DNA of 64,000 nt, from NCBI GenBank assembly GCA_963769885.1, contig CAVYNH010000006.1, positions 320,001 through 384,000 on the forward strand, read 5' to 3'. Under the pieces are notes generated by a model that worked only from the letters and a program-made list of their open reading frames with translations, was not told the origin of the DNA and did not search any database. This stretch comes from Methanobacteriota archaeon. Its GTDB lineage: Archaea > Thermoplasmatota > E2 > DHVEG-1. Below are positions 1 to 64,000 of this stretch, piece by piece. Made by a program: the position numbers and the translations under genes. Within the stretch, counting starts at the first letter, position 1. Each line of letters opens with the position of its first letter.

Positions 1-34
1 CAACCATTCTTTCCCTAAAGAAAGGAGGAAAAAT

Positions 35-1018
35 ATGAAGAGACTGTTACTCATTGGAATCATAGCTAGTGTACTCCTCAGCCCACTCGCCTACGCCGCG
101 CCCCTATCCCCGCAATACTCACCAAGCATCGTTACCCATGCCCGGACGCCGGTCGCCGCCGACGGCAACGTCTCCATCTACGAAGACGCCCTCGACCAAT
201 CACAGACCGCGAACACCACCGGCTTCATCCCAGTCGGCAACTCCAGCTTCATGGGCTGGCTGAACATCTCCGTCGCCCAGTCGTTCATCCCCACCAAAGG
301 GATCCTGACCCGGGTACAATTCTACATGGCTAAGAACGCCACCGCCACTCAGCCCTGCTGCCTCGCCGTCCGCGACAACCTCACCGGCGCGGACCTCGCC
401 TACGCAACCCTCTCACCGCCTGCGTTCTCGACATATCCGAACTTCAGCTGGGTCGAATTCGACTTCTTCGACATCCCCGTCACCGTCAACACCACCTACT
501 ATATCGTCATCTACACTCAAGGCCTCGCGGACAACTACTACTTCGCCTCAGGCGGCGGCCACGACCCCTACCCCAACGGAGCCGCGTACTTCCGCTACAC
601 CGGTGTGAACTGGAGCGTCATCCCGCCAGGAGACGGCGACGCCGCCTTCAAGACGTACGGCCGCGACGCCCCCAGCTGGGCTACCGGGATGTACTCAGGC
701 TACTGGGGCCTCGCTCCCCTCGGCGTCCCCCTCCCGCCCGCCGGCTGGCTCACCGGGTTCTCCCGACAAAAGATCCTCTTCGGCTTCGACGGCATCTGGG
801 CCCCCTTCAACACCACCGTCCACAACGCGACCATGGCGCTCACCGGCGTCATCCTCGGCCCCTTCCTCCTCGGCGGCATCCACAACCTGACCACCGACAA
901 GGGAGCCTGGTGCATCGGCCTCGGCGGCATCAACGCCACCACCAGCGTCTTCTACTACCGCATCATGTTCTTCATCGGACCCAGCTTCTACCTCGCCGGC
1001 ATCTACTACGAACTCTAA
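35..1018 (+). CDS. Secreted hypothetical protein (beta-sandwich domain plus C-terminal Gly/aromatic module)
   Basis: GGAGG SD upstream; signal peptide MKRLLLIGII...AYA; C-rich codon usage. Confidence 0.8.
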   Translation: MKRLLLIGIIASVLLSPLAYAAPLSPQYSPSIVTHARTPVAADGNVSIYEDALDQSQTANTTGFIPVGNSSFMGWLNISVAQSFIPTKGILTRVQFYMAKNATATQPCCLAVRDNLTGADLAYATLSPPAFSTYPNFSWVEFDFFDIPVTVNTTYYIVIYTQGLADNYYFASGGGHDPYPNGAAYFRYTGVNWSVIPPGDGDAAFKTYGRDAPSWATGMYSGYWGLAPLGVPLPPAGWLTGFSRQKILFGFDGIWAPFNTTVHNATMALTGVILGPFLLGGIHNLTTDKGAWCIGLGGINATTSVFYYRIMFFIGPSFYLAGIYYEL

Positions 1019-1028
1019 CATCGTCTGT

Positions 1029-1066
1029 AAGGGAGCACCGCCCTCCCTTCCCCCCTCTTTTTTCTC
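1029..1066 (+). terminator. Hairpin plus pyrimidine/T tract terminator
   Basis: AAGGGAG...CTCCCTT stem followed by CTCTTTTTTCTC just after the stop codon. Confidence 0.55.
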
Positions 1067-1088
1067 TCACCCACGACGGAGCCCCGCG

Positions 1089-1117
1089 TTCGAACCTTTT
1101 CAAAAAAACTATTTAAT
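1089..1117 (+). promoter_or_regulatory. Repeated promoter motif, copy 1
   Basis: TTCGAACCTTTTCAAAAAAACTATTTAAT; near-identical copies at 1341 and 1494. Confidence 0.6.
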
Positions 1118-1137
1118 CCAAGAGCCAGAATAAAAAT

Positions 1138-1229
1138 AGGCATGGGAGGCAAGACAGGCCGACTCCGTTCTCCTCTTCTTCATGTCCTGGGAAACCCTTC
1201 ACATGCCCTGCCCTGCCTCCCATCTGCCT
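1138..1229 (+). ncRNA. Candidate hairpin sRNA, unit 1
   Basis: Starts about 21 nt after the TATA box; AGGCATGGGAGGCA pairs with TGCCTCCCATCTGCCT, or alternatively with CCTTCACATGCC; pyrimidine-rich loop. Confidence 0.4.
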
Positions 1230-1340
1230 CCATCACAATCCCACAACCCACTACCTCACGAGGTAACCAGCCAACGAGCGGAGGAGTCACCACCACCCCA
1301 CACGCCTGCCCCCCCGGCTCCTCCCCGCTCCCCCCACGCA

Positions 1341-1370
1341 TTCGAATCTTTTCAAAAAAAATATTTAAAT
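1341..1370 (+). promoter_or_regulatory. Repeated promoter motif, copy 2
   Basis: TTCGAATCTTTTCAAAAAAAATATTTAAAT. Confidence 0.6.
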
Positions 1371-1391
1371 CTACAACGCCTGATACAATTC

Positions 1392-1485
1392 AGGTATGGG
1401 AGGTAACCATGCGGGGCACACGCCTTGTATTCCCCTTCACCGCCTTGTGTCTTCATCATCCCCACACGGTACCCCATACCTTTTT
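1392..1485 (+). ncRNA. Candidate hairpin sRNA, unit 2
   Basis: AGGTATGGG...CCCATACCT closing stem, extended imperfect pairing, then TTTTT; starts about 22 nt after the TATA box. Confidence 0.45.
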
Positions 1486-1493
1486 CCGCCCTG

Positions 1494-1521
1494 TTCGAAG
1501 CTTTTCAAACAAACTATTAAA
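1494..1521 (+). promoter_or_regulatory. Repeated promoter motif, copy 3 (likely drives a leaderless mRNA for the 1547 gene)
   Basis: TTCGAAGCTTTTCAAACAAACTATTAAA about 25 nt before ATG 1547. Confidence 0.6.
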
Positions 1522-1546
1522 CACATCCAAAAATAAACCACGACCC

Positions 1547-4303
1547 ATGAAAACAATCCCCACACTCTTCATCCTCGCCCTCCTCCTCACAAGCCTTCTG
1601 CCCACCGCCACCGCCCGTAGCATCAGCCCGCCCCTCATCCTCGTCCAACGACAATCCGCCGCCGCCATCCGTACCACTGACACCATCCTCCTCTCCGCCC
1701 AAGCCAGCGACGACACCGCCCTTGATAAGGCCTACCTCTCCACCAACGAAACCGGCCACTGGCAGACCTATAGCTCCTGGTGGGACCCCCACTGGACCCA
1801 CGCCCTCAGACTCACCGTCGACCACACCACCATCCCCGCCAGCCTCACCGGCTTCCCCCTCCTCGTCATCCTCACCACCACCGACTTCGCTACGACCGCC
1901 CAGCCCGACGGCGACGACTTCCTCTTCACTGACGCCGCCAACACCACCCAATACCTCCACGAGATCGAGTCCTACGATCCCGCCACCGGAAGCCTCATCG
2001 CCTGGGTCCGCATCCCAACGCTCAGCGCCACCAAGGACACCACCCTCTTCCTCTACTACGGCAACCCAGACTGCCCAAGCCAACAAAGGCCTCGCGGCGT
2101 CTGGGCTGACTATCTCTCCGTGCTACATTTCACCGGCACCGCGGCCACCAGCCTCCACGACAGCGCATCCAACGAAACCCTGCTTTCCTACGGCGCACCC
2201 ATCTATGGTTGTCCCGGCAGGGTCGGTACGAGCATTGGTCTCAACACCAACGCCTCGGGCTCCTACCTCACGGCCCGCATCCATCTCCCGGCCAACTCCT
2301 CCTATACCCAAACAGTCTGGGTTTCTTTCGACGACACAGAATCCATAAGCGGCACCATCATCAACGGGAATGGCACCCAGGGGTTTCGCCTTCAGGTCAC
2401 GGAGACCGATCATGTCCGGAGCACGGCGATGACCGCGGCGGGAGTAAACAGCGTTCAGAGCACGACAGTCTTCGATCGATCCTCCCCAGTTTGGCGCGCT
2501 CTCTGTGGCCGTGTCAGCCTCCGAACCGGATGCCACGAGCTGTTTGTGGACGGCATCCGTGAGGCGGCTGGCGAGCTCCCGAGCTCAGTCCTCCCTGGGG
2601 TTGACGGCATCGTGTTCGGGGCGAACAGTAGCCATGCGGCGTTCCTGCACGGCCGCTTGGATGAGTTCCGCCTCTGTGCGAGAGACCTCAACGATTCCTG
2701 GATTAGGACGGAGGCCGCCATGATGCGATCTCCCGAGGCCTTCCTCCAGTGCAGCATGGTCCCGTCTCAGTGCATGGCCACGATCCATGGGTCTCCCCTT
2801 TGGCTTCATCAGAATTCGGACCCGCAATGGGCGAACTTCACCTGGGCAAGTCCTGGCGTCGTTCAAGGAACCATGGTAGGCTGGCGTATCATCTTCCAGG
2901 ATACCGGAGGATTTCAGAGCACGACCCCTGTCCTGAGCTTCCAGATCCTCGGTTCCCCGCCGAGTACTCCTTCGGCGCCGTCCGGCCCGAGTCGTACCAC
3001 GGTCGGCGTCCCGGCGTGCTTCTTGGTTCAGGCGGTTGATCCAGACGGTGACCCGGTTTCCTATGAGATGGACTACGGAGACGGCAGCGCTCTTGATTGG
3101 TCCACTGCATCAGCATCCGGAGCCGGTCAATGGATGACGCACGCATGGCGGCAAAGTGGCGAGTACCTTGTCAAAGTCCGGGCGAGGGATCCCTCCGGCG
3201 CAGAGTCGCCATGGTCTCCTCCCTCCTCGATCACCGTGTCCGGCTCAGGCTTGAGCTCACTGGCTATCCATGCCCCGACCGCGGTCACGGAAGGGGCTGA
3301 ATTCACGGTCACAGTAACCTGCGGCCTAGTTCCTGTTCCGGATGCAACGGTCCGCTTCGCATCGATGGTGCAGACGACGAACGGTACAGGCATTGTCAGG
3401 CTTTACGCTCCTGCCGCGAGCCGTGCGCAGAGTTTTTATCTTACGGCAGACCACCCGGAGTATGATGGGGCGATGATCACAGTTATCGTCGTCCGAACGG
3501 ACTCGGAGACTGAGTCTGGATGGATCTATGGCAGGGTCACGGGAGAAACGGGGGCGGGTCTTCCGAATGCCCAAATCACTGTCCAGGTGGATGGGACGAT
3601 GAACCATTGTGTCTTCACTGGTGAAACGGGTCGCTACACCATTCCACTGCGGGCTGGAGAGTACAGTCTTGTTGCGGACAAGCCTGGGTATGACTCGTTT
3701 TTGTTTCCAGGCGTGGTGGTGCAGCCTGGCCAGACGGTCGAGGTCAATCTGAGTCTTTCCCCGCATGCCGGCTCATCCTCAATAGAAACTTCTGATGAGA
3801 GTCTGGCGAAGGCGATCATTGATGCGGGGATCGCGGCGGATCGGATCGCGGGTCGGCTGGATGCATCGGATGGCTCGTGGGTGTTCTCGTCGTATCAGGA
3901 GGGGCTGTCGGCGTCGGTTGTCCATGGGTCGGCGTGGAACGTGTCGTTTACCGTGTCCGCGGTGAATCTGTCTGGGAGGGTCGTCGCGGTTCGGCTTGGG
4001 GATGCGGGGTCGGTGGATGGCGTGGATGTCCTGGTGGATGGGGTGTGGGTGGAGCAGGTGGATGTCGGTGAGGTGCTGTCGTTGGATGGGGGGGTTGCTC
4101 GGTTTGGGTGTATGAACGGGGAGGGGTCGGTGGTGTATTGTCTGGTGTATGTGCCGCAGTTCAGTAGTCATGTGGTGGAGGTGCGTGGGGTGGTGCGGGC
4201 GGTGTCGTTGGTGGGGTTGGCGGCGGTGTACGTGGGGGTGGGGGTGGTTGGGTTGGTTGGTGTTCTTCTTCCTATCGTTGCGATTGAGCGGAAGCGTCGG
4301 TGA
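1547..4303 (+). CDS. Surface protein: DUF2341, LamG-like, PKD and carboxypeptidase-regulatory-like domains, C-terminal TM anchor
   Basis: Signal peptide at ATG 1547; DUF2341 motifs (QPDGDDFLF, WVRIP, LYYGNP); GRLDEFR; DYGDG PKD; C-terminal TM plus RKRR. Confidence 0.8.
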   Translation: MKTIPTLFILALLLTSLLPTATARSISPPLILVQRQSAAAIRTTDTILLSAQASDDTALDKAYLSTNETGHWQTYSSWWDPHWTHALRLTVDHTTIPASLTGFPLLVILTTTDFATTAQPDGDDFLFTDAANTTQYLHEIESYDPATGSLIAWVRIPTLSATKDTTLFLYYGNPDCPSQQRPRGVWADYLSVLHFTGTAATSLHDSASNETLLSYGAPIYGCPGRVGTSIGLNTNASGSYLTARIHLPANSSYTQTVWVSFDDTESISGTIINGNGTQGFRLQVTETDHVRSTAMTAAGVNSVQSTTVFDRSSPVWRALCGRVSLRTGCHELFVDGIREAAGELPSSVLPGVDGIVFGANSSHAAFLHGRLDEFRLCARDLNDSWIRTEAAMMRSPEAFLQCSMVPSQCMATIHGSPLWLHQNSDPQWANFTWASPGVVQGTMVGWRIIFQDTGGFQSTTPVLSFQILGSPPSTPSAPSGPSRTTVGVPACFLVQAVDPDGDPVSYEMDYGDGSALDWSTASASGAGQWMTHAWRQSGEYLVKVRARDPSGAESPWSPPSSITVSGSGLSSLAIHAPTAVTEGAEFTVTVTCGLVPVPDATVRFASMVQTTNGTGIVRLYAPAASRAQSFYLTADHPEYDGAMITVIVVRTDSETESGWIYGRVTGETGAGLPNAQITVQVDGTMNHCVFTGETGRYTIPLRAGEYSLVADKPGYDSFLFPGVVVQPGQTVEVNLSLSPHAGSSSIETSDESLAKAIIDAGIAADRIAGRLDASDGSWVFSSYQEGLSASVVHGSAWNVSFTVSAVNLSGRVVAVRLGDAGSVDGVDVLVDGVWVEQVDVGEVLSLDGGVARFGCMNGEGSVVYCLVYVPQFSSHVVEVRGVVRAVSLVGLAAVYVGVGVVGLVGVLLPIVAIERKRR

Positions 4304-4349
4304 AAATGGTTATAAAATCTGGTGTGTTTCGTGATGGGAGGGTGTTGAG

Positions 4350-4613
4350 TTGATTGAGGGTGCGGTCGTGTTTTCGGTGATGACGGTGTTGTCGGTGGTG
4401 TTGTTTGCGGTGTCGGTGTTGAGTTTTGTGCGGTATCGGTCGGTGCGGATGTTGTTGATTAGTTTTATGCTTGGGTTGTTTGTGGTGCAGAGTGTGTTGT
4501 TGAGTCTGGGGTTGTTTTTTCCGGTGGTTGCTGGGTTTACGGGGAGTGTGTGGATGTGGGTGTTTGAGGTCGGGATTCTGGGTGTGTTGTATGTGACTGC
4601 GGTGAAGCCGTAG
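4350..4613 (+). CDS. Small 3-TM membrane protein
   Basis: Hydrophobic 87 aa ORF after a GGAGG SD; coupled to the HTH gene. Confidence 0.7.
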   Translation: MIEGAVVFSVMTVLSVVLFAVSVLSFVRYRSVRMLLISFMLGLFVVQSVLLSLGLFFPVVAGFTGSVWMWVFEVGILGVLYVTAVKP

Positions 4614-4622
4614 CGGGTTGTT

Positions 4623-5141
4623 ATGGCTGAGTTGTTTGAGTTGGAGACGCGGAAGCGGATTTTTCGGGTGATTGAGGAGCATCCGGGGTTGAATTTGAGT
4701 ACGATTGCGTCGATGTTGGGGATGAATGTGCCGTTGGTGGATTATCATACGCGGTATTTTGAGAAGCATGGGTTGGTGCTGGTGGCGAAGGATGGTGGGT
4801 TTAAGCGGTTTTATGTGAAGGGGGCGGTGGGGGTGGTGCATCGGCGGTTGTTTGGGGTGTTGCGGCAGGAGGTGCCGTTGCGGATTGTGTTGTTTTTGTT
4901 GAAGAATCCGGGGGCGCGGTATCCGCAGATTTGTGCGTGTTTTTCGTTTTCGAAGTCGACGGTGTCGTATCATTTGCGGAAGTTGATTCGGTGTGGGGTG
5001 GTGTGTGTGTCGGTGGAGGGGGAGGGGTGGGTGTATTCGGTGTTGGATGAGAAGGTGGTGGTGGGTTTTTTGCTGCAGTATAAGCCGAGTGGGGTGTTGC
5101 AGCGGTTCAAGGAGACGTGGGAGGAGTTCGGGCTGCCGTAA
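4623..5141 (+). CDS. Tandem winged-helix (ArsR-like) transcriptional regulator
   Basis: Two repeats: RKRIF..HPGL..YH and LRIVLFLLKNPG..STVSYHLRKL. Confidence 0.85.
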   Translation: MAELFELETRKRIFRVIEEHPGLNLSTIASMLGMNVPLVDYHTRYFEKHGLVLVAKDGGFKRFYVKGAVGVVHRRLFGVLRQEVPLRIVLFLLKNPGARYPQICACFSFSKSTVSYHLRKLIRCGVVCVSVEGEGWVYSVLDEKVVVGFLLQYKPSGVLQRFKETWEEFGLP

Positions 5142-5202
5142 CTCTTTTATATCGCTGTGGGGAAATTATTATATATTAGGCTCGGCTTGGTTTCTGTAGG
5201 AG

Positions 5203-5787
5203 TTGGCGATTATGGTACGCGTGTCTGCTGTTGGTCGGCGTTTGGGTATTTTCGGTATCATCGTGTTACTGGTGAGTGGGGCGTGGGTGGGGGTTGGCGT
5301 GTCTGCCGTGGCTCCGTCCAGCTCAGTTGCTCCTGCTCTCCCGGTTGAGGTGCAGCGGTTGGTGCCGACGGCGGGGAACCGAACGATTTTGGATACTCGT
5401 GGTGCGTTGACGCCGCTGCGGCCACATGATTATACGAACATGACGTTTCTTGGTGGTGGTCCTGCGGTGCGGTGGCTAGGGCTGCTGTTCAATAGTTCGT
5501 TGATACAGTTGATCTGTCCGATGGCGTTGTACGTGCCGGTGAAGAACCTGAGTTTCCGGGTGTCGTATTCCCGTGTGCCGTTGTTGCCTCGGGAGCGAAT
5601 TCGGTACGGGTGTATGACGATTCTGTTGAATGCGTCTGGGCTGGGGTTCTGTCGCAACAAGATCCATTCTCTTGAGGTGCATGGGTTCACGGGCGTGTTT
5701 GAGTTCACGCGGGCGAAGATGTTGCGGTCGTTTGCGGCGCGGTTCGAGTTCATTGGGATTGCGGACAGCGTGTCGCTGCAGACCTAG
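5203..5787 (+). CDS. Secreted hypothetical protein
   Basis: Signal-like N-terminus; upstream TATA (TTTTATA). Confidence 0.65.
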   Translation: MAIMVRVSAVGRRLGIFGIIVLLVSGAWVGVGVSAVAPSSSVAPALPVEVQRLVPTAGNRTILDTRGALTPLRPHDYTNMTFLGGGPAVRWLGLLFNSSLIQLICPMALYVPVKNLSFRVSYSRVPLLPRERIRYGCMTILLNASGLGFCRNKIHSLEVHGFTGVFEFTRAKMLRSFAARFEFIGIADSVSLQT

Positions 5788-5917
5788 CGAAGGATTCCAT
5801 CTAGTTTCTGATTCTGTCGTGTTTTGATGAAAAAGATAAAGGTTTCATTTATTCTTATATAGGCCGTAGAAGATCTTAAAAGGGTCTTTTTAGATTACTT
5901 AGATGGAGGAAGGCGAA

Positions 5918-6712
5918 ATGAAGAAGTTAGGTTCTCTCGGGATTGTTCTTCTACTGTCTTTTAGTGCTTTGGCTCTTCCTTTGGTGAAGATACAAGCATC
6001 TCCTGTTTTGGATACTCCTAAAGAACCTCATGTGCATCTCGGTGGAACCCAAGGACTGAATGGGTGGTATATCAGTGCTGTTTCTGCTTTCATAGATTGT
6101 TCCGCTTTTTATAAGATTGATAATGGTAGTTGGATGGTTTACACTTTTCCTTTTATGATATCAGGCGATGGAAGACATACTTTAGTTGCTACAGATAATT
6201 TATACAATCCAAACTGGACAGAGGAGTATCACATCAACATTGATGAAACTCCCCCTGTAATATATTTGGCTGAATGTCCTATGTTCTCCAGTAAGACTTT
6301 TACTGCAAATTGTTCCGATGCTACGAGTGGTATGAATTATACAGAATTTTATTTGAATGGAAAATTACGTGAAACCGATGCCGACTATCCATATGAATGG
6401 ACGTACAATTATGATACTCCACCATTAACCTTAATTGGAATCATCAAAAAGGCTCAATTTTCAGGGTATATAACAATCCCTATTATCATCGGCATTACTA
6501 AAAACAATAGGGATTTGATACCTGAGGCCAAAGCTTATGATAATGCAGGGAACAATGCCAGTGTTACGGGTGGCTTTGGCTATTGTCCTCCTTACTGTCT
6601 GATGCTCTCAAAGGTATTAGTCCTTCCAAATAACTATACAGGGCATCTTGGGCGGTTCTTTGTTCATGCTACCTTCTATGAGAATAATACTTCGATGGAG
6701 AGAACCAAATGA
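5918..6712 (+). CDS. Secreted Ig-like (OmpL47-type) domain protein, low GC
   Basis: MKKLG signal; GLNGWYIS..YKIDNGSW..GRHTL motif also present in the 38007-41924 protein. Confidence 0.8.
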   Translation: MKKLGSLGIVLLLSFSALALPLVKIQASPVLDTPKEPHVHLGGTQGLNGWYISAVSAFIDCSAFYKIDNGSWMVYTFPFMISGDGRHTLVATDNLYNPNWTEEYHINIDETPPVIYLAECPMFSSKTFTANCSDATSGMNYTEFYLNGKLRETDADYPYEWTYNYDTPPLTLIGIIKKAQFSGYITIPIIIGITKNNRDLIPEAKAYDNAGNNASVTGGFGYCPPYCLMLSKVLVLPNNYTGHLGRFFVHATFYENNTSMERTK

Positions 6713-6837
6713 AGAAGTGGATAGTGGTTGGAGTAGTCCTGCTGTTTCTTGGATCAAGCATTCCTGTCTTAGCCTATTCAACTGAGAAGACCATCCTTCC
6801 TTCATCTACAGGTTTCAACAATTGCCTTACTGGCTGA
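6709..6837 (+). pseudogene. Signal-peptide-only remnant (42 aa)
   Basis: ATGA-coupled start; MKKWIVVGVVLLFLGSSIPVLAYSTEK..., then an early TGA. Confidence 0.5.
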
Positions 6838-7020
6838 CTTTCATTCTTGATTTCATCTTTAGTATCCTTTGTTACATCGGTGTTATACTAAACTGCTGGT
6901 GGGCAATCTAATAATTTTCGAGCCAAAAGAGGAATGGAAACTCACGCCACTGCTGGATGGTTTTCTAACCCTTATTGAGGTTTAGCGACTCATCCGTTTT
7001 TCTATTGAATAATGGTTATT

Positions 7021-7401
7021 TCAAGATATTTTTTTATAGGCAGCAGGGTCAAGGAGGCTGGAGAGTTCTGTGGGGTTTTTGACCTCGATCTGCGCAATCC
7101 AACCATCGGTGTAAGGGTTTTTATTGATGAGCTCGGGGTTGTCGTCGAGTTTGTTGTTGACCGCGGTGATCTTGCCGGTGACGGGGGCGTAGACCTCGGA
7201 GACGGATTTGACGGATTCGACAACGCAGAGCTCGTCGCCTTTCTTGACTTCCTTACCGACGGGTGGGAGTTCGACGAAGACGATGTCGGTAAGCTCTGAC
7301 TGGGCGTGGTCCGTGATGCCGACGGTAGCCTGTTTGCCGGTGACCTTGACCCATTCGTGTGACTTGGTGTACTTCAAATCGTCGCGGACTTCGTTGGACA
7401 T
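7021..7401 (-). CDS. gcvH: Glycine cleavage system H protein
   Basis: YTKSHEWV, GITDHAQ, VESVK lipoyl-Lys motif. Confidence 0.97.
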   Translation of the reverse strand: MSNEVRDDLKYTKSHEWVKVTGKQATVGITDHAQSELTDIVFVELPPVGKEVKKGDELCVVESVKSVSEVYAPVTGKITAVNNKLDDNPELINKNPYTDGWIAQIEVKNPTELSSLLDPAAYKKIS

Positions 7402-7500
7402 AAGGAGTCTCCGTCTGGGGGTAAACCCGGAGGACCTTTTTAATTGTTTCTTCCTCTGATTCTAAGAGAAAAAACAGGGAAAAAGGAAGTGAAAGATGAT

Positions 7501-8619
7501 TTACACGGCTTCCACGTGCGTCTGCGCCCATTCCTTCGGCACGAACGGCGGCTTGACGACTTTTGCTGCGACCGGCTTGTCCCGCACCATGATCGACAGC
7601 ATCGTCCCCGGCTCACGCAGATCCTGGCGGACGTAGCCCATGGCGATGCCGGTGTTCAGGCACGGTGACAATGTCCCGCTTGTGACGACGCCGACCTTCG
7701 TATTCCCGGAGCGAATCTCGCAGCCGTGCCGCGGGATGCCCTTCTCAGTGCACTCCAGGCACGTCATCCGGTCGAATTTTCCATTGGCCTTCTGCGCCAG
7801 CAGCGCCTCCTTGCCGATGAACGGGTGCTCCCAGAAGACTGTCCAGCCTAAGGTGGCCTCCAGTGGCGTATGCCCGCCGGCGAACTCGTTGCCCGCCAGC
7901 ATGAACGCCTTCTCCAACCGCAGCGTATCCCGCGCACCCAGACCGACCGGCAGAATCCCGTACTCCTTACCCGCATCTAGGATTGCGGTGAAGACCCGCT
8001 CCGCACTCGAATTGGGCGTGATTTGTAATTCGAAGCCAAGCTCCCCGGTGTACCCCGTATGCGACAGGATGCATTCGACGCCGGCGACCTTCGTCGTCGT
8101 GCAGCCGAAGAACTTCACCGACGCCAGGTTCACCTCCGTCACTTTCTGCAGCGCCTCCTGCGACCGCGGCCCCTGCACCGCCAAAATAACGTAATCCCGA
8201 GAGACGTCCTTCACATCAGCCTTCAGGTTATGCGCCTTGGCCTGTTTCTGCAGCCACTCCGTCACAATCGCATTCATCCCCGCATTCGGAACCATCATGT
8301 ACCGATCCCCAAGATGCATGAAGATCGTGTCATCAATGATCGTCCCATCCTCACGCAGGATTTCGGTATACTGGCTGCGCTGATCCGCAATCCGCGCCGC
8401 ATCCTCAACAGTACAAAGAGAGATCAGCTTCTCTGCATCCCTCCCCGTGATCCACACGTTGCTCATATGCGACACGTCGAACAACCCGACGCGGCGGCGC
8501 ACCGCCAGATGTTCATCAAGAATCGACGAATACTGAATCGGCATCTCAAAGCCCACGAACTCCGTAAACCGCGCGCCGAGACGCACCTGCACCAGATACA
8601 AAGGCGACCGAATAGCCAT
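7501..8619 (-). CDS. gcvT: Glycine cleavage system T protein (aminomethyltransferase)
   Basis: GLFDVSHM, TGYTGELGFE, GLGARDTLRLE. Confidence 0.97.
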   Translation of the reverse strand: MAIRSPLYLVQVRLGARFTEFVGFEMPIQYSSILDEHLAVRRRVGLFDVSHMSNVWITGRDAEKLISLCTVEDAARIADQRSQYTEILREDGTIIDDTIFMHLGDRYMMVPNAGMNAIVTEWLQKQAKAHNLKADVKDVSRDYVILAVQGPRSQEALQKVTEVNLASVKFFGCTTTKVAGVECILSHTGYTGELGFELQITPNSSAERVFTAILDAGKEYGILPVGLGARDTLRLEKAFMLAGNEFAGGHTPLEATLGWTVFWEHPFIGKEALLAQKANGKFDRMTCLECTEKGIPRHGCEIRSGNTKVGVVTSGTLSPCLNTGIAMGYVRQDLREPGTMLSIMVRDKPVAAKVVKPPFVPKEWAQTHVEAV

Positions 8620-8713
8620 AATCTGAGACGCTCCCAGGGACCCATGAATACCAAAACCCTAGTTAACCATTTCGACAAACCCTTAAAACGCCAAGACCTT
8701 CCCTACATCCACC

Positions 8714-9376
8714 ATGCAGCCGACCCCGTACCCCGGCATCTACCGCCGCGCCGACAAGCTCTTCACCATCAACCCACCAGCCTGCCGCGGCACCCTCGTC
8801 TACACCGAACACCTCGTCACCGACGACGACACCGAATACCGCTCCTGGAACCCCTACCGCAGCAAACTCGCCGCCGCCCTCCTCAACAAACTCCCTGTCA
8901 CCATCCCCACCGACACCCCCATCCTCTACCTCGGCGCCGCCACCGGCACCACCGTCAGCCACATCGCCGACATCGACACAGGAGGCCTCGTCTACGCCGT
9001 CGAATGCGCGCCCCTCGCCATGGCCAAACTCCTCACCGTCGCCGAAAAACGCCAAAACATCATCCCGATTCTCGCCGACGCCAACCACCCGGACCGCTAC
9101 GCCGCCATCGTCCCACCCGTCAGCCTCGTCTACCAAGACATCGCCCAGCGCAACCAAGCAGAGATCTTCCTAACTAACTTAGACCGCTACCTCATCCCCG
9201 CAGGTCTCGGGATTCTGATGGTAAAAGCCCGCAGCATCGACGTCGCCATCCCGCCAAAACAGGCGTACGCCCAGGTCGCCGACAGCCTGCAACAAGGAGG
9301 CTATCGGGTAGAAAAAACCATGGACCTCGCCCCCTATGACAAGGACCATGCGGTGCTCGTCGTCCATCGCGGCTAA
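8714..9376 (+). CDS. flpA: Fibrillarin-like rRNA/tRNA 2'-O-methyltransferase
   Basis: YRSWNPYRSKLAAA, LYLGAATGTTVSH, YQDIAQRNQ. Confidence 0.96.
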   Translation: MQPTPYPGIYRRADKLFTINPPACRGTLVYTEHLVTDDDTEYRSWNPYRSKLAAALLNKLPVTIPTDTPILYLGAATGTTVSHIADIDTGGLVYAVECAPLAMAKLLTVAEKRQNIIPILADANHPDRYAAIVPPVSLVYQDIAQRNQAEIFLTNLDRYLIPAGLGILMVKARSIDVAIPPKQAYAQVADSLQQGGYRVEKTMDLAPYDKDHAVLVVHRG

Positions 9377-10335
9377 ATCGTGATGCGGATCTCTTTGAGC
9401 ATCTTATTGATGCTGAAGATCGGCGCGTACGGCAAGAACCTCTTGTACTCATTGTTGGGGATGAGCGACGAGCGGCTCAGCTGCTGCGCCTTCGTGACAT
9501 GCTTGGTGATCTCCTCCAGGTACAGCTTCTTTATCTCTGAGGAGTTCCGCTGGATTTTTCGGCGGATCGCCTTGGCCTTCAACGACCCGTTCTTCGCATT
9601 CCGCTTCTCAAGCCGTGTCAACAAGGGGATGACGACGCTGTCGATCATCTCGCCTTTCTCGAGGTCCACGAGGTCGTCGGCCAGCTGGTACGCGAACCCG
9701 ACCTCACGGCCGTACTCGCCGAAGACGTCCGCCACGGGGTCCGGGGCGTTCGCCCAGTAGGCAGCGGCCTTGCAGGCCGCTGAGAACAGCGTCCCGGTCT
9801 TCAGGTCGATGATCCGGCTGTAGACCTTGAAGAACTTCGAGTCCACGGTGATGTCCGGGTTCTGCAGATCCTGGCTGTTGAAGTTAATCTCGTTGAGCTG
9901 CCCGTTCAGCGTCTCCTTCCACGCGTCGACGTAGAGCTTGGCGATCTTCTCGCCGTGGTTGATGGCGATGGTGAACCCGATGACCAGCATCTTATGCCCG
10001 ATGAGGATCGCGTTATCGATCCCCTTCTGGATGTAGAAGGCGGGCTCGCCGCGGCGGTTCAAATCGCCGTCGATGATGTCGTCATGGACCAGGGATGCGC
10101 CATGGGCCAGCTCGATGGCGACCGCGCCTTCGAGGAACCGTTGGTACAGCTCCGCGGTTTCTTTGCCGCTGGTGCAGGCTTTGAACGAGATCGAGGCGAG
10201 GAGCGGGCGGAGCCGCTTGCCTCCCTTAAGGATGTTGAGAATGTTCTGATCCTGAATGATCTGGGTGATTTTCTTCTCGACGTCTTCGTAGGAATGCTTC
10301 AGGAAAATCTCCAGTGGCAGTGAGTCGTCGTCCAT
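9373..10335 (-). CDS. Polyprenyl diphosphate synthase
   Basis: GGKRLRP, HDDIID..RRG, KTG, YQLADDLVD. Confidence 0.93.
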   Translation of the reverse strand: MDDDSLPLEIFLKHSYEDVEKKITQIIQDQNILNILKGGKRLRPLLASISFKACTSGKETAELYQRFLEGAVAIELAHGASLVHDDIIDGDLNRRGEPAFYIQKGIDNAILIGHKMLVIGFTIAINHGEKIAKLYVDAWKETLNGQLNEINFNSQDLQNPDITVDSKFFKVYSRIIDLKTGTLFSAACKAAAYWANAPDPVADVFGEYGREVGFAYQLADDLVDLEKGEMIDSVVIPLLTRLEKRNAKNGSLKAKAIRRKIQRNSSEIKKLYLEEITKHVTKAQQLSRSSLIPNNEYKRFLPYAPIFSINKMLKEIRITI

Positions 10336-10720
10336 TGGTCTTACCTGGCGTCAGAGTTTTGAGTTGATATGGACTACTATATAATATAGTCTTCTGTGGA
10401 AGAGGCATAGACAGAATGTGCTTTTTCTCCTGAACTATTATGTCTTAAACCCCTCGACAGAATGATTTATCGTCTATCCCTCAAGCGATGTACCGATTGA
10501 CATTATTTTGTGCTTCTGTCTTCTTCAAGCAGTCCCTAAGCTCTTCTATGGACAGCCATACTCCAGTTTCATCGAGGCTAGAGCTTCCTTGATACTGTTT
10601 AGTTCGTCCTCTATGACAGTTAAACCTTTATTCATTGCATCCCCTCCTATTATGGACTATTTTATAAAGACTAGGAATAGTATTAAATCTGCCTTAAAAG
10701 ATAACTTCTTGGGGAAAGCA

Positions 10721-11140
10721 ATGAAAAAGTTGCTTGTAGTCGGTGTGAGCATCCTTGCTGTATTTCTTATGGTTCTTGCCTCTCAAACATCTGTAGTGGC
10801 ATATAATCAAATTAAGTCTGCGTCTGATAAACCAATATCTATTCTTAAGACAATTCTCTCACGCACGCAAGATATTAAAAAGCTTGGTATTGGTAAAAGT
10901 ATCTACATCATCATCGCAGTCATTTTCCTTCGGTTCTTTTTATGGTTGTCTTTGAACTCGGGTTTGCCATTGTACTATGCATTTATTGATGCGGCCATAT
11001 GGCCTGTGTTCGTTGTAGTGGGTACGGGGTTGGTGGTATCCTTCCTTTTTCTCTGGATTTACGGATATATCTATTTAATCATCCACGGACACTTGCCTCC
11101 CTGGCTTTCCAACCCTCCCACGTTAAATCTAAAGAATTAG
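10721..11140 (+). CDS. Hypothetical membrane protein, low GC
   Basis: Signal peptide from ATG 10721 plus 2 hydrophobic segments. Confidence 0.65.
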   Translation: MKKLLVVGVSILAVFLMVLASQTSVVAYNQIKSASDKPISILKTILSRTQDIKKLGIGKSIYIIIAVIFLRFFLWLSLNSGLPLYYAFIDAAIWPVFVVVGTGLVVSFLFLWIYGYIYLIIHGHLPPWLSNPPTLNLKN

Positions 11141-11247
11141 GGTAGGTTGAAGGAACTTCCTACCCATTTGATGTTATATTTCTTCCCAAAATAGCAGTTT
11201 TCTCCTTAAGGAATATAGTCTTCTATCCTGACAGAAGGGAATTCGCT

Positions 11248-11853
11248 TCAAGTCGGCAGCCTTCCCTTGGCTATAATGTAGATTTCCGAGCTGCTCTTGC
11301 GGGATGCCTGCGGGGAGTACCGCTTGACCTGGCGGAACCGGGCCCGCACCTGGGTAATAAACCCGGGGGTGTCCTCCCCCTCGAAGAGCTTGCAGACGAA
11401 GTGCCCGCCCGGCTTCAGCACGGCTTCAGCGACCCTGAGGGCCTGTTCGCACAGCCACAGGCTCCTTGCTTGGTCCACGGAATAGTTCCCGGTGATGTCC
11501 GGGGACATGTCAGAAATGACCTCGTCAGCCTTTTTCCCCTGGAGCCGGTCCAGTATTTCCATGTGTGTCGACTCCAGGCCGATGTCGCCTTGGATGACAT
11601 CGACGCCAGGGATGGGCGCCATCATGGAAATGTCGACGGCGATGACGCGGCCCTTCTCGCCGATTAGTTCGCAGGCCACTTGGCTCCAGCCGCCGGGGGC
11701 GGCGCCGAGGTCGACGACGATGTCTCCTTTAGAGAAGATGGAGAACCGCTGCTGGATCTGTTTCAGTTTGAAGGCGGAGCGGGCGCGGTAGCCGAGGGCT
11801 TTCGCCTCCCGATAATAATGCTCCCGCTTCTTCTCCTGGTACCACCGGGTCAT
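11248..11853 (-). CDS. rlmE: 23S rRNA 2'-O-methyltransferase RlmE/FtsJ
   Basis: YRARSAFKL, DLGAAPGGWSQ, SDMSP, ASRKSSSEIY. Confidence 0.96.
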   Translation of the reverse strand: MTRWYQEKKREHYYREAKALGYRARSAFKLKQIQQRFSIFSKGDIVVDLGAAPGGWSQVACELIGEKGRVIAVDISMMAPIPGVDVIQGDIGLESTHMEILDRLQGKKADEVISDMSPDITGNYSVDQARSLWLCEQALRVAEAVLKPGGHFVCKLFEGEDTPGFITQVRARFRQVKRYSPQASRKSSSEIYIIAKGRLPT

Positions 11854-11860
11854 AAATCGG

Positions 11861-12817
11861 TTACAGGATGATGTCGATGTCGAGCCGCTCGGCGAGCTCT
11901 TTGTAGCGGTTTCGTATGGTGACTTCGGTAACGCCGGCGACGTCTGCGACCTCGCGCTGGGTGCGCCGCTCGCCGCAGAGGATGCTAGCGATGTAAATAG
12001 AGGCTGCTGCGACGCCGGTCGGGCCGCGGCCGCTGGTCAGTTCCTTGTCCGCAGCCTCCTTGAGAATTTCGATGGATTTGGCCTGAACATCGCCGCTGAG
12101 CTTCAGCTCGCTGCAGAACCGGGAGATGTAATCTTGAGGAGATGTGGGCATGAGTTTGAGGCCGAGCTCTCGGGCGATGAAGCGGTAGGTGCGGCCGATC
12201 TCCTTGCGGGAGACGCGGCTGGAGGCGGCGATCTCGTCAAGAGTGCGGGGGACGTTGCATTGTCGGCAGGCGGCGTAGAGGGCGGAGGCGCTGACGCCTT
12301 CGATGCTGCGGCCGCGGATGAGGTTCTTGAGGACGGCCTTTCGGTAGACCATGGCCGCGGTCTCGCGGACGGTGCGGGGGAGGCCCATGCCTGAGGCCAT
12401 GCGGTCGAGTTCAGAGAGGGCGAAGGCGAGGTTGCGTTCGGTGGCGTCGCTGATGCGGATGCGGCGTTGCCATTTTCTGAGTCGGTAGAGTTGGGCGCGG
12501 TTGCGGGTGGGGATGGATTTGCCGTAAGAGTCGCGGTTTTTCCATCCAATCATGGTGGAGAGTCCTTTGTCGTGGATGGTGTAGGTCATGGGTGCGCCGA
12601 CTCTGGCCCGTTTTTCGCGTTGGTCGCTGTCGAAGGCGCGCCATTCGGGGCCGTGGTCGATGAAGTCTTGGTCGATGACGAGGCCGCAGTCTTCGCAGAC
12701 GAGTTCGGCGCGCGAGTAGTCTTTGCTGAGGTGGGTGCTGTTACATTCTGGACATTGGATGATTTCTTCGATGCTTTGGCGTTTTTCCTTTTTTTTCTTG
12801 GATTGCATTTGCACCAT
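11861..12817 (-). CDS. tfb: Transcription initiation factor IIB
   Basis: CPEC..CEDCG zinc ribbon, GPEWRAF, two cyclin repeats. Confidence 0.99.
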
Positions 12818-13056
12818 GCCGACGCCCCCAAAGAATCTATAATAAAGCTTTCGATATGCTTTTATGGCGCAATGACGTGTTTCTATTTAAGGCTTTGCCT
12901 TGTTCCGGGATGGTTCAGGCAGGCGGGTATTTAAACTTAGGGAGAACGCGGGTTTTCTTGCGTGGTCTTGTTGAATAGCCGTCTCCGGCTTGTTTTTGCG
13001 TTGACTTTGAGTCTGGGAATTTGTTTTTAGAAATACGAAAAAGGGGATCAGGATGG

Positions 13057-13740
13057 TTATGTGACCGAGCGGAAATTGACGTAGATGGACCCGGTGTAGG
13101 CGCCGGCGGCGGCGCCGTCGGGGATGTCGAAGGAGACCATGATCCAGACGAAGTCGCTGGTCCCGTTGACGGCATCGGTATCATTGTAGGATTCACGGAC
13201 GTGGGCCGCGGCGTCCCAGGGGGTGGGAGTGGCATTGCCCCCGCTGATGCTCATGTTGCTCATGTTCTGGTCTCCGGCGGCGAAGAGCCAGGTGTTGGAG
13301 GCCGTGGTCTCGCCGGCGATGGGGCCTTTATTCCAGAGCGGGACTAGGGTGTCGGTGTTCTTGTCGCGGTCTGCGTGGGCCCAGACGAGCATGTAGTCCG
13401 CGGGGCTGGAGACGACGGTGATGTTGGTGAGGTAGATGGGGAAGCGTTCTTCGTTGACGATGCCGAAGGCGGCGGTGTAGGTTTTGTTTTGGTTTTCGGT
13501 GAGGTTGAGGCCGAAGGTGAGTTTGAGGTTTTGGTGGCCGCTGGTGTTGTCGCCATCGACTCTGAGGATGAGGATGCCGTCGCTGGCGTTGTCGCTGCCG
13601 ATGAAGCGGATGTCGGCGTTGCTCGGGTGGACGAGGTTGTAGGAGTAGGTCATTTTGGTCGTGGCGAACTGGGTAGCCATGGTCATACTTAGCACAATCA
13701 GCATGATGCCGATAAAAGCTAACCGTCTATCAATTCGCAT
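13057..13740 (-). CDS. Secreted/surface protein (DUF1102-like)
   Basis: N-terminal hydrophobic segment; HPSNADIRF; ends YTGSIYV. Confidence 0.7.
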   Translation of the reverse strand: MRIDRRLAFIGIMLIVLSMTMATQFATTKMTYSYNLVHPSNADIRFIGSDNASDGILILRVDGDNTSGHQNLKLTFGLNLTENQNKTYTAAFGIVNEERFPIYLTNITVVSSPADYMLVWAHADRDKNTDTLVPLWNKGPIAGETTASNTWLFAAGDQNMSNMSISGGNATPTPWDAAAHVRESYNDTDAVNGTSDFVWIMVSFDIPDGAAAGAYTGSIYVNFRSVT

Positions 13741-14009
13741 CCATCCACATCCCAACGCATCCTAGTTGGGCTATGAATCCGTGTGCAGGTATTTAAAATT
13801 GATTATCCCTTGTTATGTTATTTTTTTCAGGTTTTTTTCCTGGGCGGCGGCAGAATTGTGAGACGGGAAAAAGGTGGGATAATGGGTAGAAGGGTTCACC
13901 AGCCTTGGGTTGAAGGCCGTCAGGTCGAGGTGCGCCTAGAAAGCAATAAATAGACGATGGGCGATGCCCTTAACCGGTAACTACGAAGTAGTTAGGGGAT
14001 GATTATCCA

Positions 14010-14318
14010 ATGCGCCTCATGATCCCACCAGAACCCACCATACTCAAACCACGAACAACCACCGCCACCACCTGGGACATCGACTCCCTGGGGATGTGGT
14101 TCGGCAACCAGCTCCCCCGCTACCTCTGGAAGGACGCCGGCTGGTCCCAACCCCTCAAGGCCGAAGGCTACACCTGGCAAAGCTTCCTCAAAGTCCTCTC
14201 GCTGCACAAGAAAGAGATGATCCAATGGGCACGCCACGCCCTCAGCTGGACCGACTTCCTCCGCAGCCTCCAACAAACCATCCAAGACCCCGTCTTCAAA
14301 AACCTCATCACCCACTAA
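14010..14318 (+). CDS. Hypothetical protein
   Basis: Codon usage matches neighbours; directly upstream of the radical SAM gene. Confidence 0.7.
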   Translation: MRLMIPPEPTILKPRTTTATTWDIDSLGMWFGNQLPRYLWKDAGWSQPLKAEGYTWQSFLKVLSLHKKEMIQWARHALSWTDFLRSLQQTIQDPVFKNLITH

Positions 14319-14332
14319 GAGACGAACCACCT

Positions 14333-15964
14333 ATGACCAAAACCCGCGGCACCCCCATCGTCCTCACCGCCTCCCGCGCCGAAGCCAACGAATACGACAA
14401 CAACCCCTTCGCCGCCTTCATCTGCACCTTCCCCCACAAACTCTCCGGCCTGTACCTCCGCGACCACCTCGAACACCTCCCCAGCAACCCCGACGGCACC
14501 GCAACCAGCACCATCTACGGCCTGCGTAAAGTCGAAGCCCTCCTCGCCGACGCCTTCGGCCCTGAGACCGTCGCCGTCGCCCACTACGACATGCTCGACC
14601 GCTTCATCGGCCCCGACACCAAGATCGTCGCCGTCAGCACCATGGACCCCATGGGCCTCGCCTACGTCTCCACCACCTACAACTCCCTCATCGGCTTCGG
14701 CGGCGAAGCCCTCAACGCCAGCGAGTTCAAACTCCTCATCAACCACCCCGCCATCCGATGGTACAAGCCCAAGCTCGTCGTCGGCGGCGCCGGCGCCTGG
14801 CAGATCGCCGAGGCCGGCAAGCAACACGAGTTCGGCATCGATGTCCTCTTCCAAGGCGAAGCCGAAGACGACCTCGTCCCCCTCTTCAAAAAACTCCTCA
14901 GCAACGACCCCGTTCCCCCCGTCGTCACCGCTAAAAAACCCGACCGCACCCACATCCCCCTCATCCAGCACGCCGCCAGCTACGGCATGGTCGAGATCAC
15001 GAGGGGCTGCGGCCGCGGCTGCCAGTTCTGCAGCCCCACCAACCGCACCAAATACAGCGTCCCCCTCCCCTTTATCATGAAAGAAGTCGCGGTCAACGTC
15101 AACAGCGGCAGCCACTCCATCTTCACCGTCACCGAAGACATCTTCCTCTACAAATCCAAGCCCAACTTCGTCCCCAACCGCCCCGCCATCGTCGAACTCT
15201 ACAACACCATCGCCCGGTACCCCGGCGTCGACAACATCCTCCTCTCCCACGCCTCCCTCGCCCCCGTCATCTACGACCGCAAACTCCTCGACGAACTCTC
15301 CCCCATCCTCCTAGAAAAAACCAAATGGCGCCCGGAAACCAGCAACCTGTACAAAAAACCCTTCGTCTCCGTCGAAGTCGGCATCGAGACCGGCAGCGTA
15401 CGGCTCATGAAACAGCATATGAAAGGCAAAGCCCTCCCCTACACCGTCGACAACTGGCCCCAGCTCGTTCTCCAAGGCGTCGGCGCGATGAACGACTACG
15501 ACTGGTGGCCCCTCTGCACCATCATGACCGGACAGCCGGACGAGACCGAAGCCGACGTCAGAGCCACCCTCGACCTCATCGACGACCTCCGCAACCACAA
15601 CGCCAAGATGTTCTACACCCCCGTCCTCTTCATTCCTCTACAAGACGCGGTCCTCGGCAACCAACGCCGCACCAACCTCAAGAACCTCACCGAGCTACAA
15701 TGGGAGGTCCTCGCCAAATGCTGGCGCAACAACATCGACTTCTGGAACCCAGACATGAAATGGCTCTACCACCCCATGTTCTTCTTCAGCCACTGGTTCT
15801 ACGCCCGCTGGCGCCACGGCAAAAAATCCACCTGGCCCATGATGCACCTCTCCGGCTTCCCCCTCAACAAACGCGTCGACCGCCCCTGCGTGCCGGAGTA
15901 CTGCCAAAACCTCCACCCCAGCATCTCGTCGCAGCTCTTCAACGGCTTCCTCCGCCGCCGCTGA
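14333..15964 (+). CDS. B12-binding domain radical SAM protein
   Basis: YGLRKVEA, VGGAGAW, EITRGCGRGCQFC (CxxxCxxC), GIETGS. Confidence 0.92.
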   Translation: MTKTRGTPIVLTASRAEANEYDNNPFAAFICTFPHKLSGLYLRDHLEHLPSNPDGTATSTIYGLRKVEALLADAFGPETVAVAHYDMLDRFIGPDTKIVAVSTMDPMGLAYVSTTYNSLIGFGGEALNASEFKLLINHPAIRWYKPKLVVGGAGAWQIAEAGKQHEFGIDVLFQGEAEDDLVPLFKKLLSNDPVPPVVTAKKPDRTHIPLIQHAASYGMVEITRGCGRGCQFCSPTNRTKYSVPLPFIMKEVAVNVNSGSHSIFTVTEDIFLYKSKPNFVPNRPAIVELYNTIARYPGVDNILLSHASLAPVIYDRKLLDELSPILLEKTKWRPETSNLYKKPFVSVEVGIETGSVRLMKQHMKGKALPYTVDNWPQLVLQGVGAMNDYDWWPLCTIMTGQPDETEADVRATLDLIDDLRNHNAKMFYTPVLFIPLQDAVLGNQRRTNLKNLTELQWEVLAKCWRNNIDFWNPDMKWLYHPMFFFSHWFYARWRHGKKSTWPMMHLSGFPLNKRVDRPCVPEYCQNLHPSISSQLFNGFLRRR

Positions 15965-15983
15965 GACGAGCAGCAGAAACGGC

Positions 15984-17327
15984 TTAGCTGCCGAAAAACG
16001 CCTTATAGGCAAGGTACGACGAGTAGAGGTCCACCTTACTCGTCAGCTCGAACGGCGAATGCATCGACAGCACGGCCGGGCCCATATCGATGACCTCCAT
16101 CCCCAGCCGGGAGATGTACTTCGCCACGGTCCCGCCCCCGCCCCGGTCGACCTTCCCGATCTCCCCGGTCTGCCACGGCACCCTCGCCTTATCCAACATC
16201 GCGCGGATCTCCGCGACGTACTCCGCCGAGGCGTCGTTCGCCGAATACTTCCCCCCATGACCAGAGTACTTCGACATCGCGATCCCACAGCCCAACGACG
16301 ACGCGTTCTTCACCTCAAATACCTCAATGTAGTTCGGCGTCACCGCCGAGTTCACATCCGCCGAGATCGTCCGCGAATGTAGCAAGACCGTGTCCACATC
16401 AGCCTTCGCATCAACCTCATGAATCAAGGAGCGCAAGAAGACCTCAGCCTGCGCGGTCGTGTTCCCCTCACTGCCAATCTCTTCCTTGTCGACGAACAAC
16501 GCGATCGCCGTATGCGCGGGACGCCCGGTATCACAGACGGCCTTCAACGCTGCGTACGCGGACGCCCGGTCATCCTGACCGTAACCGCCGACCAACGACC
16601 GGTCGAAGCCGACGTCCACAGCCTTGAGCGCGGGGACCGCCTCAAGCTCCGCTGAGATGAAATCATCCTCAGTAATCCCATAGTCCTTATGCAGCTTCTC
16701 AAGAATTGCGGCCTTGATCTTCTCCTTGACATCCCGTTTCACCGGCTGGCTGCCGACGACGATATCAAGGCTCTCCCCCTTGATCGCTTCATCCAGCTTC
16801 TTTTCATCCTGGACTTCATGCGCCAGATGCGGCAGCAGGTCGCTGACGGAGAACACCGGATCCTGGGGGTCCTCCCCAAGTGAAAAAGTGATAGTCTCCC
16901 CGTTCTTCTTCACGATGACCCCGTGCAAGGCGAGCGGGATTACCACCCACTGGAACTTCTTGATCCCCCCATAGTAATGGGTCTCAAAGAGTGCTAAATT
17001 GCTCTCCGAATCCTGATACAGAGGGATTTGTTTAAGGTCCAGACGCGGTGAATCAATATGGGCGACGACAAGGCGGATGCCCTCCGCCAGCGGCTTGCTT
17101 CCCGGAACGACGACGGCCGCAGCCTTCCCGCGGTTGACCGTGACCTTCTTCTTGGCTTTCCTCGCTGTCTTCTGGATGAGTGAGACCGCCTCGCGTTCGG
17201 TCTTCGCCGCGTTCAGAAACGTGATGTAGTCGCGTGCGTACGCGAAGGCTTCCTCGACCTGGGCTTTCGAGAACAATTCCCAGGCGGTCCTCTTCTTATA
17301 TGCGTATCTGCTCTCCGCCTCTGCCAT
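15984..17327 (-). CDS. M18 family aminopeptidase
   Basis: AHIDSPRLDLK, YGQDDR, DKEEIGS, SMHSPFE. Confidence 0.95.
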   Translation of the reverse strand: MAEAESRYAYKKRTAWELFSKAQVEEAFAYARDYITFLNAAKTEREAVSLIQKTARKAKKKVTVNRGKAAAVVVPGSKPLAEGIRLVVAHIDSPRLDLKQIPLYQDSESNLALFETHYYGGIKKFQWVVIPLALHGVIVKKNGETITFSLGEDPQDPVFSVSDLLPHLAHEVQDEKKLDEAIKGESLDIVVGSQPVKRDVKEKIKAAILEKLHKDYGITEDDFISAELEAVPALKAVDVGFDRSLVGGYGQDDRASAYAALKAVCDTGRPAHTAIALFVDKEEIGSEGNTTAQAEVFLRSLIHEVDAKADVDTVLLHSRTISADVNSAVTPNYIEVFEVKNASSLGCGIAMSKYSGHGGKYSANDASAEYVAEIRAMLDKARVPWQTGEIGKVDRGGGGTVAKYISRLGMEVIDMGPAVLSMHSPFELTSKVDLYSSYLAYKAFFGS

Positions 17328-17411
17328 ACCGATGTCCTCTCCGGTCACCCGAACCTACTCGGACCATAAAAAGATAGCGAAAGAACAGAAAAAAAATGAG
17401 GGATGGCGGGG

Positions 17412-18404
17412 TTACCGCCGGATGAGGTAGACGACGATGGCGATCCCGGCGACAGCGATGATCACGATGATCGCGATGAAGATTAGGACCATGTTCCCTG
17501 ACCCGATGATGTTACCGTTGCTCCCGCCCTGGATTTTGATCGTCCCTTCTTCGGACACCTGAGTCCCATGGTGGTCGGTGACCGTGCAGTTGTAGGTGAA
17601 CTCGCCGGTCTTGGTGTAGGTGTGGGTCGGGTTCTGTTCATCCGCGACTTGCCCATCGCCAAATACCCAGTGGTACGTGTAGGGAGCCTCCCCCGTGGTG
17701 GCGACGACGATGCAGGTGAACTTGACGGGGGTGCCGGGGGCGGCGAGGGTCTGGTCCGTGCCCGCCTCAAGGATGGTCAGAGGCTCGTTCGGGGCGCTGT
17801 CCTGGTAGTAGAGGATGAGGTCGGTGTAGTCCTCTGCGGTCATGGCGTCGGAGATGTTTGCTTTGATGAAAGTCGTCATGGCGCCGAAGCCCTCTATCTC
17901 CTCTAGTGAGCTTTGCAGCGAGAACGTTAGGGTGAGGGTGTTGCCGGTCTTGGTGAAGGGGACAGTCGTCAGGTTGTCGATGTTATCGTCGATGGTGAGC
18001 TTGCAGGAGCCGTTGACGTAGTAGATCATGTAGTCGGACTCGTTGGTCGACATGTTCAGGGTGTAGCCGATGGTGTTGTAACTCAGGTTGTTGGGGTCGC
18101 TGGGCTCTTCGGTCATGAGGAGGTCGTTGATGTTGCCGCGGTCGTTGATTTGGCCGGCGACGGTGAGGCCCATGGTGACGGTCCCGGCGCCGTTGTCGTT
18201 GCAGGTGACGCCGATGATGTCGATGTCTTCAATGGGGAGTTCGGGGCTACTGGTGATGATGGTGCTGTTGCTGGTGGTGAAGTCCACGCTGACGACGTCG
18301 TTGGCGATGTCGGTGATGGACCGGTTTTCTGCGGAGACTGAGGCTGCGGAGACGAGCAGCCCGACGAGCAGCAGCCCTACGGCGAGGATGGTTCTCTTGT
18401 GCAT
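17412..18404 (-). CDS. Membrane-anchored PKD domain protein
   Basis: Signal peptide; YHWVFGDG..NPTHTY; C-terminal TM plus RR. Confidence 0.88.
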   Translation of the reverse strand: MHKRTILAVGLLLVGLLVSAASVSAENRSITDIANDVVSVDFTTSNSTIITSSPELPIEDIDIIGVTCNDNGAGTVTMGLTVAGQINDRGNINDLLMTEEPSDPNNLSYNTIGYTLNMSTNESDYMIYYVNGSCKLTIDDNIDNLTTVPFTKTGNTLTLTFSLQSSLEEIEGFGAMTTFIKANISDAMTAEDYTDLILYYQDSAPNEPLTILEAGTDQTLAAPGTPVKFTCIVVATTGEAPYTYHWVFGDGQVADEQNPTHTYTKTGEFTYNCTVTDHHGTQVSEEGTIKIQGGSNGNIIGSGNMVLIFIAIIVIIAVAGIAIVVYLIRR

Positions 18405-18504
18405 TTCTGTGCTCCTTGGAAAGTTCTGAGGGAGTTAATTGGCGGCTCTATATAAGAATTACCCTTCCTCTGAGCAGGGTCCATCCCTGAAGGATGTCCT
18501 TTTT

Positions 18505-18816
18505 TTATCGGAGGCGCTTCCTCAGCACGGTCATCGTCGAGATCATCTGGTCGAGGCGGTCATCGAGCTCGTCGAGGGTGCGCTGGACCCTGTCGGTGAC
18601 GACCGCTCCCTGCGCCGACGGCCTGATCACGCCGTCGTTCTCCAGCGTCCGCAGGGAGTAGCGGATGACGTGCTGCGGCTGGCCCGTCATCTGCGAGAGC
18701 CGGATGATGCCGATGGGTCCGTGCTCCATGACGGTCTTCAGGACGTCGATGTGGCGGCTGAGCAGATCCAGTTCCTTTTCTGCGACCATGCTGGTGGCAA
18801 TGCGTTCTCTACCCAT
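18505..18816 (-). CDS. Winged-helix putative regulator
   Basis: GPIGIIRLS..HVIRYSLRTLE..IRPSAQGA. Confidence 0.8.
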   Translation of the reverse strand: MGRERIATSMVAEKELDLLSRHIDVLKTVMEHGPIGIIRLSQMTGQPQHVIRYSLRTLENDGVIRPSAQGAVVTDRVQRTLDELDDRLDQMISTMTVLRKRLR

Positions 18817-18916
18817 AGTCTCTCCATCCCAAGTTACGTGCTAACATAATGCATATAGGTTATTTAAGCCTTGCCATGAGCTGGCATAGCTAAGAAAAAT
18901 AGAAGGGAGTGGGGGT

Positions 18917-19294
18917 CTACTTGGAGGCCCACAGCCCATGGATCGTGCAATATTCGCGCGCAAAAACAGGCTGCGCCTGGACCGGAAACAGCGCCTCAGG
19001 CGGAAACCCCGGCTTCAAATACCTCCGGTACACCTGACCCTCAGCCAGTAACTCGATCCATTCGATGAAATGCTTCTCCTCCATGGGATGCGGCACCGCG
19101 CCGACCCGGACCTTGATGCCCGCCGCCGTCCGCTCGATGACCGGGACGTGCTTCTCGTTGCCCACATCCGTCGTCTTCTCCGCGAGCCGCTGCATCGGCT
19201 GCCCGCAGCACACCAGCGTCCCACCGCCGGCATGCACGACTTCCACAATGTTCCCACACTCAAGGCATTTATAGACTTCTCGTATGCTCGTCAT
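18917..19294 (-). CDS. dfx: Desulfoferrodoxin (superoxide reductase)
   Basis: [35 protein letters not shown]. Confidence 0.97.
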
Positions 19295-19344
19295 ACTCTC
19301 GTACTCCCTCCTAAAGGTCTTTCTTTCCTTACGCCTATTGGGTA

Positions 19345-19734
19345 TTATTTCTTGGCTTTCTTCGCCTTGTAATCCTTAATCGCCTCATGCAAGGCGTCCG
19401 CAGCGAGGTTACTGCAATGCATCTTCTGCGGCGGCAGCCCCTCCAACTCATTGGCCACATCGCCGCGTGTGATTTTCATCGCCTCATCCACGGTCTTCCC
19501 CTTCGCCAGCTCCGTCACCATGCTGCTCGTCGCGATCGCCGACCCGCAGCCGAACGTCCGGAACTTGATATCCGTGATCACATCATCCTTGTTCACCGAG
19601 ATGAAGATCTCCATCACATCCCCGCACACCGGGTTCCCGACCTTCCCATACCCATCCGGATGCTCGATCACCCCGACATTATGCGGGTTGAGGAAATGCT
19701 CCATCACCTTTTTGCTATACCCGACAGCAGCCAT
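19345..19734 (-). CDS. iscU: Fe-S scaffold IscU/NifU
   Basis: [23 protein letters not shown]. Confidence 0.96.
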
Positions 19735-19741
19735 ACGCTTC

Positions 19742-20908
19742 TTACCTCCGTTCACTTGACAGCGGGGACAACATCCGCAGCCGATTAACCGTTTCGTTCA
19801 CCGCCTTCACCACCTGAGGCACCTGCTCCAGGCTGTTCGACCGGCCCAACGATAGGACCATCGACCCATGCACCTCCTCATGCTTCAGCCCCAGCGCCAA
19901 CAGTACATGCGACGGCTCCAGCGTCAACGACGAGCACGCGGACCCCGTTGACACCTGGACCCCGAACTGGTCCATGAGCAACACGATGCTCTCCCCTTCG
20001 ATGAAACTAAACCGAAAACTCGCCTGACTCGGCAGCCGACGCACTGGATGACCCGTCAAATACGAATCCTTGACCTTGGTGATCTCCTTGATCAACGCAT
20101 CACGGATCCGCCGCAGGCGGTCAGCCTCCGACTCCATCTCAAGCATCGTCAGCCGGGCGGCCTCACCCATCCCGACGATTGTGAAGAGGTTCTCCGTCCC
20201 AGGACGAAGCCCCCGCTCCTGCCCGCCGCCGACTAGCACAGGCTGAATCTTGAGTCCAGTCCGGATATAGAGCGCCCCGGCGCCTTGCGGCCCCGCCAGG
20301 TCGTTAGAGGAGACAGTGCACAGGTCGATGCCGTCTCGCTGCACATCCACGGGGATGTGGCCGGCGGCCGCGGTCGCATCCACATGCAGATACGCCCCCG
20401 CGGCATGAACGATGTCGCTGACCTCACGGATCGGCTCAATCGTCCCGATCTCACTGTTCGCGGCCATGACGGAGACCACCGCGGTCCCCTTCGTGACCAG
20501 GGACTTGAGCGCCTCGAGGTCGACGAGCCCGGTCGCATCCACGGGGACGAGGTCGAGGGTGTAGCCCTGCTTCTGGAGATCCTTCATCGGGTTGAGCACG
20601 GAGATGTGCTCGATCCTGCTGGCGACCACGTGCGTGCCCATTTTGGGGTTCCGCAGCGCCGTTCCCCGGATGGCGATGTTGTTCGCCTCGGTCGCCCCGC
20701 TGGTGAACACGATGCATTTCTCGCTCTCAGCATTCAGGAGGGCTTTGACTTTCGCCCGGGCGTCTTCCAGGGCGGCGCGGGCGGTCAGCCCGCGGGAATG
20801 CAGGGTCGAGGGATTCCCGATGCTCCCGTCATAGAAGGGGGCGGCGTAGTCGACGACCCGTGGGTCGACGGGCGTGCAGGCGGCGTTATCCATGTAGATT
20901 TGTTCCAT
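19742..20908 (-). CDS. iscS: Cysteine desulfurase
   Basis: IYMDNAA, GNPS, FTSGATE, STGSACSS; the usual S(A/G)HK PLP motif reads SSND. Confidence 0.9.
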   Translation of the reverse strand: MEQIYMDNAACTPVDPRVVDYAAPFYDGSIGNPSTLHSRGLTARAALEDARAKVKALLNAESEKCIVFTSGATEANNIAIRGTALRNPKMGTHVVASRIEHISVLNPMKDLQKQGYTLDLVPVDATGLVDLEALKSLVTKGTAVVSVMAANSEIGTIEPIREVSDIVHAAGAYLHVDATAAAGHIPVDVQRDGIDLCTVSSNDLAGPQGAGALYIRTGLKIQPVLVGGGQERGLRPGTENLFTIVGMGEAARLTMLEMESEADRLRRIRDALIKEITKVKDSYLTGHPVRRLPSQASFRFSFIEGESIVLLMDQFGVQVSTGSACSSLTLEPSHVLLALGLKHEEVHGSMVLSLGRSNSLEQVPQVVKAVNETVNRLRMLSPLSSERR

Positions 20909-20924
20909 AGGATGTGCCTTCTTG

Positions 20925-21287
20925 TCAGAACCACATGGTGGCCTCGGCGTCGAGGGCGAGGTCGTTGAGGGTGCCGGCGCCGACGATTTTGACACCAGGG
21001 AGCAGGTTGACTTTTTCAAGGCCGAGCATTTGTTTTGAGGCCTCGCAGGCGAGGATCTCGATGCCCATGCCTTGGGTTTTCTCGATCATCTCTTGGACGT
21101 TGGGGAAGGCCCCCAGCTTGATGGTCTTGGCGACGCCGGGCATGAGGATCTTGAGGCCCATGCCGAGGTAGTAGACGCGGGGCTTGAGGTCCATCATCTT
21201 CGCGGTCTGCGCGAGGACCAGCGGGGAGTATTGCCGTTCGGGCATATCGCTGGTCTGCACGTAGAGGATGCTGTTTGGTTCTTTCAT
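20925..21287 (-). CDS. DsrE family protein
   Basis: EILACEAS..GVKIVGA pattern typical of DsrE/F. Confidence 0.82.
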   Translation of the reverse strand: MKEPNSILYVQTSDMPERQYSPLVLAQTAKMMDLKPRVYYLGMGLKILMPGVAKTIKLGAFPNVQEMIEKTQGMGIEILACEASKQMLGLEKVNLLPGVKIVGAGTLNDLALDAEATMWF

Positions 21288-21292
21288 ATGTC

Positions 21293-21532
21293 TCACTTCA
21301 TGCGTTTGATGTAGAATCGGAGGAGGGTGCCCTCTTTTTCGAATTTGAGGATTTGGTTGCCGGTGCGTTTGGCCCAGGCCTTGAGGTCGGCCTCGGCGGC
21401 GGGGTCGTCGGCCTCGACTTTGAGGACGTGGCCGATGGGGATCTTGTCGATGGCTTCTTTGGTCATGGCGATGGGCAGGGGGCAGTAGAAGCCGACGCAG
21501 TCCACCTCGGCGGTGAATTGTGGTTCACTCAT
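21293..21532 (-). CDS. TusA/SirA sulfur carrier
   Basis: VDCVGFYCPLP, DDPAAEADL. Confidence 0.93.
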   Translation of the reverse strand: MSEPQFTAEVDCVGFYCPLPIAMTKEAIDKIPIGHVLKVEADDPAAEADLKAWAKRTGNQILKFEKEGTLLRFYIKRMK

Positions 21533-21547
21533 AGGGTCCTTCTTGGG

Positions 21548-22123
21548 TTAGTAGGCCTCCACGAAGAGCTCGTAGTAGCTCTGGGGGTGCTGGCAGGCCG
21601 GGCAGATGTTGGGGGCCTCGGGGCCCTCGTGGATGTAGCCGCAGTTGCGGCAGCGCCATTTGACCGGCTTGCTTTTTTTGAAGACGGTTTTGGTCTTGAC
21701 GTTGTCGAGGAGTTTGAGGTAGCGTTTTTCGTGCTCGGATTCGACCTTGGCGATGTTGCGGAAGCTTCTGGCGACGTCGGGGAAGCCTTCGCGGTCTGCG
21801 GTATCAGCGGCATTGGGGTAGAGGGTGCCCCATTCGAGGTGTTCGCCTTCGGCGGCGTGTCGGAGGTTCTCTTCGGTTGTCCCGATGATGCCGGCGGGGT
21901 ATGTCGCGGTGATTTCGGCCATGCCTCCTTGCAGATGTTTGAAGAAGACTTGGGCGTGTTCCTTTTCATTGTCCGCGGTGGCTTGGAAGATGGCGGCGAT
22001 CTGTTCGTAGCCTTCTTTGCGGGCGACGGAGGCGGCGTAGGTGTAGCGGTTGCGGGCTTGGGATTCGCCGGCGAAGGCGGCGAGGAGGTTGTGTTCGGTT
22101 TGGGTTCCTTTGAGTTGTTTCAT
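21548..22123 (-). CDS. rbr: Rubrerythrin
   Basis: AFAGESQARNRY, EKEHA, WRCRNCGY..CPAC. Confidence 0.97.
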   Translation of the reverse strand: MKQLKGTQTEHNLLAAFAGESQARNRYTYAASVARKEGYEQIAAIFQATADNEKEHAQVFFKHLQGGMAEITATYPAGIIGTTEENLRHAAEGEHLEWGTLYPNAADTADREGFPDVARSFRNIAKVESEHEKRYLKLLDNVKTKTVFKKSKPVKWRCRNCGYIHEGPEAPNICPACQHPQSYYELFVEAY

Positions 22124-22151
22124 GGTTCTCTCTTCCTGGTTTTGATTGGGG

Positions 22152-22643
22152 TTAGGGGCCGACGTGGACCATCGGCCAGTAGACGTCTGCTTCTTCGAAG
22201 CGTTCCATGGCTTCCTGTTCGACTTTGAGGAGTTCGTAGTGGCCGCGTTCCATGTCTGCGAAGTAGCGGATTATGTTCTGTGTCGTTGGGTCGGTGAGCG
22301 TTGTGGCGAGTGCTTCGTAGAAGGCTTGGGCGGCCTGTTCTGCCTTCATGGCATGGCCGATGACCGTGCTGAGGGGGACATCCTCGTCTGGGAGTGGTAC
22401 GATGGGGAGTGGTACAGGCGTGGTGGTCGGGAGGGTCAGGCGTTGTTTAGGGAATTGTGTGGTGTAGAGTTTTTTGAGGTAGGCGCGGTGTTTTTCTTCT
22501 TCTTTGGCGAGGTAGAGGAGTTTGTCTTTGAGCAGGCCGTTTTTCACTTGGTTGGCGAGGCGTGTGTACAGGGCTTTGCTGTCGACTTCGCTTTTGAGGG
22601 CGGAGAGGAGGATGTCTTGAAGGCTATAGTTGGATAGGTCCAC
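22152..22643 (-). CDS. Ferritin-like (rubrerythrin-type) diiron protein
   Basis: EEEKH and MERGH diiron motifs. Confidence 0.88.
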   Translation of the reverse strand: MDLSNYSLQDILLSALKSEVDSKALYTRLANQVKNGLLKDKLLYLAKEEEKHRAYLKKLYTTQFPKQRLTLPTTTPVPLPIVPLPDEDVPLSTVIGHAMKAEQAAQAFYEALATTLTDPTTQNIIRYFADMERGHYELLKVEQEAMERFEEADVYWPMVHVGP

Positions 22644-22654
22644 GGGGGGTCACC

Positions 22655-23149
22655 TTATTTTTGTCCTCGTTTTCCGAGTTCGTGGTCGAGCATGAAGAGG
22701 CCGCCGCTGGATTTGCTGATGAGGTTGAGTTTGTTGACGATGAGCTGGGTGGAGGCTTCCTCTTCGACTTGTTCGGTGATGAACCAGTGGAGCATGACGG
22801 TGGTGGCGTGGTCGCCGTCTTTGGCGGCCAGGGTGGCGAGGCTGTTGATGAGGCCGGTGACTTTGACTTCGTGTTTGTAGGCTTCTTCGAAGGCGTCGAG
22901 GGGCGAGTCCCAGCTGGTGGGGACTTTGTTGATGGCGGTGAGGGTGACGCGGCCGCTGCGTTCGACGATGTAGCGGTAGAAGCGTATGGCGTGCCCGAGT
23001 TCTTCTTTGGCTTGGACGGTCATCCAGTGGGCGAAGCCGCAGAGGTGAGTGGTTTCGAAGTAGGCTGCCATGGAGAGGTAGAGGTAGCCTGACCAGAGCT
23101 CGGCGTTGAGCTGGTCGTTGAGTGCTTTTTCGATGCGTTTGCTGAGCAT
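22655..23149 (-). CDS. ftn: Ferritin
   Basis: LNDQLNAE..YLSMA, EELGHA, HE, WFITEQVEEE. Confidence 0.95.
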   Translation of the reverse strand: MLSKRIEKALNDQLNAELWSGYLYLSMAAYFETTHLCGFAHWMTVQAKEELGHAIRFYRYIVERSGRVTLTAINKVPTSWDSPLDAFEEAYKHEVKVTGLINSLATLAAKDGDHATTVMLHWFITEQVEEEASTQLIVNKLNLISKSSGGLFMLDHELGKRGQK

Positions 23150-23206
23150 TGTCTGTTTTCCTCCTTTTTTTGTTTTCTCACGGGTTGGGGGTGCGAATGC
23201 CCATGA

Positions 23207-24415
23207 TTAACTTCCCCCAGGTATAGGTCCAATTTTTTTATCTTTTATATAGTTTGCCAACAGCTGTGCCTGATGTCGGATGGTTACGAGGTCGTTTTCT
23301 TCGGGAACGTAGTGGGTTTTGAGACTGGCAACCGGGAGGTCCCAGCCGAGGGTTCTCATGGTGGTCTCGATCTCGGGGATCGACTGGCCGCCCCAGCCGT
23401 ATGAGCCGAAGGCGAGGCCGACGCGGTTCTTTGGGTGCAGGCCGCGGATGTAGCTGAGGAAGGCGCCGATGCTGGGCAGGACGCCGCTGTTGAGGGTCGG
23501 TGAGCCGACACAGATGAGCCGGGTGGAGAGGACGGTGGTCATGACGTCGGAGATGTGACTGGTCTTGAGGTTGTGCATGGTGACGGGCAGGCCGGCGGCT
23601 TCGAAGCCGTCCCGGAGAGCGGATGCCATCTTGTCGGTGGAGCCCCACATGCTGTCGTAGACGATGGTCGCGCAGGGGAGGCTCTGGTGGGTCGCCCATT
23701 GCTGGTAAGTATTCAGGATCTGGGGGAGGTGTCGGTGCCAGATGGCGCCGTGGCTGGGGGCGATCATGTCGAACTTCAAGGGTGCGAGGGCGGTGAGGGC
23801 TGTGGCGACCTGGTCGCTGTAGGGCAGGACGATGTTGGCGTAGTACTTGGCCGCCTCTTCGTGGAGGATGTCCCAGCCGATCTCGTCGTCGAAGCGGTGG
23901 GCGGAGGCGATGTGCTGGCCGAAGGCGTCGTTTGGGAAGAGAAGGGCATCAGCGGGGCTGTAGGTGACCATGGAGTCGGGCCAGTGCACCATCGGGATGT
24001 GGTGAAAATGGAGTGTTCGCTTGCCGATATTCAGAGTTTCGCCGGTCTTGACGGCTTTCATCGGCCAGTCAGTGTGGTAGTGGCTGCGCAGGCCGGGTTC
24101 CCCTTTGGTGGAGGTGATGAGGGTAGCGTTGGGGAGGAGTTTGAGGAGCTGGGGGAGGGAGCCGGAGTGGTCCATCTCGACGTGGTTGGAGATGACGTAT
24201 TTGATGGCGGTGGGGTCGATGAGTTTGGAGATGCGGTCGAGGAGTTCGGGGTAGAAGGGGGCTTTGACGGTGTCGATGAGGGTGGGGTCGCGGTCGGTGA
24301 TGAGGTAGGCGTTGTAGGTGGTGCCGCGGGGGGTGTGGTAGCCGTGGAATTCTCTGAGGTTCCAGTCGACGGCGCCGACCCAGTGGACGTCGGGTTTGAG
24401 GCGGACGGGCTCCAT
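23207..24415 (-). CDS. fprA: Flavodiiron protein (FprA family)
   Basis: GTTYNAYLI, NHVEMDHSG, HWPD, YDSMWGST, FGSYGW. Confidence 0.96.
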   Translation of the reverse strand: MEPVRLKPDVHWVGAVDWNLREFHGYHTPRGTTYNAYLITDRDPTLIDTVKAPFYPELLDRISKLIDPTAIKYVISNHVEMDHSGSLPQLLKLLPNATLITSTKGEPGLRSHYHTDWPMKAVKTGETLNIGKRTLHFHHIPMVHWPDSMVTYSPADALLFPNDAFGQHIASAHRFDDEIGWDILHEEAAKYYANIVLPYSDQVATALTALAPLKFDMIAPSHGAIWHRHLPQILNTYQQWATHQSLPCATIVYDSMWGSTDKMASALRDGFEAAGLPVTMHNLKTSHISDVMTTVLSTRLICVGSPTLNSGVLPSIGAFLSYIRGLHPKNRVGLAFGSYGWGGQSIPEIETTMRTLGWDLPVASLKTHYVPEENDLVTIRHQAQLLANYIKDKKIGPIPGGS

Positions 24416-24421
24416 GGGGGT

Positions 24422-25123
24422 TTACTCCTGGGGTTCGAAGGCGTCTTTGGCAGCGCCGCAGACGGGGCAGACCCAGTCGTCGGGGAGGTCTTCGAAGGCG
24501 GTGCCGGGGGCGATGTTGTTTTCGGGGTCGCCGGCGTCGGGGTCGTAGACATAGCCGCAGACGGTGCAGACATATTTTTTCATGGTTTTTTCCTCCTTCT
24601 TCTTGGGTGGTTGTTCTTCTTCTTTGAGGTAGGTGGGCGCGTTTTTAGGGGATTTGCCGCCCTTGATTTCGTGGTAGTACTCGTAGGTCATGGCCGGCTC
24701 GGCGCTGAGCAGTTCGGCGTCTTCGACTTGGCCAATGAAGATGGTGTGGGTGCCGACGCTGATTTGGTTGATGACGCGGGCTTCGAGGTAGCCAAGGCAG
24801 GAGTCGATGACGATGGGGGCGCCGGTGACGCCGATCTTGTAGTGGGTGGTCTTGAATTTGTCGATGTCACGGCCGGATTTGTGGCCGAAGAGTCCGATGA
24901 GGGTCATGGGGGCGTTCTGGCAGAGGATGCTGGCGGAGAAGACCTTGCTGTTCTGGATGTAGTCGTGGGTGAGGTTTTTTTTGCTGATGCTGACGGCGAC
25001 GGTCTGGGGCTCGGCGGTGACTTGGAAGAGGGCGTTGGCGATCTGGCCGTTGAGGCGGCCGTCGTCCCGTGAGGCGACGATGTAGAGGCCGTACGGGATT
25101 TTATGCAGCGTCTTTGGGTTCAT
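24422..25123 (-). CDS. Flavin reductase-rubredoxin fusion (high-molecular-weight rubredoxin)
   Basis: [14 protein letters not shown] plus C-terminal [16 protein letters not shown]. Confidence 0.93.
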
Positions 25124-25542
25124 CCTTTCGCTCCTGTTTTTTGGCGCAGGCGGGGCAGAGGCCTTTGAAGTAGCCGTGGACTTCTTCGATGCAGTAGCCG
25201 CCCCCTTCGACTTTCTTGATGTTGGGGCAGATGGAGCTCGATGTCGGAGATCTTTTTGCAGTGGGTGCAGAGGAAGTGGTGGTGGGTGTCGACTCTGGCG
25301 TCGTAGCGGGTCTCGCTGCCGCTGATGGTGATGGCGTGGATGAGGTTCTCTTTTTTGAGGGTTTCGAGGGCGTTGTAGACCGTTGTCCGCGACAATGAGG
25401 GGCTGGTGTGTTTGAGGGCGGTGTAGATCTCGTCGGCGCCGGGGTGGGTGTAGTGGGTGTGGAGGTAGTGGAGGATTTGGAGGCGCTGGGGGGTGGCCTT
25501 GAGGTGGTGTTCTTTGAGGAGGGTGAGGTCGTCTTCGAACAT
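25101..25542 (-). pseudogene. Fur/PerR family regulator, frameshifted near 25232
   Basis: [23 protein letters not shown] in frame 0; C-terminal [10 protein letters not shown] only in the shifted frame. Confidence 0.8.
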
Positions 25543-25568
25543 AGGTCGTGCCCGGACTTTATCCTAAC

Positions 25569-25583
25569 TTGTAATGATTACAA
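25569..25583. promoter_or_regulatory. Per/Fur-box-like operator
   Basis: Perfect 7-1-7 palindrome TTGTAAT-G-ATTACAA about 25 nt downstream of the minus-strand TATA (TTTATTAA, 25607-25614). Confidence 0.75.
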
Positions 25584-25672
25584 TGTAGGACCGAATCCAT
25601 GTGCGGTTAATAAAACTTCCGATGACGGCACCAAACTATGTTCTTATTAAACCACGAAGGGTTCCCCCCTTC

Positions 25673-26458
25673 GTGCTCTCACCCCTCGTCGAAATCATCC
25701 TCCCCTTTTTCTTTTCCTTTGCCGTCGTCATCCTCATTACCATGCTCGCCGAACGCTTCGGCACCAAGGTCGGCGGCATCGCCGGCACCCTGCCCTCCAC
25801 CATCATCATCGCCTTCCTCTTCATCGCGCTCAACCGCGGCATCCCCTTCGCCAACCACTCCGTCACCATCGCCATCGCGGTCATGGCGATGAACCTCCTG
25901 TTCCTCAGCGCCTTCGCCGCCCTCATCCCCCGCTCCCTGCCCCACGCCCTCATCGGCTCGTTCGGCATCTGGACCGTCGGCACCGTCGCCATCTATGTCT
26001 CCAACCTCGACAACATGCTCGTCTCCCAGGTCGCCTTCGCCGCCGCCTACCTGGGCTGCCTATGGTTCCTGGAGAAACATAAACGGATCCCCTCGCAACA
26101 GAGGATCCACATGACCTACAGCGCTAAAAAAATCCTGCTCCGCGGCCTGCTCGCCGGCGTCGTCATCGCCGCCGCCGTCGTCCTCTCCAACGTCAACGCC
26201 GCGCTCAGCGGGGTCCTCGCCATGTTCCCCGCCATCTTCCTCTCCACCATGCTCATCGCGGATCTCGAACACGGACCAGACTTCACCAGAGGGCTCGCCA
26301 AGGCCATGATTTACGGCAGCTATAGCGTCACCGCCTACGGCGCAGCAATATTCATCCTCTACCCGGCCATCGGAATCACGGCTGGGACAATCGGAGCAAT
26401 CCTCATCAGCCTCGCGATCTCCGTGATCATTTACCTCTTCCGTTCCATACTCCAATGA
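25673..26458 (+). CDS. Multi-TM membrane protein (DUF3147-like, internal duplication)
   Basis: AERFG..GGIAGTLPST and SGVLAMFPA halves. Confidence 0.78.
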   Translation: MLSPLVEIILPFFFSFAVVILITMLAERFGTKVGGIAGTLPSTIIIAFLFIALNRGIPFANHSVTIAIAVMAMNLLFLSAFAALIPRSLPHALIGSFGIWTVGTVAIYVSNLDNMLVSQVAFAAAYLGCLWFLEKHKRIPSQQRIHMTYSAKKILLRGLLAGVVIAAAVVLSNVNAALSGVLAMFPAIFLSTMLIADLEHGPDFTRGLAKAMIYGSYSVTAYGAAIFILYPAIGITAGTIGAILISLAISVIIYLFRSILQ

Positions 26459-26471
26459 CAAAAAAACCATT

Positions 26472-27551
26472 CTACTTCTTTTGATATGTGTACTCGATCC
26501 GGCAGCTACCCTCACGACTCACCATGCACGGACCAAGCGGCGTCTGCGGCGTACACCGACAGCCAAACAGCGGGCATTCACTCGAGGCACACACCCCGCG
26601 TAACACCGCCCCACACAGGCACCCCGCCGGTTCCGGGAATGACTCCCCCGCCAACCCCGCCAACGCATCCGCAAACCGCAGCCGCGCATCAAACCCTGCG
26701 TACTGCGACTTCAAGAATAACCCTGACTTCGGGATCACCGGGAACCCACGCCACGCGACATCCCCCGGCACAAACACCTGTCGCATTACTGCTTGGGCCT
26801 TCACGTTCCCCTCCGGCCTCACCGCGCGGACATACTCGTTCTCCACAACCGCCTTCTTCCTCTGAACCTGCTGCACCAGCATCCAGACCGCCATGAGCAC
26901 ATCCAGCGGCTCGAACCCCGCGACCACCTGCGGCACATGATACTTCCGAGACACAGGCTGATACGGCCCCAGCCCAATGATCGTCGACACATGCCCCGGC
27001 TCGATAAACCCGTCGATCCGCAGCTCCCCCATCCCCAAGATCGCCTCCAACGCCGGCGGAATCATTCGATGGCAACTCAAAATCGAGAAATTCTTTGGAG
27101 GACCCTCCACAATCACCGCGGCCGTGGACGGCGTCGTCGTCTCAAACCCCACCGCCAAAAAGACAACATCCTTGGATGGATTCGTTCGAGCGATGCCAAC
27201 CGCATCCTCGATGCTGTACACCATCCGGACGTCACAGCCCTCCGTCTTCATCTGCGCAAGCGACGCCGCACGGCCGGGCACCTGCAGCATATCGCCGAAC
27301 GACGCGACCGTCAACCCCTTGCGCGCAAGCGTGATCGCCTCCTCGACCTCCCGCGCGGTCGTCACACACACCGGGCACCCGGGACCCTGACTGACCGTGA
27401 TCCCACAGCTTTTCAGCACCGCGTCCAGGCCATGACGTACCAGCGTCTCCTGATGCGTCCCGCAGACATGCATGAACCGAAGCTGCACTGCCGCGTCCTT
27501 GAGCTTGCCGACGATCTCATCCGCGACTGCCTTGTCTCGCAGCTCAAACAC
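26472..27551 (-). CDS. hypD: Hydrogenase maturation protein HypD
   Basis: CGTH, GPGCPVC, GFETT, PGHVS, GPCMVS.EG. Confidence 0.97.
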   Translation of the reverse strand: MFELRDKAVADEIVGKLKDAAVQLRFMHVCGTHQETLVRHGLDAVLKSCGITVSQGPGCPVCVTTAREVEEAITLARKGLTVASFGDMLQVPGRAASLAQMKTEGCDVRMVYSIEDAVGIARTNPSKDVVFLAVGFETTTPSTAAVIVEGPPKNFSILSCHRMIPPALEAILGMGELRIDGFIEPGHVSTIIGLGPYQPVSRKYHVPQVVAGFEPLDVLMAVWMLVQQVQRKKAVVENEYVRAVRPEGNVKAQAVMRQVFVPGDVAWRGFPVIPKSGLFLKSQYAGFDARLRFADALAGLAGESFPEPAGCLCGAVLRGVCASSECPLFGCRCTPQTPLGPCMVSREGSCRIEYTYQKK

Positions 27552-27784
27552 TAGGCCTCACCCGCCGCCCCAAGCATCTCTCTGAACAACGCAAGGGTCT
27601 CCTCCGCCTCCCTGCGCTCCACCACCTGGATCGCGAACCCCGCATGGACCAGCACATAGTCTCCGACCTTGGCGTCAACCAAGGAGACGTTCACAGTCCG
27701 CGCGGTGCCATCCCCGTAATCGACCTGGGCATGGCTCATCTTCGCATCGATGCTCTTGATTTTCCCAGGGATCGCAAGGCACAC
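27551..27784 (-). CDS. hypC: Hydrogenase maturation protein HypC
   Basis: MCLAIPG, GDYVLVHAGFAI. Confidence 0.97.
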   Translation of the reverse strand: MCLAIPGKIKSIDAKMSHAQVDYGDGTARTVNVSLVDAKVGDYVLVHAGFAIQVVERREAEETLALFREMLGAAGEA

Positions 27785-27862
27785 AACACAGCCATACCAG
27801 CGTGGATTATAAGATTAACCCAGGGAATGCGCAAAAAAGAAAAAACCGAAGGAAGCCAGTCG

Positions 27863-28204
27863 TTAGTCTTTAATGGGGATCAGGCAGAGGAACCGCAGCA
27901 TGGACTTGCCGGAGTTCACGAACTGATGCCATTCCATCGCCGGCACGAAGACGACGTCGCCGGCACCGAACGGCTCCTCGTGGGTCTTGTCGCGCAGCAG
28001 GCCGGTGCCCTCGAGGATGAAGACCTCGTGCTCCCAGTCGTGCTGGTGTAGCGGGGAACAGCCACCCGACTGGACCTCGAACATCCGCATCGCGAAGTTC
28101 TTGGCGCCGTCTTTCTTCGAGATTAGCCATCGGATCTTGATATTCTTCGCTCCCGTTTCCTTAGGTATCTCTAGATCAACCTTCGAGTAATGAACGTGCT
28201 TCAT
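27863..28204 (-). CDS. Cupin domain protein
   Basis: HQHDWEHE..G..HQF. Confidence 0.9.
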   Translation of the reverse strand: MKHVHYSKVDLEIPKETGAKNIKIRWLISKKDGAKNFAMRMFEVQSGGCSPLHQHDWEHEVFILEGTGLLRDKTHEEPFGAGDVVFVPAMEWHQFVNSGKSMLRFLCLIPIKD

Positions 28205-28616
28205 TGACAAGCCTCCAATAGGATATTCCGAGTGGGGACAATGTGCTGGCTCATCATTAATTTTATTCCAAAAAGATGGGGAAGGGAGGAGGAGGGGTTC
28301 TTACGGCTGGAGAAGAGTCAGGAAAATGGATACCGTCACCTCTCCTCCCGTTGGAATCGTGACCTGCTCCATTGGGGAGGCTGCAATAGGATGGAGCAGA
28401 CCACCGGTTATCGTCAGTGTGGCCGTCACGCTCATCTCATGGTTCGTCAGGTTCTTCACCGACTCCAGGAGCAGGTATGGATCCTTCATGCTTATAAAGG
28501 GTCAGAAAATGGTTGGTTTTTTCCAAACGTTTGGGGGCATCCTCCAGGGGAGAGGAGGGGTTCGCATCCTTAAAATATTACTGCTTGTATTCCTGTCCCA
28601 GACAGATGGTGATTGC

Positions 28617-29453
28617 GTGAAGCTCTCTGATATCCGCGTCGGTGTCGTCCGGATCGAGGGGACGAACTGCGAGCAGGAGTCGTTGGACGCGTTCAAGCGC
28701 CTGGGGACCAAGCCTGAGTTCGTGCACCTCAAGCAGCTGCTCGGCATCGATTGTACCAAGGAGGAGTGCCGGGATCTGTTCGATTATCAGTGTGTGATGA
28801 TCCCTGGTGGGTTTTCTGCTGGCGATTATATCCGGGCGGGGGCGATCTTCGCGGCGCGGATGAAGGCTCAGTTGCAGCGGCCGTTGAGGGAGTACGTCGA
28901 GCAGGGGTACCCGGTGCTGGGGGTCTGTAACGGGTTCCAGGTGCTCACGGAGCTGGGGCTGCTGCCTGGGTTTGATGAGACGATCCGCAACGTGCCGGAT
29001 GCCTGCCTGTATTTGAATGACTCGAGTCGGTTCGAGTGCCGTCCGACGCTGTTGAAGCATGAGAACCGGGGGACGTGCGTGTTTACGCGGAAGATCCCGA
29101 AGGAGTCGATCCGCCTGATCCCCAGCGCGCATGCGGAGGGGAAGCTGTTGTTTCCTCTGGAGAAGCAGGAGGAGTACATCCGGCGGTTGGAGAAGAACGA
29201 TCAGATCGTGTTCCGGTATGTGGATCCGGAGGGGCGGTACGCGGGGTATCCGTGGAATCCGAACGGGTCACCGGGGAACCTGGCGGGGATCTGCAGCCCG
29301 TCGGGGACGGTGTTCGGGATGATGCCGCATCCTGAGCGGACGTTCTTCGTGCATCAGCAGCCGACGTGGACGCGGACCGGGTTGGACAGCGATGTCGGGG
29401 ACGGCCGGGCTGTCTTCGAGTCCGTCGTGGACTACATCTCCAAGAAATTCTAA
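28617..29453 (+). CDS. purQ: FGAM synthase glutaminase subunit
   Basis: GTNCE, PGGFSAGD, GVCNGFQ, AHAEG, MMPHPER; GGTGA SD before GTG 28617. Confidence 0.95.
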   Translation: MKLSDIRVGVVRIEGTNCEQESLDAFKRLGTKPEFVHLKQLLGIDCTKEECRDLFDYQCVMIPGGFSAGDYIRAGAIFAARMKAQLQRPLREYVEQGYPVLGVCNGFQVLTELGLLPGFDETIRNVPDACLYLNDSSRFECRPTLLKHENRGTCVFTRKIPKESIRLIPSAHAEGKLLFPLEKQEEYIRRLEKNDQIVFRYVDPEGRYAGYPWNPNGSPGNLAGICSPSGTVFGMMPHPERTFFVHQQPTWTRTGLDSDVGDGRAVFESVVDYISKKF

Positions 29454-29527
29454 GTAAAATCAGCTGGATTTTTTTTAATTTTTTTTGTAAGTGATTTTAG
29501 AAAATAAAAAAAAGAGAAAGGGGGGTG

Positions 29528-30808
29528 TTATTTTACATTCAGGACGAACTTCAAGAGGACGAACCCGTGGTAGGTTTTCGCCTCGGCGCCCGCGGTGACC
29601 TGAATCGTCACTCTCCCGATTCCCATGGGGGCGTCGGTGGCGTACCCTTTCTGACCGGGGCCGAGCAGCGTGAAGTTCCCGGCGTTCGACTTGCCCTTCA
29701 GGATGAAGCCGCCGGTCAGAGTAATGGTCCAGTGGATGTCCGTGATGTTGATATCGCTGCCGGTGTTCTGAATGGTCGCATTGATGCCCTTTCCACCCTT
29801 GCAGCCGATAATCGACAGCGGGATCTTGTTGATCGTTACGGTGGCGTTGTCCGTGACGGTCGCCTTCGCTGAGTCGGTGACGGTCAGGGTCGCGGTGTAG
29901 TCTTCGACCTCGCCGTAGGCGTGGGTGGGGTTTTGGTCAGGTGAGACTTGGCCGTCGCCGAACTGCCAGGCCCAGGTGTAGGGTGGGGTGCCGCCGGCCG
30001 CGGTTCCATTGAACTGGATAGGAACGTTGATGTAGGCTTCGTAAGGTCCGTCCGCGTCACAGCTGAGGGGAACAGGGGGAACGTACTCGACGAGCGAGAG
30101 GTCGTCCCAATAGACAGTAGTCGTGGTGGTATCGCCGGAGTAGAGGTCGACGCAGGCGAGGTTCTGGGCGCCGCCCGTGGCGACGTGGTTTTTCCAGCTT
30201 GTCGCCGCTTCGAATAGTTTGCCGTCTATGTAAACATTAAATTTATCGGCGGTAAGGTTGATATCGACGACGATTTTCACCCACTTGCTCAAGTTGATGG
30301 ATACGTTATAGGATACGGCATTGGAGTCCCAGATGTGGCCGGTCTGTGCGCCGAAAAAGAGTTGCAGGGACCAGTCGGGGCTGTTGTGGGCGGTGCCGGG
30401 GGTGTAGGTGTTCATGAGGATAAACATCTGATTGCCGGTTTCCGTCGCGGGCACGTAGAGCCAGGCGGTGTAGATCCAGCGGCCCATGGTATAACCGCTG
30501 TATTGGTGAACCATGTCCTGAGCCACAGAGACGTTCCATTTGCTGTCATATGAGTTGGAAGGGCTGTGGGATTGGGCGTTGCTGACTTTGCCGTTGGCCG
30601 CTGCGGTATTGTCCCAGGGTGCCCAGCCGCCTTGGCCGCCAAGGTAGCTCCCTGCGGCGTACGAGTCGAAGTTCTCGTACCAGTCAGTGGTGGCGGGTCT
30701 CCGTGTTTGGTTTGATGTCTTGATGTTTGACGCGAGAACGATACCAGCTCCAAGCATCAGGAAGGTGATTCCTAATGCTAATATAGGTTGACACACGCGT
30801 GTATGCAA
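29528..30808 (-). CDS. Secreted protein: lectin-like domain, PKD and shared C-terminal domain
   Basis: Signal peptide; WYENFDSY; WQFGDG..NPTHAY. Confidence 0.85.
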   Translation of the reverse strand: MHTRVCQPILALGITFLMLGAGIVLASNIKTSNQTRRPATTDWYENFDSYAAGSYLGGQGGWAPWDNTAAANGKVSNAQSHSPSNSYDSKWNVSVAQDMVHQYSGYTMGRWIYTAWLYVPATETGNQMFILMNTYTPGTAHNSPDWSLQLFFGAQTGHIWDSNAVSYNVSINLSKWVKIVVDINLTADKFNVYIDGKLFEAATSWKNHVATGGAQNLACVDLYSGDTTTTTVYWDDLSLVEYVPPVPLSCDADGPYEAYINVPIQFNGTAAGGTPPYTWAWQFGDGQVSPDQNPTHAYGEVEDYTATLTVTDSAKATVTDNATVTINKIPLSIIGCKGGKGINATIQNTGSDINITDIHWTITLTGGFILKGKSNAGNFTLLGPGQKGYATDAPMGIGRVTIQVTAGAEAKTYHGFVLLKFVLNVK

Positions 30809-31081
30809 TTCCTTCTGCCTCCCTTACTAAAGCTTCGAATGGAACTCGACAGATTTAAATGTTTCTTTTCTAATAATATCGAGAAAAATGTAACAAATGG
30901 GAAAAAAGAGGGGCTGTTCGACATTTTTCCTTTCAATATCTACCGATAAATAACGGATAATTTCTTTATATAGTTGGAGAGGAACCAGGGGATAGAACCC
31001 CCGCACCGACGTCATGCACAGTATCGGGGCTGCGAACCTTTTTTATAGGAAGACCGCCCTTTCTTTCCCTGAGGCTTTCCT

Positions 31082-32554
31082 ATGATCCGAAGACTCCTCG
31101 TTCTCACCACCGCCGCCCTCCTGATTACAACCTTGCTGCCGGTCCCGATTCAGGCGACACCGAAGACCGGCCCTGCCCTACCTGATTGGCCCGACGGGAC
31201 CTTCCAGGGGACCTGGCAGAGTCCACTCATCAGCGGCACCCTCTCCGGCACCTTCGACCAAGGCCGACGTAACACCATCGGCACCTTCTCCGCCACTTGG
31301 ACCACCGCCAACACCACCGAACACCTCACCGGCTTCTTCCTCGGCCGCCTCTTCTTCGGCACCCGCAATGGCACCAACCAGGCCTTCTTCGGCCATATCA
31401 CCACCAGCGACACCAACTTCACCGGCCGCCTCCTCCTCCAAGGCGAAGGCCTCATCCGCATCACCGGCCACTACCAAGCCAGCTTCCTCCCCGCCCTCAC
31501 CGGCCCATATCATATCGGCGTCCAAAGCTTCCACCTCGTCGACCCCGACCGCCCCGAAAACTTCACCACCGACCCCATGGACGTCCGGGAATTCATGGTC
31601 AACCTCTGGTACCCACTCGACCCCAACGCCTCCGGCACCCCAGACCTCTACATGGACCCCCCGACATTCCTGTGGCTCAAGAACCAGTCCCCTATCCCCC
31701 TCATCTCCATCCCCAACAACGCCTATGAATTCGTCCATCCGCACGGCCACCAAGGCGCCCTCATCGCCCCCGGGCTGCACCCGATCCTCGTCTTCTCCCC
31801 CGGCTATGACGGCGTCTACCAGATCTACACCTCCCTCATCGAAGACCTCGCCAGCCACGGCTTCGTCGTCGCCGCCATCAACCACCCCTACGTCTCCGGC
31901 ATCACCGTCTTCCCCGACGGCCACACCGTCGACATCGCCACACCCCCCACCGACCCCGTCGAACGCGTAGCCTTCATGAACATGTCCCTGCGGACAATCG
32001 TAGAAGACGCCAAGACCACCATTGATTTCCTCACCGGACTGAACGCAACCAACTCCACCTTCGGCGGCACCCTCGACCTCGGATGCGTCGGCATGTTCGG
32101 CCACTCCTTCGGCGGCGGCAACACCGGCGTCTGCCTCCTCGAAGACGCCCGCGTCAAGGCCGGGCTGACCCTCGACGGCTACTTTACTCCTAGCTTCATG
32201 AACGGCACCATCGACAAGCCCCTCCTCATGATGGTCCAGGAGGCACGCTTCGCGAACGACAGCAACACCATGTACGTCTGGAACCACACCTCCGCCGACG
32301 TCTTCAAGGTCGGCATCAACGGCTCCACCCACTACGCCTTCACCGATGTCGGCGTCCTACTCTCCCACCTCGTCCCCCTCATCCCCCCCAAGCTCCTCGG
32401 CTTCGGGACAATCCCGCCGAAGCGCATGGTGAACCTCACCCGAACCTATGAGGTCGCCTTCTTCGAAGTCTACCTCGACGGCAGGCCCCTCCAGGACCTC
32501 CTCAACCTCTCCGCCCGCTTCCCTGAAGCCATGGTCGACTACCGACTCGGGTAG
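31082..32554 (+). CDS. Secreted alpha/beta hydrolase (PAF-acetylhydrolase-like)
   Basis: Signal peptide; FSPGY, LASHGFVV, GHSFGG, LDG, HYAFTD. Confidence 0.9.
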   Translation: MIRRLLVLTTAALLITTLLPVPIQATPKTGPALPDWPDGTFQGTWQSPLISGTLSGTFDQGRRNTIGTFSATWTTANTTEHLTGFFLGRLFFGTRNGTNQAFFGHITTSDTNFTGRLLLQGEGLIRITGHYQASFLPALTGPYHIGVQSFHLVDPDRPENFTTDPMDVREFMVNLWYPLDPNASGTPDLYMDPPTFLWLKNQSPIPLISIPNNAYEFVHPHGHQGALIAPGLHPILVFSPGYDGVYQIYTSLIEDLASHGFVVAAINHPYVSGITVFPDGHTVDIATPPTDPVERVAFMNMSLRTIVEDAKTTIDFLTGLNATNSTFGGTLDLGCVGMFGHSFGGGNTGVCLLEDARVKAGLTLDGYFTPSFMNGTIDKPLLMMVQEARFANDSNTMYVWNHTSADVFKVGINGSTHYAFTDVGVLLSHLVPLIPPKLLGFGTIPPKRMVNLTRTYEVAFFEVYLDGRPLQDLLNLSARFPEAMVDYRLG

Positions 32555-32561
32555 ACCTATC

Positions 32562-33017
32562 ATGCCGCAGGCCGTCACCTGTGTCCTCATGCATCAGGGA
32601 AAGGTGCTACTCCTGCGTCGCAGCGACCGCGTCCGCACCTACAAAGGCCTCTGGGGCGGCGTCGCCGGCTACGTCGAACCCGGCGAACAGCCCCTACAGA
32701 CCGCCTACAAGGAGCTACGCGAGGAGACCGGCCTCACCCCCGACCTCGTCCGTCTCGTGGCCCAGGCAGAGCCGATTGCCTTTACCGACGTCTACCAAGG
32801 TGAACGGTACGACTGGACCATCCATCCCTTCCTCTTCGAACTCCTCAAGGATAAAAACCTCAAGATCGACTGGGAACACTCAGAGTACCGCTGGGTAAAA
32901 AACAAGGACCTCCCCGCCTACCAGACCGTCCCCCATTTCCCGGAGACCGTTCGACGCCTAACGCGGAAGAAGCGGATGGGGGAGCGTGGAGGTGTGGTGA
33001 GGAAGAGAGAGGAATGA
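32562..33017 (+). CDS. NUDIX hydrolase
   Basis: GYVEPGE..AYKELREETG Nudix box; WEHSEYRW. Confidence 0.92.
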   Translation: MPQAVTCVLMHQGKVLLLRRSDRVRTYKGLWGGVAGYVEPGEQPLQTAYKELREETGLTPDLVRLVAQAEPIAFTDVYQGERYDWTIHPFLFELLKDKNLKIDWEHSEYRWVKNKDLPAYQTVPHFPETVRRLTRKKRMGERGGVVRKREE

Positions 33018-33040
33018 GAAATTGCAGGCTCCCCATCCAT
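32974..33040 (-). ncRNA. Candidate hairpin sRNA, unit 3
   Basis: Minus-strand TATA (TTTAAATA, 33061-33068); GGATGGGGAGC...GCTCCCCCATCC stem; loop contains CACCTCC. Confidence 0.45.
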
Positions 33041-33131
33041 AAAAAAAGTCTCTTTGTGAGTATTTAAATCTTCTCTTTACGATAGTTATCCATTTCATGA
33101 AAAAGAAAAGAGAAGAGCCCTCCTCCCAGGC

Positions 33132-33716
33132 CTAGTCTGCCGATGAGCGCTTATCCAACACATCCAAGATCCGCGAGATCTCCGCGGCCGTCTCCTCCAA
33201 CGGCCTGCTCGTATTGATGATGAACCACCCCGTCGCTAATCCGATCGCCTTCGACCGCACCTTCATGAACTCCTCCAACGTCTCAAACATCTCCGTCTCC
33301 GACCGCTGCTTGATCCGCTGCACCAGCTCCTGCGGCGACGCATCCAAAAAAAACAGATAACACGACGTCGGCACCAACTTCTCAAAAAACCGGTACCCCA
33401 GCCGCGCCAGCCGATGCGGCAGATACGCCGTCCCCATCAAATACCGCACCATGATCAACGTATCCGCCTGCGGATGCCGATAATACTTCCGCAGCGAATT
33501 CAACACATCCAACGCATAAAAAACACCGGCCCGCACCTGATTCAACCGCCCCTCCGCCAGCAGCGCCTGCTTCGCCCGACGACCATACAGGTTATCCACC
33601 GACGGATGCGACCGGACGATGACCGTCTCCCCCCGCGCCTCATACCGCTCCCTGATCAACGCCGCATGCGTATCCTTCCCCACCCCATCCAACCCATCCA
33701 CCACAATCAACCGCAC
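33132..33716 (-). CDS. tmk: Thymidylate kinase
   Basis: IVVDGLDGVGKDT P-loop; RY motif; FLDASP. Confidence 0.85.
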   Translation of the reverse strand: MRLIVVDGLDGVGKDTHAALIRERYEARGETVIVRSHPSVDNLYGRRAKQALLAEGRLNQVRAGVFYALDVLNSLRKYYRHPQADTLIMVRYLMGTAYLPHRLARLGYRFFEKLVPTSCYLFFLDASPQELVQRIKQRSETEMFETLEEFMKVRSKAIGLATGWFIINTSRPLEETAAEISRILDVLDKRSSAD

Positions 33717-33717
33717 C

Positions 33718-34410
33718 CTACACCACCACCAACAGCCAAAACACCACCGCCACCACGAACGGCACCGACAGATTATCCAACCCAAGCGGCGTCACCGCCT
33801 CCACCGCCGCCGCAAGCACAGAAATCCCCGCCAACGCCGCCAACAACACCGGCCACGACGGCAGCACGGAGACAGACCCGACCGCCAGATAAAACACCAC
33901 GGCAACAATCAACATCAGAAACGTCGCCAGCGCCATCACCAGCGACCCCACATAGCTCTTGGTATCATGAAACACCGTATACTTCCGTTTCCCATACTTC
34001 ACGCCAATCAGCGATGCCAGCCCATCCCCATACGACATCGCCAGAATCCCCGCCGCGATTATCACCCGTACATCAAAAAACACATACGCGAGCGCCGTCC
34101 ACGTGATCGCATAATACACCAGCCCCAGCCCATGCCCAGCCTCCGACGTCCGCCCCCGCAGCCGCTTCACCGGCGAATACGGACTCATCAAAAACGTAAA
34201 CAGGATAAACGGCCCCGCCGCCACAAACGCCATCACCCACCGCGTCTCAAACACCGGCAGCAAAAACGCCACATTCCCCGTCAAAATATGCAACAATTTC
34301 CGACTCTGCAACGGCCACCGCTTCGACAGCACCTTCTCCGTCAACACCAACAGAAACGCCACATACCCGTACACCACCGCGACACCAATCAGATCCCCGT
34401 ACCCAACCAC
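33718..34410 (-). CDS. Dolichol/phytol kinase family protein
   Basis: SRKLLH, GDGLASLIG..G, KSYVGS, DNLSVP. Confidence 0.9.
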   Translation of the reverse strand: MVGYGDLIGVAVVYGYVAFLLVLTEKVLSKRWPLQSRKLLHILTGNVAFLLPVFETRWVMAFVAAGPFILFTFLMSPYSPVKRLRGRTSEAGHGLGLVYYAITWTALAYVFFDVRVIIAAGILAMSYGDGLASLIGVKYGKRKYTVFHDTKSYVGSLVMALATFLMLIVAVVFYLAVGSVSVLPSWPVLLAALAGISVLAAAVEAVTPLGLDNLSVPFVVAVVFWLLVVV

Positions 34411-34411
34411 C

Positions 34412-35305
34412 CTAGCCCACGCCTCCTATGAAGACACCGATCAAGAACCCAAACAACCCCACCGCCAACGCCAGCAGCGTCACCCGCCGCAGCCGCTTGA
34501 AATCCACATGACGATGCCGCAGCAGCTGCACCGACGCCCCGATCAACATCAAATCAGTCACCACGATGAACGCGAGATAAACGTAATTCCAATAATAGTG
34601 GTTCCCCGGCCAGTTCACCCCAAACGGCACGACACTCAACGCCACCGCAGCCAGATAAAACCCGACGGCCAACACCCCCGCCCCCCGCAGGCCCAGATAC
34701 CGCGGGAACGATTTCACCCCCATCGCCTCGTCGCCCGCAAAATCCTGGATATCCTTCATCACCTCCCGGCCGGCCCCGGCCAGGAACGCGATCACCGCCA
34801 CCATCAGGATCGACGGCTGTAACGCCCCAAGCCCGCCAGTGCGGGGGATGACGGCTACGCCGCCGAACACGAACGGGATCGCCATCACGTACGCGATGAA
34901 GAAGTTCCCGACCACCTTCACCCTCTTCAACACTACATCGTAGACCAACGCAAAGAGCGCCGTCACCACCGCGATGACAAAACACGGCAGGTTCACAAAG
35001 AACGCGGCCAGAAGCCCCAACGGGAACAACACCGCGGCGATGACAACCGTCGCTCGAGGCGACAAGTCACCGCGGACCAATGGCCGATCCACCCGTTTGT
35101 TCCGTCGATCGATTTCCAGATCGTAGTAATCGTTTAATGCAAACGTGCTCGCCTCCAGGAACAAGGCGACGCAGAACACCAACAGGAACATCGGCCATGG
35201 AGGCAAGGCCGGGACCGCGATGACCGCGCCGACCAGGATGCCCAACGCCAGCATCACGCCGTGCTCAAGCCGCAGCAGCTGCCAAATCGCCCTGGCTGTA
35301 TGCAT
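34412..35305 (-). CDS. UbiA family prenyltransferase (DGGGP synthase)
   Basis: NDYYDLEIDRRNK..RPL, REVMKDIQDFAGD. Confidence 0.9.
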   Translation of the reverse strand: MHTARAIWQLLRLEHGVMLALGILVGAVIAVPALPPWPMFLLVFCVALFLEASTFALNDYYDLEIDRRNKRVDRPLVRGDLSPRATVVIAAVLFPLGLLAAFFVNLPCFVIAVVTALFALVYDVVLKRVKVVGNFFIAYVMAIPFVFGGVAVIPRTGGLGALQPSILMVAVIAFLAGAGREVMKDIQDFAGDEAMGVKSFPRYLGLRGAGVLAVGFYLAAVALSVVPFGVNWPGNHYYWNYVYLAFIVVTDLMLIGASVQLLRHRHVDFKRLRRVTLLALAVGLFGFLIGVFIGGVG

Positions 35306-35428
35306 ACCCAGCCCCACCAAATCACCAGAATCATTAAGAACTCATCGGCAACAATTCTTTCAATTATGACAAAACGTCTTTAAACTCATGCGCCGTTCCT
35401 TTCCGCAGGAACGAGAGCGAAAGGGGGC

Positions 35429-36454
35429 GTGGCTCGCATACGGGTGGATATCGTCGGCGGCAGTCTCAGCGGTCTCTGCACCGCGATTTCTCTGAAAAAG
35501 CACGACCCAGCCATCGACGTCGTCGTACACGAGAAATACAAACAGATCGGCTACAACCACGAGGGCCGGCGCTGCGGCGAAGCCCACAACGTCGAACGAG
35601 AATGGGCACACTGGAAACCCGAGCCTGCCAGCATCTTCAACGAGATCCATTCGGGCACAGTCACCATCGGCACCCATGACTACCATGCCTCGCAACCACC
35701 CGGCCGAGCGTACATTCTCAACCGCCAGGAATTTATCTGCCAGTTCTACCGTCAGGCACAACAACTGGGAGCGGCAATCCTCACCGGAGACCGAGTCAAG
35801 TCCGCAGATGACCTCGACGGAGACTTCATCGTTGATGCTTCCGGCTGCCCGAGCACCATCAAACGCGACCTCGGCTTGCCCCCGAGGTTCTATGGCACCA
35901 CGTATCAACAGACCATCGAGCATTCGAACTTCTATACTCCGCACATGGTTAGGATCATCTATACTCGTGACATGGGGTACTTTTGGATTTTCCCCCGGGA
36001 CCCGCAGAAACAGGAGATCAATCTCGGCATCGGCGTCCTCGGCGAACCAAACCACAACCTTAAAAACATCCTCGAGAAATTCAAAGCTGAACAAGGGATT
36101 AGCGGCGCCGTTAACTATACGGTCGGCGGGCTCGTCCCCCTGGGTCTGCAATATCCCCTTCGTCACGAGAACATCCTGTTCGTTGGTGATGCGGGAGTCG
36201 GCGCCTTTCCCTTTCTCGGCCAGGGCATCTACCGAGCCCTGCTCAGTGGCGACGCCGCCGGTAAATACCTCGCGCAACATCAACCAAAAAAATACCCGCT
36301 TGCCATGCAGCGTCTGTTCATCAAATGGGACGTGATTGGTCTTTTATTCATGAAAGCAAACATGTTACTTCGGAAAGTCCGTCCTACATTTTATCTTGAC
36401 TCCATGAACTTCCTGGCGCAGAGAGGAGGCGAGGAACTCAGCCTCTTCCATTAA
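35429..36454 (+). CDS. Geranylgeranyl reductase-like FAD oxidoreductase
   Basis: IVGGSLSG, VDASG, GYFWIFP, VGDA..GQGI. Confidence 0.85.
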   Translation: MARIRVDIVGGSLSGLCTAISLKKHDPAIDVVVHEKYKQIGYNHEGRRCGEAHNVEREWAHWKPEPASIFNEIHSGTVTIGTHDYHASQPPGRAYILNRQEFICQFYRQAQQLGAAILTGDRVKSADDLDGDFIVDASGCPSTIKRDLGLPPRFYGTTYQQTIEHSNFYTPHMVRIIYTRDMGYFWIFPRDPQKQEINLGIGVLGEPNHNLKNILEKFKAEQGISGAVNYTVGGLVPLGLQYPLRHENILFVGDAGVGAFPFLGQGIYRALLSGDAAGKYLAQHQPKKYPLAMQRLFIKWDVIGLLFMKANMLLRKVRPTFYLDSMNFLAQRGGEELSLFH

Positions 36455-36471
36455 CAAAACAGCTCAAGGGA

Positions 36472-37503
36472 TCATGGTTCGAGGATGACCTTGATGGAAT
36501 CCTGGGCGCTGGCGACCAGGGCGAAGCCCTTCGCCGCCTCCCGCAGAGGCAGACGGTGGGTGATCAGATCCGCGGTCTCTACCTGCTTGCTGGCGAGGAG
36601 ATTGATTGCCTCCGAGATGTCCCGGGGACTTCCCGCATAGGTTGAGACGAGTCGCAGCTGGCGGTTCCAGACGTCGAAGAGATCCACGGGGATCTTCGTT
36701 CCTGGTTCCGTCGGTGCGAAGAAGAGCACGGTCCCTCCCGGCCGGACGCTGGAGAGCGCCTGCTGCACGGCCGGTGGGGCTCCCGTGCAGGTCACGGCAA
36801 GGTCAACATATTGGCCCCCGGTCGCGTTTTTCACGGCGAGGGGGACGTCGTCTCGGGCGTTGATAGTGACGTCGGCCCCGCTTTTCTGGGCGGCCTTGAG
36901 GCGGTAGTCGGTGATGTCGGTGGCGATGATCTGGCGGGTGCCCCAGGCTCTGGCGAGCTTGATGAACAGGAGCCCGGAGATGCCGCTGCCGAGGACGAGG
37001 ATGCGTTGGCCTGCGGTGAAATTGGCCTGGTGGAGGCCGCGGATGACGCAGGCGAGCGGTTCGATGAAGACGCCGTCGTCGTAGGAGACGGAGTCCGGGA
37101 GTTTGAAGACGCCGCGGTCGACGTTGATGGCGGGGACGCGGAGGTACTCGACGAAGCCGCCGGGGTCGAAGTTCGTGGAGTGGAGGGTGTGGCAGAGGGT
37201 CTGTTGGCCGTGGAGGCAGTAGGTGCAGGTGTTGCAGGGGACGTGGTGGGAGATGAAGACGCGGTCGCCGACCTTGTAGTCGGTGATGTTCTTGCCGACT
37301 TTGGTGATGTCGCCGGTGATTTCGTGGCCGAGGACGCGGGGGGCTTTTTTGATGCGGTACCATTCCATGACGTCGCTGCCGCAGATGCCGCTGGCCTTGA
37401 CTTTGACGAGGAGCTCGTCGTCGGTGATGGTGGGGATGGGTCGTTGTTCGATGCGGACGTCGTGGTTGTTGTAGTAGACGGCGACGGTCATGGTGTTAGG
37501 CAT
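36472..37503 (-). CDS. Zn-dependent alcohol/polyol dehydrogenase
   Basis: GICGSD, GHE, CxxCxxC, EPLAC. Confidence 0.93.
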   Translation of the reverse strand: MPNTMTVAVYYNNHDVRIEQRPIPTITDDELLVKVKASGICGSDVMEWYRIKKAPRVLGHEITGDITKVGKNITDYKVGDRVFISHHVPCNTCTYCLHGQQTLCHTLHSTNFDPGGFVEYLRVPAINVDRGVFKLPDSVSYDDGVFIEPLACVIRGLHQANFTAGQRILVLGSGISGLLFIKLARAWGTRQIIATDITDYRLKAAQKSGADVTINARDDVPLAVKNATGGQYVDLAVTCTGAPPAVQQALSSVRPGGTVLFFAPTEPGTKIPVDLFDVWNRQLRLVSTYAGSPRDISEAINLLASKQVETADLITHRLPLREAAKGFALVASAQDSIKVILEP

Positions 37504-38006
37504 AGCTGGTGGTCCTCGGGGTTTGGGTATAGGATGATGGGTTAATAAAAGTTCGAGGAGCCCTCGAGAGAAGGTCTGGGTGCGCCGAGGAGGTCTATCC
37601 GTAGGGGACGGCTTTTACGAATCCGAAGCCGCAAGGTTCCGTGCTGAGGTAAATGATGACGTTGGTGATGATGAAGCTTTCTTCTGAGTGGTACCGGGTA
37701 AGAGCAAGGGGATGGAACGTGATTGTGAAGAGGATGTAGGCCGTGAGGACAACGTTCGAACCGATGGTTTCGCTGTCGGTGCGACCGCGGAGAAACATCA
37801 GCTGTGATTCGATTGTCTTCGGTTAAAGTTTGGTGTAGCCTCAGTATCTCCAGGTAGAGTTAGCGCCGATGAGGATGTCTTAGAGGGTGAGGCCTTGGTC
37901 CTCGGGTGTCATTGTAAAAGTGTATTGTAAATCATTCTTTAATTGTAATAAAAGAGTATTAAAAAAAGGAAGAGGGGGGAGGAGGTCTCCCCTTGGATTG
38001 TGGCTT

Positions 38007-41000
38007 TTACTTGAGACCGACAAGCTGTTTTGTGGGATTGGTGCTTGGGTTGCTTGGACTGCCTTGGGTGCTTCCTGAGCTTCCTTGGCCAGTGCTGCTG
38101 GGTGTGACTTGGGCGCTGGTCCCTGTGTTTCCGGCGTTGTCGTAGACGATGGCTTGGGCGACGTTTCCAGATCCGGAGTATCGGAACACATAGGGGGTTT
38201 CATTCACTGTACCGATGAAGTTGCCGTCGATGTAAAAGTCGACTCTAGCAATCCCGCTGGTTGCATCGGCGACCGTTGCGTTGAGGAGCCATCGAATCAG
38301 GCCGGTCCTGTTGACGGTGAGGGTGATGGTTGGTTTCGTTCGGTCTGATTTGAAGGTCACGGTTTTGTTGTCTTCTTTGTTGCCGCATTTGTCGATGGAG
38401 TAGTAGGTCAGCGTATGGATGGCGTCTTCGGTGACGAGGAACGGTACGGTGTAGGTTGTCCAGGGGTCGTCGTCGAGCTTGTATTTGGTGACAGCAATGC
38501 CTGCGGAGTCGTCTGTAGCGGTGAGGGTGATGCTGACCGCGCTGACGTACCAGTTGTTGTCTCCCATGGTGCCGCTGAGGGTGGATGTGGTCACCGGGGG
38601 TGTGGTGTCATGTGCGATGGTGAAGATGGCTTGTTTGGTGGCTTCTATGTTTCCTGCGAGGTCTTTACTGTAGTACGAGAAGGTGTAGTTGCCGTCTGCG
38701 GTGATGGTAATGGGTCCACCATACGCCGTCCAATTGGCGGTGTTGATCTTGTACATTGTGGCGTTCACTCCTGAGGTGGCGTCGGTAGTGTTCAGGAAAA
38801 TGGTGACGTTGGTGACGTATGTTCCATGGATTCCAATAAGTCCTTGAATGTCGATAGTCGTCGTTGGTGCGAGCTTGTCGATTTTCAGAGTCTGGGAGTG
38901 CGTTGTTTCTTGATGGCCGGCGTGGTCGATGCTATAGTATTGGACGGTGTGTTGGCCGGGGGTGGTAATGGCGAAGGGGGCGGTATAGATGTTCCAGCCT
39001 GTGTCCACCTTGTACCATGTCGTGTCAATGCCTGAGAGGGCATCGGTGGCTGTGAGAGTGACTGTGACGTTGCTGGTGTACCACGTGTTGTCGCCAAGGG
39101 TTCCGTTGATGATGATCGTGGTGACGGGGTTGACGGTGTCGAGGCCTGTGGATGCTTGGGCGCCGCCTGGGGTGGTTTGGACGTTGCCTTGGGTGTCGAT
39201 GGCGATGCTGTAGTATTGGTAGAAGCCATTGCTTCCGTTGAATGACCAGCTCCAGGGCCAGGTGTAGTCGGTGCTGTAGGCGGTCCATGCGGTCCAGTTC
39301 GTGCCGTGGGGTGAGTAGCGGTACCAGAGGGTGACGTTGGCGACGCCGGTGTTATCGTATGCGGTGGCTAAGATGTTGAAGGGTGCTGCGAGTTCCCATG
39401 TTGGGAGTGGACTGACTGAAGATGTAGGTTTATCGAACTCGGTGATGGTGAAGAAGTAGGTGCTGGAGATGGCGATATTTCCGCTGGTATCGTTTGCCCG
39501 AATGTGGTAGTAGTAGATGCCCATTGTTGAGTAAGTGTGGTTATAGTAGTAATGGCCGGTCATGGTCGCGTCGTGGGTGAATCCGTTGGGGTCGGTGATG
39601 TGGACCGTGACGGTTTTGACGCGGTTCCAGTTGTCCGTGACGGTGCAGCTGATGTTGACGGGTCTTGTGGTGTTCTGGACGTCTGGGGTTGCCTGGACTG
39701 CGGTGATGACGGGGGGAATGGTGTCGCGCGGGTTCATCAGTGGATAGTTATCGTGTCGGGCTGCGCCGCCTGGGATCGTGTAGGGGGTGTCTCCGATGCC
39801 GTCGCCGTTGGCGTCGATGCCTGTGTAATCGGACCAGAAGTTGCCCTCGCTGCCGTTGTCCCAGTAGTTGATGTATGTTCCCGTGCAGGCATCATAGCCG
39901 TTATTGACGACGTTAAAGCCGATATTATTGTGGTAGATCCGAGTTCCTCCGCAGTATGAGTAGCACATGACCCCGTAGCGGTTGTTGTAGATGTTGCAGT
40001 CTTTGACGAGGTTGTTGTGGGTCTGGTAGTCGAAGCGGATGCCGACGAAGTTGGTGTTGGTGCCGGTGAGGCCGTTGTTGTAGATGTTGCAGCCGATGAT
40101 GCTGTTGTTGACGTTGCCTTGGGACCAGTAGCCGGTTTGGTAGTTGTCGTGGAGGCTACAGTTGATGATCGTGTTGTAGGATGAGTCGTCCTGGGTTCGT
40201 ACGCCGGTGCTTTCGGCGTTGTTGTTGCCGTAGGATGTGCAGTTCATGATGGTGTTGTTTGCGGCTCGGACGTAGAGGTAGATGCCGTAGACGCTCGCTG
40301 AGAAGGTGCAGTCTTTGATCAGGCAGTTCGTTGAACCGATGATGAGGATTCCTGCCCCGTTATTGGAATTCTGAAAGTTTTGTACGGTGATGTTGTTGCA
40401 GTGGATCAAGGCGAGGAGGCCGATGTCGGTCACAGCGCCGTCGAGGACCTGATCCTGTTGGTTGACGAGGTAGTAGAGCGGTTTGCCGTTGATGATGTTG
40501 GAGGTGTCGATGTGGTTGGAGTCGTAATATTGCACGGCGTTTCCCATCATCCTGAAGTTGTACTGGTTGTTGTAGATGGTGTTGTTGTGCAGTGTGCAGT
40601 TGGTGGAGGTTGTGAGGAAAATGCCGCAGCCGGAGTATAGCGGGCATACTGTCGGCGGGGTGGAGCCTGTGCAGTTGTAGATTTCGTTGTCGAGGATTTC
40701 GCAATTAGTGCAGGCGAGGGCGTAGATGCCGAGGCCGACGGTGGTGGTGCCGACGAGGTTGTGGATGTCGTGGACGGTGCAGTTGATGACGCGGCTGTTC
40801 GTTGCCCGGGAGATATCGATGCCTGCTCTCGTATTGCCGTAGGTGATGCAATCCCTAACGGTGACGTTGTTTACATAGGGCGTAGAGGCGAGGAACAGGA
40901 GACCGGAGGCCCCGTTTTTGAGTGTGAATCCGCTCACGTTAAGCCTGCTTGACGTGATGTACATGACATTCCCGGTGCCGGAGCCGTCAATGATGACGGT

Positions 41001-41924
41001 GTTCTTGGAGGCACCGACCATCTCCACCTGTTTGTTCACGGTGACGTGTTCAACGTACGTGCCCGGGTAGACGTAGACGGTGTCGAATTCGCCTGACGAT
41101 GCATTGTTGACTCCTTCTTGGACAGCGTGGACGTGCCAGTGGTCGTACCATTCCGGTGGTCGGTCGTCGTCGACATAGACCACGGTTGGGGGCCCGAACG
41201 TGATGAAGGTCCAGAGCGGCCCGACTGTCTTAGCGCTTTGGTTGTCCCAGGCGACGATCCGCCAGTAGTAGAGGGTTTTATTGCTCAGGGTTCCGGGGGG
41301 GTCGTACGATGCTACGGATTGGTTCGATGACACTTTCGGCGGTGGCGAGGTCGTTCCGAAGTAGACGTCGTAGGTGAGAGGGCCACCTTCCGGGTCCTCA
41401 CAGGTCCAGCTCAGGTTCGTGTTGTTTGAGATGCCGGTGGCGCCGTTGGCTGGGCTGGGGTTTGACGGATTCCGGGGGGGATCATTGACGCCCAAGGTGA
41501 GATTGAGTTGGGTGGTAGCGCTCTGTTTGAAGTACGAGATTTCGCCGCAGTAGTGGTTATTGATCCAGAAGGTGATAAGGAGGCCGTTCTGGGCGTTGAC
41601 GCCGGCGCAGTCCAGTTTTGGGTCGGGGACGCCGTAGTAGCCTGCCTGGGTGGTATAGATCGGGTTGTTTGTTCCGTTGGCAATCGGTGGTGGCCCGCGG
41701 GCGTTGACTTTTGTTCCAACTGGTGCTGGAGAGCCATTAATACTGATGGTCCCGTAGAAATAGTTGTGGTACATGGGTGGTAAAGGACCACCTTTTGTGG
41801 TTCTTTCAACTCCAACTGCGTTGCTTGTGTCAAATTTCGCGAACACACCTGCCCCTGGTAGGATGAATGCTAAAGCAATAGCGACTGCGATGGCCGCCTT
41901 TAGCATCGCCGATTTTTTTCTCAT
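38007..41924 (-). CDS. Large secreted beta-helix (NosD-like) protein with FN3-like and three OmpL47-type Ig repeats
   Basis: Signal peptide; Asn/Cys-rich beta-helix repeats; GNFWSDY.G.D..GDGIGD.PY; Ig repeats. Confidence 0.9.
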   Translation of the reverse strand: MRKKSAMLKAAIAVAIALAFILPGAGVFAKFDTSNAVGVERTTKGGPLPPMYHNYFYGTISINGSPAPVGTKVNARGPPPIANGTNNPIYTTQAGYYGVPDPKLDCAGVNAQNGLLITFWINNHYCGEISYFKQSATTQLNLTLGVNDPPRNPSNPSPANGATGISNNTNLSWTCEDPEGGPLTYDVYFGTTSPPPKVSSNQSVASYDPPGTLSNKTLYYWRIVAWDNQSAKTVGPLWTFITFGPPTVVYVDDDRPPEWYDHWHVHAVQEGVNNASSGEFDTVYVYPGTYVEHVTVNKQVEMVGASKNTVIIDGSGTGNVMYITSSRLNVSGFTLKNGASGLLFLASTPYVNNVTVRDCITYGNTRAGIDISRATNSRVINCTVHDIHNLVGTTTVGLGIYALACTNCEILDNEIYNCTGSTPPTVCPLYSGCGIFLTTSTNCTLHNNTIYNNQYNFRMMGNAVQYYDSNHIDTSNIINGKPLYYLVNQQDQVLDGAVTDIGLLALIHCNNITVQNFQNSNNGAGILIIGSTNCLIKDCTFSASVYGIYLYVRAANNTIMNCTSYGNNNAESTGVRTQDDSSYNTIINCSLHDNYQTGYWSQGNVNNSIIGCNIYNNGLTGTNTNFVGIRFDYQTHNNLVKDCNIYNNRYGVMCYSYCGGTRIYHNNIGFNVVNNGYDACTGTYINYWDNGSEGNFWSDYTGIDANGDGIGDTPYTIPGGAARHDNYPLMNPRDTIPPVITAVQATPDVQNTTRPVNISCTVTDNWNRVKTVTVHITDPNGFTHDATMTGHYYYNHTYSTMGIYYYHIRANDTSGNIAISSTYFFTITEFDKPTSSVSPLPTWELAAPFNILATAYDNTGVANVTLWYRYSPHGTNWTAWTAYSTDYTWPWSWSFNGSNGFYQYYSIAIDTQGNVQTTPGGAQASTGLDTVNPVTTIIINGTLGDNTWYTSNVTVTLTATDALSGIDTTWYKVDTGWNIYTAPFAITTPGQHTVQYYSIDHAGHQETTHSQTLKIDKLAPTTTIDIQGLIGIHGTYVTNVTIFLNTTDATSGVNATMYKINTANWTAYGGPITITADGNYTFSYYSKDLAGNIEATKQAIFTIAHDTTPPVTTSTLSGTMGDNNWYVSAVSITLTATDDSAGIAVTKYKLDDDPWTTYTVPFLVTEDAIHTLTYYSIDKCGNKEDNKTVTFKSDRTKPTITLTVNRTGLIRWLLNATVADATSGIARVDFYIDGNFIGTVNETPYVFRYSGSGNVAQAIVYDNAGNTGTSAQVTPSSTGQGSSGSTQGSPSNPSTNPTKQLVGLK

Positions 41925-41972
41925 AGTTTCTCACTTTTTTTCATATTTTTAGGATTCTGTAGGGATTACGCC

Positions 41973-43265
41973 CTACATCGTCATGCCTGTCCCTCGAATG
42001 AAGAAGAGATACACGAATGCGTCTTGCTGGGCTGTGGCCGTGGAGTCCGCGATCTCAGCGGTGACGTTTATTGTGATTGGCCCATAGCCGAGGATGATGT
42101 TGGAGCTGATGATTCGCATGGCTCCCGGTTCAAGGTCCACGATTCTGCCTGAGGTCTTCCTGCCACAGAGGAGGGAGCCGTTTGAGATGGTGATTTTCCA
42201 GGCAATCCCGACGCCTGGGGCAGTCCCGTTGTTGAAGATTCTTACCTTGACCCTGAAGAGCCCGCCGGTGATGTTGCCGATCTCAAGAACCGGTTTTTCG
42301 AGGGTCATAATGCGGATGGTCTTGGGTTCCGACCAATTGCTTTCTTCTCTGTGGGGGTCTTTAGCCTTGACCGTGATGCTGTAGTTTCCCGTCGCCGTCC
42401 AGTTGTGGGTTGCGAACGCCGTCGCCCCTGATGCAACGGGACCTTGCCAGTCGCTCGTAGTCCCATCGCCCCAGTCCCAGAAATAATACAGGGGTTCCCC
42501 CTCCGGGTCTGTTGAGTTTGTTGAGAAGGTGTACTCCTGGCCGACAAGGCCTTCCGAGAACCCTGCGGGCTGCTGGGGCGTCTCCGGAGGCAGCGAAGGC
42601 TCCTCGATGCCTGCCCAGATGTTCCAGTTATAATCAAGGAAAAAAGGTCCTCCTCCTTGAATAGTCTGAAGTTCTATCCAATGCGTCCCATCGTAGATCC
42701 AGTCCCCCTTGCCGTCAACCGCAAACTGATTATCCACTCCGAGAGGGTATTCACCAGGGACCTGATTAATCTGAATAGAAACCCAGATGTCGTGTGAAGC
42801 GTTCAGCCTCACGAAATGCGAGAGCGGTATTTCCTTCCATCCCATCCCGGTGACCGTATAGGGCTCGGTTGTGATCAATGCCCCAGGCGAGGTCGGGGTG
42901 CCTTCCCCGTAAATCTTAATCATGCCAGAGTGCTGAGGGTTTGTTGTCACGTAATGGAACCATTTCACGGTACACAGCTTCCATCCGTTATACCCGCCGA
43001 GTTCGTCAGGGGTTATCCGTATCGCGCCTTCCCAGGTGCTGATAGTTGATCCGATAGCATTCGAGTTGACGCCATTATCAAAATGAATCCACATGCCGTT
43101 GAATACCGGTGCCTGGAGGGATGATCCCCTATAATCATGGCACTCGCAGAAGACTGCCGTACTTGGTTGAGAATTTGTTGCGCCGATGAGCGTTGGGAAA
43201 ACGCTTGAGATCATGAGGAAAACGCCTAATTCACACACAATTTTCGTACTGATTCTGTTCTTCAT
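41973..43265 (-). CDS. Secreted PKD domain protein with shared C-terminal domain
   Basis: Signal peptide; WDWGDG..SDW; YSITVKAKD. Confidence 0.85.
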   Translation of the reverse strand: MKNRISTKIVCELGVFLMISSVFPTLIGATNSQPSTAVFCECHDYRGSSLQAPVFNGMWIHFDNGVNSNAIGSTISTWEGAIRITPDELGGYNGWKLCTVKWFHYVTTNPQHSGMIKIYGEGTPTSPGALITTEPYTVTGMGWKEIPLSHFVRLNASHDIWVSIQINQVPGEYPLGVDNQFAVDGKGDWIYDGTHWIELQTIQGGGPFFLDYNWNIWAGIEEPSLPPETPQQPAGFSEGLVGQEYTFSTNSTDPEGEPLYYFWDWGDGTTSDWQGPVASGATAFATHNWTATGNYSITVKAKDPHREESNWSEPKTIRIMTLEKPVLEIGNITGGLFRVKVRIFNNGTAPGVGIAWKITISNGSLLCGRKTSGRIVDLEPGAMRIISSNIILGYGPITINVTAEIADSTATAQQDAFVYLFFIRGTGMTM

Positions 43266-43289
43266 TTCTTCCCCTTCTGGTCTTGTCAA

Positions 43290-43640
43290 AAGTCTTATTT
43301 AATTCCTCTAAGTCCCGCCTCCGTTAATTATTGATAATGCAGAACCCACTATTTAAAATTTATTGAATTTTTAAAATATTTTTAACAATATAATAAAGTA
43401 TAAATTGTATAATAATGGAATATAGATTGTTAATTAAAAGATAAGAAAGGAACGGAAGGCCAATTTTTCAAAATAGATTTTCGCATGATATATGATATAT
43501 AAACTTTGTTAATGCTAAGTATATAATTTATTAAACTTTACTTTACATAATATATAATTTATAAAGTAATATTCACACTAGATATATAACATAGAAAGCA
43601 ACTGCCTGAAGCCATTAAAGAAAGATTTATTATCGACCAT
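43290..43640. other. Very AT-rich divergent intergenic region
   Basis: Nearly all A/T, with ATATAATTT and ATATATG repeats, in a GC-rich context. Confidence 0.7.
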
Positions 43641-43667
43641 CCCCCTCCTCCATGCCAATACCTGGAG

Positions 43668-44168
43668 GTGCGGGACATCGGACTATTTAGAAAAGACCAG
43701 ATGACACTCCAACTCGAAAAATACAGCTTTTCCCCTGGTGAAATCGTCAAAGGATACGTCAAACTCAGCCTGCGCAAACCATTGCAAGGCCGCAAAATCA
43801 CCGTCTCCCTCCGCTGTACACGCATCGACACGGTCATGGTCCGCACCTACAACTCCAAGGGCGTCCCCTCGTCTCATATGGAGAAGGTCAAGACCATCTT
43901 GTATAACTTCGATCTGCCGCTCGATGAGGAGAACACCTATTTCAGCGAGATGTACCCCTTCGAGATCACGATCCCGCCGGACATCCTCAGCACCATCGAC
44001 ATCCGGCCCGCGGTTCACGAGATCAAGGTCTTCGGCCACTCCATCCCGATTTCCCCCGGTGGCGCGCCGCTCAGCACCGTCATCGAATGGGCGGTCGCCG
44101 GCCAGCTGGATGTCCCCTTGAAAATCGACGTCCGCGCCGAGCAGCAGGTCGTCCTCTCACCCCGATAA
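43668..44168 (+). CDS. Arrestin-N/Vps26/SpoOM-like protein
   Basis: FSPGEIVKGYVKL..ITVSL..YPFEITIP..W.V...LDVP. Confidence 0.7.
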   Translation: MRDIGLFRKDQMTLQLEKYSFSPGEIVKGYVKLSLRKPLQGRKITVSLRCTRIDTVMVRTYNSKGVPSSHMEKVKTILYNFDLPLDEENTYFSEMYPFEITIPPDILSTIDIRPAVHEIKVFGHSIPISPGGAPLSTVIEWAVAGQLDVPLKIDVRAEQQVVLSPR

Positions 44169-44223
44169 CAACTCAAGAAGAGGCGAAACCTGTATTAACA
44201 AGTGGCCTATTACGAGACCACCC

Positions 44224-44655
44224 ATGATGAGGATCACCGCGATAAAACTAAAGACCATCGAAGCACGCCGCTACGTCGACCCTGACGAGAAGCCCCGCCA
44301 GATCCGCATCGACCACAACAGCCAGATCACCCAGGTCACCAGCACCACCGACAAGGCACTGACCCTGGAGTTCCAGTACAGCGCGAGCTACGGGCCCATC
44401 GGCATGATCAAGCTGGAAGGCAGCCTCCTCTGCGAGGAGGACGACGCCCGCAAGATCGCCAAAGAATGGATGGACACCCGCAAGATGCCGGACCAGTTCG
44501 CCAGCGCCATCCACACCGCGGTCATGCACGCCTGCGTCCCCGAAGCCGTCGGCATCGCCAAAGACCTCGGCCTGCCGCCCCCCATCCCGCTGCCGCAGGT
44601 CAAGCTCAACACCAGCACCAAACCCGGTCAGACCGGCGGCATGGAAGTCGCCTAA
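44224..44655 (+). CDS. Hypothetical protein
   Basis: Intact ORF with matching codon bias; ends LPPPIPLPQV. Confidence 0.8.
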   Translation: MMRITAIKLKTIEARRYVDPDEKPRQIRIDHNSQITQVTSTTDKALTLEFQYSASYGPIGMIKLEGSLLCEEDDARKIAKEWMDTRKMPDQFASAIHTAVMHACVPEAVGIAKDLGLPPPIPLPQVKLNTSTKPGQTGGMEVA

Positions 44656-44718
44656 CATCCCGTCCCCCTCCGCTTTTCCCTACTTTTTAATACACCAGCC
44701 ACGATACTGCACTGGAGT

Positions 44719-45393
44719 ATGAACACGGTCGTCGCCTCCGTCGGCGGCTCCATCGTCGTCTCCGACGAGCCCAACATCCAATACCTCGGCAACCTCGCCG
44801 CCCTCCTCAAACGCGTCAGCAAATTCTGCCGCCTCTACGTCATCGTCGGCGGAGGCAAGATCGCCCGACGCTACATCACCCTCGGCCGCGACCTGGGCTT
44901 CGACGAAGACCGCCTCGACCAGCTCGGCATCGACGTCACCAGGGTCAACGCCCGCGTCATCGCCTACCTCCTCGGCACCTCCAACACCGAGATCCCCCAT
45001 ACCACCGATGAGGCCATCCGCCTCACAACCCCCATCGTGGTCATGGGAGGCACCGACCCCAAACACAGCACTGACCAAGTCGGGGCGGAGCTCGCGGAAA
45101 AGACCCATGCGGTCCGCTTCATCAACGCCACCAACGTCGACGGCATCTACGACAAAGACCCCAACAAATACCCGGACGCCCGGCAGCTCAAAGAAGTCAC
45201 GATCGACCAGCTCATCGCCCAGTACGGGACCAGCTGGGGCGCCGCAGGGAAAAACATCTTCATGGACGAGCCGGCGCTCGCCATCATCAAACGCGCCAGG
45301 ATCCCCACCCTCGTAGTCAACGGGAAGAGACTCGACCAATTCGAGAAGGCGCTGCTCGGCCAGCCTTTCGACGGCACCCGCATCCAAGTCTAA
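44719..45393 (+). CDS. pyrH: Uridylate kinase
   Basis: SVGGS, VGGGKIAR.YI, HSTD, TNVDGIY.KDP. Confidence 0.95.
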   Translation: MNTVVASVGGSIVVSDEPNIQYLGNLAALLKRVSKFCRLYVIVGGGKIARRYITLGRDLGFDEDRLDQLGIDVTRVNARVIAYLLGTSNTEIPHTTDEAIRLTTPIVVMGGTDPKHSTDQVGAELAEKTHAVRFINATNVDGIYDKDPNKYPDARQLKEVTIDQLIAQYGTSWGAAGKNIFMDEPALAIIKRARIPTLVVNGKRLDQFEKALLGQPFDGTRIQV

Positions 45394-45412
45394 GGAGAAT
45401 CCCCGCCGATTA

Positions 45413-46600
45413 TTATTCGAAGATGTTCTTGATCATCCACTCCGGGTCGAACGGAATCTGATCCTCATAGCCCTGGCCGACGCCCACGAACAGGAGCGGC
45501 TTGCCGATTGTGTACGCAATCGACAGGCTGCTGCCGCCCTTGGCATCCGCATCCACCTTGGTGAGGATGACGCCGTCAATGCCGACGACCTCATTGAACC
45601 GCTTCGCCTGCTCCACCGCGTCGTTACCGGAGAGTGCGTCGCCGACGAAGATGATCAGGTCCGGCTTGGCGATCCGCTTGATCTTCGCCATCTCATCCAT
45701 GAGATTGGCATTCGTCTGCATCCGCCCAGCGGTATCCAGCAGCACGACGTCTTTGTGCTTCGCGGCCGCATGCTCAATCGCGTCGAACGCGACCGCCGCG
45801 GGGTCCGCCCCGGGCCCATGCTTGATGATCTTGACGCCGACGCGGTCCGCATGGATGCTCAGCTGCTCGATAGCCCCCGCGCGGAACGTGTCGCCGGCGG
45901 CCATCACGCAGGTCTTCCCCTTCTTCTGCAACAGCGCCGCCATCTTCGCGATCGACAGGGTCTTCCCCGTGCCGTTGACGCCGACGAACATGATCACGAT
46001 CGGCTTCTCATGCGTCTCCAAAAACGTGTCGAAGTTGAAGTTGTTGGACTGCAGGATATGAGCGATGGCATGCTTCAAGACGGTCTCGATGAAATCCCCG
46101 GCCTTCGTCTTATCAAACGGCAGGGTGGAGATCTCGTTGCGGATGTCTTTCTTGATTGAATCGATGACGCTATAGGCGACATCCGCCTCCAGCAGCCCCA
46201 TCTCGAGGTCCCAAAGGAGCTCATCCAGTTTCTTTTGATCGATCATCCGCGACGGCTTCTTCTCCGTCGTCACGGTCTGTTCGATGCTGCGGCGGGTGGC
46301 GACCGCGCGCTGCAGCTCGGACTCGATGCCCTCCTGAATCTGGCGGTCCTGCTGCTCCGCCCTGGTCTGCGCCGGCGGCGACGGCTCCTTCCGGAGTCGG
46401 AAGGCGCGGCGCCGGGTCGGCTCCACAGGAGCCGGCTCGGGTTGCGATACCGGCTTCGGCTCCGGTTTAACTTCGGGGGCTGGTACTGGTTCAGGCTGCA
46501 CCGCGGCTTCTTTCGTCGCGTCTTTTTTCAGCTCAGCCTCGATCTCGTCTTCAAGGTTCTTCTCAAAAATTTTGAGCTTCTTCTTCAGAAAATTGAACAT
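45413..46600 (-). CDS. ftsY: SRP receptor FtsY
   Basis: GVNGTGKT, DTFRAGA, DTAGR, TKVDADAKGG. Confidence 0.98.
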   Translation of the reverse strand: MFNFLKKKLKIFEKNLEDEIEAELKKDATKEAAVQPEPVPAPEVKPEPKPVSQPEPAPVEPTRRRAFRLRKEPSPPAQTRAEQQDRQIQEGIESELQRAVATRRSIEQTVTTEKKPSRMIDQKKLDELLWDLEMGLLEADVAYSVIDSIKKDIRNEISTLPFDKTKAGDFIETVLKHAIAHILQSNNFNFDTFLETHEKPIVIMFVGVNGTGKTLSIAKMAALLQKKGKTCVMAAGDTFRAGAIEQLSIHADRVGVKIIKHGPGADPAAVAFDAIEHAAAKHKDVVLLDTAGRMQTNANLMDEMAKIKRIAKPDLIIFVGDALSGNDAVEQAKRFNEVVGIDGVILTKVDADAKGGSSLSIAYTIGKPLLFVGVGQGYEDQIPFDPEWMIKNIFE

Positions 46601-46634
46601 AGATACTCCGAACTCTCTCGTGAAACAGTGGGGA

Positions 46635-47054
46635 TTATTTTTGTGCGGCTTCCATCATCTGCTGGGTCTTCTGGGACAGCTCGGAGGCCTCGGTCTGCAG
46701 CCGGGACGCGAGCTGGTACACCCGCTCCTGGTTGTCCTGGATCCGCTTGATGTGCTCATCGAGCTTGGCGATCGCCTCCTGTGGCGTCTTCTCCATGACG
46801 TAGCCGGCGCCGATGCTGACCAGCGTCGCCTTGGTGTTCGTCAGGCTGCCGTTGAGGTACACGCCGCCGCCCGCCGGGATCAGAATCTCGTTCTTCCCCT
46901 CAGCCTTAGGGAGCTGGTCCACCGTCAGACGGGCACGCTGGTAGTCCGCGAGCGCGGACTGCAGCATCTGCAGCTGCAGATCGAGTGAGTCAATCTGCTG
47001 TTTGTAGTACTCGATAAGCGTCAGGTTCCGGGTGATCTCATCCTCTTGCGCCAT
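46635..47054 (-). CDS. pfdA: Prefoldin alpha subunit
   Basis: Coiled coils flanking EILIPAGGGVY..LVSIGAGY.MEK; adjacent to ftsY. Confidence 0.93.
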   Translation of the reverse strand: MAQEDEITRNLTLIEYYKQQIDSLDLQLQMLQSALADYQRARLTVDQLPKAEGKNEILIPAGGGVYLNGSLTNTKATLVSIGAGYVMEKTPQEAIAKLDEHIKRIQDNQERVYQLASRLQTEASELSQKTQQMMEAAQK

Positions 47055-47244
47055 AGCCGCGACGCCCCCCAATCCCAGATGGCCGGGATAGTGAAAGCAC
47101 CCTCTAACCACCAACGTAGTATTAATATCTTCTCCCCTCCTGTTGATGCCGTCTCAGGGCGACCGCCGCCGGCGCACCGCCATAAAATATATAAACGCAG
47201 ATGCTGATTTTGCGGCTCGAGGAGAAACAGGAGAGAGGATACAC

Positions 47245-47316
47245 GTGGAGTTTAGTCGAGAGTTCGTAGAGAAGTTCTCTGAGATCTTCTTCTGCGAGAA
47301 TCTCAGAGACTTCTGA
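47245..47316 (+). CDS. Candidate 23-aa microprotein MEFSREFVEKFSEIFFCENLRDF within a structured transcript
   Basis: TATA near 47188, purine-rich SD, GTG start, TGA stop, T8 terminator. Confidence 0.4.
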   Translation: MEFSREFVEKFSEIFFCENLRDF

Positions 47317-47394
47317 ATATTCACCCCCCTCTCTTCCCTCTTTTTTTTAGATTGCTTTAAAAAACACCCCGCCTGTACCCCAACCCGACAGGCT

Positions 47395-48024
47395 ATGCAC
47401 ATCCTCGCGGCCGCCGACATCCACGGCTCCCAACACCGCCTCAACCTCATCCTCGGCCAAATCACCAAGCAGCGGCCGGACCTCGTCATCCTCTGCGGCG
47501 ACCTCACCCAATACGGGCCAGCCGAGACCGCCACCGCCTTCCTCAACCAGATCCCTGTTCAGACGCTCGCCGTCCCCGGCAACATCGACACGCCGGACGT
47601 CGGCGACGGCATCACCCACAGCAACGCCACCAACATCGACCGCCGCCGCGTCATCATCAACGGCATCCCGTTCATCGGCCTCGGCGGACGGCCCTCCCCC
47701 AACATCGCCGCCGCCCCCATCCAGACGGGTGACGGCACAAAACCGATCGAAGAACTCCTTGATGCGTCCTCCGTCCTTGTCACGCACGTGCCGCCCTACA
47801 AGACGATGGACCGCATGGCGCTCGGACCGCACGGCGGCAACAAGGGCCTGCGGCGGCTCGTCGAGGACCGCCAGCCCCGCCTCGTCCTCTCCGGCCACAT
47901 CCACGAGGACCCTGGCATCGCCCACGTTGGCGCGACCATGGTCATAAACTGCAGCCTCGCCCGACGCTACGAAGGCGCCCTCATCGTCATCGACGACGCT
48001 GTCACCGCGACCATGCTTGACTAA
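47395..48024 (+). CDS. Metallophosphoesterase
   Basis: ADIHG, CGDLT, PGNID, THVPP, SGHIHE. Confidence 0.93.
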   Translation: MHILAAADIHGSQHRLNLILGQITKQRPDLVILCGDLTQYGPAETATAFLNQIPVQTLAVPGNIDTPDVGDGITHSNATNIDRRRVIINGIPFIGLGGRPSPNIAAAPIQTGDGTKPIEELLDASSVLVTHVPPYKTMDRMALGPHGGNKGLRRLVEDRQPRLVLSGHIHEDPGIAHVGATMVINCSLARRYEGALIVIDDAVTATMLD

Positions 48025-48065
48025 GAAAACCAAAGGAAAAAGAGAGAGTGCTTCTGAGAGTTTTT

Positions 48066-49172
48066 CTATGAGGCTTGCTTGGTAGGCTGTTCAAGCCTGA
48101 TCGTCTGCGTTGGAAACGCAAGTGCGATCCCCTCCTTGCGGAAGGCCTCCAGGATCCCGAAGTTGATCTGCTCCTGCACATCCATGAACACCGTATAGTC
48201 CGCGGAATCGATGGTGTACATCCCCTCGAACACGATGCTGTAGTCCGCCAGGCTCTTCAGATGCACCCGCTGCAGCGTCGTCTTCGGACACCCCTGAATC
48301 ACCTCGGTGACGAGCTGCCGGACGCGCCGCAGCTTCTCGATCGGCGTCCCGTACTCGACCCCGAGCTTGAAGATCACCGTCCGTTTCTCCAGCCGCTTGA
48401 AGTTCTGGATGTTCTTCTCCAGGATCGCCTTGTTCGAGACGACCAGCTCCTCGCCCTGCACGGTCTTGATCCGCGTCGACCGCATGCTCACATGCGTGAC
48501 CGTCCCCCCGAACTCCCCGATCTGGATGAAATCCCCGATTTCAAACGGCTTATCGAAATAGATGAAGAACGCGCTGAACATATCCGACAAGACGTTCTGC
48601 AGCGCGAACGCGATCGCGATCCCTCCGACCCCCAACCCCAGGACCGCCCCCGTCAAGTTCACCCCACTTAGAATCAAGATCGCCATCAACGCGCCGAGGT
48701 ATACGATGAAGTGCAGCAACTTGCGGAACACCGTCATGATGTTCGCGCTCAACACCTTCCCCCGACGGCGGGCCTGACGCTCCACGTACCAGGCGATGAA
48801 CACGTTAATGATCCGCGTGAAAATGAAAGCGATCAGGAAGACCTCAAGGGCCATGAACCCAAACCCGATGAACCTCTCATACGGCATCAACGCCGTGACC
48901 TGATACACCCCGTAGTAGAACCCGACCAGCATCACCAGAAAATAGATCGGCTTCTTCACGTTCTTGATGATCTCGTCATCCAGCGTCGTCGCCGTCTTCT
49001 TCGCAAGCCTGGTCAGATACCGCTCCACGAAATGGTACACCAAGAACCCGACCAACACCGACACCGCGAAGAAGATCAACGCCGCGAGAATCTCACCAAA
49101 GATCGGATCGACAGAAATCTTACCTTCACGCAGCAGCTGGTTGATGATCTGGGACAGACTAAAGAGCTCCAT
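48066..49172 (-). CDS. mscS: Small-conductance mechanosensitive channel
   Basis: GIAIAFALQ, KPFEIGD, RSTRI, AFPTQ. Confidence 0.94.
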   Translation of the reverse strand: MELFSLSQIINQLLREGKISVDPIFGEILAALIFFAVSVLVGFLVYHFVERYLTRLAKKTATTLDDEIIKNVKKPIYFLVMLVGFYYGVYQVTALMPYERFIGFGFMALEVFLIAFIFTRIINVFIAWYVERQARRRGKVLSANIMTVFRKLLHFIVYLGALMAILILSGVNLTGAVLGLGVGGIAIAFALQNVLSDMFSAFFIYFDKPFEIGDFIQIGEFGGTVTHVSMRSTRIKTVQGEELVVSNKAILEKNIQNFKRLEKRTVIFKLGVEYGTPIEKLRRVRQLVTEVIQGCPKTTLQRVHLKSLADYSIVFEGMYTIDSADYTVFMDVQEQINFGILEAFRKEGIALAFPTQTIRLEQPTKQAS

Positions 49173-49256
49173 AGACTGGATACCCCTCCTGCCCCAAAAG
49201 AAAAAACCCCTACATAAGCCTTTCCCGAACCACCCACAAACAAGACCAGGAAACTC

Positions 49257-50345
49257 CTACCCGATCTCCTCCAACACAATCGCCCGCTCCGGACAGACCT
49301 CCTGACAACAATAACACCGGATGCACCCTCCCAAGTCAATGGACGCCCGCCCCTCCGTGATGCGGATCACCTGCCGCGGGCAGACCCGCACGCAATCCCC
49401 ACACGCGGTACACCGCTGCATGACCCGCGGGCTCTTCGTTGGTGCAAGCCTCCCCGTCGACAGCCGCTCCGCGGTCTTCGGCAACACAAAACCATGGAAC
49501 GCCACATCTCCTGGAGACAGCAACGGATACTCGATATCCCCCGGCCATAGGCCGCGAAGCCGCGCCTGACGCAACACTGGCACGCTCACCGGCTCTACCC
49601 CCAGCATCCTGCACACCGCCAGATCCAGACTGACGACATCCCGTGACGCCATCATCACCCCCAGGTGCACCGGCGTCCCGGAACTCCCCGGCCCCTCGCC
49701 CTGCATACCCACCACTCCATCCAGAACATTCAAGGCGGGCGGCACCACGGACACCACGTCCAGCAGCATGTCCGCGAACGCGGCCCTCCGCATGTACATT
49801 GAGTGGTACCGCGGCTTCGTCAACCCAGGCACCACCCCGTACATGTTCTTGACCCCCAGCGTCAGGATCTGGAACGAATGCGTCTTGATCTTCGGCAGCG
49901 ACACAATCACATCAGCCCTCCGCACGTACGACGCGAGATTCACTGACGATAGCGCCTTCCCGCCGGGGACCGCGACTTTCTCCGACCCCGTGTCGTAATT
50001 CAGCTCGACGCCTAGCTCACGGCTCAGATCAAGCAGTCCGGCCTTTCGGTACACCCGCGTCAGCCGCCTTTTCGTGAACGGCCCTGCCGGCGAATCCCCG
50101 ATGAACGGCGTCGCCCCCGCCCGCAGCACCGCCTCCGCCACTATCCGCACCAGACGCGGGTCCGTCACGATCGCCTGGTCCGGCGTGCTCGCACTCAGCA
50201 GATTCACCTTCAACAGCACCCGCTGGCCTCTCTTCACAAACGACGAGAGCCCGCCCAGCGGATCCAGCAATCCTTCAAGGTCCACAGACTCGTACTCTGC
50301 CCTCTGGATACAGACCATGGGATTTGACGGAGACGTCGACGGCAT
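49257..50345 (-). CDS. DUF362 plus 2x[4Fe-4S] protein
   Basis: LPKIKTH, KNMYG, GEGP; two CxxCxxC..CP motifs. Confidence 0.92.
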   Translation of the reverse strand: MPSTSPSNPMVCIQRAEYESVDLEGLLDPLGGLSSFVKRGQRVLLKVNLLSASTPDQAIVTDPRLVRIVAEAVLRAGATPFIGDSPAGPFTKRRLTRVYRKAGLLDLSRELGVELNYDTGSEKVAVPGGKALSSVNLASYVRRADVIVSLPKIKTHSFQILTLGVKNMYGVVPGLTKPRYHSMYMRRAAFADMLLDVVSVVPPALNVLDGVVGMQGEGPGSSGTPVHLGVMMASRDVVSLDLAVCRMLGVEPVSVPVLRQARLRGLWPGDIEYPLLSPGDVAFHGFVLPKTAERLSTGRLAPTKSPRVMQRCTACGDCVRVCPRQVIRITEGRASIDLGGCIRCYCCQEVCPERAIVLEEIG

Positions 50346-50450
50346 AGTCCAGCCCACAACCCTGCAACGCTCTTAAACCTATCAGTCTTCAGCCGGCCTT
50401 CGAAGGTTTTTTAGAATCCAACAATGATGCAGGAGCCAAGCGTGGTATCT

Positions 50451-50984
50451 ATGATGACCCAGACCTCCTACGAACGATTCCCCCTGCGGATTACCATCCC
50501 CGTCGTCCTCATCAACCTCCTTCTGTATGCCCTGGGTGCCTACATCCTCCTCAGGATCCATGTCGCCGCCGCCATCCTCTACCTCGGGTACTGCGCGGTC
50601 ATCCACGTCAATGTCATGCGCCGCAGCTGCCGGGCCTGCTATTACTACGGGAAGAACTGCGCCTTCGGCATAGGGGCGCTCTGCTCCCGGCTCTTCACCC
50701 GACAGGACCCCGCCGCCTTCATCAACAAGGACGTTTCCGCCCTCACCATGATCCCCGATTTCCTCGTCGTGATCTTCCCGGTCGTCGGCGGGCTCATCTC
50801 TCTCGTCTTCTCTTTTTCCTGGCTCTACCTCGGCGTCGTCCTCGCCTTCTTGTTCTTCTATCTCATCGGGACCGCAGCGGTCCGCGGCATGGCGGCCTGC
50901 AAGTACTGCCGGCAGCGCGAGCTCGGCTGCCCCGCCGCCCAGATGTTCGCGAGGAAAACCAGAGAACCCGCACCCGAGCGGTAA
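50451..50984 (+). CDS. Cys-rich 4-TM membrane protein
   Basis: CRACYYYGKNC and CKYCRQRELGC between TM segments. Confidence 0.78.
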   Translation: MMTQTSYERFPLRITIPVVLINLLLYALGAYILLRIHVAAAILYLGYCAVIHVNVMRRSCRACYYYGKNCAFGIGALCSRLFTRQDPAAFINKDVSALTMIPDFLVVIFPVVGGLISLVFSFSWLYLGVVLAFLFFYLIGTAAVRGMAACKYCRQRELGCPAAQMFARKTREPAPER

Positions 50985-51028
50985 AAAAACGAGGAAAGGG
51001 GGGAGTCGTTCCCCCACTGTTTCTAGGC

Positions 51029-52153
51029 TTAGGAGTAGCCCCCGATCATGAGGCTGGGGTCCCCGAGCAGGATCCATTCCTGGACGGTCTTCTGGTCGAT
51101 GCCGTCCCAGCCGCCGACCCCGGCGAACATGGTCTCGTTGATCGTCTCTCGGGTCAGGCTCACCCGCATCCAGACTGGGGAGGGAAGCGTCGTGACCCCC
51201 CATCGGAAGGGAAGCGTCGTGTAGGTCGTTGTCGTCCCTGGCGTCACGTTGACAACCTCGTTGATTACGGTCCACTCCGTGCCCTCGGCGCCCTCCATCC
51301 AGCTTCCGTTCTGATCGAAGTCGATCAGCGCGTTCAGGTAGCGTGGGACGTCAGGGGCGGTCGCGTTCACCGTGATGGTCACGGAGAGTCGAGCGGTATG
51401 ATTTGAGAGGATGATGGCCATGCCGTCGTCACTATCCGCGTTGACGAGGTTCGGTACAAGGTCCGGGTCGTTGGGATCGGTGACGTCCACCTCGGCGCTG
51501 ACCGTCGTCCCGAGCATCTCCTGGCCGGTGGTGACGGCATGTGCGCAGTGGTCGCCGACCCGGCTGTGGGTGGTGTTGTAATAAGTGGGGAACGCTCCTG
51601 TGACGCCGACGTATGCCTCCTGGCCGTCAGGGGCGTCGCCGTAGTCGGCTCTCGGTGCACCGGGACTCGTCGCTACTGGTATCGGCAGTGGGTAGCTCAG
51701 GGTTGGATAGACGGTGATAAGGTCGCCTCGATGATGGCTGCGGTTGTCCCCCAGGGAGTGGTTGTTGATGAGGGGCGGCCAGGATTCGTTGATCGTGGTC
51801 GTTACGCCTGTTTCTGCGTCGATGAGGAGGTATCGTGTCGGGTGGGCATACAAGGCCCAGGGGGCGTCGTCGATGAACACGAACCAGGAGTTGGCGGAGA
51901 CCGGATACGAGGTTCCGCTTTCGGAGGTGATGACGTCGCCGGGGCGGAGGACTCTGGTGAGCATGAGTGCGGAACTGTTGGTCGTCGAGGCACCGGGTTT
52001 CAGGATTTGGTCAACGAAAATGCGTACGGCTTCTTGCTGCTTGATCTTAGTGATGGGATTCACATCGGCATTGGGGTTGGGTGTGAGACAGCCGCTTAAC
52101 GCAGCAGACCCAATGCAGGATACAGCTATGAGCACAACAAGGATTGGTTTCAT
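51029..52153 (-). CDS. Lipoprotein with GEVED-like domain fused to a C25-type tail (probable deletion chimera)
   Basis: LSGC lipobox; DYGDAPD; YLNALIDFDQNG; ends EWILLGDPSLMIGGYS. Confidence 0.7.
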   Translation of the reverse strand: MKPILVVLIAVSCIGSAALSGCLTPNPNADVNPITKIKQQEAVRIFVDQILKPGASTTNSSALMLTRVLRPGDVITSESGTSYPVSANSWFVFIDDAPWALYAHPTRYLLIDAETGVTTTINESWPPLINNHSLGDNRSHHRGDLITVYPTLSYPLPIPVATSPGAPRADYGDAPDGQEAYVGVTGAFPTYYNTTHSRVGDHCAHAVTTGQEMLGTTVSAEVDVTDPNDPDLVPNLVNADSDDGMAIILSNHTARLSVTITVNATAPDVPRYLNALIDFDQNGSWMEGAEGTEWTVINEVVNVTPGTTTTYTTLPFRWGVTTLPSPVWMRVSLTRETINETMFAGVGGWDGIDQKTVQEWILLGDPSLMIGGYS

Positions 52154-52611
52154 TTGTGTCGCGTCTCCCTCGCCAAAGGCGTACCTCGTGTATTTTCTGG
52201 AGGAATTTAAAGATTTGGAAATGAATCCCTCATAAGGCAGCAGCATTCTCAATTGATACAGTCGGTGGTAGCCTGGGCGCGAAAAATCTATATGACTGCC
52301 TCGCAGAAATTGACACCCTACTATAGGCGAATCAACATCATCGGAGACATGTATCGGAACAAGTACGTCGCCTTCCCGATCCACGGCAGGGAATCTCAGT
52401 CGAGTCCGCAATGTCTTGATCTCGATATGTTCTTTGTCAAAGACGGTTTTATGGAACAATCATTGGCTAACGATGTTGGGCAAGATCGAACTTGGAAAAC
52501 GATAATCCTCGGAAATGTTAAATAGAGGGATGCAGCATAATTATTTCTTGAACATGTCTGAAAAAGAGAAACAGGAGTTAAAGGAGTTCGTCCTTAAACG
52601 TAAAAAATACC

Positions 52612-53043
52612 TCAAGTTTTGTGCGAAGGCTCATTAGAGTTAAACTGAGTCAGCCATGTTCTCAACTCTTTTCCATAGGAGGATTTCATCAAATCCTTGA
52701 TTCTCTTTGCTTTGACGGTATCTTTTTCAATATTCGCTATCGAAAAGAATTCGCGGTGAAGGTCATGTTCTTCTTCAAAACGTAAACGCCATTCTTCGAG
52801 GCGAATTCTATCTTCATCCCTTGCTTTGTTTGTGTAATGGTTCAGTGCAAGAAACCGCTCAGCAGCAATGAGCGAGGTGCGATGGTTTCCATTTTTAAAG
52901 GGATGAAGTGCGATAATGGCAACACAATACGCCATGGCTTTATCGTAGATATCGCCTTTGAGCTCTCGGACAAAACTAAGAATGAAACGGACATCATCTG
53001 ATTGAATGACGAGATGCTGTTCATCTTCATGAGTTGCGCTCAA
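52612..53043 (-). CDS. Fic/Doc family protein (possibly N-terminally truncated)
   Basis: HPFKNGNHRTS; TTG start; low GC. Confidence 0.75.
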   Translation of the reverse strand: MSATHEDEQHLVIQSDDVRFILSFVRELKGDIYDKAMAYCVAIIALHPFKNGNHRTSLIAAERFLALNHYTNKARDEDRIRLEEWRLRFEEEHDLHREFFSIANIEKDTVKAKRIKDLMKSSYGKELRTWLTQFNSNEPSHKT

Positions 53044-53076
53044 TGCTTGACTGAAGAGAGAAGCAAAGTCTTCTTT

Positions 53077-53970
53077 CTATAATTGTATGAGCTTCAATTC
53101 TTCTGTGTTATTCTCAACCGACGGCCATCCATCGGACAGCTGCGGATGCTGAGAAACTAGTTTATGACTGAATATGAAATTATTAATCGTAGACCGGAAG
53201 GCAACCGGCCCTTCGGTGTATTTCAGCGCTTCCTCTGCAGACACGAACCCATCGTGGTTCAAATCGGCACGACCTCGTAACCCCTGGATGAGGAAATACG
53301 GGAACATCCAATGAAGCCGCGGCAGAAACATGCATGACGCCTCATCGACACCACAGGATGTCAAGACAACCCGACCGGAGCCGCCGAAATCGCTGCTTCC
53401 ATCGATCATCCCCCCGGAATGGCACGTATCAAAAATAATGACGATGTTGTGTGATTTGAGCGTGTTGAACCGCGCTGCGAAATCATCGTCGACGATATAC
53501 ACACTCCAATTCCATGTAGGGTACTGTGGATCGTAGGGAAATACGCGTTCGTCTCTCCCATCAGGCTCATCGATCGGAGGCAGATCAACGGGAAGGTAAT
53601 AGCCATGCATGAAAACAAAGTACAAAATGAGGTCGTCTTCGCCTGCCCCGCTTAGCCACTCAAACGAGGTATTCAGTATCGCATCCCTCGTCGCTTCTTT
53701 CTCAAGGAAACAGCGGATGTGATCGTTGTCCCATCCATGCGAAAGCAATATTCTTTTCAATGCCCGAACGTCGTTATTTGCAAGAATTCTATGATGCCAA
53801 TACGTGTACCCCCCACCATAGGAGACGAATACCGCCCATTTCGTTGGGCCTGTGGATGCTGTCGTTGTTGCATATGAATGATCGGTTTTGGGAGGCATTG
53901 CTGAAGTGAGAGGAGGAAAAATCGACGCCAGCACTATGCTTCCAACAATATAAACAAATATTTTTTTCAT
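53077..53970 (-). CDS. Secreted caspase-family (C14) peptidase
   Basis: Signal peptide; KWAV, FMHG, FDTCHSGG, ADLNHDGFVSAEE. Confidence 0.88.
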   Translation of the reverse strand: MKKIFVYIVGSIVLASIFPPLTSAMPPKTDHSYATTTASTGPTKWAVFVSYGGGYTYWHHRILANNDVRALKRILLSHGWDNDHIRCFLEKEATRDAILNTSFEWLSGAGEDDLILYFVFMHGYYLPVDLPPIDEPDGRDERVFPYDPQYPTWNWSVYIVDDDFAARFNTLKSHNIVIIFDTCHSGGMIDGSSDFGGSGRVVLTSCGVDEASCMFLPRLHWMFPYFLIQGLRGRADLNHDGFVSAEEALKYTEGPVAFRSTINNFIFSHKLVSQHPQLSDGWPSVENNTEELKLIQL

Positions 53971-54118
53971 GGCCTCTTCCCTGGTGATAATAAGGCCGTT
54001 CTTCTATAAATATGTATATTTGCCTCTAATTTATATATCCAGAAGTCCCGGTCTTATAGGAACAGGGTCGTAACTTTGATATAAATGATATGCATTAGCA
54101 ATACATGGGGGAAGCGAT

Positions 54119-54728
54119 ATGAAAAGAGCTGCAGGAATCATTGTTTGTATACTGTTGATTCCAACGTTTTTACCGATCTCGGCAATGGCTGGAGACGCGG
54201 CACACCCTGAGATCTCGGATGGGACGGGGGACGCACGAAAAAGCGCCGATATCCAGAAAGCCTGGTTCTCTGAAGACCCGGCAACCCCCGAGTTCCTCTA
54301 CGTGACCATCCAATTTGTGGAACTCAATCCAGACTATCGAGGGACTATCATCAACGGCGTCTTTTGGACGATGAACCACGAGAACTATATCGCGTACGGC
54401 CGGATTGGAACGTACCTGGGCGAGAATTATTTTTGGGCGGGTCTTGCAGGAACGAATACGGGGAGCATGGTGAACGGATCTCTAAACATGACAAACGGAA
54501 CGATCACCTATACAATCCCGAAGTCAGTCATTGGAAGCCCACACACAGGAGACATCCTGAACAGAACCCTTGGCGCAACAGGTACAGCGCACCCCGCTTC
54601 TGGAACAATTGAATTGGAATCCATTTTTCAGAGACGTCTTGTTCAAAATACTTGGATTAAAAAAATTGATCTTGCAAGATTACGCACCAGACAAAGGACT
54701 AGGAAACGACTACACCATTCTGTATTAA
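54119..54728 (+). pseudogene. Secreted hypothetical protein with frameshift near 54568
   Basis: Frame-0 tail looks spurious; the shifted frame gives LAQQVQR...DYAPDKGLGNDYTILY-stop(54728). Confidence 0.6.
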
Positions 54729-54857
54729 AACCAGACACATCGCAGCATCGGCCTCCTCTCTTTTTTCACACTAACAGTAAACAGGTGAATAGAGATTCTT
54801 AATAACGAGAAAGACCGAAAAGACACTTGTTGAGGGGTTTGTAGGTTTGCTGTTTGA

Positions 54858-55286
54858 TTAATAATTCTTCTTTGTCGCGCTTTTCCCCAAATGTCGCGTC
54901 GTCATCTCGAGGTACTCCTTCGCCGTCCCAACCCAGAAATCATCCGCGGACTTCGACGACTGGCTCCGGATGAACTCACGGGTAGCTATGGCCTTGAAAT
55001 CCCGGTCATACGTAATAATCCCGCAGACCTCCGGGTTCTCCAACGCCGCCTGCACCAGCAACAAATCAGCCAAGGACGGCCGCTTACGGTCATCCGTCCA
55101 CAACTCACGCAGCCCCGGCGAGATCTCCTTCACCATATAGACCATGATCCGCGGCTCGACCGACGCCCGGACCTCCTCCAGCACCTGCTTGGTCACCGCG
55201 ATTTTCGCCACCAGAAGCACCCGCTCGCAGTCCCGCCCACGCACCGGATTCTTATTCCTCGCGTACAGCAAAATATTCGCATCCAC
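54858..55286 (-). CDS. PIN domain protein, duplicate lacking the zinc ribbon
   Basis: VDANILL..VLEEV..SLAD..TYDRDF. Confidence 0.65.
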   Translation of the reverse strand: MDANILLYARNKNPVRGRDCERVLLVAKIAVTKQVLEEVRASVEPRIMVYMVKEISPGLRELWTDDRKRPSLADLLLVQAALENPEVCGIITYDRDFKAIATREFIRSQSSKSADDFWVGTAKEYLEMTTRHLGKSATKKNY

Positions 55287-55292
55287 CAGGTA
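54901..55292. repeat. Direct repeat copy A (about 392 bp)
   Basis: Ungapped match to 56761-57152 at offset 1860; about 31 mismatches by manual count. Confidence 0.95.
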
Positions 55293-55302
55293 AAGGGGGA
55301 AT

Positions 55303-55394
55303 TACCGAAATCTACCAAAATCTACAAAATCGGTAGAAACATTTATAAGAACTCACGACCTACCAATATCTACCGAAATCTACGAAATTGGTAG
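55303..55394 (+). promoter_or_regulatory. Two 34-bp repeat-built operator-like elements flanking the Fic TATA box
   Basis: TACCGAAATCTACCAAAATCTACAAAATCGGTAG and TACCAATATCTACCGAAATCTACGAAATTGGTAG around TTTATAA. Confidence 0.7.
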
Positions 55395-55399
55395 TTCCC

Positions 55400-56707
55400 A
55401 TGAAAATTCCTGAAAAACCAAAGGAGTACAAAGAAATCTTCAAAGAATCCTACGAAGAAATTTCAAAACACTTCCATGACAAGAAAATTCTTGAATTCCT
55501 CGCCAAATGCAATCAGCCTTATCTCCACTGGGATCAACTTCGCTATAAACCGACACCACAGAACCTCCCACCAGAGCTTATCTGGGCCATGTTAAAAATC
55601 ATCCGAGAAAGCCAATATAAGAACCTGAGATTCTCCTCGTGGCATTTCCGCTATATCCTCCTGGATGATTTCCAGAAAAAACTCCATATCCTCGACAAAG
55701 GAACCGCAGGGATCTTGGGAACAAACTTCGAATCAATCAACTCCTACGTCCGCGAACGCTACATCATCAGTTCCCTCATGGAAGAGGCGATCGCCTCAAG
55801 CCAACTCGAAGGGGCAGCAACCACACGAACCATCGCCAAAGAGCTGCTCAGGAAAAAGAAAAAACCGAGAAACTACTCGGAACAAATGATTGTCAACGGG
55901 TACAGCACTCTGCAGAAGATAGTCGCAGCCAAGACCCACACGATTACACCTGACTTCATCCTCGATCTCCATAAGAGCATCACGGAGAGCACCTTGAAGG
56001 ACAGGTCACACGAAGGAAGGTTTCGGGACAACAACGAAGTGGTCGTAGCCGACCCTTTTGAAATCGACAAAGTATTCTATAAACCTCCTGATTTCAAACA
56101 GATCCCTGCACTCATCGAAGAATTCTGTCAGTTCGCCAACAACGACACCGAGGAGTTCATCCATCCTATCATCAAGGGAGTCCTTCTTCACTTCCTGATC
56201 GCCTATATCCATCCCTTCGAGGATGGCAACGGCAGGGCCGCTCGGACGATTTTCTATTGGTATGTCCTCAGCCACGGCTATTGGCTCTTCGAATTCATGG
56301 CCATCTCCAGAATCCTTCTCCGATCGAAGGTGAACTACGGACTGTCATATTTGTATACCGAGACTGACGACAATGATATGACATATTTCATCGACTTTAA
56401 CCTAAAGGCAATCCAAGAAGCAGTCGAAGACATGAATGCATACCTGAAGAGGAAACAAGAAGAACAGACAGAGATTCTCAACCTCATTAAGCAGTATAAA
56501 AATCTGAACCTCCGACAAGCCGAAATATTAAAGGAATTCGTCAAAGACCCTGAAAAAATCCATGACGTCAAAGAGATTATGACGACCTATGGCATCGCGT
56601 ACGACACGGCAAGAAACAACCTCCTCCACTTAACGAAACTCAGATTCTTGGAAAAAACGCGGATGCAAAAGAAATTCCTCTTCAAACTCTCACCAAAGAA
56701 AAGATAG
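55400..56707 (+). CDS. Fic family protein (class II type) with C-terminal HTH
   Basis: SSQLEG inhibitory motif; HPFEDGNGRAAR; low GC. Confidence 0.94.
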   Translation: MKIPEKPKEYKEIFKESYEEISKHFHDKKILEFLAKCNQPYLHWDQLRYKPTPQNLPPELIWAMLKIIRESQYKNLRFSSWHFRYILLDDFQKKLHILDKGTAGILGTNFESINSYVRERYIISSLMEEAIASSQLEGAATTRTIAKELLRKKKKPRNYSEQMIVNGYSTLQKIVAAKTHTITPDFILDLHKSITESTLKDRSHEGRFRDNNEVVVADPFEIDKVFYKPPDFKQIPALIEEFCQFANNDTEEFIHPIIKGVLLHFLIAYIHPFEDGNGRAARTIFYWYVLSHGYWLFEFMAISRILLRSKVNYGLSYLYTETDDNDMTYFIDFNLKAIQEAVEDMNAYLKRKQEEQTEILNLIKQYKNLNLRQAEILKEFVKDPEKIHDVKEIMTTYGIAYDTARNNLLHLTKLRFLEKTRMQKKFLFKLSPKKR

Positions 56708-56732
56708 GCAAGATCAATCATGAGGCCAATGA

Positions 56733-57269
56733 TCACTTCGCCCTTCTCTGATTCTTCTGCGTCTTCTCCAGGTACTCCTTCGCCGTCCCAACCCAGAAAT
56801 CATCCGCGGACTTCGACGACTGGCTCCGGATGAACCCCCGCGTCGCAATCGCCTTGAAATCCCGGTCGTACATAATGATCCCGCAGATCTCCGGGTTCTC
56901 CAGCGCCGCCTGCACCAGCGACAAGTCCGCCAGCGACGGCTGCTTACGGTCATCCGTCCACAGCTCACGCAGACTCGGGGAAATCTCCTTCACCGTATAG
57001 ACCATGATCCGCGGCTCGACCGACGCCCGGACCTCCTCCAGCACCTGCTTGGTCACCGCAACCGGTGCCACCAGAAGCACCCGCTCGCAGTCCCGCCCAC
57101 GCACCGGATTCTTATTCCTCGCGTACAGCAAAATATTCGCATCCACCAGGTACCGCTTCTCCCGACGCGCAAGCCGCATGTACACCAGCTCACGGCCGCA
57201 CACGCAGTGCACGTTGCGCGACTTCGGCAGCCGCAGCCGCCGCTTACACCCCGGGCACGTCACCTTCAT
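56733..57269 (-). CDS. Zinc ribbon plus PIN domain protein
   Basis: CPGC..CVCG, then YLVDANILL..LEEV..SLAD..YDRDF. Confidence 0.8.
   Translation of the reverse strand: MKVTCPGCKRRLRLPKSRNVHCVCGRELVYMRLARREKRYLVDANILLYARNKNPVRGRDCERVLLVAPVAVTKQVLEEVRASVEPRIMVYTVKEISPSLRELWTDDRKQPSLADLSLVQAALENPEICGIIMYDRDFKAIATRGFIRSQSSKSADDFWVGTAKEYLEKTQKNQRRAK
56761..57152. repeat. Direct repeat copy B
   Basis: Matches 54901-55292. Confidence 0.95.
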
Positions 57270-57507
57270 CCAGCGTCCCCCATACACATGAGAAACAAGA
57301 TAGCATATATCATGCTTCCCCCGCTCCTTAAGAAACGCTTCTTTTTCCGTCCCCCTCCTGGCTAATGCAAACCTATATAAACCAATGCTCCCCTGGAAGA
57401 GCAAACATAAAAGAACGAAAATGAGGTTTCCGTCACTTTTCACACTCAGGAAAGGCGAACGGCGAAGCGGATAGTTTTTCTTCTTTTATTGGGAACGTGA
57501 AATTCAC

Positions 57508-57705
57508 ATGAAAGGAATCGTGCGGTGCTATAGTTTCAGGCGACGGCGCGGGTTGATCTCCGGCGACGGGGACCGGGACGTCTTCTTCAGACAGGCGGAC
57601 ATCCCGATGGATCTTATGCTTGAGAACGGCGATCTCGTCGAGTTCGACTGCTACGACTCCGAGCAGGGGCTTCAGGCGAAGAACCTCAGGAAACTCTGCG
57701 GATAG
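57508..57705 (+). CDS. Cold-shock domain protein (degenerate RNP motifs)
   Basis: MKGIV..GLISGD..DVFF..GDLVEF..GLQAKN. Confidence 0.8.
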   Translation: MKGIVRCYSFRRRRGLISGDGDRDVFFRQADIPMDLMLENGDLVEFDCYDSEQGLQAKNLRKLCG

Positions 57706-57810
57706 ATACCCCAGTCCGTCTTCTTGGGGACGGCGTCCCCCGTTGTTTTTTTCGTGGTTCTTGTGGTTTTCGGGGAGTCCTTATAGACTTAGTGTGGGTT
57801 GTGGTGGGAT

Positions 57811-57975
57811 ATGGGCGATGATCGTTATTGTGCGATCTGCGGGGATGCGTTGGAGGAGTCTGAGATGGGGGATGTCTGCTGGGATTGTCAGAATCTGATG
57901 CTCGCCAGTCCGGTCACGAACCCCGGGGGAAACGCAAGTGATGGGAAGGGATTGGGGAAGCGGCCGTACCTCTAA
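57811..57975 (+). CDS. 54-aa zinc-finger microprotein
   Basis: MGDDRYCAICG...VCWDCQ; TATA near 57781; below the ORF-track cutoff. Confidence 0.6.
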   Translation: MGDDRYCAICGDALEESEMGDVCWDCQNLMLASPVTNPGGNASDGKGLGKRPYL

Positions 57976-58023
57976 GCCTGCTCTCGACTAAGGAAGAGAG
58001 AAAAAAAGAAAAAAGAGAAGGGT

Positions 58024-60359
58024 TTAGGAGGCAGTAACCCAGATGAGGAGGGCGAAGCCGGACCCGGTCTTTTGAGCAGTGGTGTTGTCGTCGGCGGTCG
58101 CGGCGACGGTGATGCTGAGGGCTCCGAGGCCGATGATGGGGCGGTCCGTGATGGTCGTGCTGTTGCCGGGGTCGAGGACTGCGATGGTACCGTTGGCGTG
58201 GGGGCCGATGAGGATGAATCCTCCGGTGAGGTTGATGGTCCAGGTGATGTTGGTGAGGGGGGTAGTGCCGTTGTTGGTGAGGGTGGTGCTGAGGCTGAGG
58301 AAGCCGCCTTTGAGGGCGCCGATGAGGAGGCTGCCGGGGGTGGTGCCTTGGGTGACGGTGGCGGTGGCGACGGCGGGCAGGCAGTTCTGGGCGGTGGCGG
58401 TGACGGTGAGGGTGCCGGGGGTGGCGGGGTCCGGGGTGAAGGTGGCGGTGCCGGTGCCGTCGGTGGTGGCGGTGAGGTAGACGTCCGGGTTTTTCCAGAG
58501 GCAGACGGTGACGTCGGCCTTGGGGCTGTCGCCGCTGGTGACGGTGACGGTGAAGGTGCTGGGGCCGGTTTGGAGGCTGGTGGGGGCGGTGATGGCGAGG
58601 GGCTGCGGGGTGGCAAGCCAGATGGGCAGCTCCGGGTCGCCGAGCAGGGTGAGTTCGCTGTAGATGTATTGGTCGTACTCGTCGCCGGTGTTGATGTAGC
58701 TGTCTTTGTGGTCGGAGAACGCAGCTCCGAGGTGGTAGAGGTTGTTGCTCATGAGGCTGTGGAAGAAGGATTGGTCGTAGCCCATGCTGAGGGTGTTGTA
58801 GCTTTGGGATTGGTACCAGCCGTAGCGGCTGTTGCCGATGAAGGCGAGGCTGCCGCCGTTGGGGTTTTGGAGGAAGTGTTCAGCGATGCAGTCGTTTTCG
58901 TCGAAGGCGGCGGGGTCGCAGCCCATGCTGTAGAGGGTGCCTTGTTTATTGCCGTTGGTGAGGGCGTCGACGTCGGCGATGTCGAGGAGGAGGTTGTGGT
59001 GGGTGTAGCCCATGCCCATGACGTCGGTGTTGGAGTGGTCGGCGTGGTTTATGATGTTCTGGCCGGCGTTCATGGCGGCGATGGCGTTGGTGAGGTGGTT
59101 GCCGGTCTGGCTGTCGTAGACGGTGGTGACGGTCCAGCCGGTGGTGAAGTGGGCGTTGACGATGGCGATCTTGCATTGTTCTGCTTTGGTGCGGCTGTCG
59201 AGGTCGAAGCCGAACATGGCGGCGGTGGTGGTGAAGGCGGGCGGGTTCTGTTCGTAGGTGAGGAGTTTGGTGATGAAGGTGCCGATCTGTCCGGCGCCGG
59301 TGCCGGGTCCGCTGACGCTGGCTCTGCCGACGTTGAGTTCGCTGATCCAGTCGTTGTCGAAGTCGGCGTAGTAGGCGTCGTTGGGGACGGGGTCTGAGTC
59401 GGGGGGATTGATGGTTCTCATGTTGGTGGGGATGGTGTCGATGTCGCCGCCGAGGAGGATGTAGCTGGCGCCCCAGGTGGCGTACGCGTCTTGGACGAAG
59501 GCGCGGATCTTGCTGATGTCGGTGCTGCCGCTGTAGCTGCTGAGGACCCAGTCGGTGGTGACGATGGTGGCGGGGACGCCTTTCTGGGTCTTCCAGTCGG
59601 CGAGGGGCTGGAAGGCGCTGACCCAGTCGGCGCGGGTGATGATGACGTAGTCGTAGTCGCCGGTGGGGACGACGCTGTGGTGCGGGAAGGGAGAGGTTTG
59701 GAGATGGACGTCAGTAGGGTTGATGACGAGGGCTTCGGTGCGATCTATGAGTTGTTGGGTGGTCTGGGGGGTGGCGTGGTCGGAGAGGTAGTCGCTGCAG
59801 GGGCGTGGGGTGGTGTGGATGGTGATAATGATCTGGGTGGTGAGGGTGAGGGTGCCGGTGGCGGGGGTGTAGTGGATGGGGGTGATGGCGATTGTTGTGA
59901 TGGGCTGGCCGGCGAGGTCACCGGTGCTTTGGATGGTGGCAGTGGTCGCGGGGTAGGGGGTGGTCTGCTGGTAGATGGCGGGGTCTGGTGGGATGAGGGA
60001 GGCGGGGGTGTCGAGGGTCTGTGGGTTGGCGGGGATGATGGTGTAGGTGCCGGGGATGGGCTGTTCTGTGGTGGTGATGGTGAGGCTGGTGGCGGTGGTG
60101 TCGGCGGGGAGGGCGACGTGGATGGTCTGGGTGGGGAGTTGGGGTGCGCCGGGGGTGGTGAGGCTGGGGTAGGGGCTAGTGATGAGGGTGCAGCCGTCAA
60201 TGGTATCGAGTTTGAAGTCAGCGGGGTTGTAGGTGAGGGCGACCGTGACGGTGTCCGTCGTGGTCGCATGCGTTCGGGTCGCGGTGATGGGGAGGAGAAG
60301 GCAGCCTGTAATGAGAAGGATGGTTAGCGTCTTCGCTATCGTGGTGGTGATGGTTTCAT
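58024..60359 (-). CDS. Gingipain-like C25 cysteine peptidase with propeptide; 1-nt frameshift right after the ATG
   Basis: Frame open from 60375 to 58024; signal peptide, PGAPQLP propeptide, YILLGGD, NHADH, YSMGC, LLGDPEL. Confidence 0.85.
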
Positions 60360-60501
60360 ACCCCCTTAGGGGTCGTTATAGGCACTAATGGTTTTTATAG
60401 TTATCCCATGCTGGAGATATGGTCTGTGTTTTTGGAGTATTTATATCACTCCGCTTGGAGAACCTCAGGGGAATGGATGGAAAAGACGGGAGGGATGATG
60501 G

Positions 60502-61764
60502 TTAGGTTCCGGCGATGGCGAGGAGGGCGACGGGGGCCTGGTGGGTGGTGAGTGTGAGAAGGGCGGCGACGGCGGCGGGGCTGGTGGGAGTGGCGAGACA
60601 GGTCTGCAGGCCGAGGCTGGTGGCCTGCAGCATCGTGGTGTGGAGGGCGGCGCCGGCTTCGAGGAACCAGAACTGGGTGTAGTTCTGTTCGCCGTGGGTC
60701 TTGGCGGTGTCGAGGACGGCGACGAGGGTGAGGGGCGCGCTGGCGATGCCGGGCTGGTCGGTGGCGGCGGCGAGTTCGGCGCGGTGGTCGCCGTCGGCGA
60801 TGGGGATGAGGCGGGCGAGGATGGGGAGACCGATGCGGTCGACGGGTTTGCCGAATGCTTTGAGGAGGCTGGGCTGGTAGCGGGTGACGGCGGTGGGGGT
60901 GACGGCGTAGTAGTCGAGGGGGTATTCGCCTTTGGCGCTGGGGGTGGTGCGGTGGCGTTGGATGGTGTTGAGGTCTTGGTGGCTGCGGTCGAGGTAGGGG
61001 GAGAAGCCGTCGGTGGCCCAGATGAGCTGGTCGATCTGGGGTTGGGTGAGGGTACCGGAGAGGTTCGTGGTCTCTGTGCGGGCGGTGAGGGCGGCGGTGA
61101 GGTTCATCGTGTGCTGGGTTGGCGGCTGCATGCGGCTGATCCACATGGGGTGGTTTTTGAAGTGGTAGGGCTGGAGGGGGTGGCCGATGGGGTAGACGAT
61201 GAGGCCTCGTTGGTCTGGGGGGATGCTGAGGTTGTTGATGGCTGGTGGGAGGCCGCCGGTGACGACGCCGCTGAGGTTGAGGGCGTCGAGGGTGAAGGCG
61301 ATGTTCTGGCAGATCTGGCCGATCTCCAGGCCGCCTTCGTTGCTGTTGGCTTGGGTGGTGTTGTAGCAGAAGCCGAGGACGAGGGTGGCAGTTTGGTATT
61401 GGTAGCCGACGATGGTGCGCCAGTCGCCGGGTTTGTACATGATGAGGCTGTGATTCGCTGGTGCATAGGTGTAGGCGGCGTCGGGGAGGAGGACGTAGAG
61501 GACGGTGGAGTAGGTGCCGTTGTGGCCGGGGTTGGTGCGGCTGCCGTCGGGGCGCTGGCCCATGGCGTCGTAGAGGATGGTGGAGAGCTCAGTGTCGGTG
61601 ATGGTCTGGTTCGTGAACACGCGGATGCTCATGCGCTCGAAGATCGTCTTCTCCAACGTCGTGGGGATGGATTGTGGTGGGGGGAGGCTGCGGGCGGTGG
61701 CGAGGCACGTGAGGGCGAGGCAGCCAAGGATGATGACGACGCTAACACAAAGGATTTTTTTCAT
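60502..61764 (-). CDS. Secreted tandem nitroreductase/SagB-like protein
   Basis: Signal peptide; RMSIRVF; RTTPSA..YPL; LEAGAA. Confidence 0.82.
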   Translation of the reverse strand: MKKILCVSVVIILGCLALTCLATARSLPPPQSIPTTLEKTIFERMSIRVFTNQTITDTELSTILYDAMGQRPDGSRTNPGHNGTYSTVLYVLLPDAAYTYAPANHSLIMYKPGDWRTIVGYQYQTATLVLGFCYNTTQANSNEGGLEIGQICQNIAFTLDALNLSGVVTGGLPPAINNLSIPPDQRGLIVYPIGHPLQPYHFKNHPMWISRMQPPTQHTMNLTAALTARTETTNLSGTLTQPQIDQLIWATDGFSPYLDRSHQDLNTIQRHRTTPSAKGEYPLDYYAVTPTAVTRYQPSLLKAFGKPVDRIGLPILARLIPIADGDHRAELAAATDQPGIASAPLTLVAVLDTAKTHGEQNYTQFWFLEAGAALHTTMLQATSLGLQTCLATPTSPAAVAALLTLTTHQAPVALLAIAGT

Positions 61765-61860
61765 GCTCAAGAGTTCTCCTTTTTCTAGGGAGTGGAAGGC
61801 GTGTTTTCAGATATAAAACTTCGCGTGGCTCCCGGCTTTGGAAATAGTTGGCGCATGTGG

Positions 61861-62112
61861 TTACTTGATTTTTCCGCAGGTGGGGCAGGTGGCGTCGTCG
61901 GGGAGGTCGGCGCCGCAGGTCGGGCAGGACTGGACCAGGGGTTTGTTCTGTGGTCTCCTTTTGCTTGGAAGGGCGAGGCCGAGGATGGCGAGGAGGAAAC
62001 CGATGATTCGGAGGGGCCAGGGTAGGACGTTTCCTAATTCGAGTGGGAAGTAGAGGAAGAAGGAGCCGATGAAAAATATCACTAAGCCGGTGATGATGAG
62101 CGGTACCCTCAT
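61861..62112 (-). CDS. Small membrane protein with zinc ribbon
   Basis: 2 TM segments plus CPTCG..CPTCG. Confidence 0.78.
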   Translation of the reverse strand: MRVPLIITGLVIFFIGSFFLYFPLELGNVLPWPLRIIGFLLAILGLALPSKRRPQNKPLVQSCPTCGADLPDDATCPTCGKIK

Positions 62113-62323
62113 ACGATGTGCCTTGGGGGTGGTAGACCTTCTCGCTTAATAAATATCGTCCTCGCCGTGGCCTCCCTCCATTCGAATGTGTTCCTCCGCT
62201 AGGGAATCATAAGGCAAGTCGAGGAGGCAATGCTATAGAAAACATCTTAACGAGGGGACGTGAAATCATTTTGTCAAACTCAAAGCATCCAAACCTCATA
62301 GAAAGGGCGTTACCATCGGACTC

Positions 62324-63532
62324 TTAGGTCGCCTCATCCGTGGTCTTACTGAGGTACAGTCGCTTCTTCTTCTCAACCTCAGCATACTTCATGAGCTTGG
62401 CGACGAGCTCCGGATCCCATGCTCTTTCGGCAAGGATCTTAGCAAGCACGGTTGTGTCGAGTTGGCTGACTGCCGCAAGCTTCCCCGCTTTGGCCAACAA
62501 TGCCTCGAGCTTGGCGCGCTCCGGGCTGCCTTTCCCCGGGAACGCGATCTTCTCCGACTCTGTGATCCGCACCTTGTTCTTCTCGCCGAACACGCAGCTG
62601 ACCTTCTCTTTTTCCGCGAACGCGAGCAACGCCGCCTCCAGCGTCTCGATCTGCGCGTCCCACTCCGCGTTCATCTGCTTCTGCACCGTCTTCAGCTCCG
62701 CGTACTTGTTCACCAGCTGCACGCCGCTGTCCGTCTGGTACCCCGTGGGGTCCTCCTTAACCTTGTAGAGGTGCGACCACTGCCCGCACAGCGACTTGAA
62801 CTCGCACCAGTCACAGAGGAACGACGGCCGCGCCGAGAACCGCTCCTCCCGCTCGATCACATCGATGAGCACCCGCGTCTGATCCTTCAGCGCCTGCAGC
62901 TGCGCCTCCGTCCGCGTCGAATCCATCTCCTTATCGAACGCCAGAAAATGCCAGATCAACCGCACGTCCCGCGCGTCCGGATACCGGTCCTTGACCCCGA
63001 TCATGTACAACGCGAGCTGCCGGTCCTCATGCAAATACTGTGCCAGCGGCAATCGAGAATTCGTCTTGTAGTCATGGATCTCGTACCGCCCGTCCCCCGC
63101 CTCCGCGAGCCGGTCGATGAACCCGGTCAGCCGATACGCCCCCGACCCATCCAGGTCGATCGTGATGTTCTCCTCCAGCGCGATCGTCTTCTCCCGCGTG
63201 AACGGCGCATACCGCCGATAGTAATCCGCGAGGTACTTCTCGGCCATCCGCCGGTAATTCTCAGCCGAGTACTCCGTCCGGACGATGACGACGTCCGTGC
63301 TCCAGTTCTTCGTCCACTCCTCGCGTAGAAACCCGAGGATCTCGTCAAGGGAGCTCTGCTTCTGATGCATCAGATCCCGGTACAGCTTCTCCAGCGCCTC
63401 ATGCACCCGCGTCCCCAGGAACGCCTCCACGGTCTCCGCCACCATCGGCTCCACCTTTTCCACATACTGGTACTTGAACTTCTGCGGACACTGCTCAAAA
63501 CAGCTCAGCCGAGAGTGAGAATAGACCGTCAT
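62324..63532 (-). CDS. PD-(D/E)XK nuclease (RecB/AddB-like, with Fe-S Cys)
   Basis: SHSRL..CP, GTRVH, GFIDR, IHDYKT, QLALY, CDWC..C. Confidence 0.92.
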   Translation of the reverse strand: MTVYSHSRLSCFEQCPQKFKYQYVEKVEPMVAETVEAFLGTRVHEALEKLYRDLMHQKQSSLDEILGFLREEWTKNWSTDVVIVRTEYSAENYRRMAEKYLADYYRRYAPFTREKTIALEENITIDLDGSGAYRLTGFIDRLAEAGDGRYEIHDYKTNSRLPLAQYLHEDRQLALYMIGVKDRYPDARDVRLIWHFLAFDKEMDSTRTEAQLQALKDQTRVLIDVIEREERFSARPSFLCDWCEFKSLCGQWSHLYKVKEDPTGYQTDSGVQLVNKYAELKTVQKQMNAEWDAQIETLEAALLAFAEKEKVSCVFGEKNKVRITESEKIAFPGKGSPERAKLEALLAKAGKLAAVSQLDTTVLAKILAERAWDPELVAKLMKYAEVEKKKRLYLSKTTDEAT

Positions 63533-63703
63533 CCACCCCAGGGATAACCAGGAACAGGATTTAACCTTACGGAACCCACCACACCGCAACACACCCCACG
63601 GCCCCCCTCAAAACCGCGTTTCCCCCCGCGATTTCTTATAAAATTATAAATACTAAATCCCATATTTTTATCCACGCTTACCACTAGGGGCGAGGTTAAC
63701 ACC

Positions 63704-64000
63704 ATGAAGAAGACCATCCTCTCACTACTAATATGTACACTGCTGATCACCCCGATCGGTGTCATCTGCACCATCGCCGCACCAACCACACCCGCGCACC
63801 AGCCCCCAGGGCCGGCCTACGCACCACCGCTCACCTACATCGACACCTCCACGCCAACACCGGATCATCCAACGCTCCCCAGCAGCGGCGTCAACCCCCT
63901 CATCATCAACGTTCTCCAACAGGTTACCCCAGACTACTACCTCAGCTACCTCCAGACCCTCGTCAACTTCGGACCCCGCGTCACCGGCACCACCGCCTGC
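63704..64000 (+). CDS. Secreted M28-like peptidase (partial, runs off the window)
   Basis: MKKTIL signal; YLQTLVNFGPRVTGT resembles M28 N-termini. Confidence 0.65.
   Translation, partial: MKKTILSLLICTLLITPIGVICTIAAPTTPAHQPPGPAYAPPLTYIDTSTPTPDHPTLPSSGVNPLIINVLQQVTPDYYLSYLQTLVNFGPRVTGTTAC

Follow-up and report, generated by a model that had tools for sequence, protein, structure and literature searches.

Abrupt, promoter-associated flips and gradual returns delimit kilobase-scale strand-polarity domains in an uncultured wetland archaeon

We found that the chromosome (~2 Mb) of an uncultured wetland archaeon (Thermoplasmatota; 7-contig metagenome-type assembly) is tiled by approximately 170 domains of roughly 10 kb each, in which weakly constrained sites are shifted almost completely toward C and A on one strand and toward G and T on its complement. 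Each polarity typically extends over a half-domain of 3–7 kb. The flip from G/T-rich to C/A-rich composition takes at most 0.5 kb and occurs in some, mostly divergent, intergenic regions that carry promoters; the return is gradual, spans 2–5 kb and often lies within genes. As the change at a flip is from G/T-rich to C/A-rich, the strand running 5' to 3' away from the site is C/A-rich on both sides of it. Gene orientation adds a smaller term in this genus, 72% of the genes having a C/A-rich sense strand. The window discussed below is the whole 64,000-nt stretch of DNA that was analyzed, and its features are listed in Table 1.

Along the + strand of the window, C/A-rich and G/T-rich blocks alternate and the GC skew of 1-kb windows ranges from -0.46 to +0.61, approximately ten times the binomial noise (sd ~0.04). 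Genome-wide, GC and AT skews are opposed (r = -0.78), i.e., the contrast is between G/T and C/A. Four-fold degenerate sites of the C/A-rich strand are composed of approximately 0.80 C, 0.10 A, 0.06 G and 0.04 T whichever strand is coding, and GC skew at third codon positions (GCsk3) approaches saturation with values up to ±0.97. The base counts given in the first-pass annotation were exact (34 G and 3 C at 4981–5040; 31 C and 7 G at 14401–14460), and the spacing of 5–20 kb that it proposed extends to the entire genome, where we counted approximately 171 G/T-to-C/A transitions with a median spacing of 10.5 kb (10–90% range: 4.6–19 kb). A skew of the replichore type was rejected: all 40-kb bins on three contigs remained within a GC skew of ±0.07, the sign changed 171 times and no large-scale replichore signal was seen around either of the two cdc6 genes. 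Low-GC islands present a weak skew, and the one found in the window is probably recently acquired DNA.

Table 1. Polarity features and genes of the window. Delta is the change in (G+T)-(A+C) skew between 600-bp arms; GCsk3 and ATsk3 are the GC and AT skews at third codon positions.
Feature	Coordinates	Strand	Details
Polarity-domain mosaic	1..64000	.	8 G/T-to-C/A transitions and 8 gradual returns
Surface-protein gene, 1053 aa	1142..4303	+	DUF2341, LamG, PKD, CarboxypepD_reg; Pfam domains along entire frame
Two small HTH regulator genes	4350..5141	+	Pfam HTH_5 3e-12; codon endings almost pure G/T; GCsk3 +0.94/+0.97, ATsk3 -1.00/-0.95
Moderate flip	7402..7500	.	Tandem junction gcvT/gcvH, both (-); delta -0.25 at 7455; coding GCsk3 +0.30 upstream, -0.54 downstream
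Sharp G/T-to-C/A flip	13756..14095	.	Divergent gap, hypothetical gene (-)/radical SAM gene (+); change-point 13939, delta -0.59; coding GCsk3 of flanking genes -0.66 and -0.67
M18 aminopeptidase gene	15984..17348	-	Spans gradual return; coding GCsk3 +0.07 (5' end) to +0.40/+0.30 (3' end)
Moderate flip	18511..18916	.	Among co-oriented (-) genes; delta -0.28 at 18511
Oxidative-stress operon	21293..25542	-	Rubrerythrins, ferritin, FprA-like, flavin reductase-rubredoxin, FUR; coding strand C/A-rich; plateau left of 25.6-kb flip
Sharp flip	25543..25600	.	58-bp divergent gap, FUR (-)/DUF3147 gene (+); delta -0.54
hypD and small upstream gene	26472..27784	-	HypD 2e-135; coding GCsk3 +0.49 and +0.19
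purQ-like amidotransferase gene	28326..29453	+	GATase_5 2e-61; coding GCsk3 +0.23; anti-oriented, G/T-rich (+) block
Sharp flip	30809..31081	.	Divergent gap, PKD-domain gene (-)/PAF-AH-like hydrolase gene (+); delta -0.38 at 30977
tmk, hypothetical gene, UbiA prenyltransferase gene	33132..35320	-	Pfam; coding GCsk3 +0.73, +0.83, +0.31; anti-oriented in C/A-rich (+) block
Weak flip	43290..43667	.	378-bp divergent intergenic region, 26% GC; delta -0.19
Low-GC island	52000..57000	.	GC 0.42-0.49, weak skew, breaks into a domain; Fic/DOC gene at 55388-56707
Peptidase C25 gene	58024..59421	-	Pfam 2.9e-34; coding GCsk3 -0.81, C/A-rich; in 57.5-62 kb G/T-rich (+) block
Moderate flip	62047..62323	.	Upstream of 61861-62112 (-) gene; delta -0.30
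PD-(D/E)XK nuclease gene	62324..63592	-	Pfam 1.4e-35; coding GCsk3 +0.36, G/T-rich; right of 62.2-kb flip

The sawtooth of sharp G-to-C switches and gradual C-to-G returns first described in the window recurs across the genome. Skew increments over 500 bp have a skewness of -0.36 ± 0.05, with 78 drops below -0.3 and 26 rises above +0.3; using 600-bp arms and a threshold of 0.5, 19 sharp drops and 2 sharp rises were identified. All six switches initially listed in the window are present, although their strength is uneven: three are strong (13.9, 25.6 and 31.0 kb), two moderate (7.4 and 62.2 kb) and one weak (43.4 kb). An additional switch, absent from the earlier list, was found near 18.5–18.8 kb. 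Gradual returns are exemplified by the surface-protein gene, whose GCsk3 goes from -0.84 to +0.82 and whose first and second codon positions also shift. The regional skew term fades within ~5 kb of a flip.

Among 47 flips assigned to gene junctions, 37 were found at divergent, 9 at tandem and 1 at convergent junctions, and both genes presented a G/T-rich coding strand at a single one of the 228 divergent junctions. The gap upstream of cdc6 is also a flip, of the same sign. With most sharp flips in divergent promoter regions, the flip sites are not anonymous points, and the notion of fixed sites stands in that flips are kept in a congener. Searching the flips for shared motifs revealed A-tracts (GAAAAA in 23/37 versus 13/65) and longer intergenes (225 versus 137 bp) but no specific common motif.

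Genes were called first from GC periodicity, a criterion blind to skew, and then with a three-class model, and the calls were checked against Pfam in the window; this procedure replaced a self-trained single-class Markov gene finder, which covered 66% of the genome and missed many genes of the window. The skew had been described as independent of gene orientation, which is largely but not completely correct: Pfam-validated genes of both orientations are found in both types of skew, and 28% of the variance is attributable to gene strand. The stronger statement that it is not a coding-strand bias went too far, since 72% of the genes present a C/A-rich coding strand even though the polarity is regional and crosses genes of both orientations. 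Coding strands are G/T-rich in purQ, 4350–5141, hypD, tmk and the nuclease gene and C/A-rich in the stress operon and the C25 gene. G/T-coded genes with Pfam support include HypD, gcvT, tmk, UbiA, purQ and others, and the hypD pair has a G/T-rich coding strand because it is anti-oriented in a block whose + strand is C/A-rich. Mean coding GCsk3 is approximately -0.28 (tandem-pair means), with an orientation slope of -0.27. Coding GCsk3 of neighboring genes is correlated in tandem pairs (+0.66) and anticorrelated in convergent (-0.50) and divergent (-0.52) pairs, and a correlation of 0.49 across opposite-strand neighbors persists in the residuals once the strand effect is removed.

These relationships bear on the most serious alternative, in which the sense strand becomes C/A-rich through mutagenesis associated with transcription from strong, frequently divergent promoters. 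This effect would fade along the unit, reverse at 3' ends as in fungal genes and spread to neighboring genes by read-through or antisense transcription. The location of the flips and the 72% of C/A-rich sense strands are in line with it, and a transcription-linked cause is equally suited to these two observations. Skew also rises from 5' to 3' (C-rich to G-rich) in 108 long genes and falls in 27. A precedent exists in fungi, where genes begin with a C-biased and end with a G-biased coding strand and where the effect extends to four-fold sites, flanking DNA and amino-acid usage (PMC3315797); the latter effects are shared with this genome, as is the 5'-to-3' trend in many of its long genes. However, the amplitude is much larger here and nearly half of the first-in-unit genes at divergent junctions start G/T-rich: at 102 of the 228, one of these genes is G/T-rich over its first 200 codons and its partner C/A-rich. 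Polarity also continues across 110 of 231 convergent junctions and through divergent intergenes, which ought to be transcribed from neither side; those without a flip are skewed as well (+0.38 and -0.34). Because polarity crosses both types of junction, the pattern does not appear to be of the per-gene type seen in fungi. The ribosomal-protein cluster, although entirely on the + strand, forms two ramps (L3 -0.79 to L24 +0.24; S8 -0.56 to L30 +0.39 and S2 +0.35), such that the highly expressed L24, L30 and S2 are G/T-coded. Skew in the genus G014 is equally strong (sd 0.46) and neighboring genes relate in the same way, but sense strands show no preferred polarity (mean +0.08). The sign is, moreover, opposite to that of classical deamination of the non-template strand. 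Coding strands are G+T-rich in E. coli and mammals; here the mean coding skew is negative and this classical form was rejected. An asymmetry confined to the transcribed strand was likewise rejected given the variance explained, the anticorrelation of opposite-strand neighbors and the block polarity of divergent intergenes. We therefore give transcription a real but minor chance of being the cause; the gene-orientation term may simply reflect genes pointing away from flips sited at promoters.

Comparison with relatives indicates that the pattern is stable. Polarity is correlated (r = 0.78) with that of orthologues in the congener G001, which are 79% identical at the amino-acid level, and the sign is shared by all 59 strongly skewed pairs; synonymous sites between the two genomes are presumably saturated. 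The same chirality is found in G001 and in G014, and 10 unskewed relatives lack it. Synteny between the window and the relative L001 extends over 19 kb, and the 25.6-kb flip is kept in L001 (+0.41 to -0.37). It is conceivable that numerous small inversions broke up a very strong ancestral replichore skew, which would account for blocks of alternating sign with edges at gene boundaries and for the existence of some sharp rises. Inversions would yield both kinds of sharp edge equally, so the threefold excess of sharp drops over sharp rises, each at different types of junction, counts against them. Smooth gradients within intact genes, a net skew of ~0 in every 40-kb bin, the polarity retained in orthologues despite the likely saturation and the synteny with L001 further argue against such a relic, which we consider very improbable.

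In all codon families, the endings used by G/T-type genes are exactly complementary to those used by C/A-type genes, which indicates a mutational bias at the nucleotide level rather than codon selection. Amino-acid usage moves as well: one class has more Thr, His, Ile, Asn and Pro, and the second has more Val, Gly, Arg and Glu. Intergenic DNA follows the polarity of its own block (GC skew ±0.27, r = 0.73), which supports the part of the earlier proposal that ties a nucleotide-level bias to the physical strand. Ratios of C/T and A/G are ~13 and ~3 on the C/A-rich strand and ~2 and ~0.45 in unskewed genes, and four-fold sites of the C/A-rich strand carry a strong pyrimidine excess (C+T 0.84). 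Selection could in principle have favored C/A-ending codons or unstructured C/A-rich mRNAs in expressed genes, since most genes are C/A-ending, including the stress operon, fibrillarin and TFB. Translational selection specific to codon families or tRNAs should have spared non-coding DNA, and it was rejected because all families shift alike and in complementary fashion and intergenes are skewed; ribosomal-protein genes also fall in both classes, opposite-strand neighbors are anticorrelated and gradients exist inside genes. This makes selection improbable to an even greater degree. Lastly, an artefact of assembly, binning or sequencing (chimeric joins at switches or strand-specific damage), which a 7-contig metagenome-type assembly might invite, can practically be dismissed: contigs from other wetland runs, of strains ~93% identical and with >1,100 differences from the window, bridge the 25.6-kb flip and the 31.0-kb flip (12.8-kb and 9-kb contigs for the latter), relatives assembled independently in other studies present this pattern as well, and genes are intact with strong Pfam matches.

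Transcription, inversions, selection and artefact all fit these observations worse than DNA synthesis running outward from fixed sites, with changes fixed on the template strand that is kept. Judging from equilibrium composition, we give this mechanism roughly an even chance. DNA synthesis would start repeatedly at the flip sites and proceed outward in both directions; the outward-running strand would be the newly copied one and the inward-running strand the retained template. Because the template would be retained, deamination-type A->G and C->T changes on it would become fixed, and the same lesions on the replaced strand would be erased. A single asymmetry factor of ~6.5 fits both kinds of two-fold site, and tracts ending at variable distances would produce the gradual returns. 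The first-pass annotation had proposed a mutation, repair or replication process acting bidirectionally from fixed sites. Its geometry agrees with the regional and intragenic changes and with the C/A-rich strand pointing outward on both sides; the type of process is what we infer. Within outward synthesis, we lean slightly toward tracts of a repair type, i.e., resection-and-refill, long-patch repair or recombination synthesis begun at open promoter DNA, over replication forks from many initiation sites, for which the sign would be as in yeasts (leading strand A+C-rich).

The abrupt jumps at fixed intergenic sites, the slow returns, the lack of dependence on gene sense and the skew of intergenic DNA do match the features of multi-origin domains. 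The version with many origins is nonetheless weakened by the presence of only two Orc1/Cdc6 genes and by flips whose common features are limited to A-tracts and longer intergenes. A replication cause is also harder to accept in that the lack of replichore-scale skew implies that ordinary replication leaves little trace. Deamination alone is not a full explanation given the pyrimidine excess at four-fold sites. Genes for NucS, EndoV and UDG are present in both the source genome and the skewed congener, and genes for an RNase HI-like protein, RNase HII and two family-B polymerases were found, the second PolB being present in 40 of 41 relatives. With UDG, EndoV, NucS and RNase H all present, we found no repair defect that would account for the strength of the skew, and none of the repair and replication families screened separates skewed from unskewed genomes. 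Histone-fold genes were found neither in the source genome nor in 38 of the 41 sampled genomes, skewed or not.

Several known systems share part of this pattern. Replication skew in yeasts is a small effect, and mammalian N-domains extend over megabases. The leading strand is A+C-rich in S. cerevisiae, K. lactis and C. albicans, with, as in this genome, jumps at fixed intergenic sites, an outward strand enriched in A+C, effects on third codon positions and intergenes and a more diffuse return toward termination zones (PMC3459929). In contrast to yeast, the skew is near saturation here (GCsk3 to ±0.97), the flips are putative starts and there are only two Orc1/Cdc6 genes. Mammalian N-domains also form a gene-independent sawtooth with abrupt jumps at fixed sites, gradual returns and intergenic presence, but of the opposite sign, with upward jumps of (G-C)/(G+C)+(T-A)/(T+A) at origins (PMC3459929). 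Our domains are on a ~10 kb scale and the mammalian amplitude is far smaller.

Other comparisons concern the substitutions themselves. In vertebrate mitochondria, A->G and C->T changes are in excess on the strand that is exposed as single-stranded DNA, the more so the longer the exposure. They resemble our genome in having G/T-rich versus A/C-rich strands at synonymous sites, a gradient from a start site and an inferred spectrum in which A->G and C->T both affect one strand. Mitochondrial DNA forms one small replicon, whereas ~170 domains occupy a 2-Mb chromosome here and both transitions are apparently shifted by an equal factor. Replichore GC skew in bacteria and archaea is likewise a strand asymmetry at neutral sites, but no replichore-scale signal is seen here, and the leading strand is G-rich under the bacterial rule, the opposite of the sign of our flips. 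Repeats of intense nucleotide skew (GRINS), reportedly described by Nivina and colleagues in 2021 in polyketide and non-ribosomal peptide synthetase genes, also combine locally intense GC and AT skews; here, the skew is genome-wide over ordinary housekeeping genes with Pfam matches. Strand asymmetries in archaeal genomes are regarded as weak and as linked either to gene sense or to the origins, of which there are one to four. Among the papers searched, we found no description of kilobase-scale skew domains in archaea, Thermoplasmata/Thermoplasmatota included.

These results indicate that near-saturating polarity domains on a 10-kb scale rewrite codon choice, and even amino-acid composition, in one lineage. 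In practical terms, stop codons are scarce on the C/A-rich strand and long false ORFs therefore arise on it, a single-model gene finder missed many genes, and binning, phylogenetics and expression estimates based on codon usage may be misled in this group by the heterogeneous composition. The cause would be a strong, site-anchored and one-directional DNA transaction not known to have been described in archaea. Candidates include tracts of repair or recombination, numerous replication starts and an unusual process linked to transcription. The skew offers a sequence-only map of where this process starts and how far it reaches in organisms that have not yet been grown. It is possible, though we consider it unlikely, that the chromosome of these archaea is copied, or re-copied continually, outward from ~170 fixed promoter-linked sites ~10 kb apart instead of only from the one or two Orc1/Cdc6 origins. 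If so, they would possess a eukaryote-like multi-replicon organization or undergo genome-wide promoter-primed resynthesis, their nascent outward strand would be A+C-rich as in yeasts, and the skew would constitute a ready-made map of start sites in uncultured organisms.

GC skew within the window ranges from -0.46 to +0.61 in 1-kb windows, for which the binomial standard deviation is ~0.04, and a recount of two 60-nt intervals tallied in the first-pass annotation returned identical base counts. Across the whole genome (G000; 2.09 Mb in 7 contigs, 55% GC), the absolute GC skew per kb has a median of 0.17 and a 90th percentile of 0.39. Genome-wide, AT skew falls as GC skew rises (r=-0.78), and the axis of asymmetry is therefore G+T versus C+A. 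We denote C/A-rich sequences as M, G/T-rich sequences as K and sharp K-to-M switches along the plus strand as flips. The G-to-C switches initially reported were all recovered. Three of them are strong (13.9, 25.6 and 31.0 kb), two moderate (7.4 and 62.2 kb) and one weak (43.4 kb). An additional switch was found near 18.5-18.8 kb. Using hysteresis thresholds, we counted 171 K-to-M transitions in the genome, spaced 10.5 kb apart in the median (10-90% range 4.6-19 kb), in line with the 5-20 kb originally proposed, and the autocorrelation of the skew is lowest at 5-6 kb and peaks weakly at 13-14 kb. AT content in the window is highest in a divergent intergenic region of 378 bp (43290-43667, 26% GC) packed with short direct and inverted repeats that are A/T-rich. 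The window, positions 320001-384000 of contig C6, is archaeal, as it codes for TFB, fibrillarin and other archaeal genes. All relatives of its HypD belong to Thermoplasmatota metagenome-assembled genomes, which come from sediments and wetlands, and the window sequence is partly represented in wetland and freshwater-sediment metagenomes.

A sawtooth that rises gradually and then drops sharply is invariant under reverse complementation, so this shape can be tested without knowledge of the strand. The sharp drops and gradual returns seen by eye were borne out: the skewness of 500-bp increments is -0.36±0.05; 78 of them are drops of more than 0.3 and 26 are rises of that size. The sign of the skewness reverses for 2-kb increments because the rises span 2-4 kb. 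When arms of 600 bp were compared at a threshold of 0.5, we detected 2 rises and 19 drops, 15 of the latter at divergent gene junctions. Comparing the 200 codons flanking each junction, 47 K-to-M flips were identified (37 divergent, 9 tandem and 1 convergent). Based on coding strands, the 228 divergent junctions include 37 M/M, 1 K/K and 102 K/M pairs and the 231 convergent junctions include 13, 3 and 110, respectively. Intergenes at flips are longer (225 bp vs 137 bp elsewhere) and contain more A-tracts; motif discovery at flips yielded no specific motif in common. The component of the skew that is independent of gene orientation is ~-0.40 within 2 kb of sharp flips and reaches zero by ~5 kb, the first kilobase being partly circular since these sites were picked by the drop itself. 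The 58-bp divergent gap between a FUR gene and a DUF3147 gene (25543-25600) carries a near-perfect palindrome, TTGTAATGATTACAA, plausibly a candidate Fur-type operator of the oxidative-stress operon at 21293-25542.

The skew had been described as not being a coding-strand bias. This is too absolute, since gene strand accounts for 28% of the variance in plus-strand GC skew at third codon positions (GCsk3) and 72% of the genes have a C-rich sense strand, but the larger part is indeed regional. The coding-strand GCsk3 of neighboring genes is correlated at +0.66 for tandem, -0.50 for convergent and -0.52 for divergent pairs, and residuals without the strand term remain correlated between opposite-strand neighbors (r=0.49). 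Genes with a G/T-rich sense strand are genuine based on their Pfam matches: HypD (2e-135), gcvT (4e-81), M18 (3e-81), purQ (2e-61), DUF362 (4e-54), UbiA (8e-42), PD-(D/E)XK (1e-35) and tmk (5e-31). Among them, hypD occupies 26472-27551 and the tmk-UbiA stretch 33132-35320. Polarity can also change within a gene. The gene at 1142-4303 (1053 aa, with Pfam domains end to end) presents a smooth climb in GCsk3 from -0.84 to +0.82, and its codon positions 1 and 2 shift along the protein in step.

A transcription-linked cause would account for the location of flips at promoters, the co-orientation of 72% of the genes and the 5'->3' increase in skew within long genes (significant rise in 108 and fall in 27 of 317 genes), and a fungal precedent displays the same shape (PMC3315797). 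However, it would require dominant antisense or read-through transcription over ~28% of the genes, across 110 convergent junctions, through 59 non-flipping divergent intergenes and over ribosomal-protein genes. In the ribosomal-protein cluster of contig C4, whose genes are all on the plus strand, GCsk3 climbs from -0.79 (L3) to +0.24 (L24), resets at S8 (-0.56) and L6 (-0.67) and climbs again through S5 (+0.09), L30 (+0.39) and S2 (+0.35). These two ramps indicate that a G/T-rich sense strand is not simply the mark of weak expression. The sign is opposite to that of classical transcription-associated deamination, and by its defining test the skew is not a classical transcription-associated skew. 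This explanation also fails to account for G014, a member of another, skewed genus, whose neighbor correlations are the same (+0.57, -0.55 and -0.53) and whose genes show no sense-strand preference (mean +0.08, sd 0.46). Overall, we consider a transcription-linked cause unlikely.

The skew is concentrated at third codon positions. Extreme values are found in the HTH gene at 4623-5141 (plus strand; GCsk3 +0.97, AT skew at third positions -0.95) and in the ferritin gene (minus strand; -0.75 and +0.94 on the coding strand). The composition at four-fold sites is ~0.80 C, 0.10 A, 0.06 G and 0.04 T in the 314 most C-ending genes (Ala GCN; other families are similar), and the 110 most G-ending genes present the complement (0.78 G, 0.09 T, 0.08 C and 0.05 A). 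Two-fold families all behave alike: Y-ending codons are 93% C and R-ending codons 76% A in the C-ending class, and R-ending codons are 92% G and Y-ending codons ~74% T in the G-ending class. Amino-acid usage shifts with polarity (Thr, His, Ile, Asn and Pro vs Val, Gly, Arg and Glu); based on genome-wide codon classes, proteins from C/A-coded blocks contain 9.9% Thr, 3.5% His and 7.8% Ile, and those from G/T-coded genes 10.9% Val, 8.7% Gly and 7.3% Arg. Intergenic DNA has the polarity of its block (GC skew ±0.27; r=0.73 with flanking genes), and non-flipping divergent intergenes are likewise polarized (+0.38 and -0.34). The skew is thus a nucleotide-level, strand-symmetric pressure, either mutation or biased repair. 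It does not behave as codon selection by the defining test of the latter, and the complementary codon classes and skewed intergenic DNA speak against tRNA- or mRNA-linked selection. Low-GC islands at 5.6-7.0, 10.3-11.2 and 52-57 kb (GC 0.39-0.49) are weakly skewed and break the domains. They probably derive from a recent acquisition and have still to take on the skew, in which case their weak skew is expected. The largest island contains a gene of the Fic/DOC family (55388-56707) together with several ORFs that match no Pfam entry.

The 25.6- and 31.0-kb flips are spanned by contigs that come from other wetland runs and belong to strains of ~93% identity; this argues against an assembly artefact. 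The closest relative (L001) is syntenic with the window over 18.5-37.5 kb and retains the 25.6-kb flip (+0.41 to -0.37). Gene strand, inversion breakpoints and misassembly had been named at the outset as explanations that could displace a regional process; the first holds for its share of the variance, and the other two find no support at these bridged and syntenic sites. Among 112 orthologues shared with a congener (G001, 211 kb; median amino-acid identity 79%), coding GCsk3 is correlated at r=0.78 and all 59 strongly skewed pairs have the same sign. At this identity, synonymous sites are presumably saturated, so the shared polarity means that a local determinant continually re-imposes it. 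There is no replichore-scale skew, by its defining test, as every 40-kb bin averages ~0, and therefore none was available for inversions to scramble; together with the polarity kept in orthologues, this argues against a relic of inversions. Selection, inversions and artefact are, even jointly, very improbable. The chirality of the sawtooth recurs in G001 (-0.49±0.16) and G014 (-0.71±0.26; GC 45%) and was not seen in ten unskewed relatives (+0.11±0.12). The polarity map of G014 is weakly shared with G000 (r=0.20). The trait is patchy in the family, with a GC content of 0.39-0.57 in skewed members vs 0.28-0.37 in most unskewed members. Skewed genera include that of G000 and G001, that of G014 and the lineages of L009, L023, L030 and L060.

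By our own arithmetic from the codon classes, the M strand has a C/T ratio of ~13 at Y sites and an A/G ratio of ~3 at R sites, relative to ~2 and ~0.45 in unskewed genes. A single factor of ~6.5 explains both site types, provided that amino-to-keto transitions (A->G and C->T) reach fixation at a rate higher by this factor on the K strand relative to the M strand. Four-fold sites of the M strand are 84% pyrimidines, beyond what transitions alone explain. Codon families show no strong dependence on the neighboring base, and a motif-specific deaminase is accordingly disfavored. To either side of a flip, the M strand is the one that runs 5'->3' outward and the K strand the one with its 3' end towards the flip; the effect peaks there and fades over kilobases regardless of gene sense. 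This outward geometry and the conserved flips agree with the bidirectional process from fixed sites first proposed. The simplest process with this geometry would be DNA synthesis that begins at the flip and proceeds outward both ways: the kept template would fix its own deaminated A and C, and lesions on the replaced strand would be erased. We give this general explanation an even chance.

Outward synthesis could follow breaks or nicks in open promoter DNA, with 5'->3' resection and refilling, or take the form of long-patch or recombination-associated synthesis. This would be independent of chromosome replication and so compatible with the missing replichore skew. Alternatively, many initiation sites could launch replication forks. 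The sign would then be as in yeasts, for which one study (PMC3459929) describes an A+C-rich leading strand and origins marked by skew jumps, and the gap of 402 bp on the upstream side of one orc1/cdc6 gene, a possible origin location, is a flip of the same sign. Against forks, G000 has only two Orc1/Cdc6 genes, no motif was found and ~170 very efficient origins would be required. Within outward synthesis, we regard the two routes as nearly balanced, leaning slightly towards breaks or nicks; what probability remains overall goes to some other cause. Within 259505-262032 of contig C6, a NucS/EndoMS gene lies directly downstream of that orc1/cdc6 gene. NucS, EndoV, UDG, RNase HI/HII and PolB are present, and none of the candidate repair and replication genes separates skewed from unskewed genomes. 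Histone-fold genes (PF00808) occur in 3 of 41 sampled genomes of the class, and none was found in G000 (92% complete). The conserved 956-aa family-B polymerase homologue, uninterrupted in G000, matches in two pieces within open frames of 1160-1460 aa in several relatives (G002, G006, G014, G015, G017 and G023), which suggests an intein-like insertion near residue 630. The domains resemble yeast and mammalian replication skew domains in shape and vertebrate mitochondria in spectrum and gradient, but none of these systems matches G000 in scale, amplitude or host. No kilobase-scale skew pattern was found described for archaea in the literature searched.

Skewed DNA gives rise to long shadow ORFs. 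Those tabulated for the window gave no Pfam hit in the cases searched.

Shadow ORFs of 370-505 aa in the window
Coordinates	Strand	Relation
8059-9177	+	antisense to Pfam-validated gene
23555-25072	+	antisense to Pfam-validated gene
31178-32332	-	antisense to Pfam-validated gene
58072-59397	+	antisense to Pfam-validated gene
60541-61788	+	antisense to Pfam-validated gene

A first self-trained gene finder left many window genes uncalled, and the gene map of the window was anchored by Pfam matches. Genome-wide calls were made using G+C periodicity only, blind to G versus C, followed by a three-class model; this second caller found all Pfam-validated window genes but one overlapping gene. Shadow ORFs and a compositional heterogeneity that makes a single-model finder miss many genes constitute an annotation hazard for this lineage.

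Follow-up and report, generated by a model that had tools for sequence, protein, structure and literature searches.

The locus described here lies near the start of a 64,000-nucleotide window, the whole stretch of DNA that was analyzed (G000:C6:320001-384000), in a 2.09-Mb assembly (2,086,969 bases) of seven contigs that is 92% complete and has a G+C content of 55%. The window contains a TFB gene at positions 11861-12817, the nearest Atlas clusters of the encoded TFB are those of Thermoplasmatota, and the organism is an uncultured archaeon from sediment, probably of the Thermoplasmatota. A 16S rRNA gene (G000:C6:783900-785480) sits at the extreme end of the same contig. The genome of a sister species, "Euryarchaeota archaeon AlinenSediments_bin-5223" (G001), was available for comparison. 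The features of the locus, in window coordinates and all on the + strand, are as follows.

1088-1117, + strand: promoter copy P1, with TTCGAA and TTTTCAAA half-sites 10 bp apart, an A-rich BRE-like stretch and a TATA box at 1110-1117
1138-1231, + strand: predicted unit 1 hairpin, with 17-nt arms at 1142-1158 and 1207-1223 that are 88% complementary
1166-1200, + strand: unit 1 loop block of 35 nt, pyrimidine-rich, with a GGG-AAA-CCC mini-hairpin and one variable position in six sequences
1260-1269, + strand: Shine-Dalgarno (SD)-like motif GAGGTAACCA in the linker, invariant, with no start codon after it, and also a direct repeat
1277-1330, + strand: predicted third hairpin, h3, with the stem GGAGGAG/CTCCTCC, just upstream of P2
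1340-1369, + strand: promoter copy P2, with a TATA box at 1362-1369
1392-1485, + strand: unit 2, with a predicted closing helix (1393-1400/1473-1480), a second helix (1405-1408/1468-1471) and a T5 tail (1481-1485)
1427-1440 and 1443-1456, + strand: two 14-nt blocks of unit 2, invariant in the six-sequence alignment
1493-1522, + strand: promoter copy P3, serving the surface-protein gene, with a weaker TATA box at 1515-1522
1547-4303, + strand: gene for a secreted surface protein of 918 aa, with a signal peptide, DUF2341, LamG, PKD and CarboxypepD_reg domains and a C-terminal membrane anchor
4350-4613, + strand: gene for a small membrane protein, with a weak DUF7471 match under the Pfam cut-off
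4623-5141, + strand: gene for a two-winged-helix regulator, with an HVO_0163-like N-terminal HTH and an ArsR/MarR-type HTH

The exact sequence of the surface protein is not on record, and a search for related loci with this protein as the query gave no match. Directly past its stop codon lies a TATA-like box (TTATAAAA, 4313-4320) that is also present in G001 and in the metagenomic locus L054, which suggests that the pair formed by the membrane open reading frame (ORF) and the regulator may have a separate promoter.

The genome contains the 29-nt promoter module (upstream element, A-rich BRE-like stretch, and TATA box) in three places only, at 1089, 1341, and 1494. A 20-nt pattern has exactly three matches in the window, all on the + strand, with 0.01 expected from shuffles, and the same three are the only matches in the whole genome even with two mismatches allowed. 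The copies are 83-89% identical over 35 nt and have the TTCGAA/TTTTCAAA upstream element in common, so that the three near-identical promoters reported at these positions in the initial annotation of this DNA are borne out. Its view that they form one promoter class is supported as well: because a TFB gene is present and the relatives are archaeal, we read the elements as BRE/TATA promoters of the archaeal and not the bacterial type. A bacterial-type scan for sigma-70 promoters and hairpin terminators returned zero matches, which is what one would expect of an archaeon and of loops exceeding 8 nt.

The spacing of these promoters is constrained. A consensus was drawn from 17 promoter copies in six loci, and the TATA box and upstream element are kept in all 17. 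Across the six loci the ATG follows TTCGAA at 53-54 nt in the case of P1 and P3 and at 55-57 nt in that of P2; in G000 the ATG at 1142 lies 53 nt from the TTCGAA of P1, equal to the spacing between P3 and the ATG of the surface-protein gene, and the corresponding ATG of unit 2 is at 1396. The P3 TATA box precedes the gene ATG by 25-27 nt in six orthologues, and this ATG opens a signal peptide in every one. No purine-rich SD was found between the P3 TATA box and the gene ATG (1547) in any of the six loci, and the surface-protein mRNA made from P3 is probably leaderless. Since the spacing is constant and the gene ATG has no SD, we place the start sites at or beside these ATGs; on the simplest reading of the promoter spacing, RNA 5' ends would fall near 1139-1142 for unit 1 and near 1392-1396 for unit 2. 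Each unit would have its own BRE/TATA promoter (at about -27) upstream, as a trans-acting sRNA gene should, and the module is kept in 17/17 copies, with the spacing found ahead of the leaderless gene.

The whole layout of P1, unit 1, h3, P2, unit 2, P3, and gene is kept in G001 and in the metagenomic loci L042, L046/L054, L047, and L049. The metagenome contigs were found by an exact-word scan with 19 nt of the unit 1 loop, which gave four true loci among 12 matches; L054, reached through the surface protein, is identical to L046 in this region, and the sample amounts to about four lineages. Another contig reached through the surface protein, L055, starts at the promoter. The region is 69% identical in G001. 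G001 (CAIRCU01) and the contigs Ga0315282, Ga0315279, Ga0209777, and Ga0326726 originate from boreal-lake and freshwater sediments. Identity between lineages is 83-84% in unit 1, 73-81% in unit 2, 68-79% in the promoters, 53-59% in the spacer, and 48-61%, with many indels, in the first 90 nt of the surface-protein gene. The four-fold degenerate sites of the neighboring regulator gene are 76% identical between G000 and G001, and the whole-unit identity of 80-84% for this pair is thus only modestly above that near-neutral benchmark. We argue for selection because there are blocks that are invariant in all lineages, and because these contrast with the indel-rich spacer.

Both units are ~90 nt long, are predicted to have paired ends, and carry an ATG near the 5' end (1142 and 1396). 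They have a 5' arm in common (1138-1152 and 1392-1406, 87% identity); in unit 1 the arm ATGGGAGG carries the ATG, and the ATG is invariant in all 12 unit sequences. The predicted unit 1 stem of ~10 bp joins the arm ATGGGAGGCA to its complement and is followed by an inner helix of 4-5 bp, while in unit 2 an invariant 8-bp helix (GGUAUGGG/CCCAUACC) is followed by a second helix of 3-5 bp and then by two competing inner folds. The 3' tail of the 16S rRNA is GGATCACCTCCT, and the GGGAGG(T) motifs in the units are therefore good SD look-alikes in this organism. Both G000 units fold with their ends paired at z-scores of about -2.9 against dinucleotide shuffles, with an equally good fold in 3/200 and 1/200 shuffles, and the same closing helices appear when the 12 unit sequences (six per unit) are folded separately. 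The z-scores were -2.9 (G000), -3.9 (G001), and -1.4 (L042, not better than shuffles) for unit 1 and -2.9, -2.9, and -3.1 for unit 2 of the same sequences. The third hairpin, which had been overlooked previously and which lies, conserved, between unit 1 and any T-run, is predicted independently in 6/6 orthologues (z = -3.5 in G000).

In the alignments, 83.5% and 94.6% of the cells in predicted pairs are paired, versus 31-53% when the partners are slid. Each unit has a single compensatory change, namely an A-U to G-C change in the unit 1 stem (columns 14/78 of alignment A4) and an A-U/G-C exchange in the second helix of unit 2 (columns 14/87 of alignment A3), and changes in the third helix opposite U or G are all wobble-compatible. 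The covariation score was reached by 99/500 and 39/500 shuffles, in data from about four lineages. The structure of the units thus appears conserved, but the covariation is weak and does not prove an RNA structure. A run of T4-5 directly follows the unit 2 stem in 6/6 sequences (T4 in four of the six). Unit 1 itself lacks a U-tract, and the first T-run after it is the T4 at 1349-1352 inside P2; runs of T4 or more in the region are limited to the unit 2 tail, the three promoters, and a site past the upstream gene. These results agree with most of what the initial annotation had described here: a shared 5' arm that folds back on a complementary arm, the TTTTT that ends unit 2, two alternative partners in unit 1 (TGCCTCC at 1213-1219 and 1224-1230), and the particular loop strings that it named. 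They also support its reading of the two units as paralogous, hairpin-forming, noncoding sequences that are conserved in relatives.

We examined the coding potential of the units in the orthologues. A 1-nt insertion in L042 and L047 shifts the invariant core of unit 1 into another frame, the core of unit 2 is likewise read in different frames by lineage, with a stop after nine codons in L049, and the ORFs that begin at the unit ATGs range from 10 to 1076 codons. Because frame-shifting indels inside otherwise invariant blocks rule out coding, we read the units from these alignments as noncoding. An N-terminal extension of the surface protein from the ATG at 1142 or 1409 was considered and rejected, as it is in frame only in G000 and L046/L054. 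In these sequences the frame from 1142 crosses P2 and P3 without a stop and enters the gene in phase (1054 and 1076 codons), even though the spacer lengths differ by 36 nt; the four other sequences stop at the P2 TATA box. The long open frame is probably a chance feature of a C-rich, stop-poor strand. It had also been proposed that the unit 2 stem masks an SD and a start codon at 1409. The GGGAGGT ahead of this ATG and its frame with 1547 are indeed present in G000, but the SD/ATG arrangement (1399-1411) is found only in G000 and L046/L054, and the other lineages have CTG or CCG and no SD. Peptides on the minus strand (MKKRRT... and MMKTQG...) were rejected as well, as they diverge by frameshift and have no visible promoter or SD.

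The units match no established RNA or repeat class among those checked. The best Rfam matches between 900 and 1700 scored 14-22 bits against thresholds of 49-100 bits and were to eukaryotic miRNA or lncRNA models or other unrelated models, and the match to a known family that had been named at the outset as a refutation was not obtained. A MITE or other dispersed repeat, named at the outset as an observation that would overturn the idea of an sRNA family, can be ruled out, since blastn (word size 7) and an nhmmer profile of four units find only the two units. C/D box sRNAs are recognized by a C box (RUGAUGA) and a D box (CUGA). We rejected this class: alignments A3 and A4 contain no conserved C/D boxes, duplexes with rRNA are no better than those of shuffles, and the ATGATGA on the minus strand of unit 2 is present in G000 only. 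Outside the species pair, the unit 2 model R1 run on 101 family genomes matched G000 and G001 only, plus one match at E = 0.07, and models R1 and R2, with filters off, gave only matches at E > 1 on 23 loci of other genera that carry this promoter. When all species genomes were scanned with a pattern, G001 was the only one identified. Within the genomes searched, the units were not detected outside one genus, to which they appear to be confined.

Beyond this genus, eight or more genera of the family have the promoter module, usually ahead of genes for secreted proteins. With one mismatch allowed, the motif was found in 10/61 family genomes (17 copies in G015, six in G014, four in G047, and three in G002), and a reversed-pattern control gave almost no matches. 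Most of the copies elsewhere precede genes that have a signal-peptide-like N terminus and an SD, and in relatives with promoters of this class a structured leader of 60-130 nt precedes an SD. A Logan contig with a DUF2341/LamG homologue likewise begins with the promoter motif. Some copies elsewhere instead precede short hairpins with T-run tails (G015:C9, G002:C7, and G002:C16). At the G015:C9 locus (L028, reverse strand from 1501) the candidate RNA would begin with GGUAUGGGG and have a CU-rich loop, and the two G002 hairpins (L024 and L029) have a common CCCCCATATCTTT tail that resembles the 3' end of unit 2; all three hairpins lie directly downstream of regulator paralogues, and covariance models detect no homology. 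A second, unrelated three-promoter array is present in G015:C21 (L035, reverse strand, 1119, 1406, and 1501), where short units with a T5 end follow two of the copies, one unit being only ~40 nt long and containing TCTTCTTCAT, and a gene for a secreted protein that does not resemble a DUF2341 orthologue follows the third. In L013 (G042:C35, from 1501) the promoter is followed by a 41-codon ORF with an SD and a Cys-rich tail (PCCYCYMVDLV), possibly a small secreted or modified peptide.

The order of surface protein, membrane ORF, and regulator is also found in G001, L054 (4835-5628), and L055 (4025-4774); this pair of membrane ORF and regulator follows the surface-protein gene in several genera, also in L057. 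Paralogues of the regulator are encoded on the same strand and within 4 kb of the motif in six loci of five genera (G002:C16, G002:C7, G015:C9, G042:C103, G047:C10, and G014:C9). Because its two winged-helix domains can be matched to the two half-sites spaced 10 bp apart, and judging from the proximity of its paralogues to the motif, the regulator encoded at 4623-5141 is an attractive candidate for the factor that recognizes the shared upstream element.

The initial annotation had further suggested that the loops target the initiation regions of secreted-protein mRNAs, and this is not supported by our analysis, as the duplex energies of the loops equal those of composition-matched shuffled loops. 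For three loop segments, scored by the mean of the 20 best duplexes against 1773 start regions (crude start calls that are biased towards SD), 14/25, 8/25, and 11/25 shuffled loops did as well. Any C/U-rich RNA should pair more favorably with start regions than with internal windows, and the loops do so. In the genome, the top antisense seeds, of 15 and 18 nt, fall in the 3' end of an opposite-strand gene and in a gene interior and not at starts, and the loops show no excess complementarity to 16S or 23S rRNA over shuffles. The start regions of the DUF7471 and regulator genes contain no conserved loop match, the ATGGGAGGG match being confined to G000 without conservation elsewhere. At 63703-63713, the 11-nt complement to the unit 1 loop that had been put forward as evidence is real and covers the start codon of a secreted-protein gene (63704), but a match of this length is at chance level in 4.2 Mb. 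That gene (MKKTILSLL...) has its own TATA-rich promoter and SD (region 63640-63760). The evidence offered for action in trans is thus at chance level; since an sRNA may have only few targets, the units may still act as sRNAs of that kind.

We favor, at a little less than an even chance, the explanation that the locus encodes two promoter-driven, structured, noncoding RNAs that are co-regulated with the surface-protein gene. We hypothesize that the promoter, transcription start, and leaderless ATG of this gene were duplicated twice in tandem in the ancestor of the genus. P3, the most downstream copy, would still make the leaderless DUF2341/LamG mRNA, and P1 and P2, which have better TATA boxes, would now make noncoding RNAs. 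RNA-1 would start near 1140, comprise the unit 1 hairpin, the SD-like linker, and h3, and probably end at the P2 T4 run (~210 nt), and RNA-2 would start near 1393 and form a rod-like hairpin of ~92 nt with a conserved U4-5 end. Each RNA is predicted to lock its 5' AUG and an SD-like GGGAGG into the closing stem while displaying invariant C/U-rich loops. As the three promoters have the same upstream element, which the product of the operon's last gene, the two-winged-helix regulator, would probably recognize, the RNAs would be made under the conditions in which the surface protein is made. We infer that their action would be exerted by the invariant loops, which could pair with purine-rich RNA or else bind a protein.

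The same arrangement can be read as a set of tandem promoters for a single gene, with P1 and P2 transcripts that read through into the gene and hairpins that serve as stabilizing or attenuating elements of a leader. All of the promoters face one gene and nothing else lies in between, relatives with this promoter class do have structured leaders before an SD, the T4 runs in 4/6 sequences would be weak archaeal terminators, and the frame from 1142 is open into the gene in G000 and L046/L054. Two promoters and a stabilizing 5' untranslated region (UTR) stem-loop also have a precedent at an S-layer gene (PMC10221546). However, because the gene ATG has no SD in six loci and lies at leaderless distance from P3, leadered transcripts would be poorly suited to translation. 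Moreover, the T-run past the unit 2 stem has been kept in surroundings that are poor in T, stabilization does not need invariant loops of 35 and 14+14 nt, and the open frame is lost in 4/6 sequences. We consider tandem promoters of this kind an unlikely explanation. A device that works at the level of DNA or transcription is rather less likely in our view: the promoter copies would be decoys for the regulator or for TBP/TFB, or would interfere with or insulate P3, the conserved blocks would be DNA bound by proteins, and the RNAs would be by-products. The three copies of an element with half-sites 10 bp apart, a two-winged-helix regulator in the operon, regulator paralogues within 4 kb of the motif at six further loci in five genera, and promoter arrays elsewhere (e.g., in G015:C21) are all compatible with such a device. 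The inverted repeats are nevertheless 50-70 nt apart, which is unusual for protein-binding palindromes, the stem changes preserve pairs, including G-U pairs that exist only in the + strand RNA, no such block lies upstream of P1, and a nearly invariant block of 35 nt is long for a binding site.

It is also conceivable, although with a lower probability again, that the units are decaying relics of tandem duplications of promoter and gene start with no present function. The ATG spacing of the units equals that of the gene, the SD-ATG context of unit 2 in G000 and L046 resembles a normal start region, the units are confined to one genus, and covariation is weak; yet about four lineages have kept the layout and the invariant blocks, whereas identity in the spacer and signal-peptide codons has dropped to 50-60%, with indels, and all 17 promoter copies keep the TATA box and upstream element. 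Leaderless small-protein genes starting at ATG 1142 and 1396, or the minus-strand ORFs MKKRRT and MMKTQG, are highly improbable. The ATG is invariant in 12/12 units and stands at the predicted RNA 5' end, and four sequences resemble one another over the first 27 codons of unit 1, but the invariant nucleotides fall in different frames by lineage, L049 has an early stop, the ORFs are between 10 and 1076 codons long, the predicted closing stem buries the AUG, and the minus-strand ORFs have neither a visible promoter nor an SD.

If the locus does encode two hairpin RNAs co-regulated with the surface protein, a fuller circuit can be proposed, which we regard as unlikely in its entirety. Duplication of the promoter and start would have given birth to the RNA genes, the regulator would switch the surface protein and the two hairpin RNAs together, and the loops would tune translation of envelope or secreted proteins or titrate an RNA-binding protein; the analogues in G015 and G002 would make this a family-wide design.

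To our knowledge, archaeal small RNAs with known origin or function are very few, and there are almost none from uncultured lineages. The locus may offer a clean and testable case of the birth of sRNA genes by the copying of a leaderless gene's promoter and start. A defined promoter/operator class, described by a 17-copy consensus, marks secreted-protein genes across a family of sediment archaea and is adjoined by a candidate regulator, and the three natural promoter variants are ready-made for in vitro transcription. Should the RNAs not be expressed, the locus would still be an example of a tandem promoter duplication held by selection.

The units resemble several known systems in part. With MITEs they have in common a length of ~90 nt, terminal inverted repeats, and the presence of two copies, but these copies are adjacent at one locus, only two in number, and 70% identical, each has an upstream promoter, and the arrangement is syntenic across species. 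Like archaeal C/D box sRNAs they would be small RNAs with paired termini, but the + strand has no conserved boxes, no rRNA complementarity beyond shuffles, and no Rfam match. The bacterial S-layer gene slpA of Lactobacillaceae is transcribed from two consecutive promoters with a stabilizing 5' UTR stem-loop in the leader (PMC10221546), and here too consecutive promoters precede a surface-protein gene, with stable hairpins predicted between promoter and gene. The hairpin leader of slpA exposes the ribosome binding site (RBS), whereas the present gene has no SD and is apparently leaderless from its proximal promoter, and a conserved U-tract separates unit 2 from the gene; slpA and the present locus come from separate domains and share no homology. 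Among known systems, archaeal intergenic sRNAs come closest, exemplified by sRNA41 and sRNA154 of Methanosarcina mazei, which are trans-acting, were found by RNA-seq, and have validated targets (PMC5867862). The units described here are known from sequence, their complementarity to start regions is at chance level, their promoters are copies of that of the neighboring gene, and their 5' ends would carry a relic of a leaderless start, all of which sets them apart from the M. mazei sRNAs. They fall in no named family, and as in M. mazei they would be short, structured, genus-restricted RNAs without an Rfam family, predicted to be made from their own promoters between protein genes and to display pyrimidine-rich single-stranded stretches of the kind that mask RBSs.

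Follow-up and report, generated by a model that had tools for sequence, protein, structure and literature searches.

A probable small RNA gene tail-to-tail with a NUDIX hydrolase gene, from a hairpin family with an anti-Shine-Dalgarno-like loop core in sediment Thermoplasmatota

Background

Small RNA (sRNA) families in which variable stems present an invariant loop resembling the anti-Shine-Dalgarno (anti-SD) sequence have been described in Alphaproteobacteria as the cuckoo RNAs (CcsR1-4/RSs0680, alpha-r14; PMC4615179). Among archaea, the intergenic sRNA41 and sRNA154 of Methanosarcina mazei carry anti-RBS loops that mask ribosome-binding sites (RBSs) and repress translation (PMC5867862).

Here we describe a hairpin in the window (the whole stretch of 64,000 nucleotides that was analysed) which resembles both systems in part. 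With the cuckoo RNAs it has in common the multi-copy siblings, the compensatory stems, a C/U-rich anti-SD-like loop as the sole conserved sequence and a partly kept genomic context. The cuckoo RNAs, however, are bacterial and consist of two to four adjacent hairpins, each with CCUCCUCCC, whereas here a single hairpin is found (with nested helices in some paralogues) that has a different and longer core motif (CUCCUCACCACCU) and an archaeal BRE/TATA promoter, and shows no sequence homology. Membership of the cuckoo/CcsR group was rejected, given the single hairpin, the absence of CCTCCTCCC from the loop and the lack of an Rfam match. The likeness to sRNA41 and sRNA154 is one of description: RBS masking by a loop is also the mechanism that we propose for the present family. 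Those RNAs differ in coming from another phylum, in having experimentally supported targets and in being single genes instead of an order-wide family of siblings.

Bacteria are already known to have RNAs of this kind, siblings in which the stems covary and an anti-SD-like loop is invariant; the family itself is uncatalogued, being absent from Rfam 15. A literature search on sRNAs in Thermoprofundales/MBG-D found nothing relevant.

Results

A sequence-only reading of the window had proposed, on the minus strand, a TATA box followed after 22 nt by a stem, a pyrimidine loop and a closing arm, and had taken this for an independently promoted small RNA gene. The layout was confirmed when the sequence was read again, and the conservation of the promoter together with the strand evidence (both described below) supports the gene. 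Positions 32974-33040 of the window very probably hold the gene for a hairpin sRNA of ~65 nt on the minus strand, with its own archaeal BRE/TATA promoter and with relatives in a family. Its parts are:

33069-33078, minus strand: BRE-like purine-rich stretch AAAGAGAAGA, abutting the TATA box on its upstream side (sequence read)
33068-33061, minus strand: archaeal TATA box TTTAAATA, 22 nt before the stem (sequence read)
33038-33040, minus strand: predicted transcription start site, 22-24 nt past the TATA box, with the onset of conservation at GGATGGGG
33038-33028, minus strand: 5' arm of the terminal stem, GGATGGGGAGC, covarying with the 3' arm across paralogues (sequence read and RNAfold)
33027-32986, minus strand: loop of 42 nt, ~80% pyrimidine (sequence read and RNAfold)
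32988-33007, minus strand: family core as found in the window copy, CTCTTCCTCACCACACCTCC (family consensus AUCUCUCCUCACCACCUYC)
32994-32988, minus strand: anti-SD 7-mer CACCTCC, inside the core and in the predicted loop
32985-32974, minus strand: 3' arm of the terminal stem, GCTCCCCCATCC (sequence read and RNAfold)
32897-32902, minus strand: T6 run, the first one beyond the stem on the RNA strand (at a distance of 72 nt), possibly the terminator of a longer transcript

Two details of the original description, otherwise exact, had to be amended. The first six bases of the loop string (CTGCAA) had been left out, and what had been read as a perfect helix of 11-12 bp is split by one bulged C into 8 bp and 3 bp. 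The hairpin is the minimum free energy (MFE) fold calculated by RNAfold (-18.4 kcal/mol, z = -2.9) and outperforms all of 200 dinucleotide shuffles.

Only 313 TTTAWATA sites exist on the two strands of this 2.09-Mb genome, a rarity that puts the chance of meeting one in a placement window of 10 nt at ~7.5e-4. CACCTCC alone, by comparison, is present in 3% of the pyrimidine-rich 42-mers of the same genome, and because of this background in a skewed genome the 7-mer is weak evidence on its own. The correctly spaced TATA box is the more telling of the two. At the BRE position, relatives have an A-rich stretch (ATAAAAAAG).

An identity as C/D-box or H/ACA guide sRNA was rejected, since the flagged sequence contains neither a C box (RUGAUGA) nor a D box (CUGA) nor a pseudouridylation pocket and ACA with K-turn, and Rfam gives no match. 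ARAGORN found no tRNA or tmRNA. Searched with Rfam 15, the whole window yielded no match at gathering scores, and around the element only chance matches appeared at E-values up to 10.

The hairpin faces the 3' end of a NUDIX hydrolase gene, and a thymidylate kinase gene (tmk) lies upstream:

32448-33017, plus strand: NUDIX hydrolase ORF, convergent with the RNA gene (Pfam PF00293, E = 7e-22)
33785-33132, minus strand: tmk, upstream of the RNA gene and on the same strand (Pfam PF02223, E = 5e-31)

The NUDIX protein was used to search 40 relatives, and the DNA that follows each orthologue was inspected. Promoter and hairpin are kept downstream of NUDIX, on the opposite strand, in the loci of 16 of 20 relatives, at which the NUDIX proteins are just ~50% identical. 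The consensus of these loci is GGATGGGGGAGTTATCCTAATTTTTTCCTATCTCTCCTCACCACCTCCACGCTTCCCCATCC, preceded at 22-26 nt by an A-rich BRE and TTTATATA; conservation sets in with the first G of the stem and ends with its last C. The NUDIX stop codon and the RNA gene are separated by just a few nucleotides in most relatives, and tmk is present in 15 of the 20 loci. Judged by these comparisons, the hairpin is not a product of chance.

A covariance model (R1) was built from 35 orthologues, the flagged sequence among them, and it finds the flagged element with 54.1 bits (E = 2.8e-10; C6:352974-353038, i.e. window 32974-33038, minus strand). The genome as a whole contains four strong matches to R1 (42-54 bits), all of them preceded at 22-31 nt by a TTTAWATA of their own. 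Three of these are paralogues that were not part of the training set:

C2:10465-10530: own-genome paralogue, 50 bits
C4:174190-174253: own-genome paralogue (locus L055), 43 bits
C1:76048-76103: own-genome paralogue, 42 bits

A further, weak match to R1 occurs in the window at 28284-28349 on the minus strand (19 bits, E = 0.34). It has neither TATA box nor core and is probably a chance hit in G/C-skewed coding sequence.

Beyond this genome, R1 is positive in all 67 genomes of the same family (f1) and in three of the four of a sister family (f2), with 1-6 copies per genome, or up to ~8 when additional paralogues found by pattern are included. The idea of a dispersed family in multiple copies is borne out by these counts. 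In other families of the class only 2 of ~80 genomes were positive, both weakly, and none of 140 Thermoplasmatota genomes outside the order gave a match. When one genome per prokaryotic species was scanned with a pattern, 29 loci emerged, of which 28 come from MAGs titled Thermoplasmata, Thermoplasmatales, Thermoplasmatota or 'Euryarchaeota' (sediments, cold seeps); the sole exception is a contig titled Ruminiclostridium sp. Among the matches listed for a broader pattern there are again only such sediment MAGs, including SM1-50 and SG8-52-3, which we take to be Marine Benthic Group D genomes. The pattern also matches more than 120 metagenome contigs, and no viral contig matches the core-motif pattern. 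As far as these searches of sequence data reach, the family is confined to one order of uncultured sediment Thermoplasmatota (MBG-D-type MAGs).

Within the order the members differ considerably in shape. A core-motif search of the complete genome G151 yields ~8 members, some with quite different stems (GAGAAGGGG/CCCCUUCUC, GGGAAGGAGGG.../...CCCUUCUUCC). Five longer members (L219-L222 and L226, from G151 and G008) measure ~90-110 nt and have outer stems UUGGGGAGUUG/CAACUCCUCAA with an extra nested helix, while their U-run and core are the same as in the rest of the family. R1 misses such longer forms, and the copy numbers obtained with the model are consequently lower bounds.

The stem shows compensatory differences already within the genome itself (GGAUGG/CCAUCC, AGAUGG/CCAUCU, GAAUGG/CCAUUC). 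In an alignment of 86 members (69 distinct), 8 of 10 stem pairs vary on both sides and 97.8% of stem cells are paired; none of 500 column shuffles reaches the observed values and slid controls are far lower. These figures are to be read with the alignment in mind, which is model-fitted and made of related sequences, with few independent events and with pairs 3-7 near-invariant. Only some classes can pair the 5' arm with a CCYAUC that follows the U-run, and this pairing was therefore dropped as a family feature.

The same alignments bear on the strand. At stem pair 9, 44 distinct sequences have G.U, 12 have G-C and 9 have A-U; on the other strand its commonest state would be an A.C mismatch, so that the pairing pattern fits the strand driven by the TATA box. 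Over 112 distinct members, G.U pairs number 122 on the TATA strand against 23 on the complement, the TATA-strand stem is the more stable one in 93, and 86 have a TTTAWATA-type box at 22-27 nt before the stem. Given the G.U bias, the fixed distance between TATA box and stem and the A-rich BRE upstream, we accept the minus-strand reading on comparative grounds.

The loop is conserved in one half only. Its 5' half varies in sequence and length and usually contains a U-run, which is T5-T10 in most relatives and only TTT in the window copy. The core follows: anchored on it, 180 distinct members align as ...UUUUUU-N3-AUCUCUCCUCACCACCU(U/C)CA..., and CUCCUCACCACCU is at least 98% conserved among them, a value to which the search patterns contributed by fixing the core themselves. 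Members found by R1 and not by the patterns show only slight core deviations. Across the family the core ends at a constant 15-17 nt from the 3' end and is predicted to be open, with a mean unpaired probability of 0.94. The window copy is somewhat deviant: its core, CTTCCTCACCACACCT, has one extra T and one extra AC and ends 14-16 nt from the 3' end. Variants include CACUACC, CCUUACC and CCAUCUCC, with CUUCCUCACCACACCUCC in the window copy, and several core variants (CACCUUC, CAUCUCC, CACUACC) replace C by U, so that pairing with G is retained.

The comparison with ribosomal RNA was made with the genome's own 16S gene, which ends in ...GGATCACCTCCTacg (tail GGATCACCTCCT; GGAUCACCUCCU). CACCTCC, which had been put forward as a match to the 16S anti-SD, is indeed identical to this tail. 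As a description of the family, an anti-SD loop applies in part: the exact CACCUCC is present in the window copy, but in just 38 of 112 distinct members, about a third. The most numerous class has CACCUUC, which could pair with GGAGGUG by means of one G.U, and another has CACCUCA. The SD of the clade is of the GGAGGUGA type, with GGAGGTGA found upstream of start codons, and at 9-14 nt before crude start calls the strongest enrichment among 5-mers is that of GGAGG, GGTGA and AGGTG, on which the own genome and 1.65 Mb of relatives' DNA agree. The predicted loop of the window copy (CACCTCC) thus exposes a sequence complementary to the genome's own SD motif. A start codon in antisense (CAT), which had been listed among the features of the loop, is not conserved across the family.

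The own-genome 16S (C6:784010-785477) and 23S (C5:179601-182799) genes lie on different contigs, the former at a contig end, and the 16S genes of relatives are only partly assembled.

The overlap with the NUDIX gene in antisense, also noted earlier, is real (44 nt) and incidental, a run-on of the ORF. The homologues end ~12 residues past the VPH motif, which corresponds to ~32973 in the window; they align from residue 38/39 to about residue 172-179. In the own genome, which is GC-rich, and in the sister genome the last ~14 NUDIX codons extend into the RNA gene. As the ORF has no stop at the homologues' end in these two, the overlap is a by-product and not a design. At the other end, the first 38 codons of the ORF (32448-32561) are Ser/Thr/Pro-rich and have no counterpart in any homologue; by alignment, the true start is probably M39, the ATG at 32562. 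Past the tmk stop there is a T-rich stretch at ~33097-33116.

Elsewhere, too, family members tend to meet genes tail-to-tail. Of 72 members that could be assessed, 50 have a convergent ORF of at least 100 codons whose stop lies close to the RNA 3' end, for the most part 7-21 nt beyond. Class B, the second of two ancient sets of paralogues (GAAUGGGG...CCCCAUUC, then UCUCC; L055 and L090-L107), is tail-to-tail with an HD phosphohydrolase gene (HD + HD_assoc_2; PF01966 and PF19276) in 9 of 10 loci. Of the own-genome copies, the one on C1 faces an M14 carboxypeptidase gene and the one on C2 lies upstream of a co-directional alpha/beta-hydrolase gene. NUDIX, tmk and the HD hydrolase make three nucleotide-metabolism genes that adjoin family members.

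In 2-kb bins across the whole window, both GC skew and AT skew are very strong. They alternate between blocks a few kb long, in step with the orientation of the genes, with GC skew ranging from -0.38 to +0.47.

Discussion

All members have one architecture: a variable, covarying terminal helix closes a large loop, and the 3' half of this loop displays the near-invariant core AUCUCUCCUCACCACCU(C/U)C, predicted to be unpaired. The evidence presented here covers conservation, promoter placement, stem covariation, strand, copy number and distribution. In the explanation that we favor, the RNA would act in trans through this exposed C/U-rich core, which holds or nearly holds the 16S anti-SD: the core may pair with purine-rich RBSs of the GGAGGUGA type, and such pairing would hinder binding of the 30S subunit. 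Since the anti-SD-like loop design is that of the cuckoo/CcsR RNAs and of sRNA41 and sRNA154, pairing in trans with RBSs is the best-supported reading. Nonetheless, we place the explanation as a whole (sRNA gene plus anti-SD loop) slightly short of an even chance, and the pairing with RBSs, plausible because the clade uses SD sites of the GGAGGUGA type, is more tentative still. The at least 13 invariant nucleotides go far beyond what SD pairing needs, and about two thirds of the members do not have the exact anti-SD 7-mer. With respect to the gene itself, the internal T5-T10 of most relatives could terminate archaeal transcription before the core is reached, and the stem is not consistently followed by a T-run (in 65 of 180 members, the next 40 nt contain none of T4 or longer).

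Target searches are of limited help here. In the own genome, 343 sites pair at 14 or more of 16 positions (Watson-Crick and G.U), and such a search does not discriminate because the coding strands are extremely G/A-rich. For three complete, AT-rich relatives, the exact 13-mer complement of the core was found in the sRNA genes themselves only, and with 1-3 mismatches allowed, the hits are either additional paralogues or sites within coding regions. With the own 16S and 23S rRNA, the core forms duplexes no better than shuffled cores do. It is this lack of an extended target, together with the excess invariance and the internal T-runs, that keeps two other accounts of the minus-strand RNA alive: a protein decoy and an effect in cis.

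As a decoy, the RNA would not address mRNAs but a protein that binds the 16S 3' tail (candidates are the KH-domain aDim2p/Pno1 and Nob1, at the small-subunit 3' end), or its U-run and core would bind an Sm-like (SmAP) protein. An invariance of 13-19 nt across up to ~8 paralogues with differing stems is easier to reconcile with one constant partner of this sort than with a multitude of short seeds in mRNAs, and both the absence of a perfect 13-mer complement elsewhere in the three complete relatives and the conserved position of the U-run beside the core point the same way. Yet the gene neighbourhood indicates no protein partner, the U-run is nearly lost in the window copy, and the likeness to the 16S tail (core UCACC-ACC-UCC against UCACCUCC) is partial, CACCUUC being the most numerous class; overall we regard this account as unlikely. 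A bolder form seems decidedly unlikely to us, in which abundant '16S-tail decoys', near-copies of the small-subunit 3' end (UCACC-ACC-UCC), would soak up SD sites or a 16S 3'-end protein and so shift the balance of SD-dependent and leaderless translation in the whole cell, or gate late 30S maturation, the paralogues tail-to-tail with NUDIX and HD genes linking this to nucleotide status. The many convergent ORFs might instead be the key: by cis-antisense action or transcription interference on the convergent gene (NUDIX, or HD for class B), or by 3'-UTR pairing, the RNA would set the level of that mRNA. Class A is syntenic with NUDIX and class B with the HD phosphohydrolase, these partners and tmk all belong to nucleotide metabolism, and since no terminator follows the stem before the T6 at 32897-32902, a transcript of ~140 nt antisense to NUDIX is possible. 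This does not explain why unlinked paralogues carry the same loop core; moreover, 22 of the 72 members have no convergent ORF and sequence conservation stops at the stem end, and an effect in cis is rather improbable.

Two more accounts do without a minus-strand RNA. It had been recognized from the outset that the stem might act only as a terminator for the converging genes; in that case the purine-rich plus strand would be the functional one, as a 3'-UTR or terminator hairpin, and the 'TATA' would be AT-rich terminator context. The element does lie just past convergent stop codons, and AT-rich relatives have, on the plus strand, a T6-7 run ~35 nt beyond the hairpin, which is the A-rich BRE read in complement. 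In this window, however, the plus strand continues after the hairpin with A7 and has no T-run, the G.U pairs turn into A.C mismatches (122 against 23) with weaker plus-strand stems in 93 of 112 members, a fixed TATA-to-stem distance of 22-27 nt is a property of promoters, and members that have no convergent gene retain the TATA box. We consider a plus-strand function very unlikely. The lowest probability, close to negligible, goes to a leaderless ORF of 40 aa (33040-32918, minus strand) or a MITE with terminal inverted repeats. The ATG at 33040 is ~21 nt past the TATA box, as for a leaderless gene, and the arms resemble terminal inverted repeats, but the ORF has no Pfam match and its frame stops after 5 codons in relatives (ATGGGGGAGTTTTCCTAA), micro-ORFs on the plus strand shift frame between relatives, and the copies are syntenic across genera instead of scattered, with none found in viral contigs. 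By its lack of a conserved reading frame, the coding reading is effectively refuted.

MBG-D-type archaea are abundant in marine and lake sediments, and to our knowledge riboregulation is almost unexplored in uncultured sediment Thermoplasmatota. The family offers annotation pipelines for the order a new RNA to include (67 of 67 genomes, 1-8 copies each). It would also exemplify in archaea the design, first described for the bacterial cuckoo RNAs, in which a variable stem carries an invariant anti-SD-like loop, and possibly provide a handle on the tuning of SD-dependent translation in archaea that mix SD-led and leaderless mRNAs. What makes it interesting is that it is universal within the order, that its core is strict and that its members sit tail-to-tail with genes for nucleotide hydrolases.

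Other hairpin units in the window

Two hairpin units at 1138 and 1392 had been thought to be mirrored by the flagged element. The general architecture is alike: a TATA box, ~22-24 nt, a stem starting with xxAUGGG, a pyrimidine-rich loop and a closing CCCAUxx. They are not members of the family, though, as they have no core and score at most 6 bits with R1 even with filters off (against 42-54 bits for true paralogues), and blastn-short in the own genome revealed no link between them and the flagged element beyond 15-mers. Their promoter type differs as well: window 1085-1530 contains a promoter-like motif, TTCGAAnCTTTTCAAAAAAAnTATTTAA, three times in tandem, and copies one and two drive hairpin units of ~90 nt. 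The two hairpins fold well, and promoters and hairpins, not spacers, are conserved in the sister genome only (69% overall). These units are separate candidate sRNAs that have only general architecture in common with the flagged element. The motif TTCGAAnCTTTTCAAAAAAAnTATTTAA alone recurs at several places in another genus (G015).
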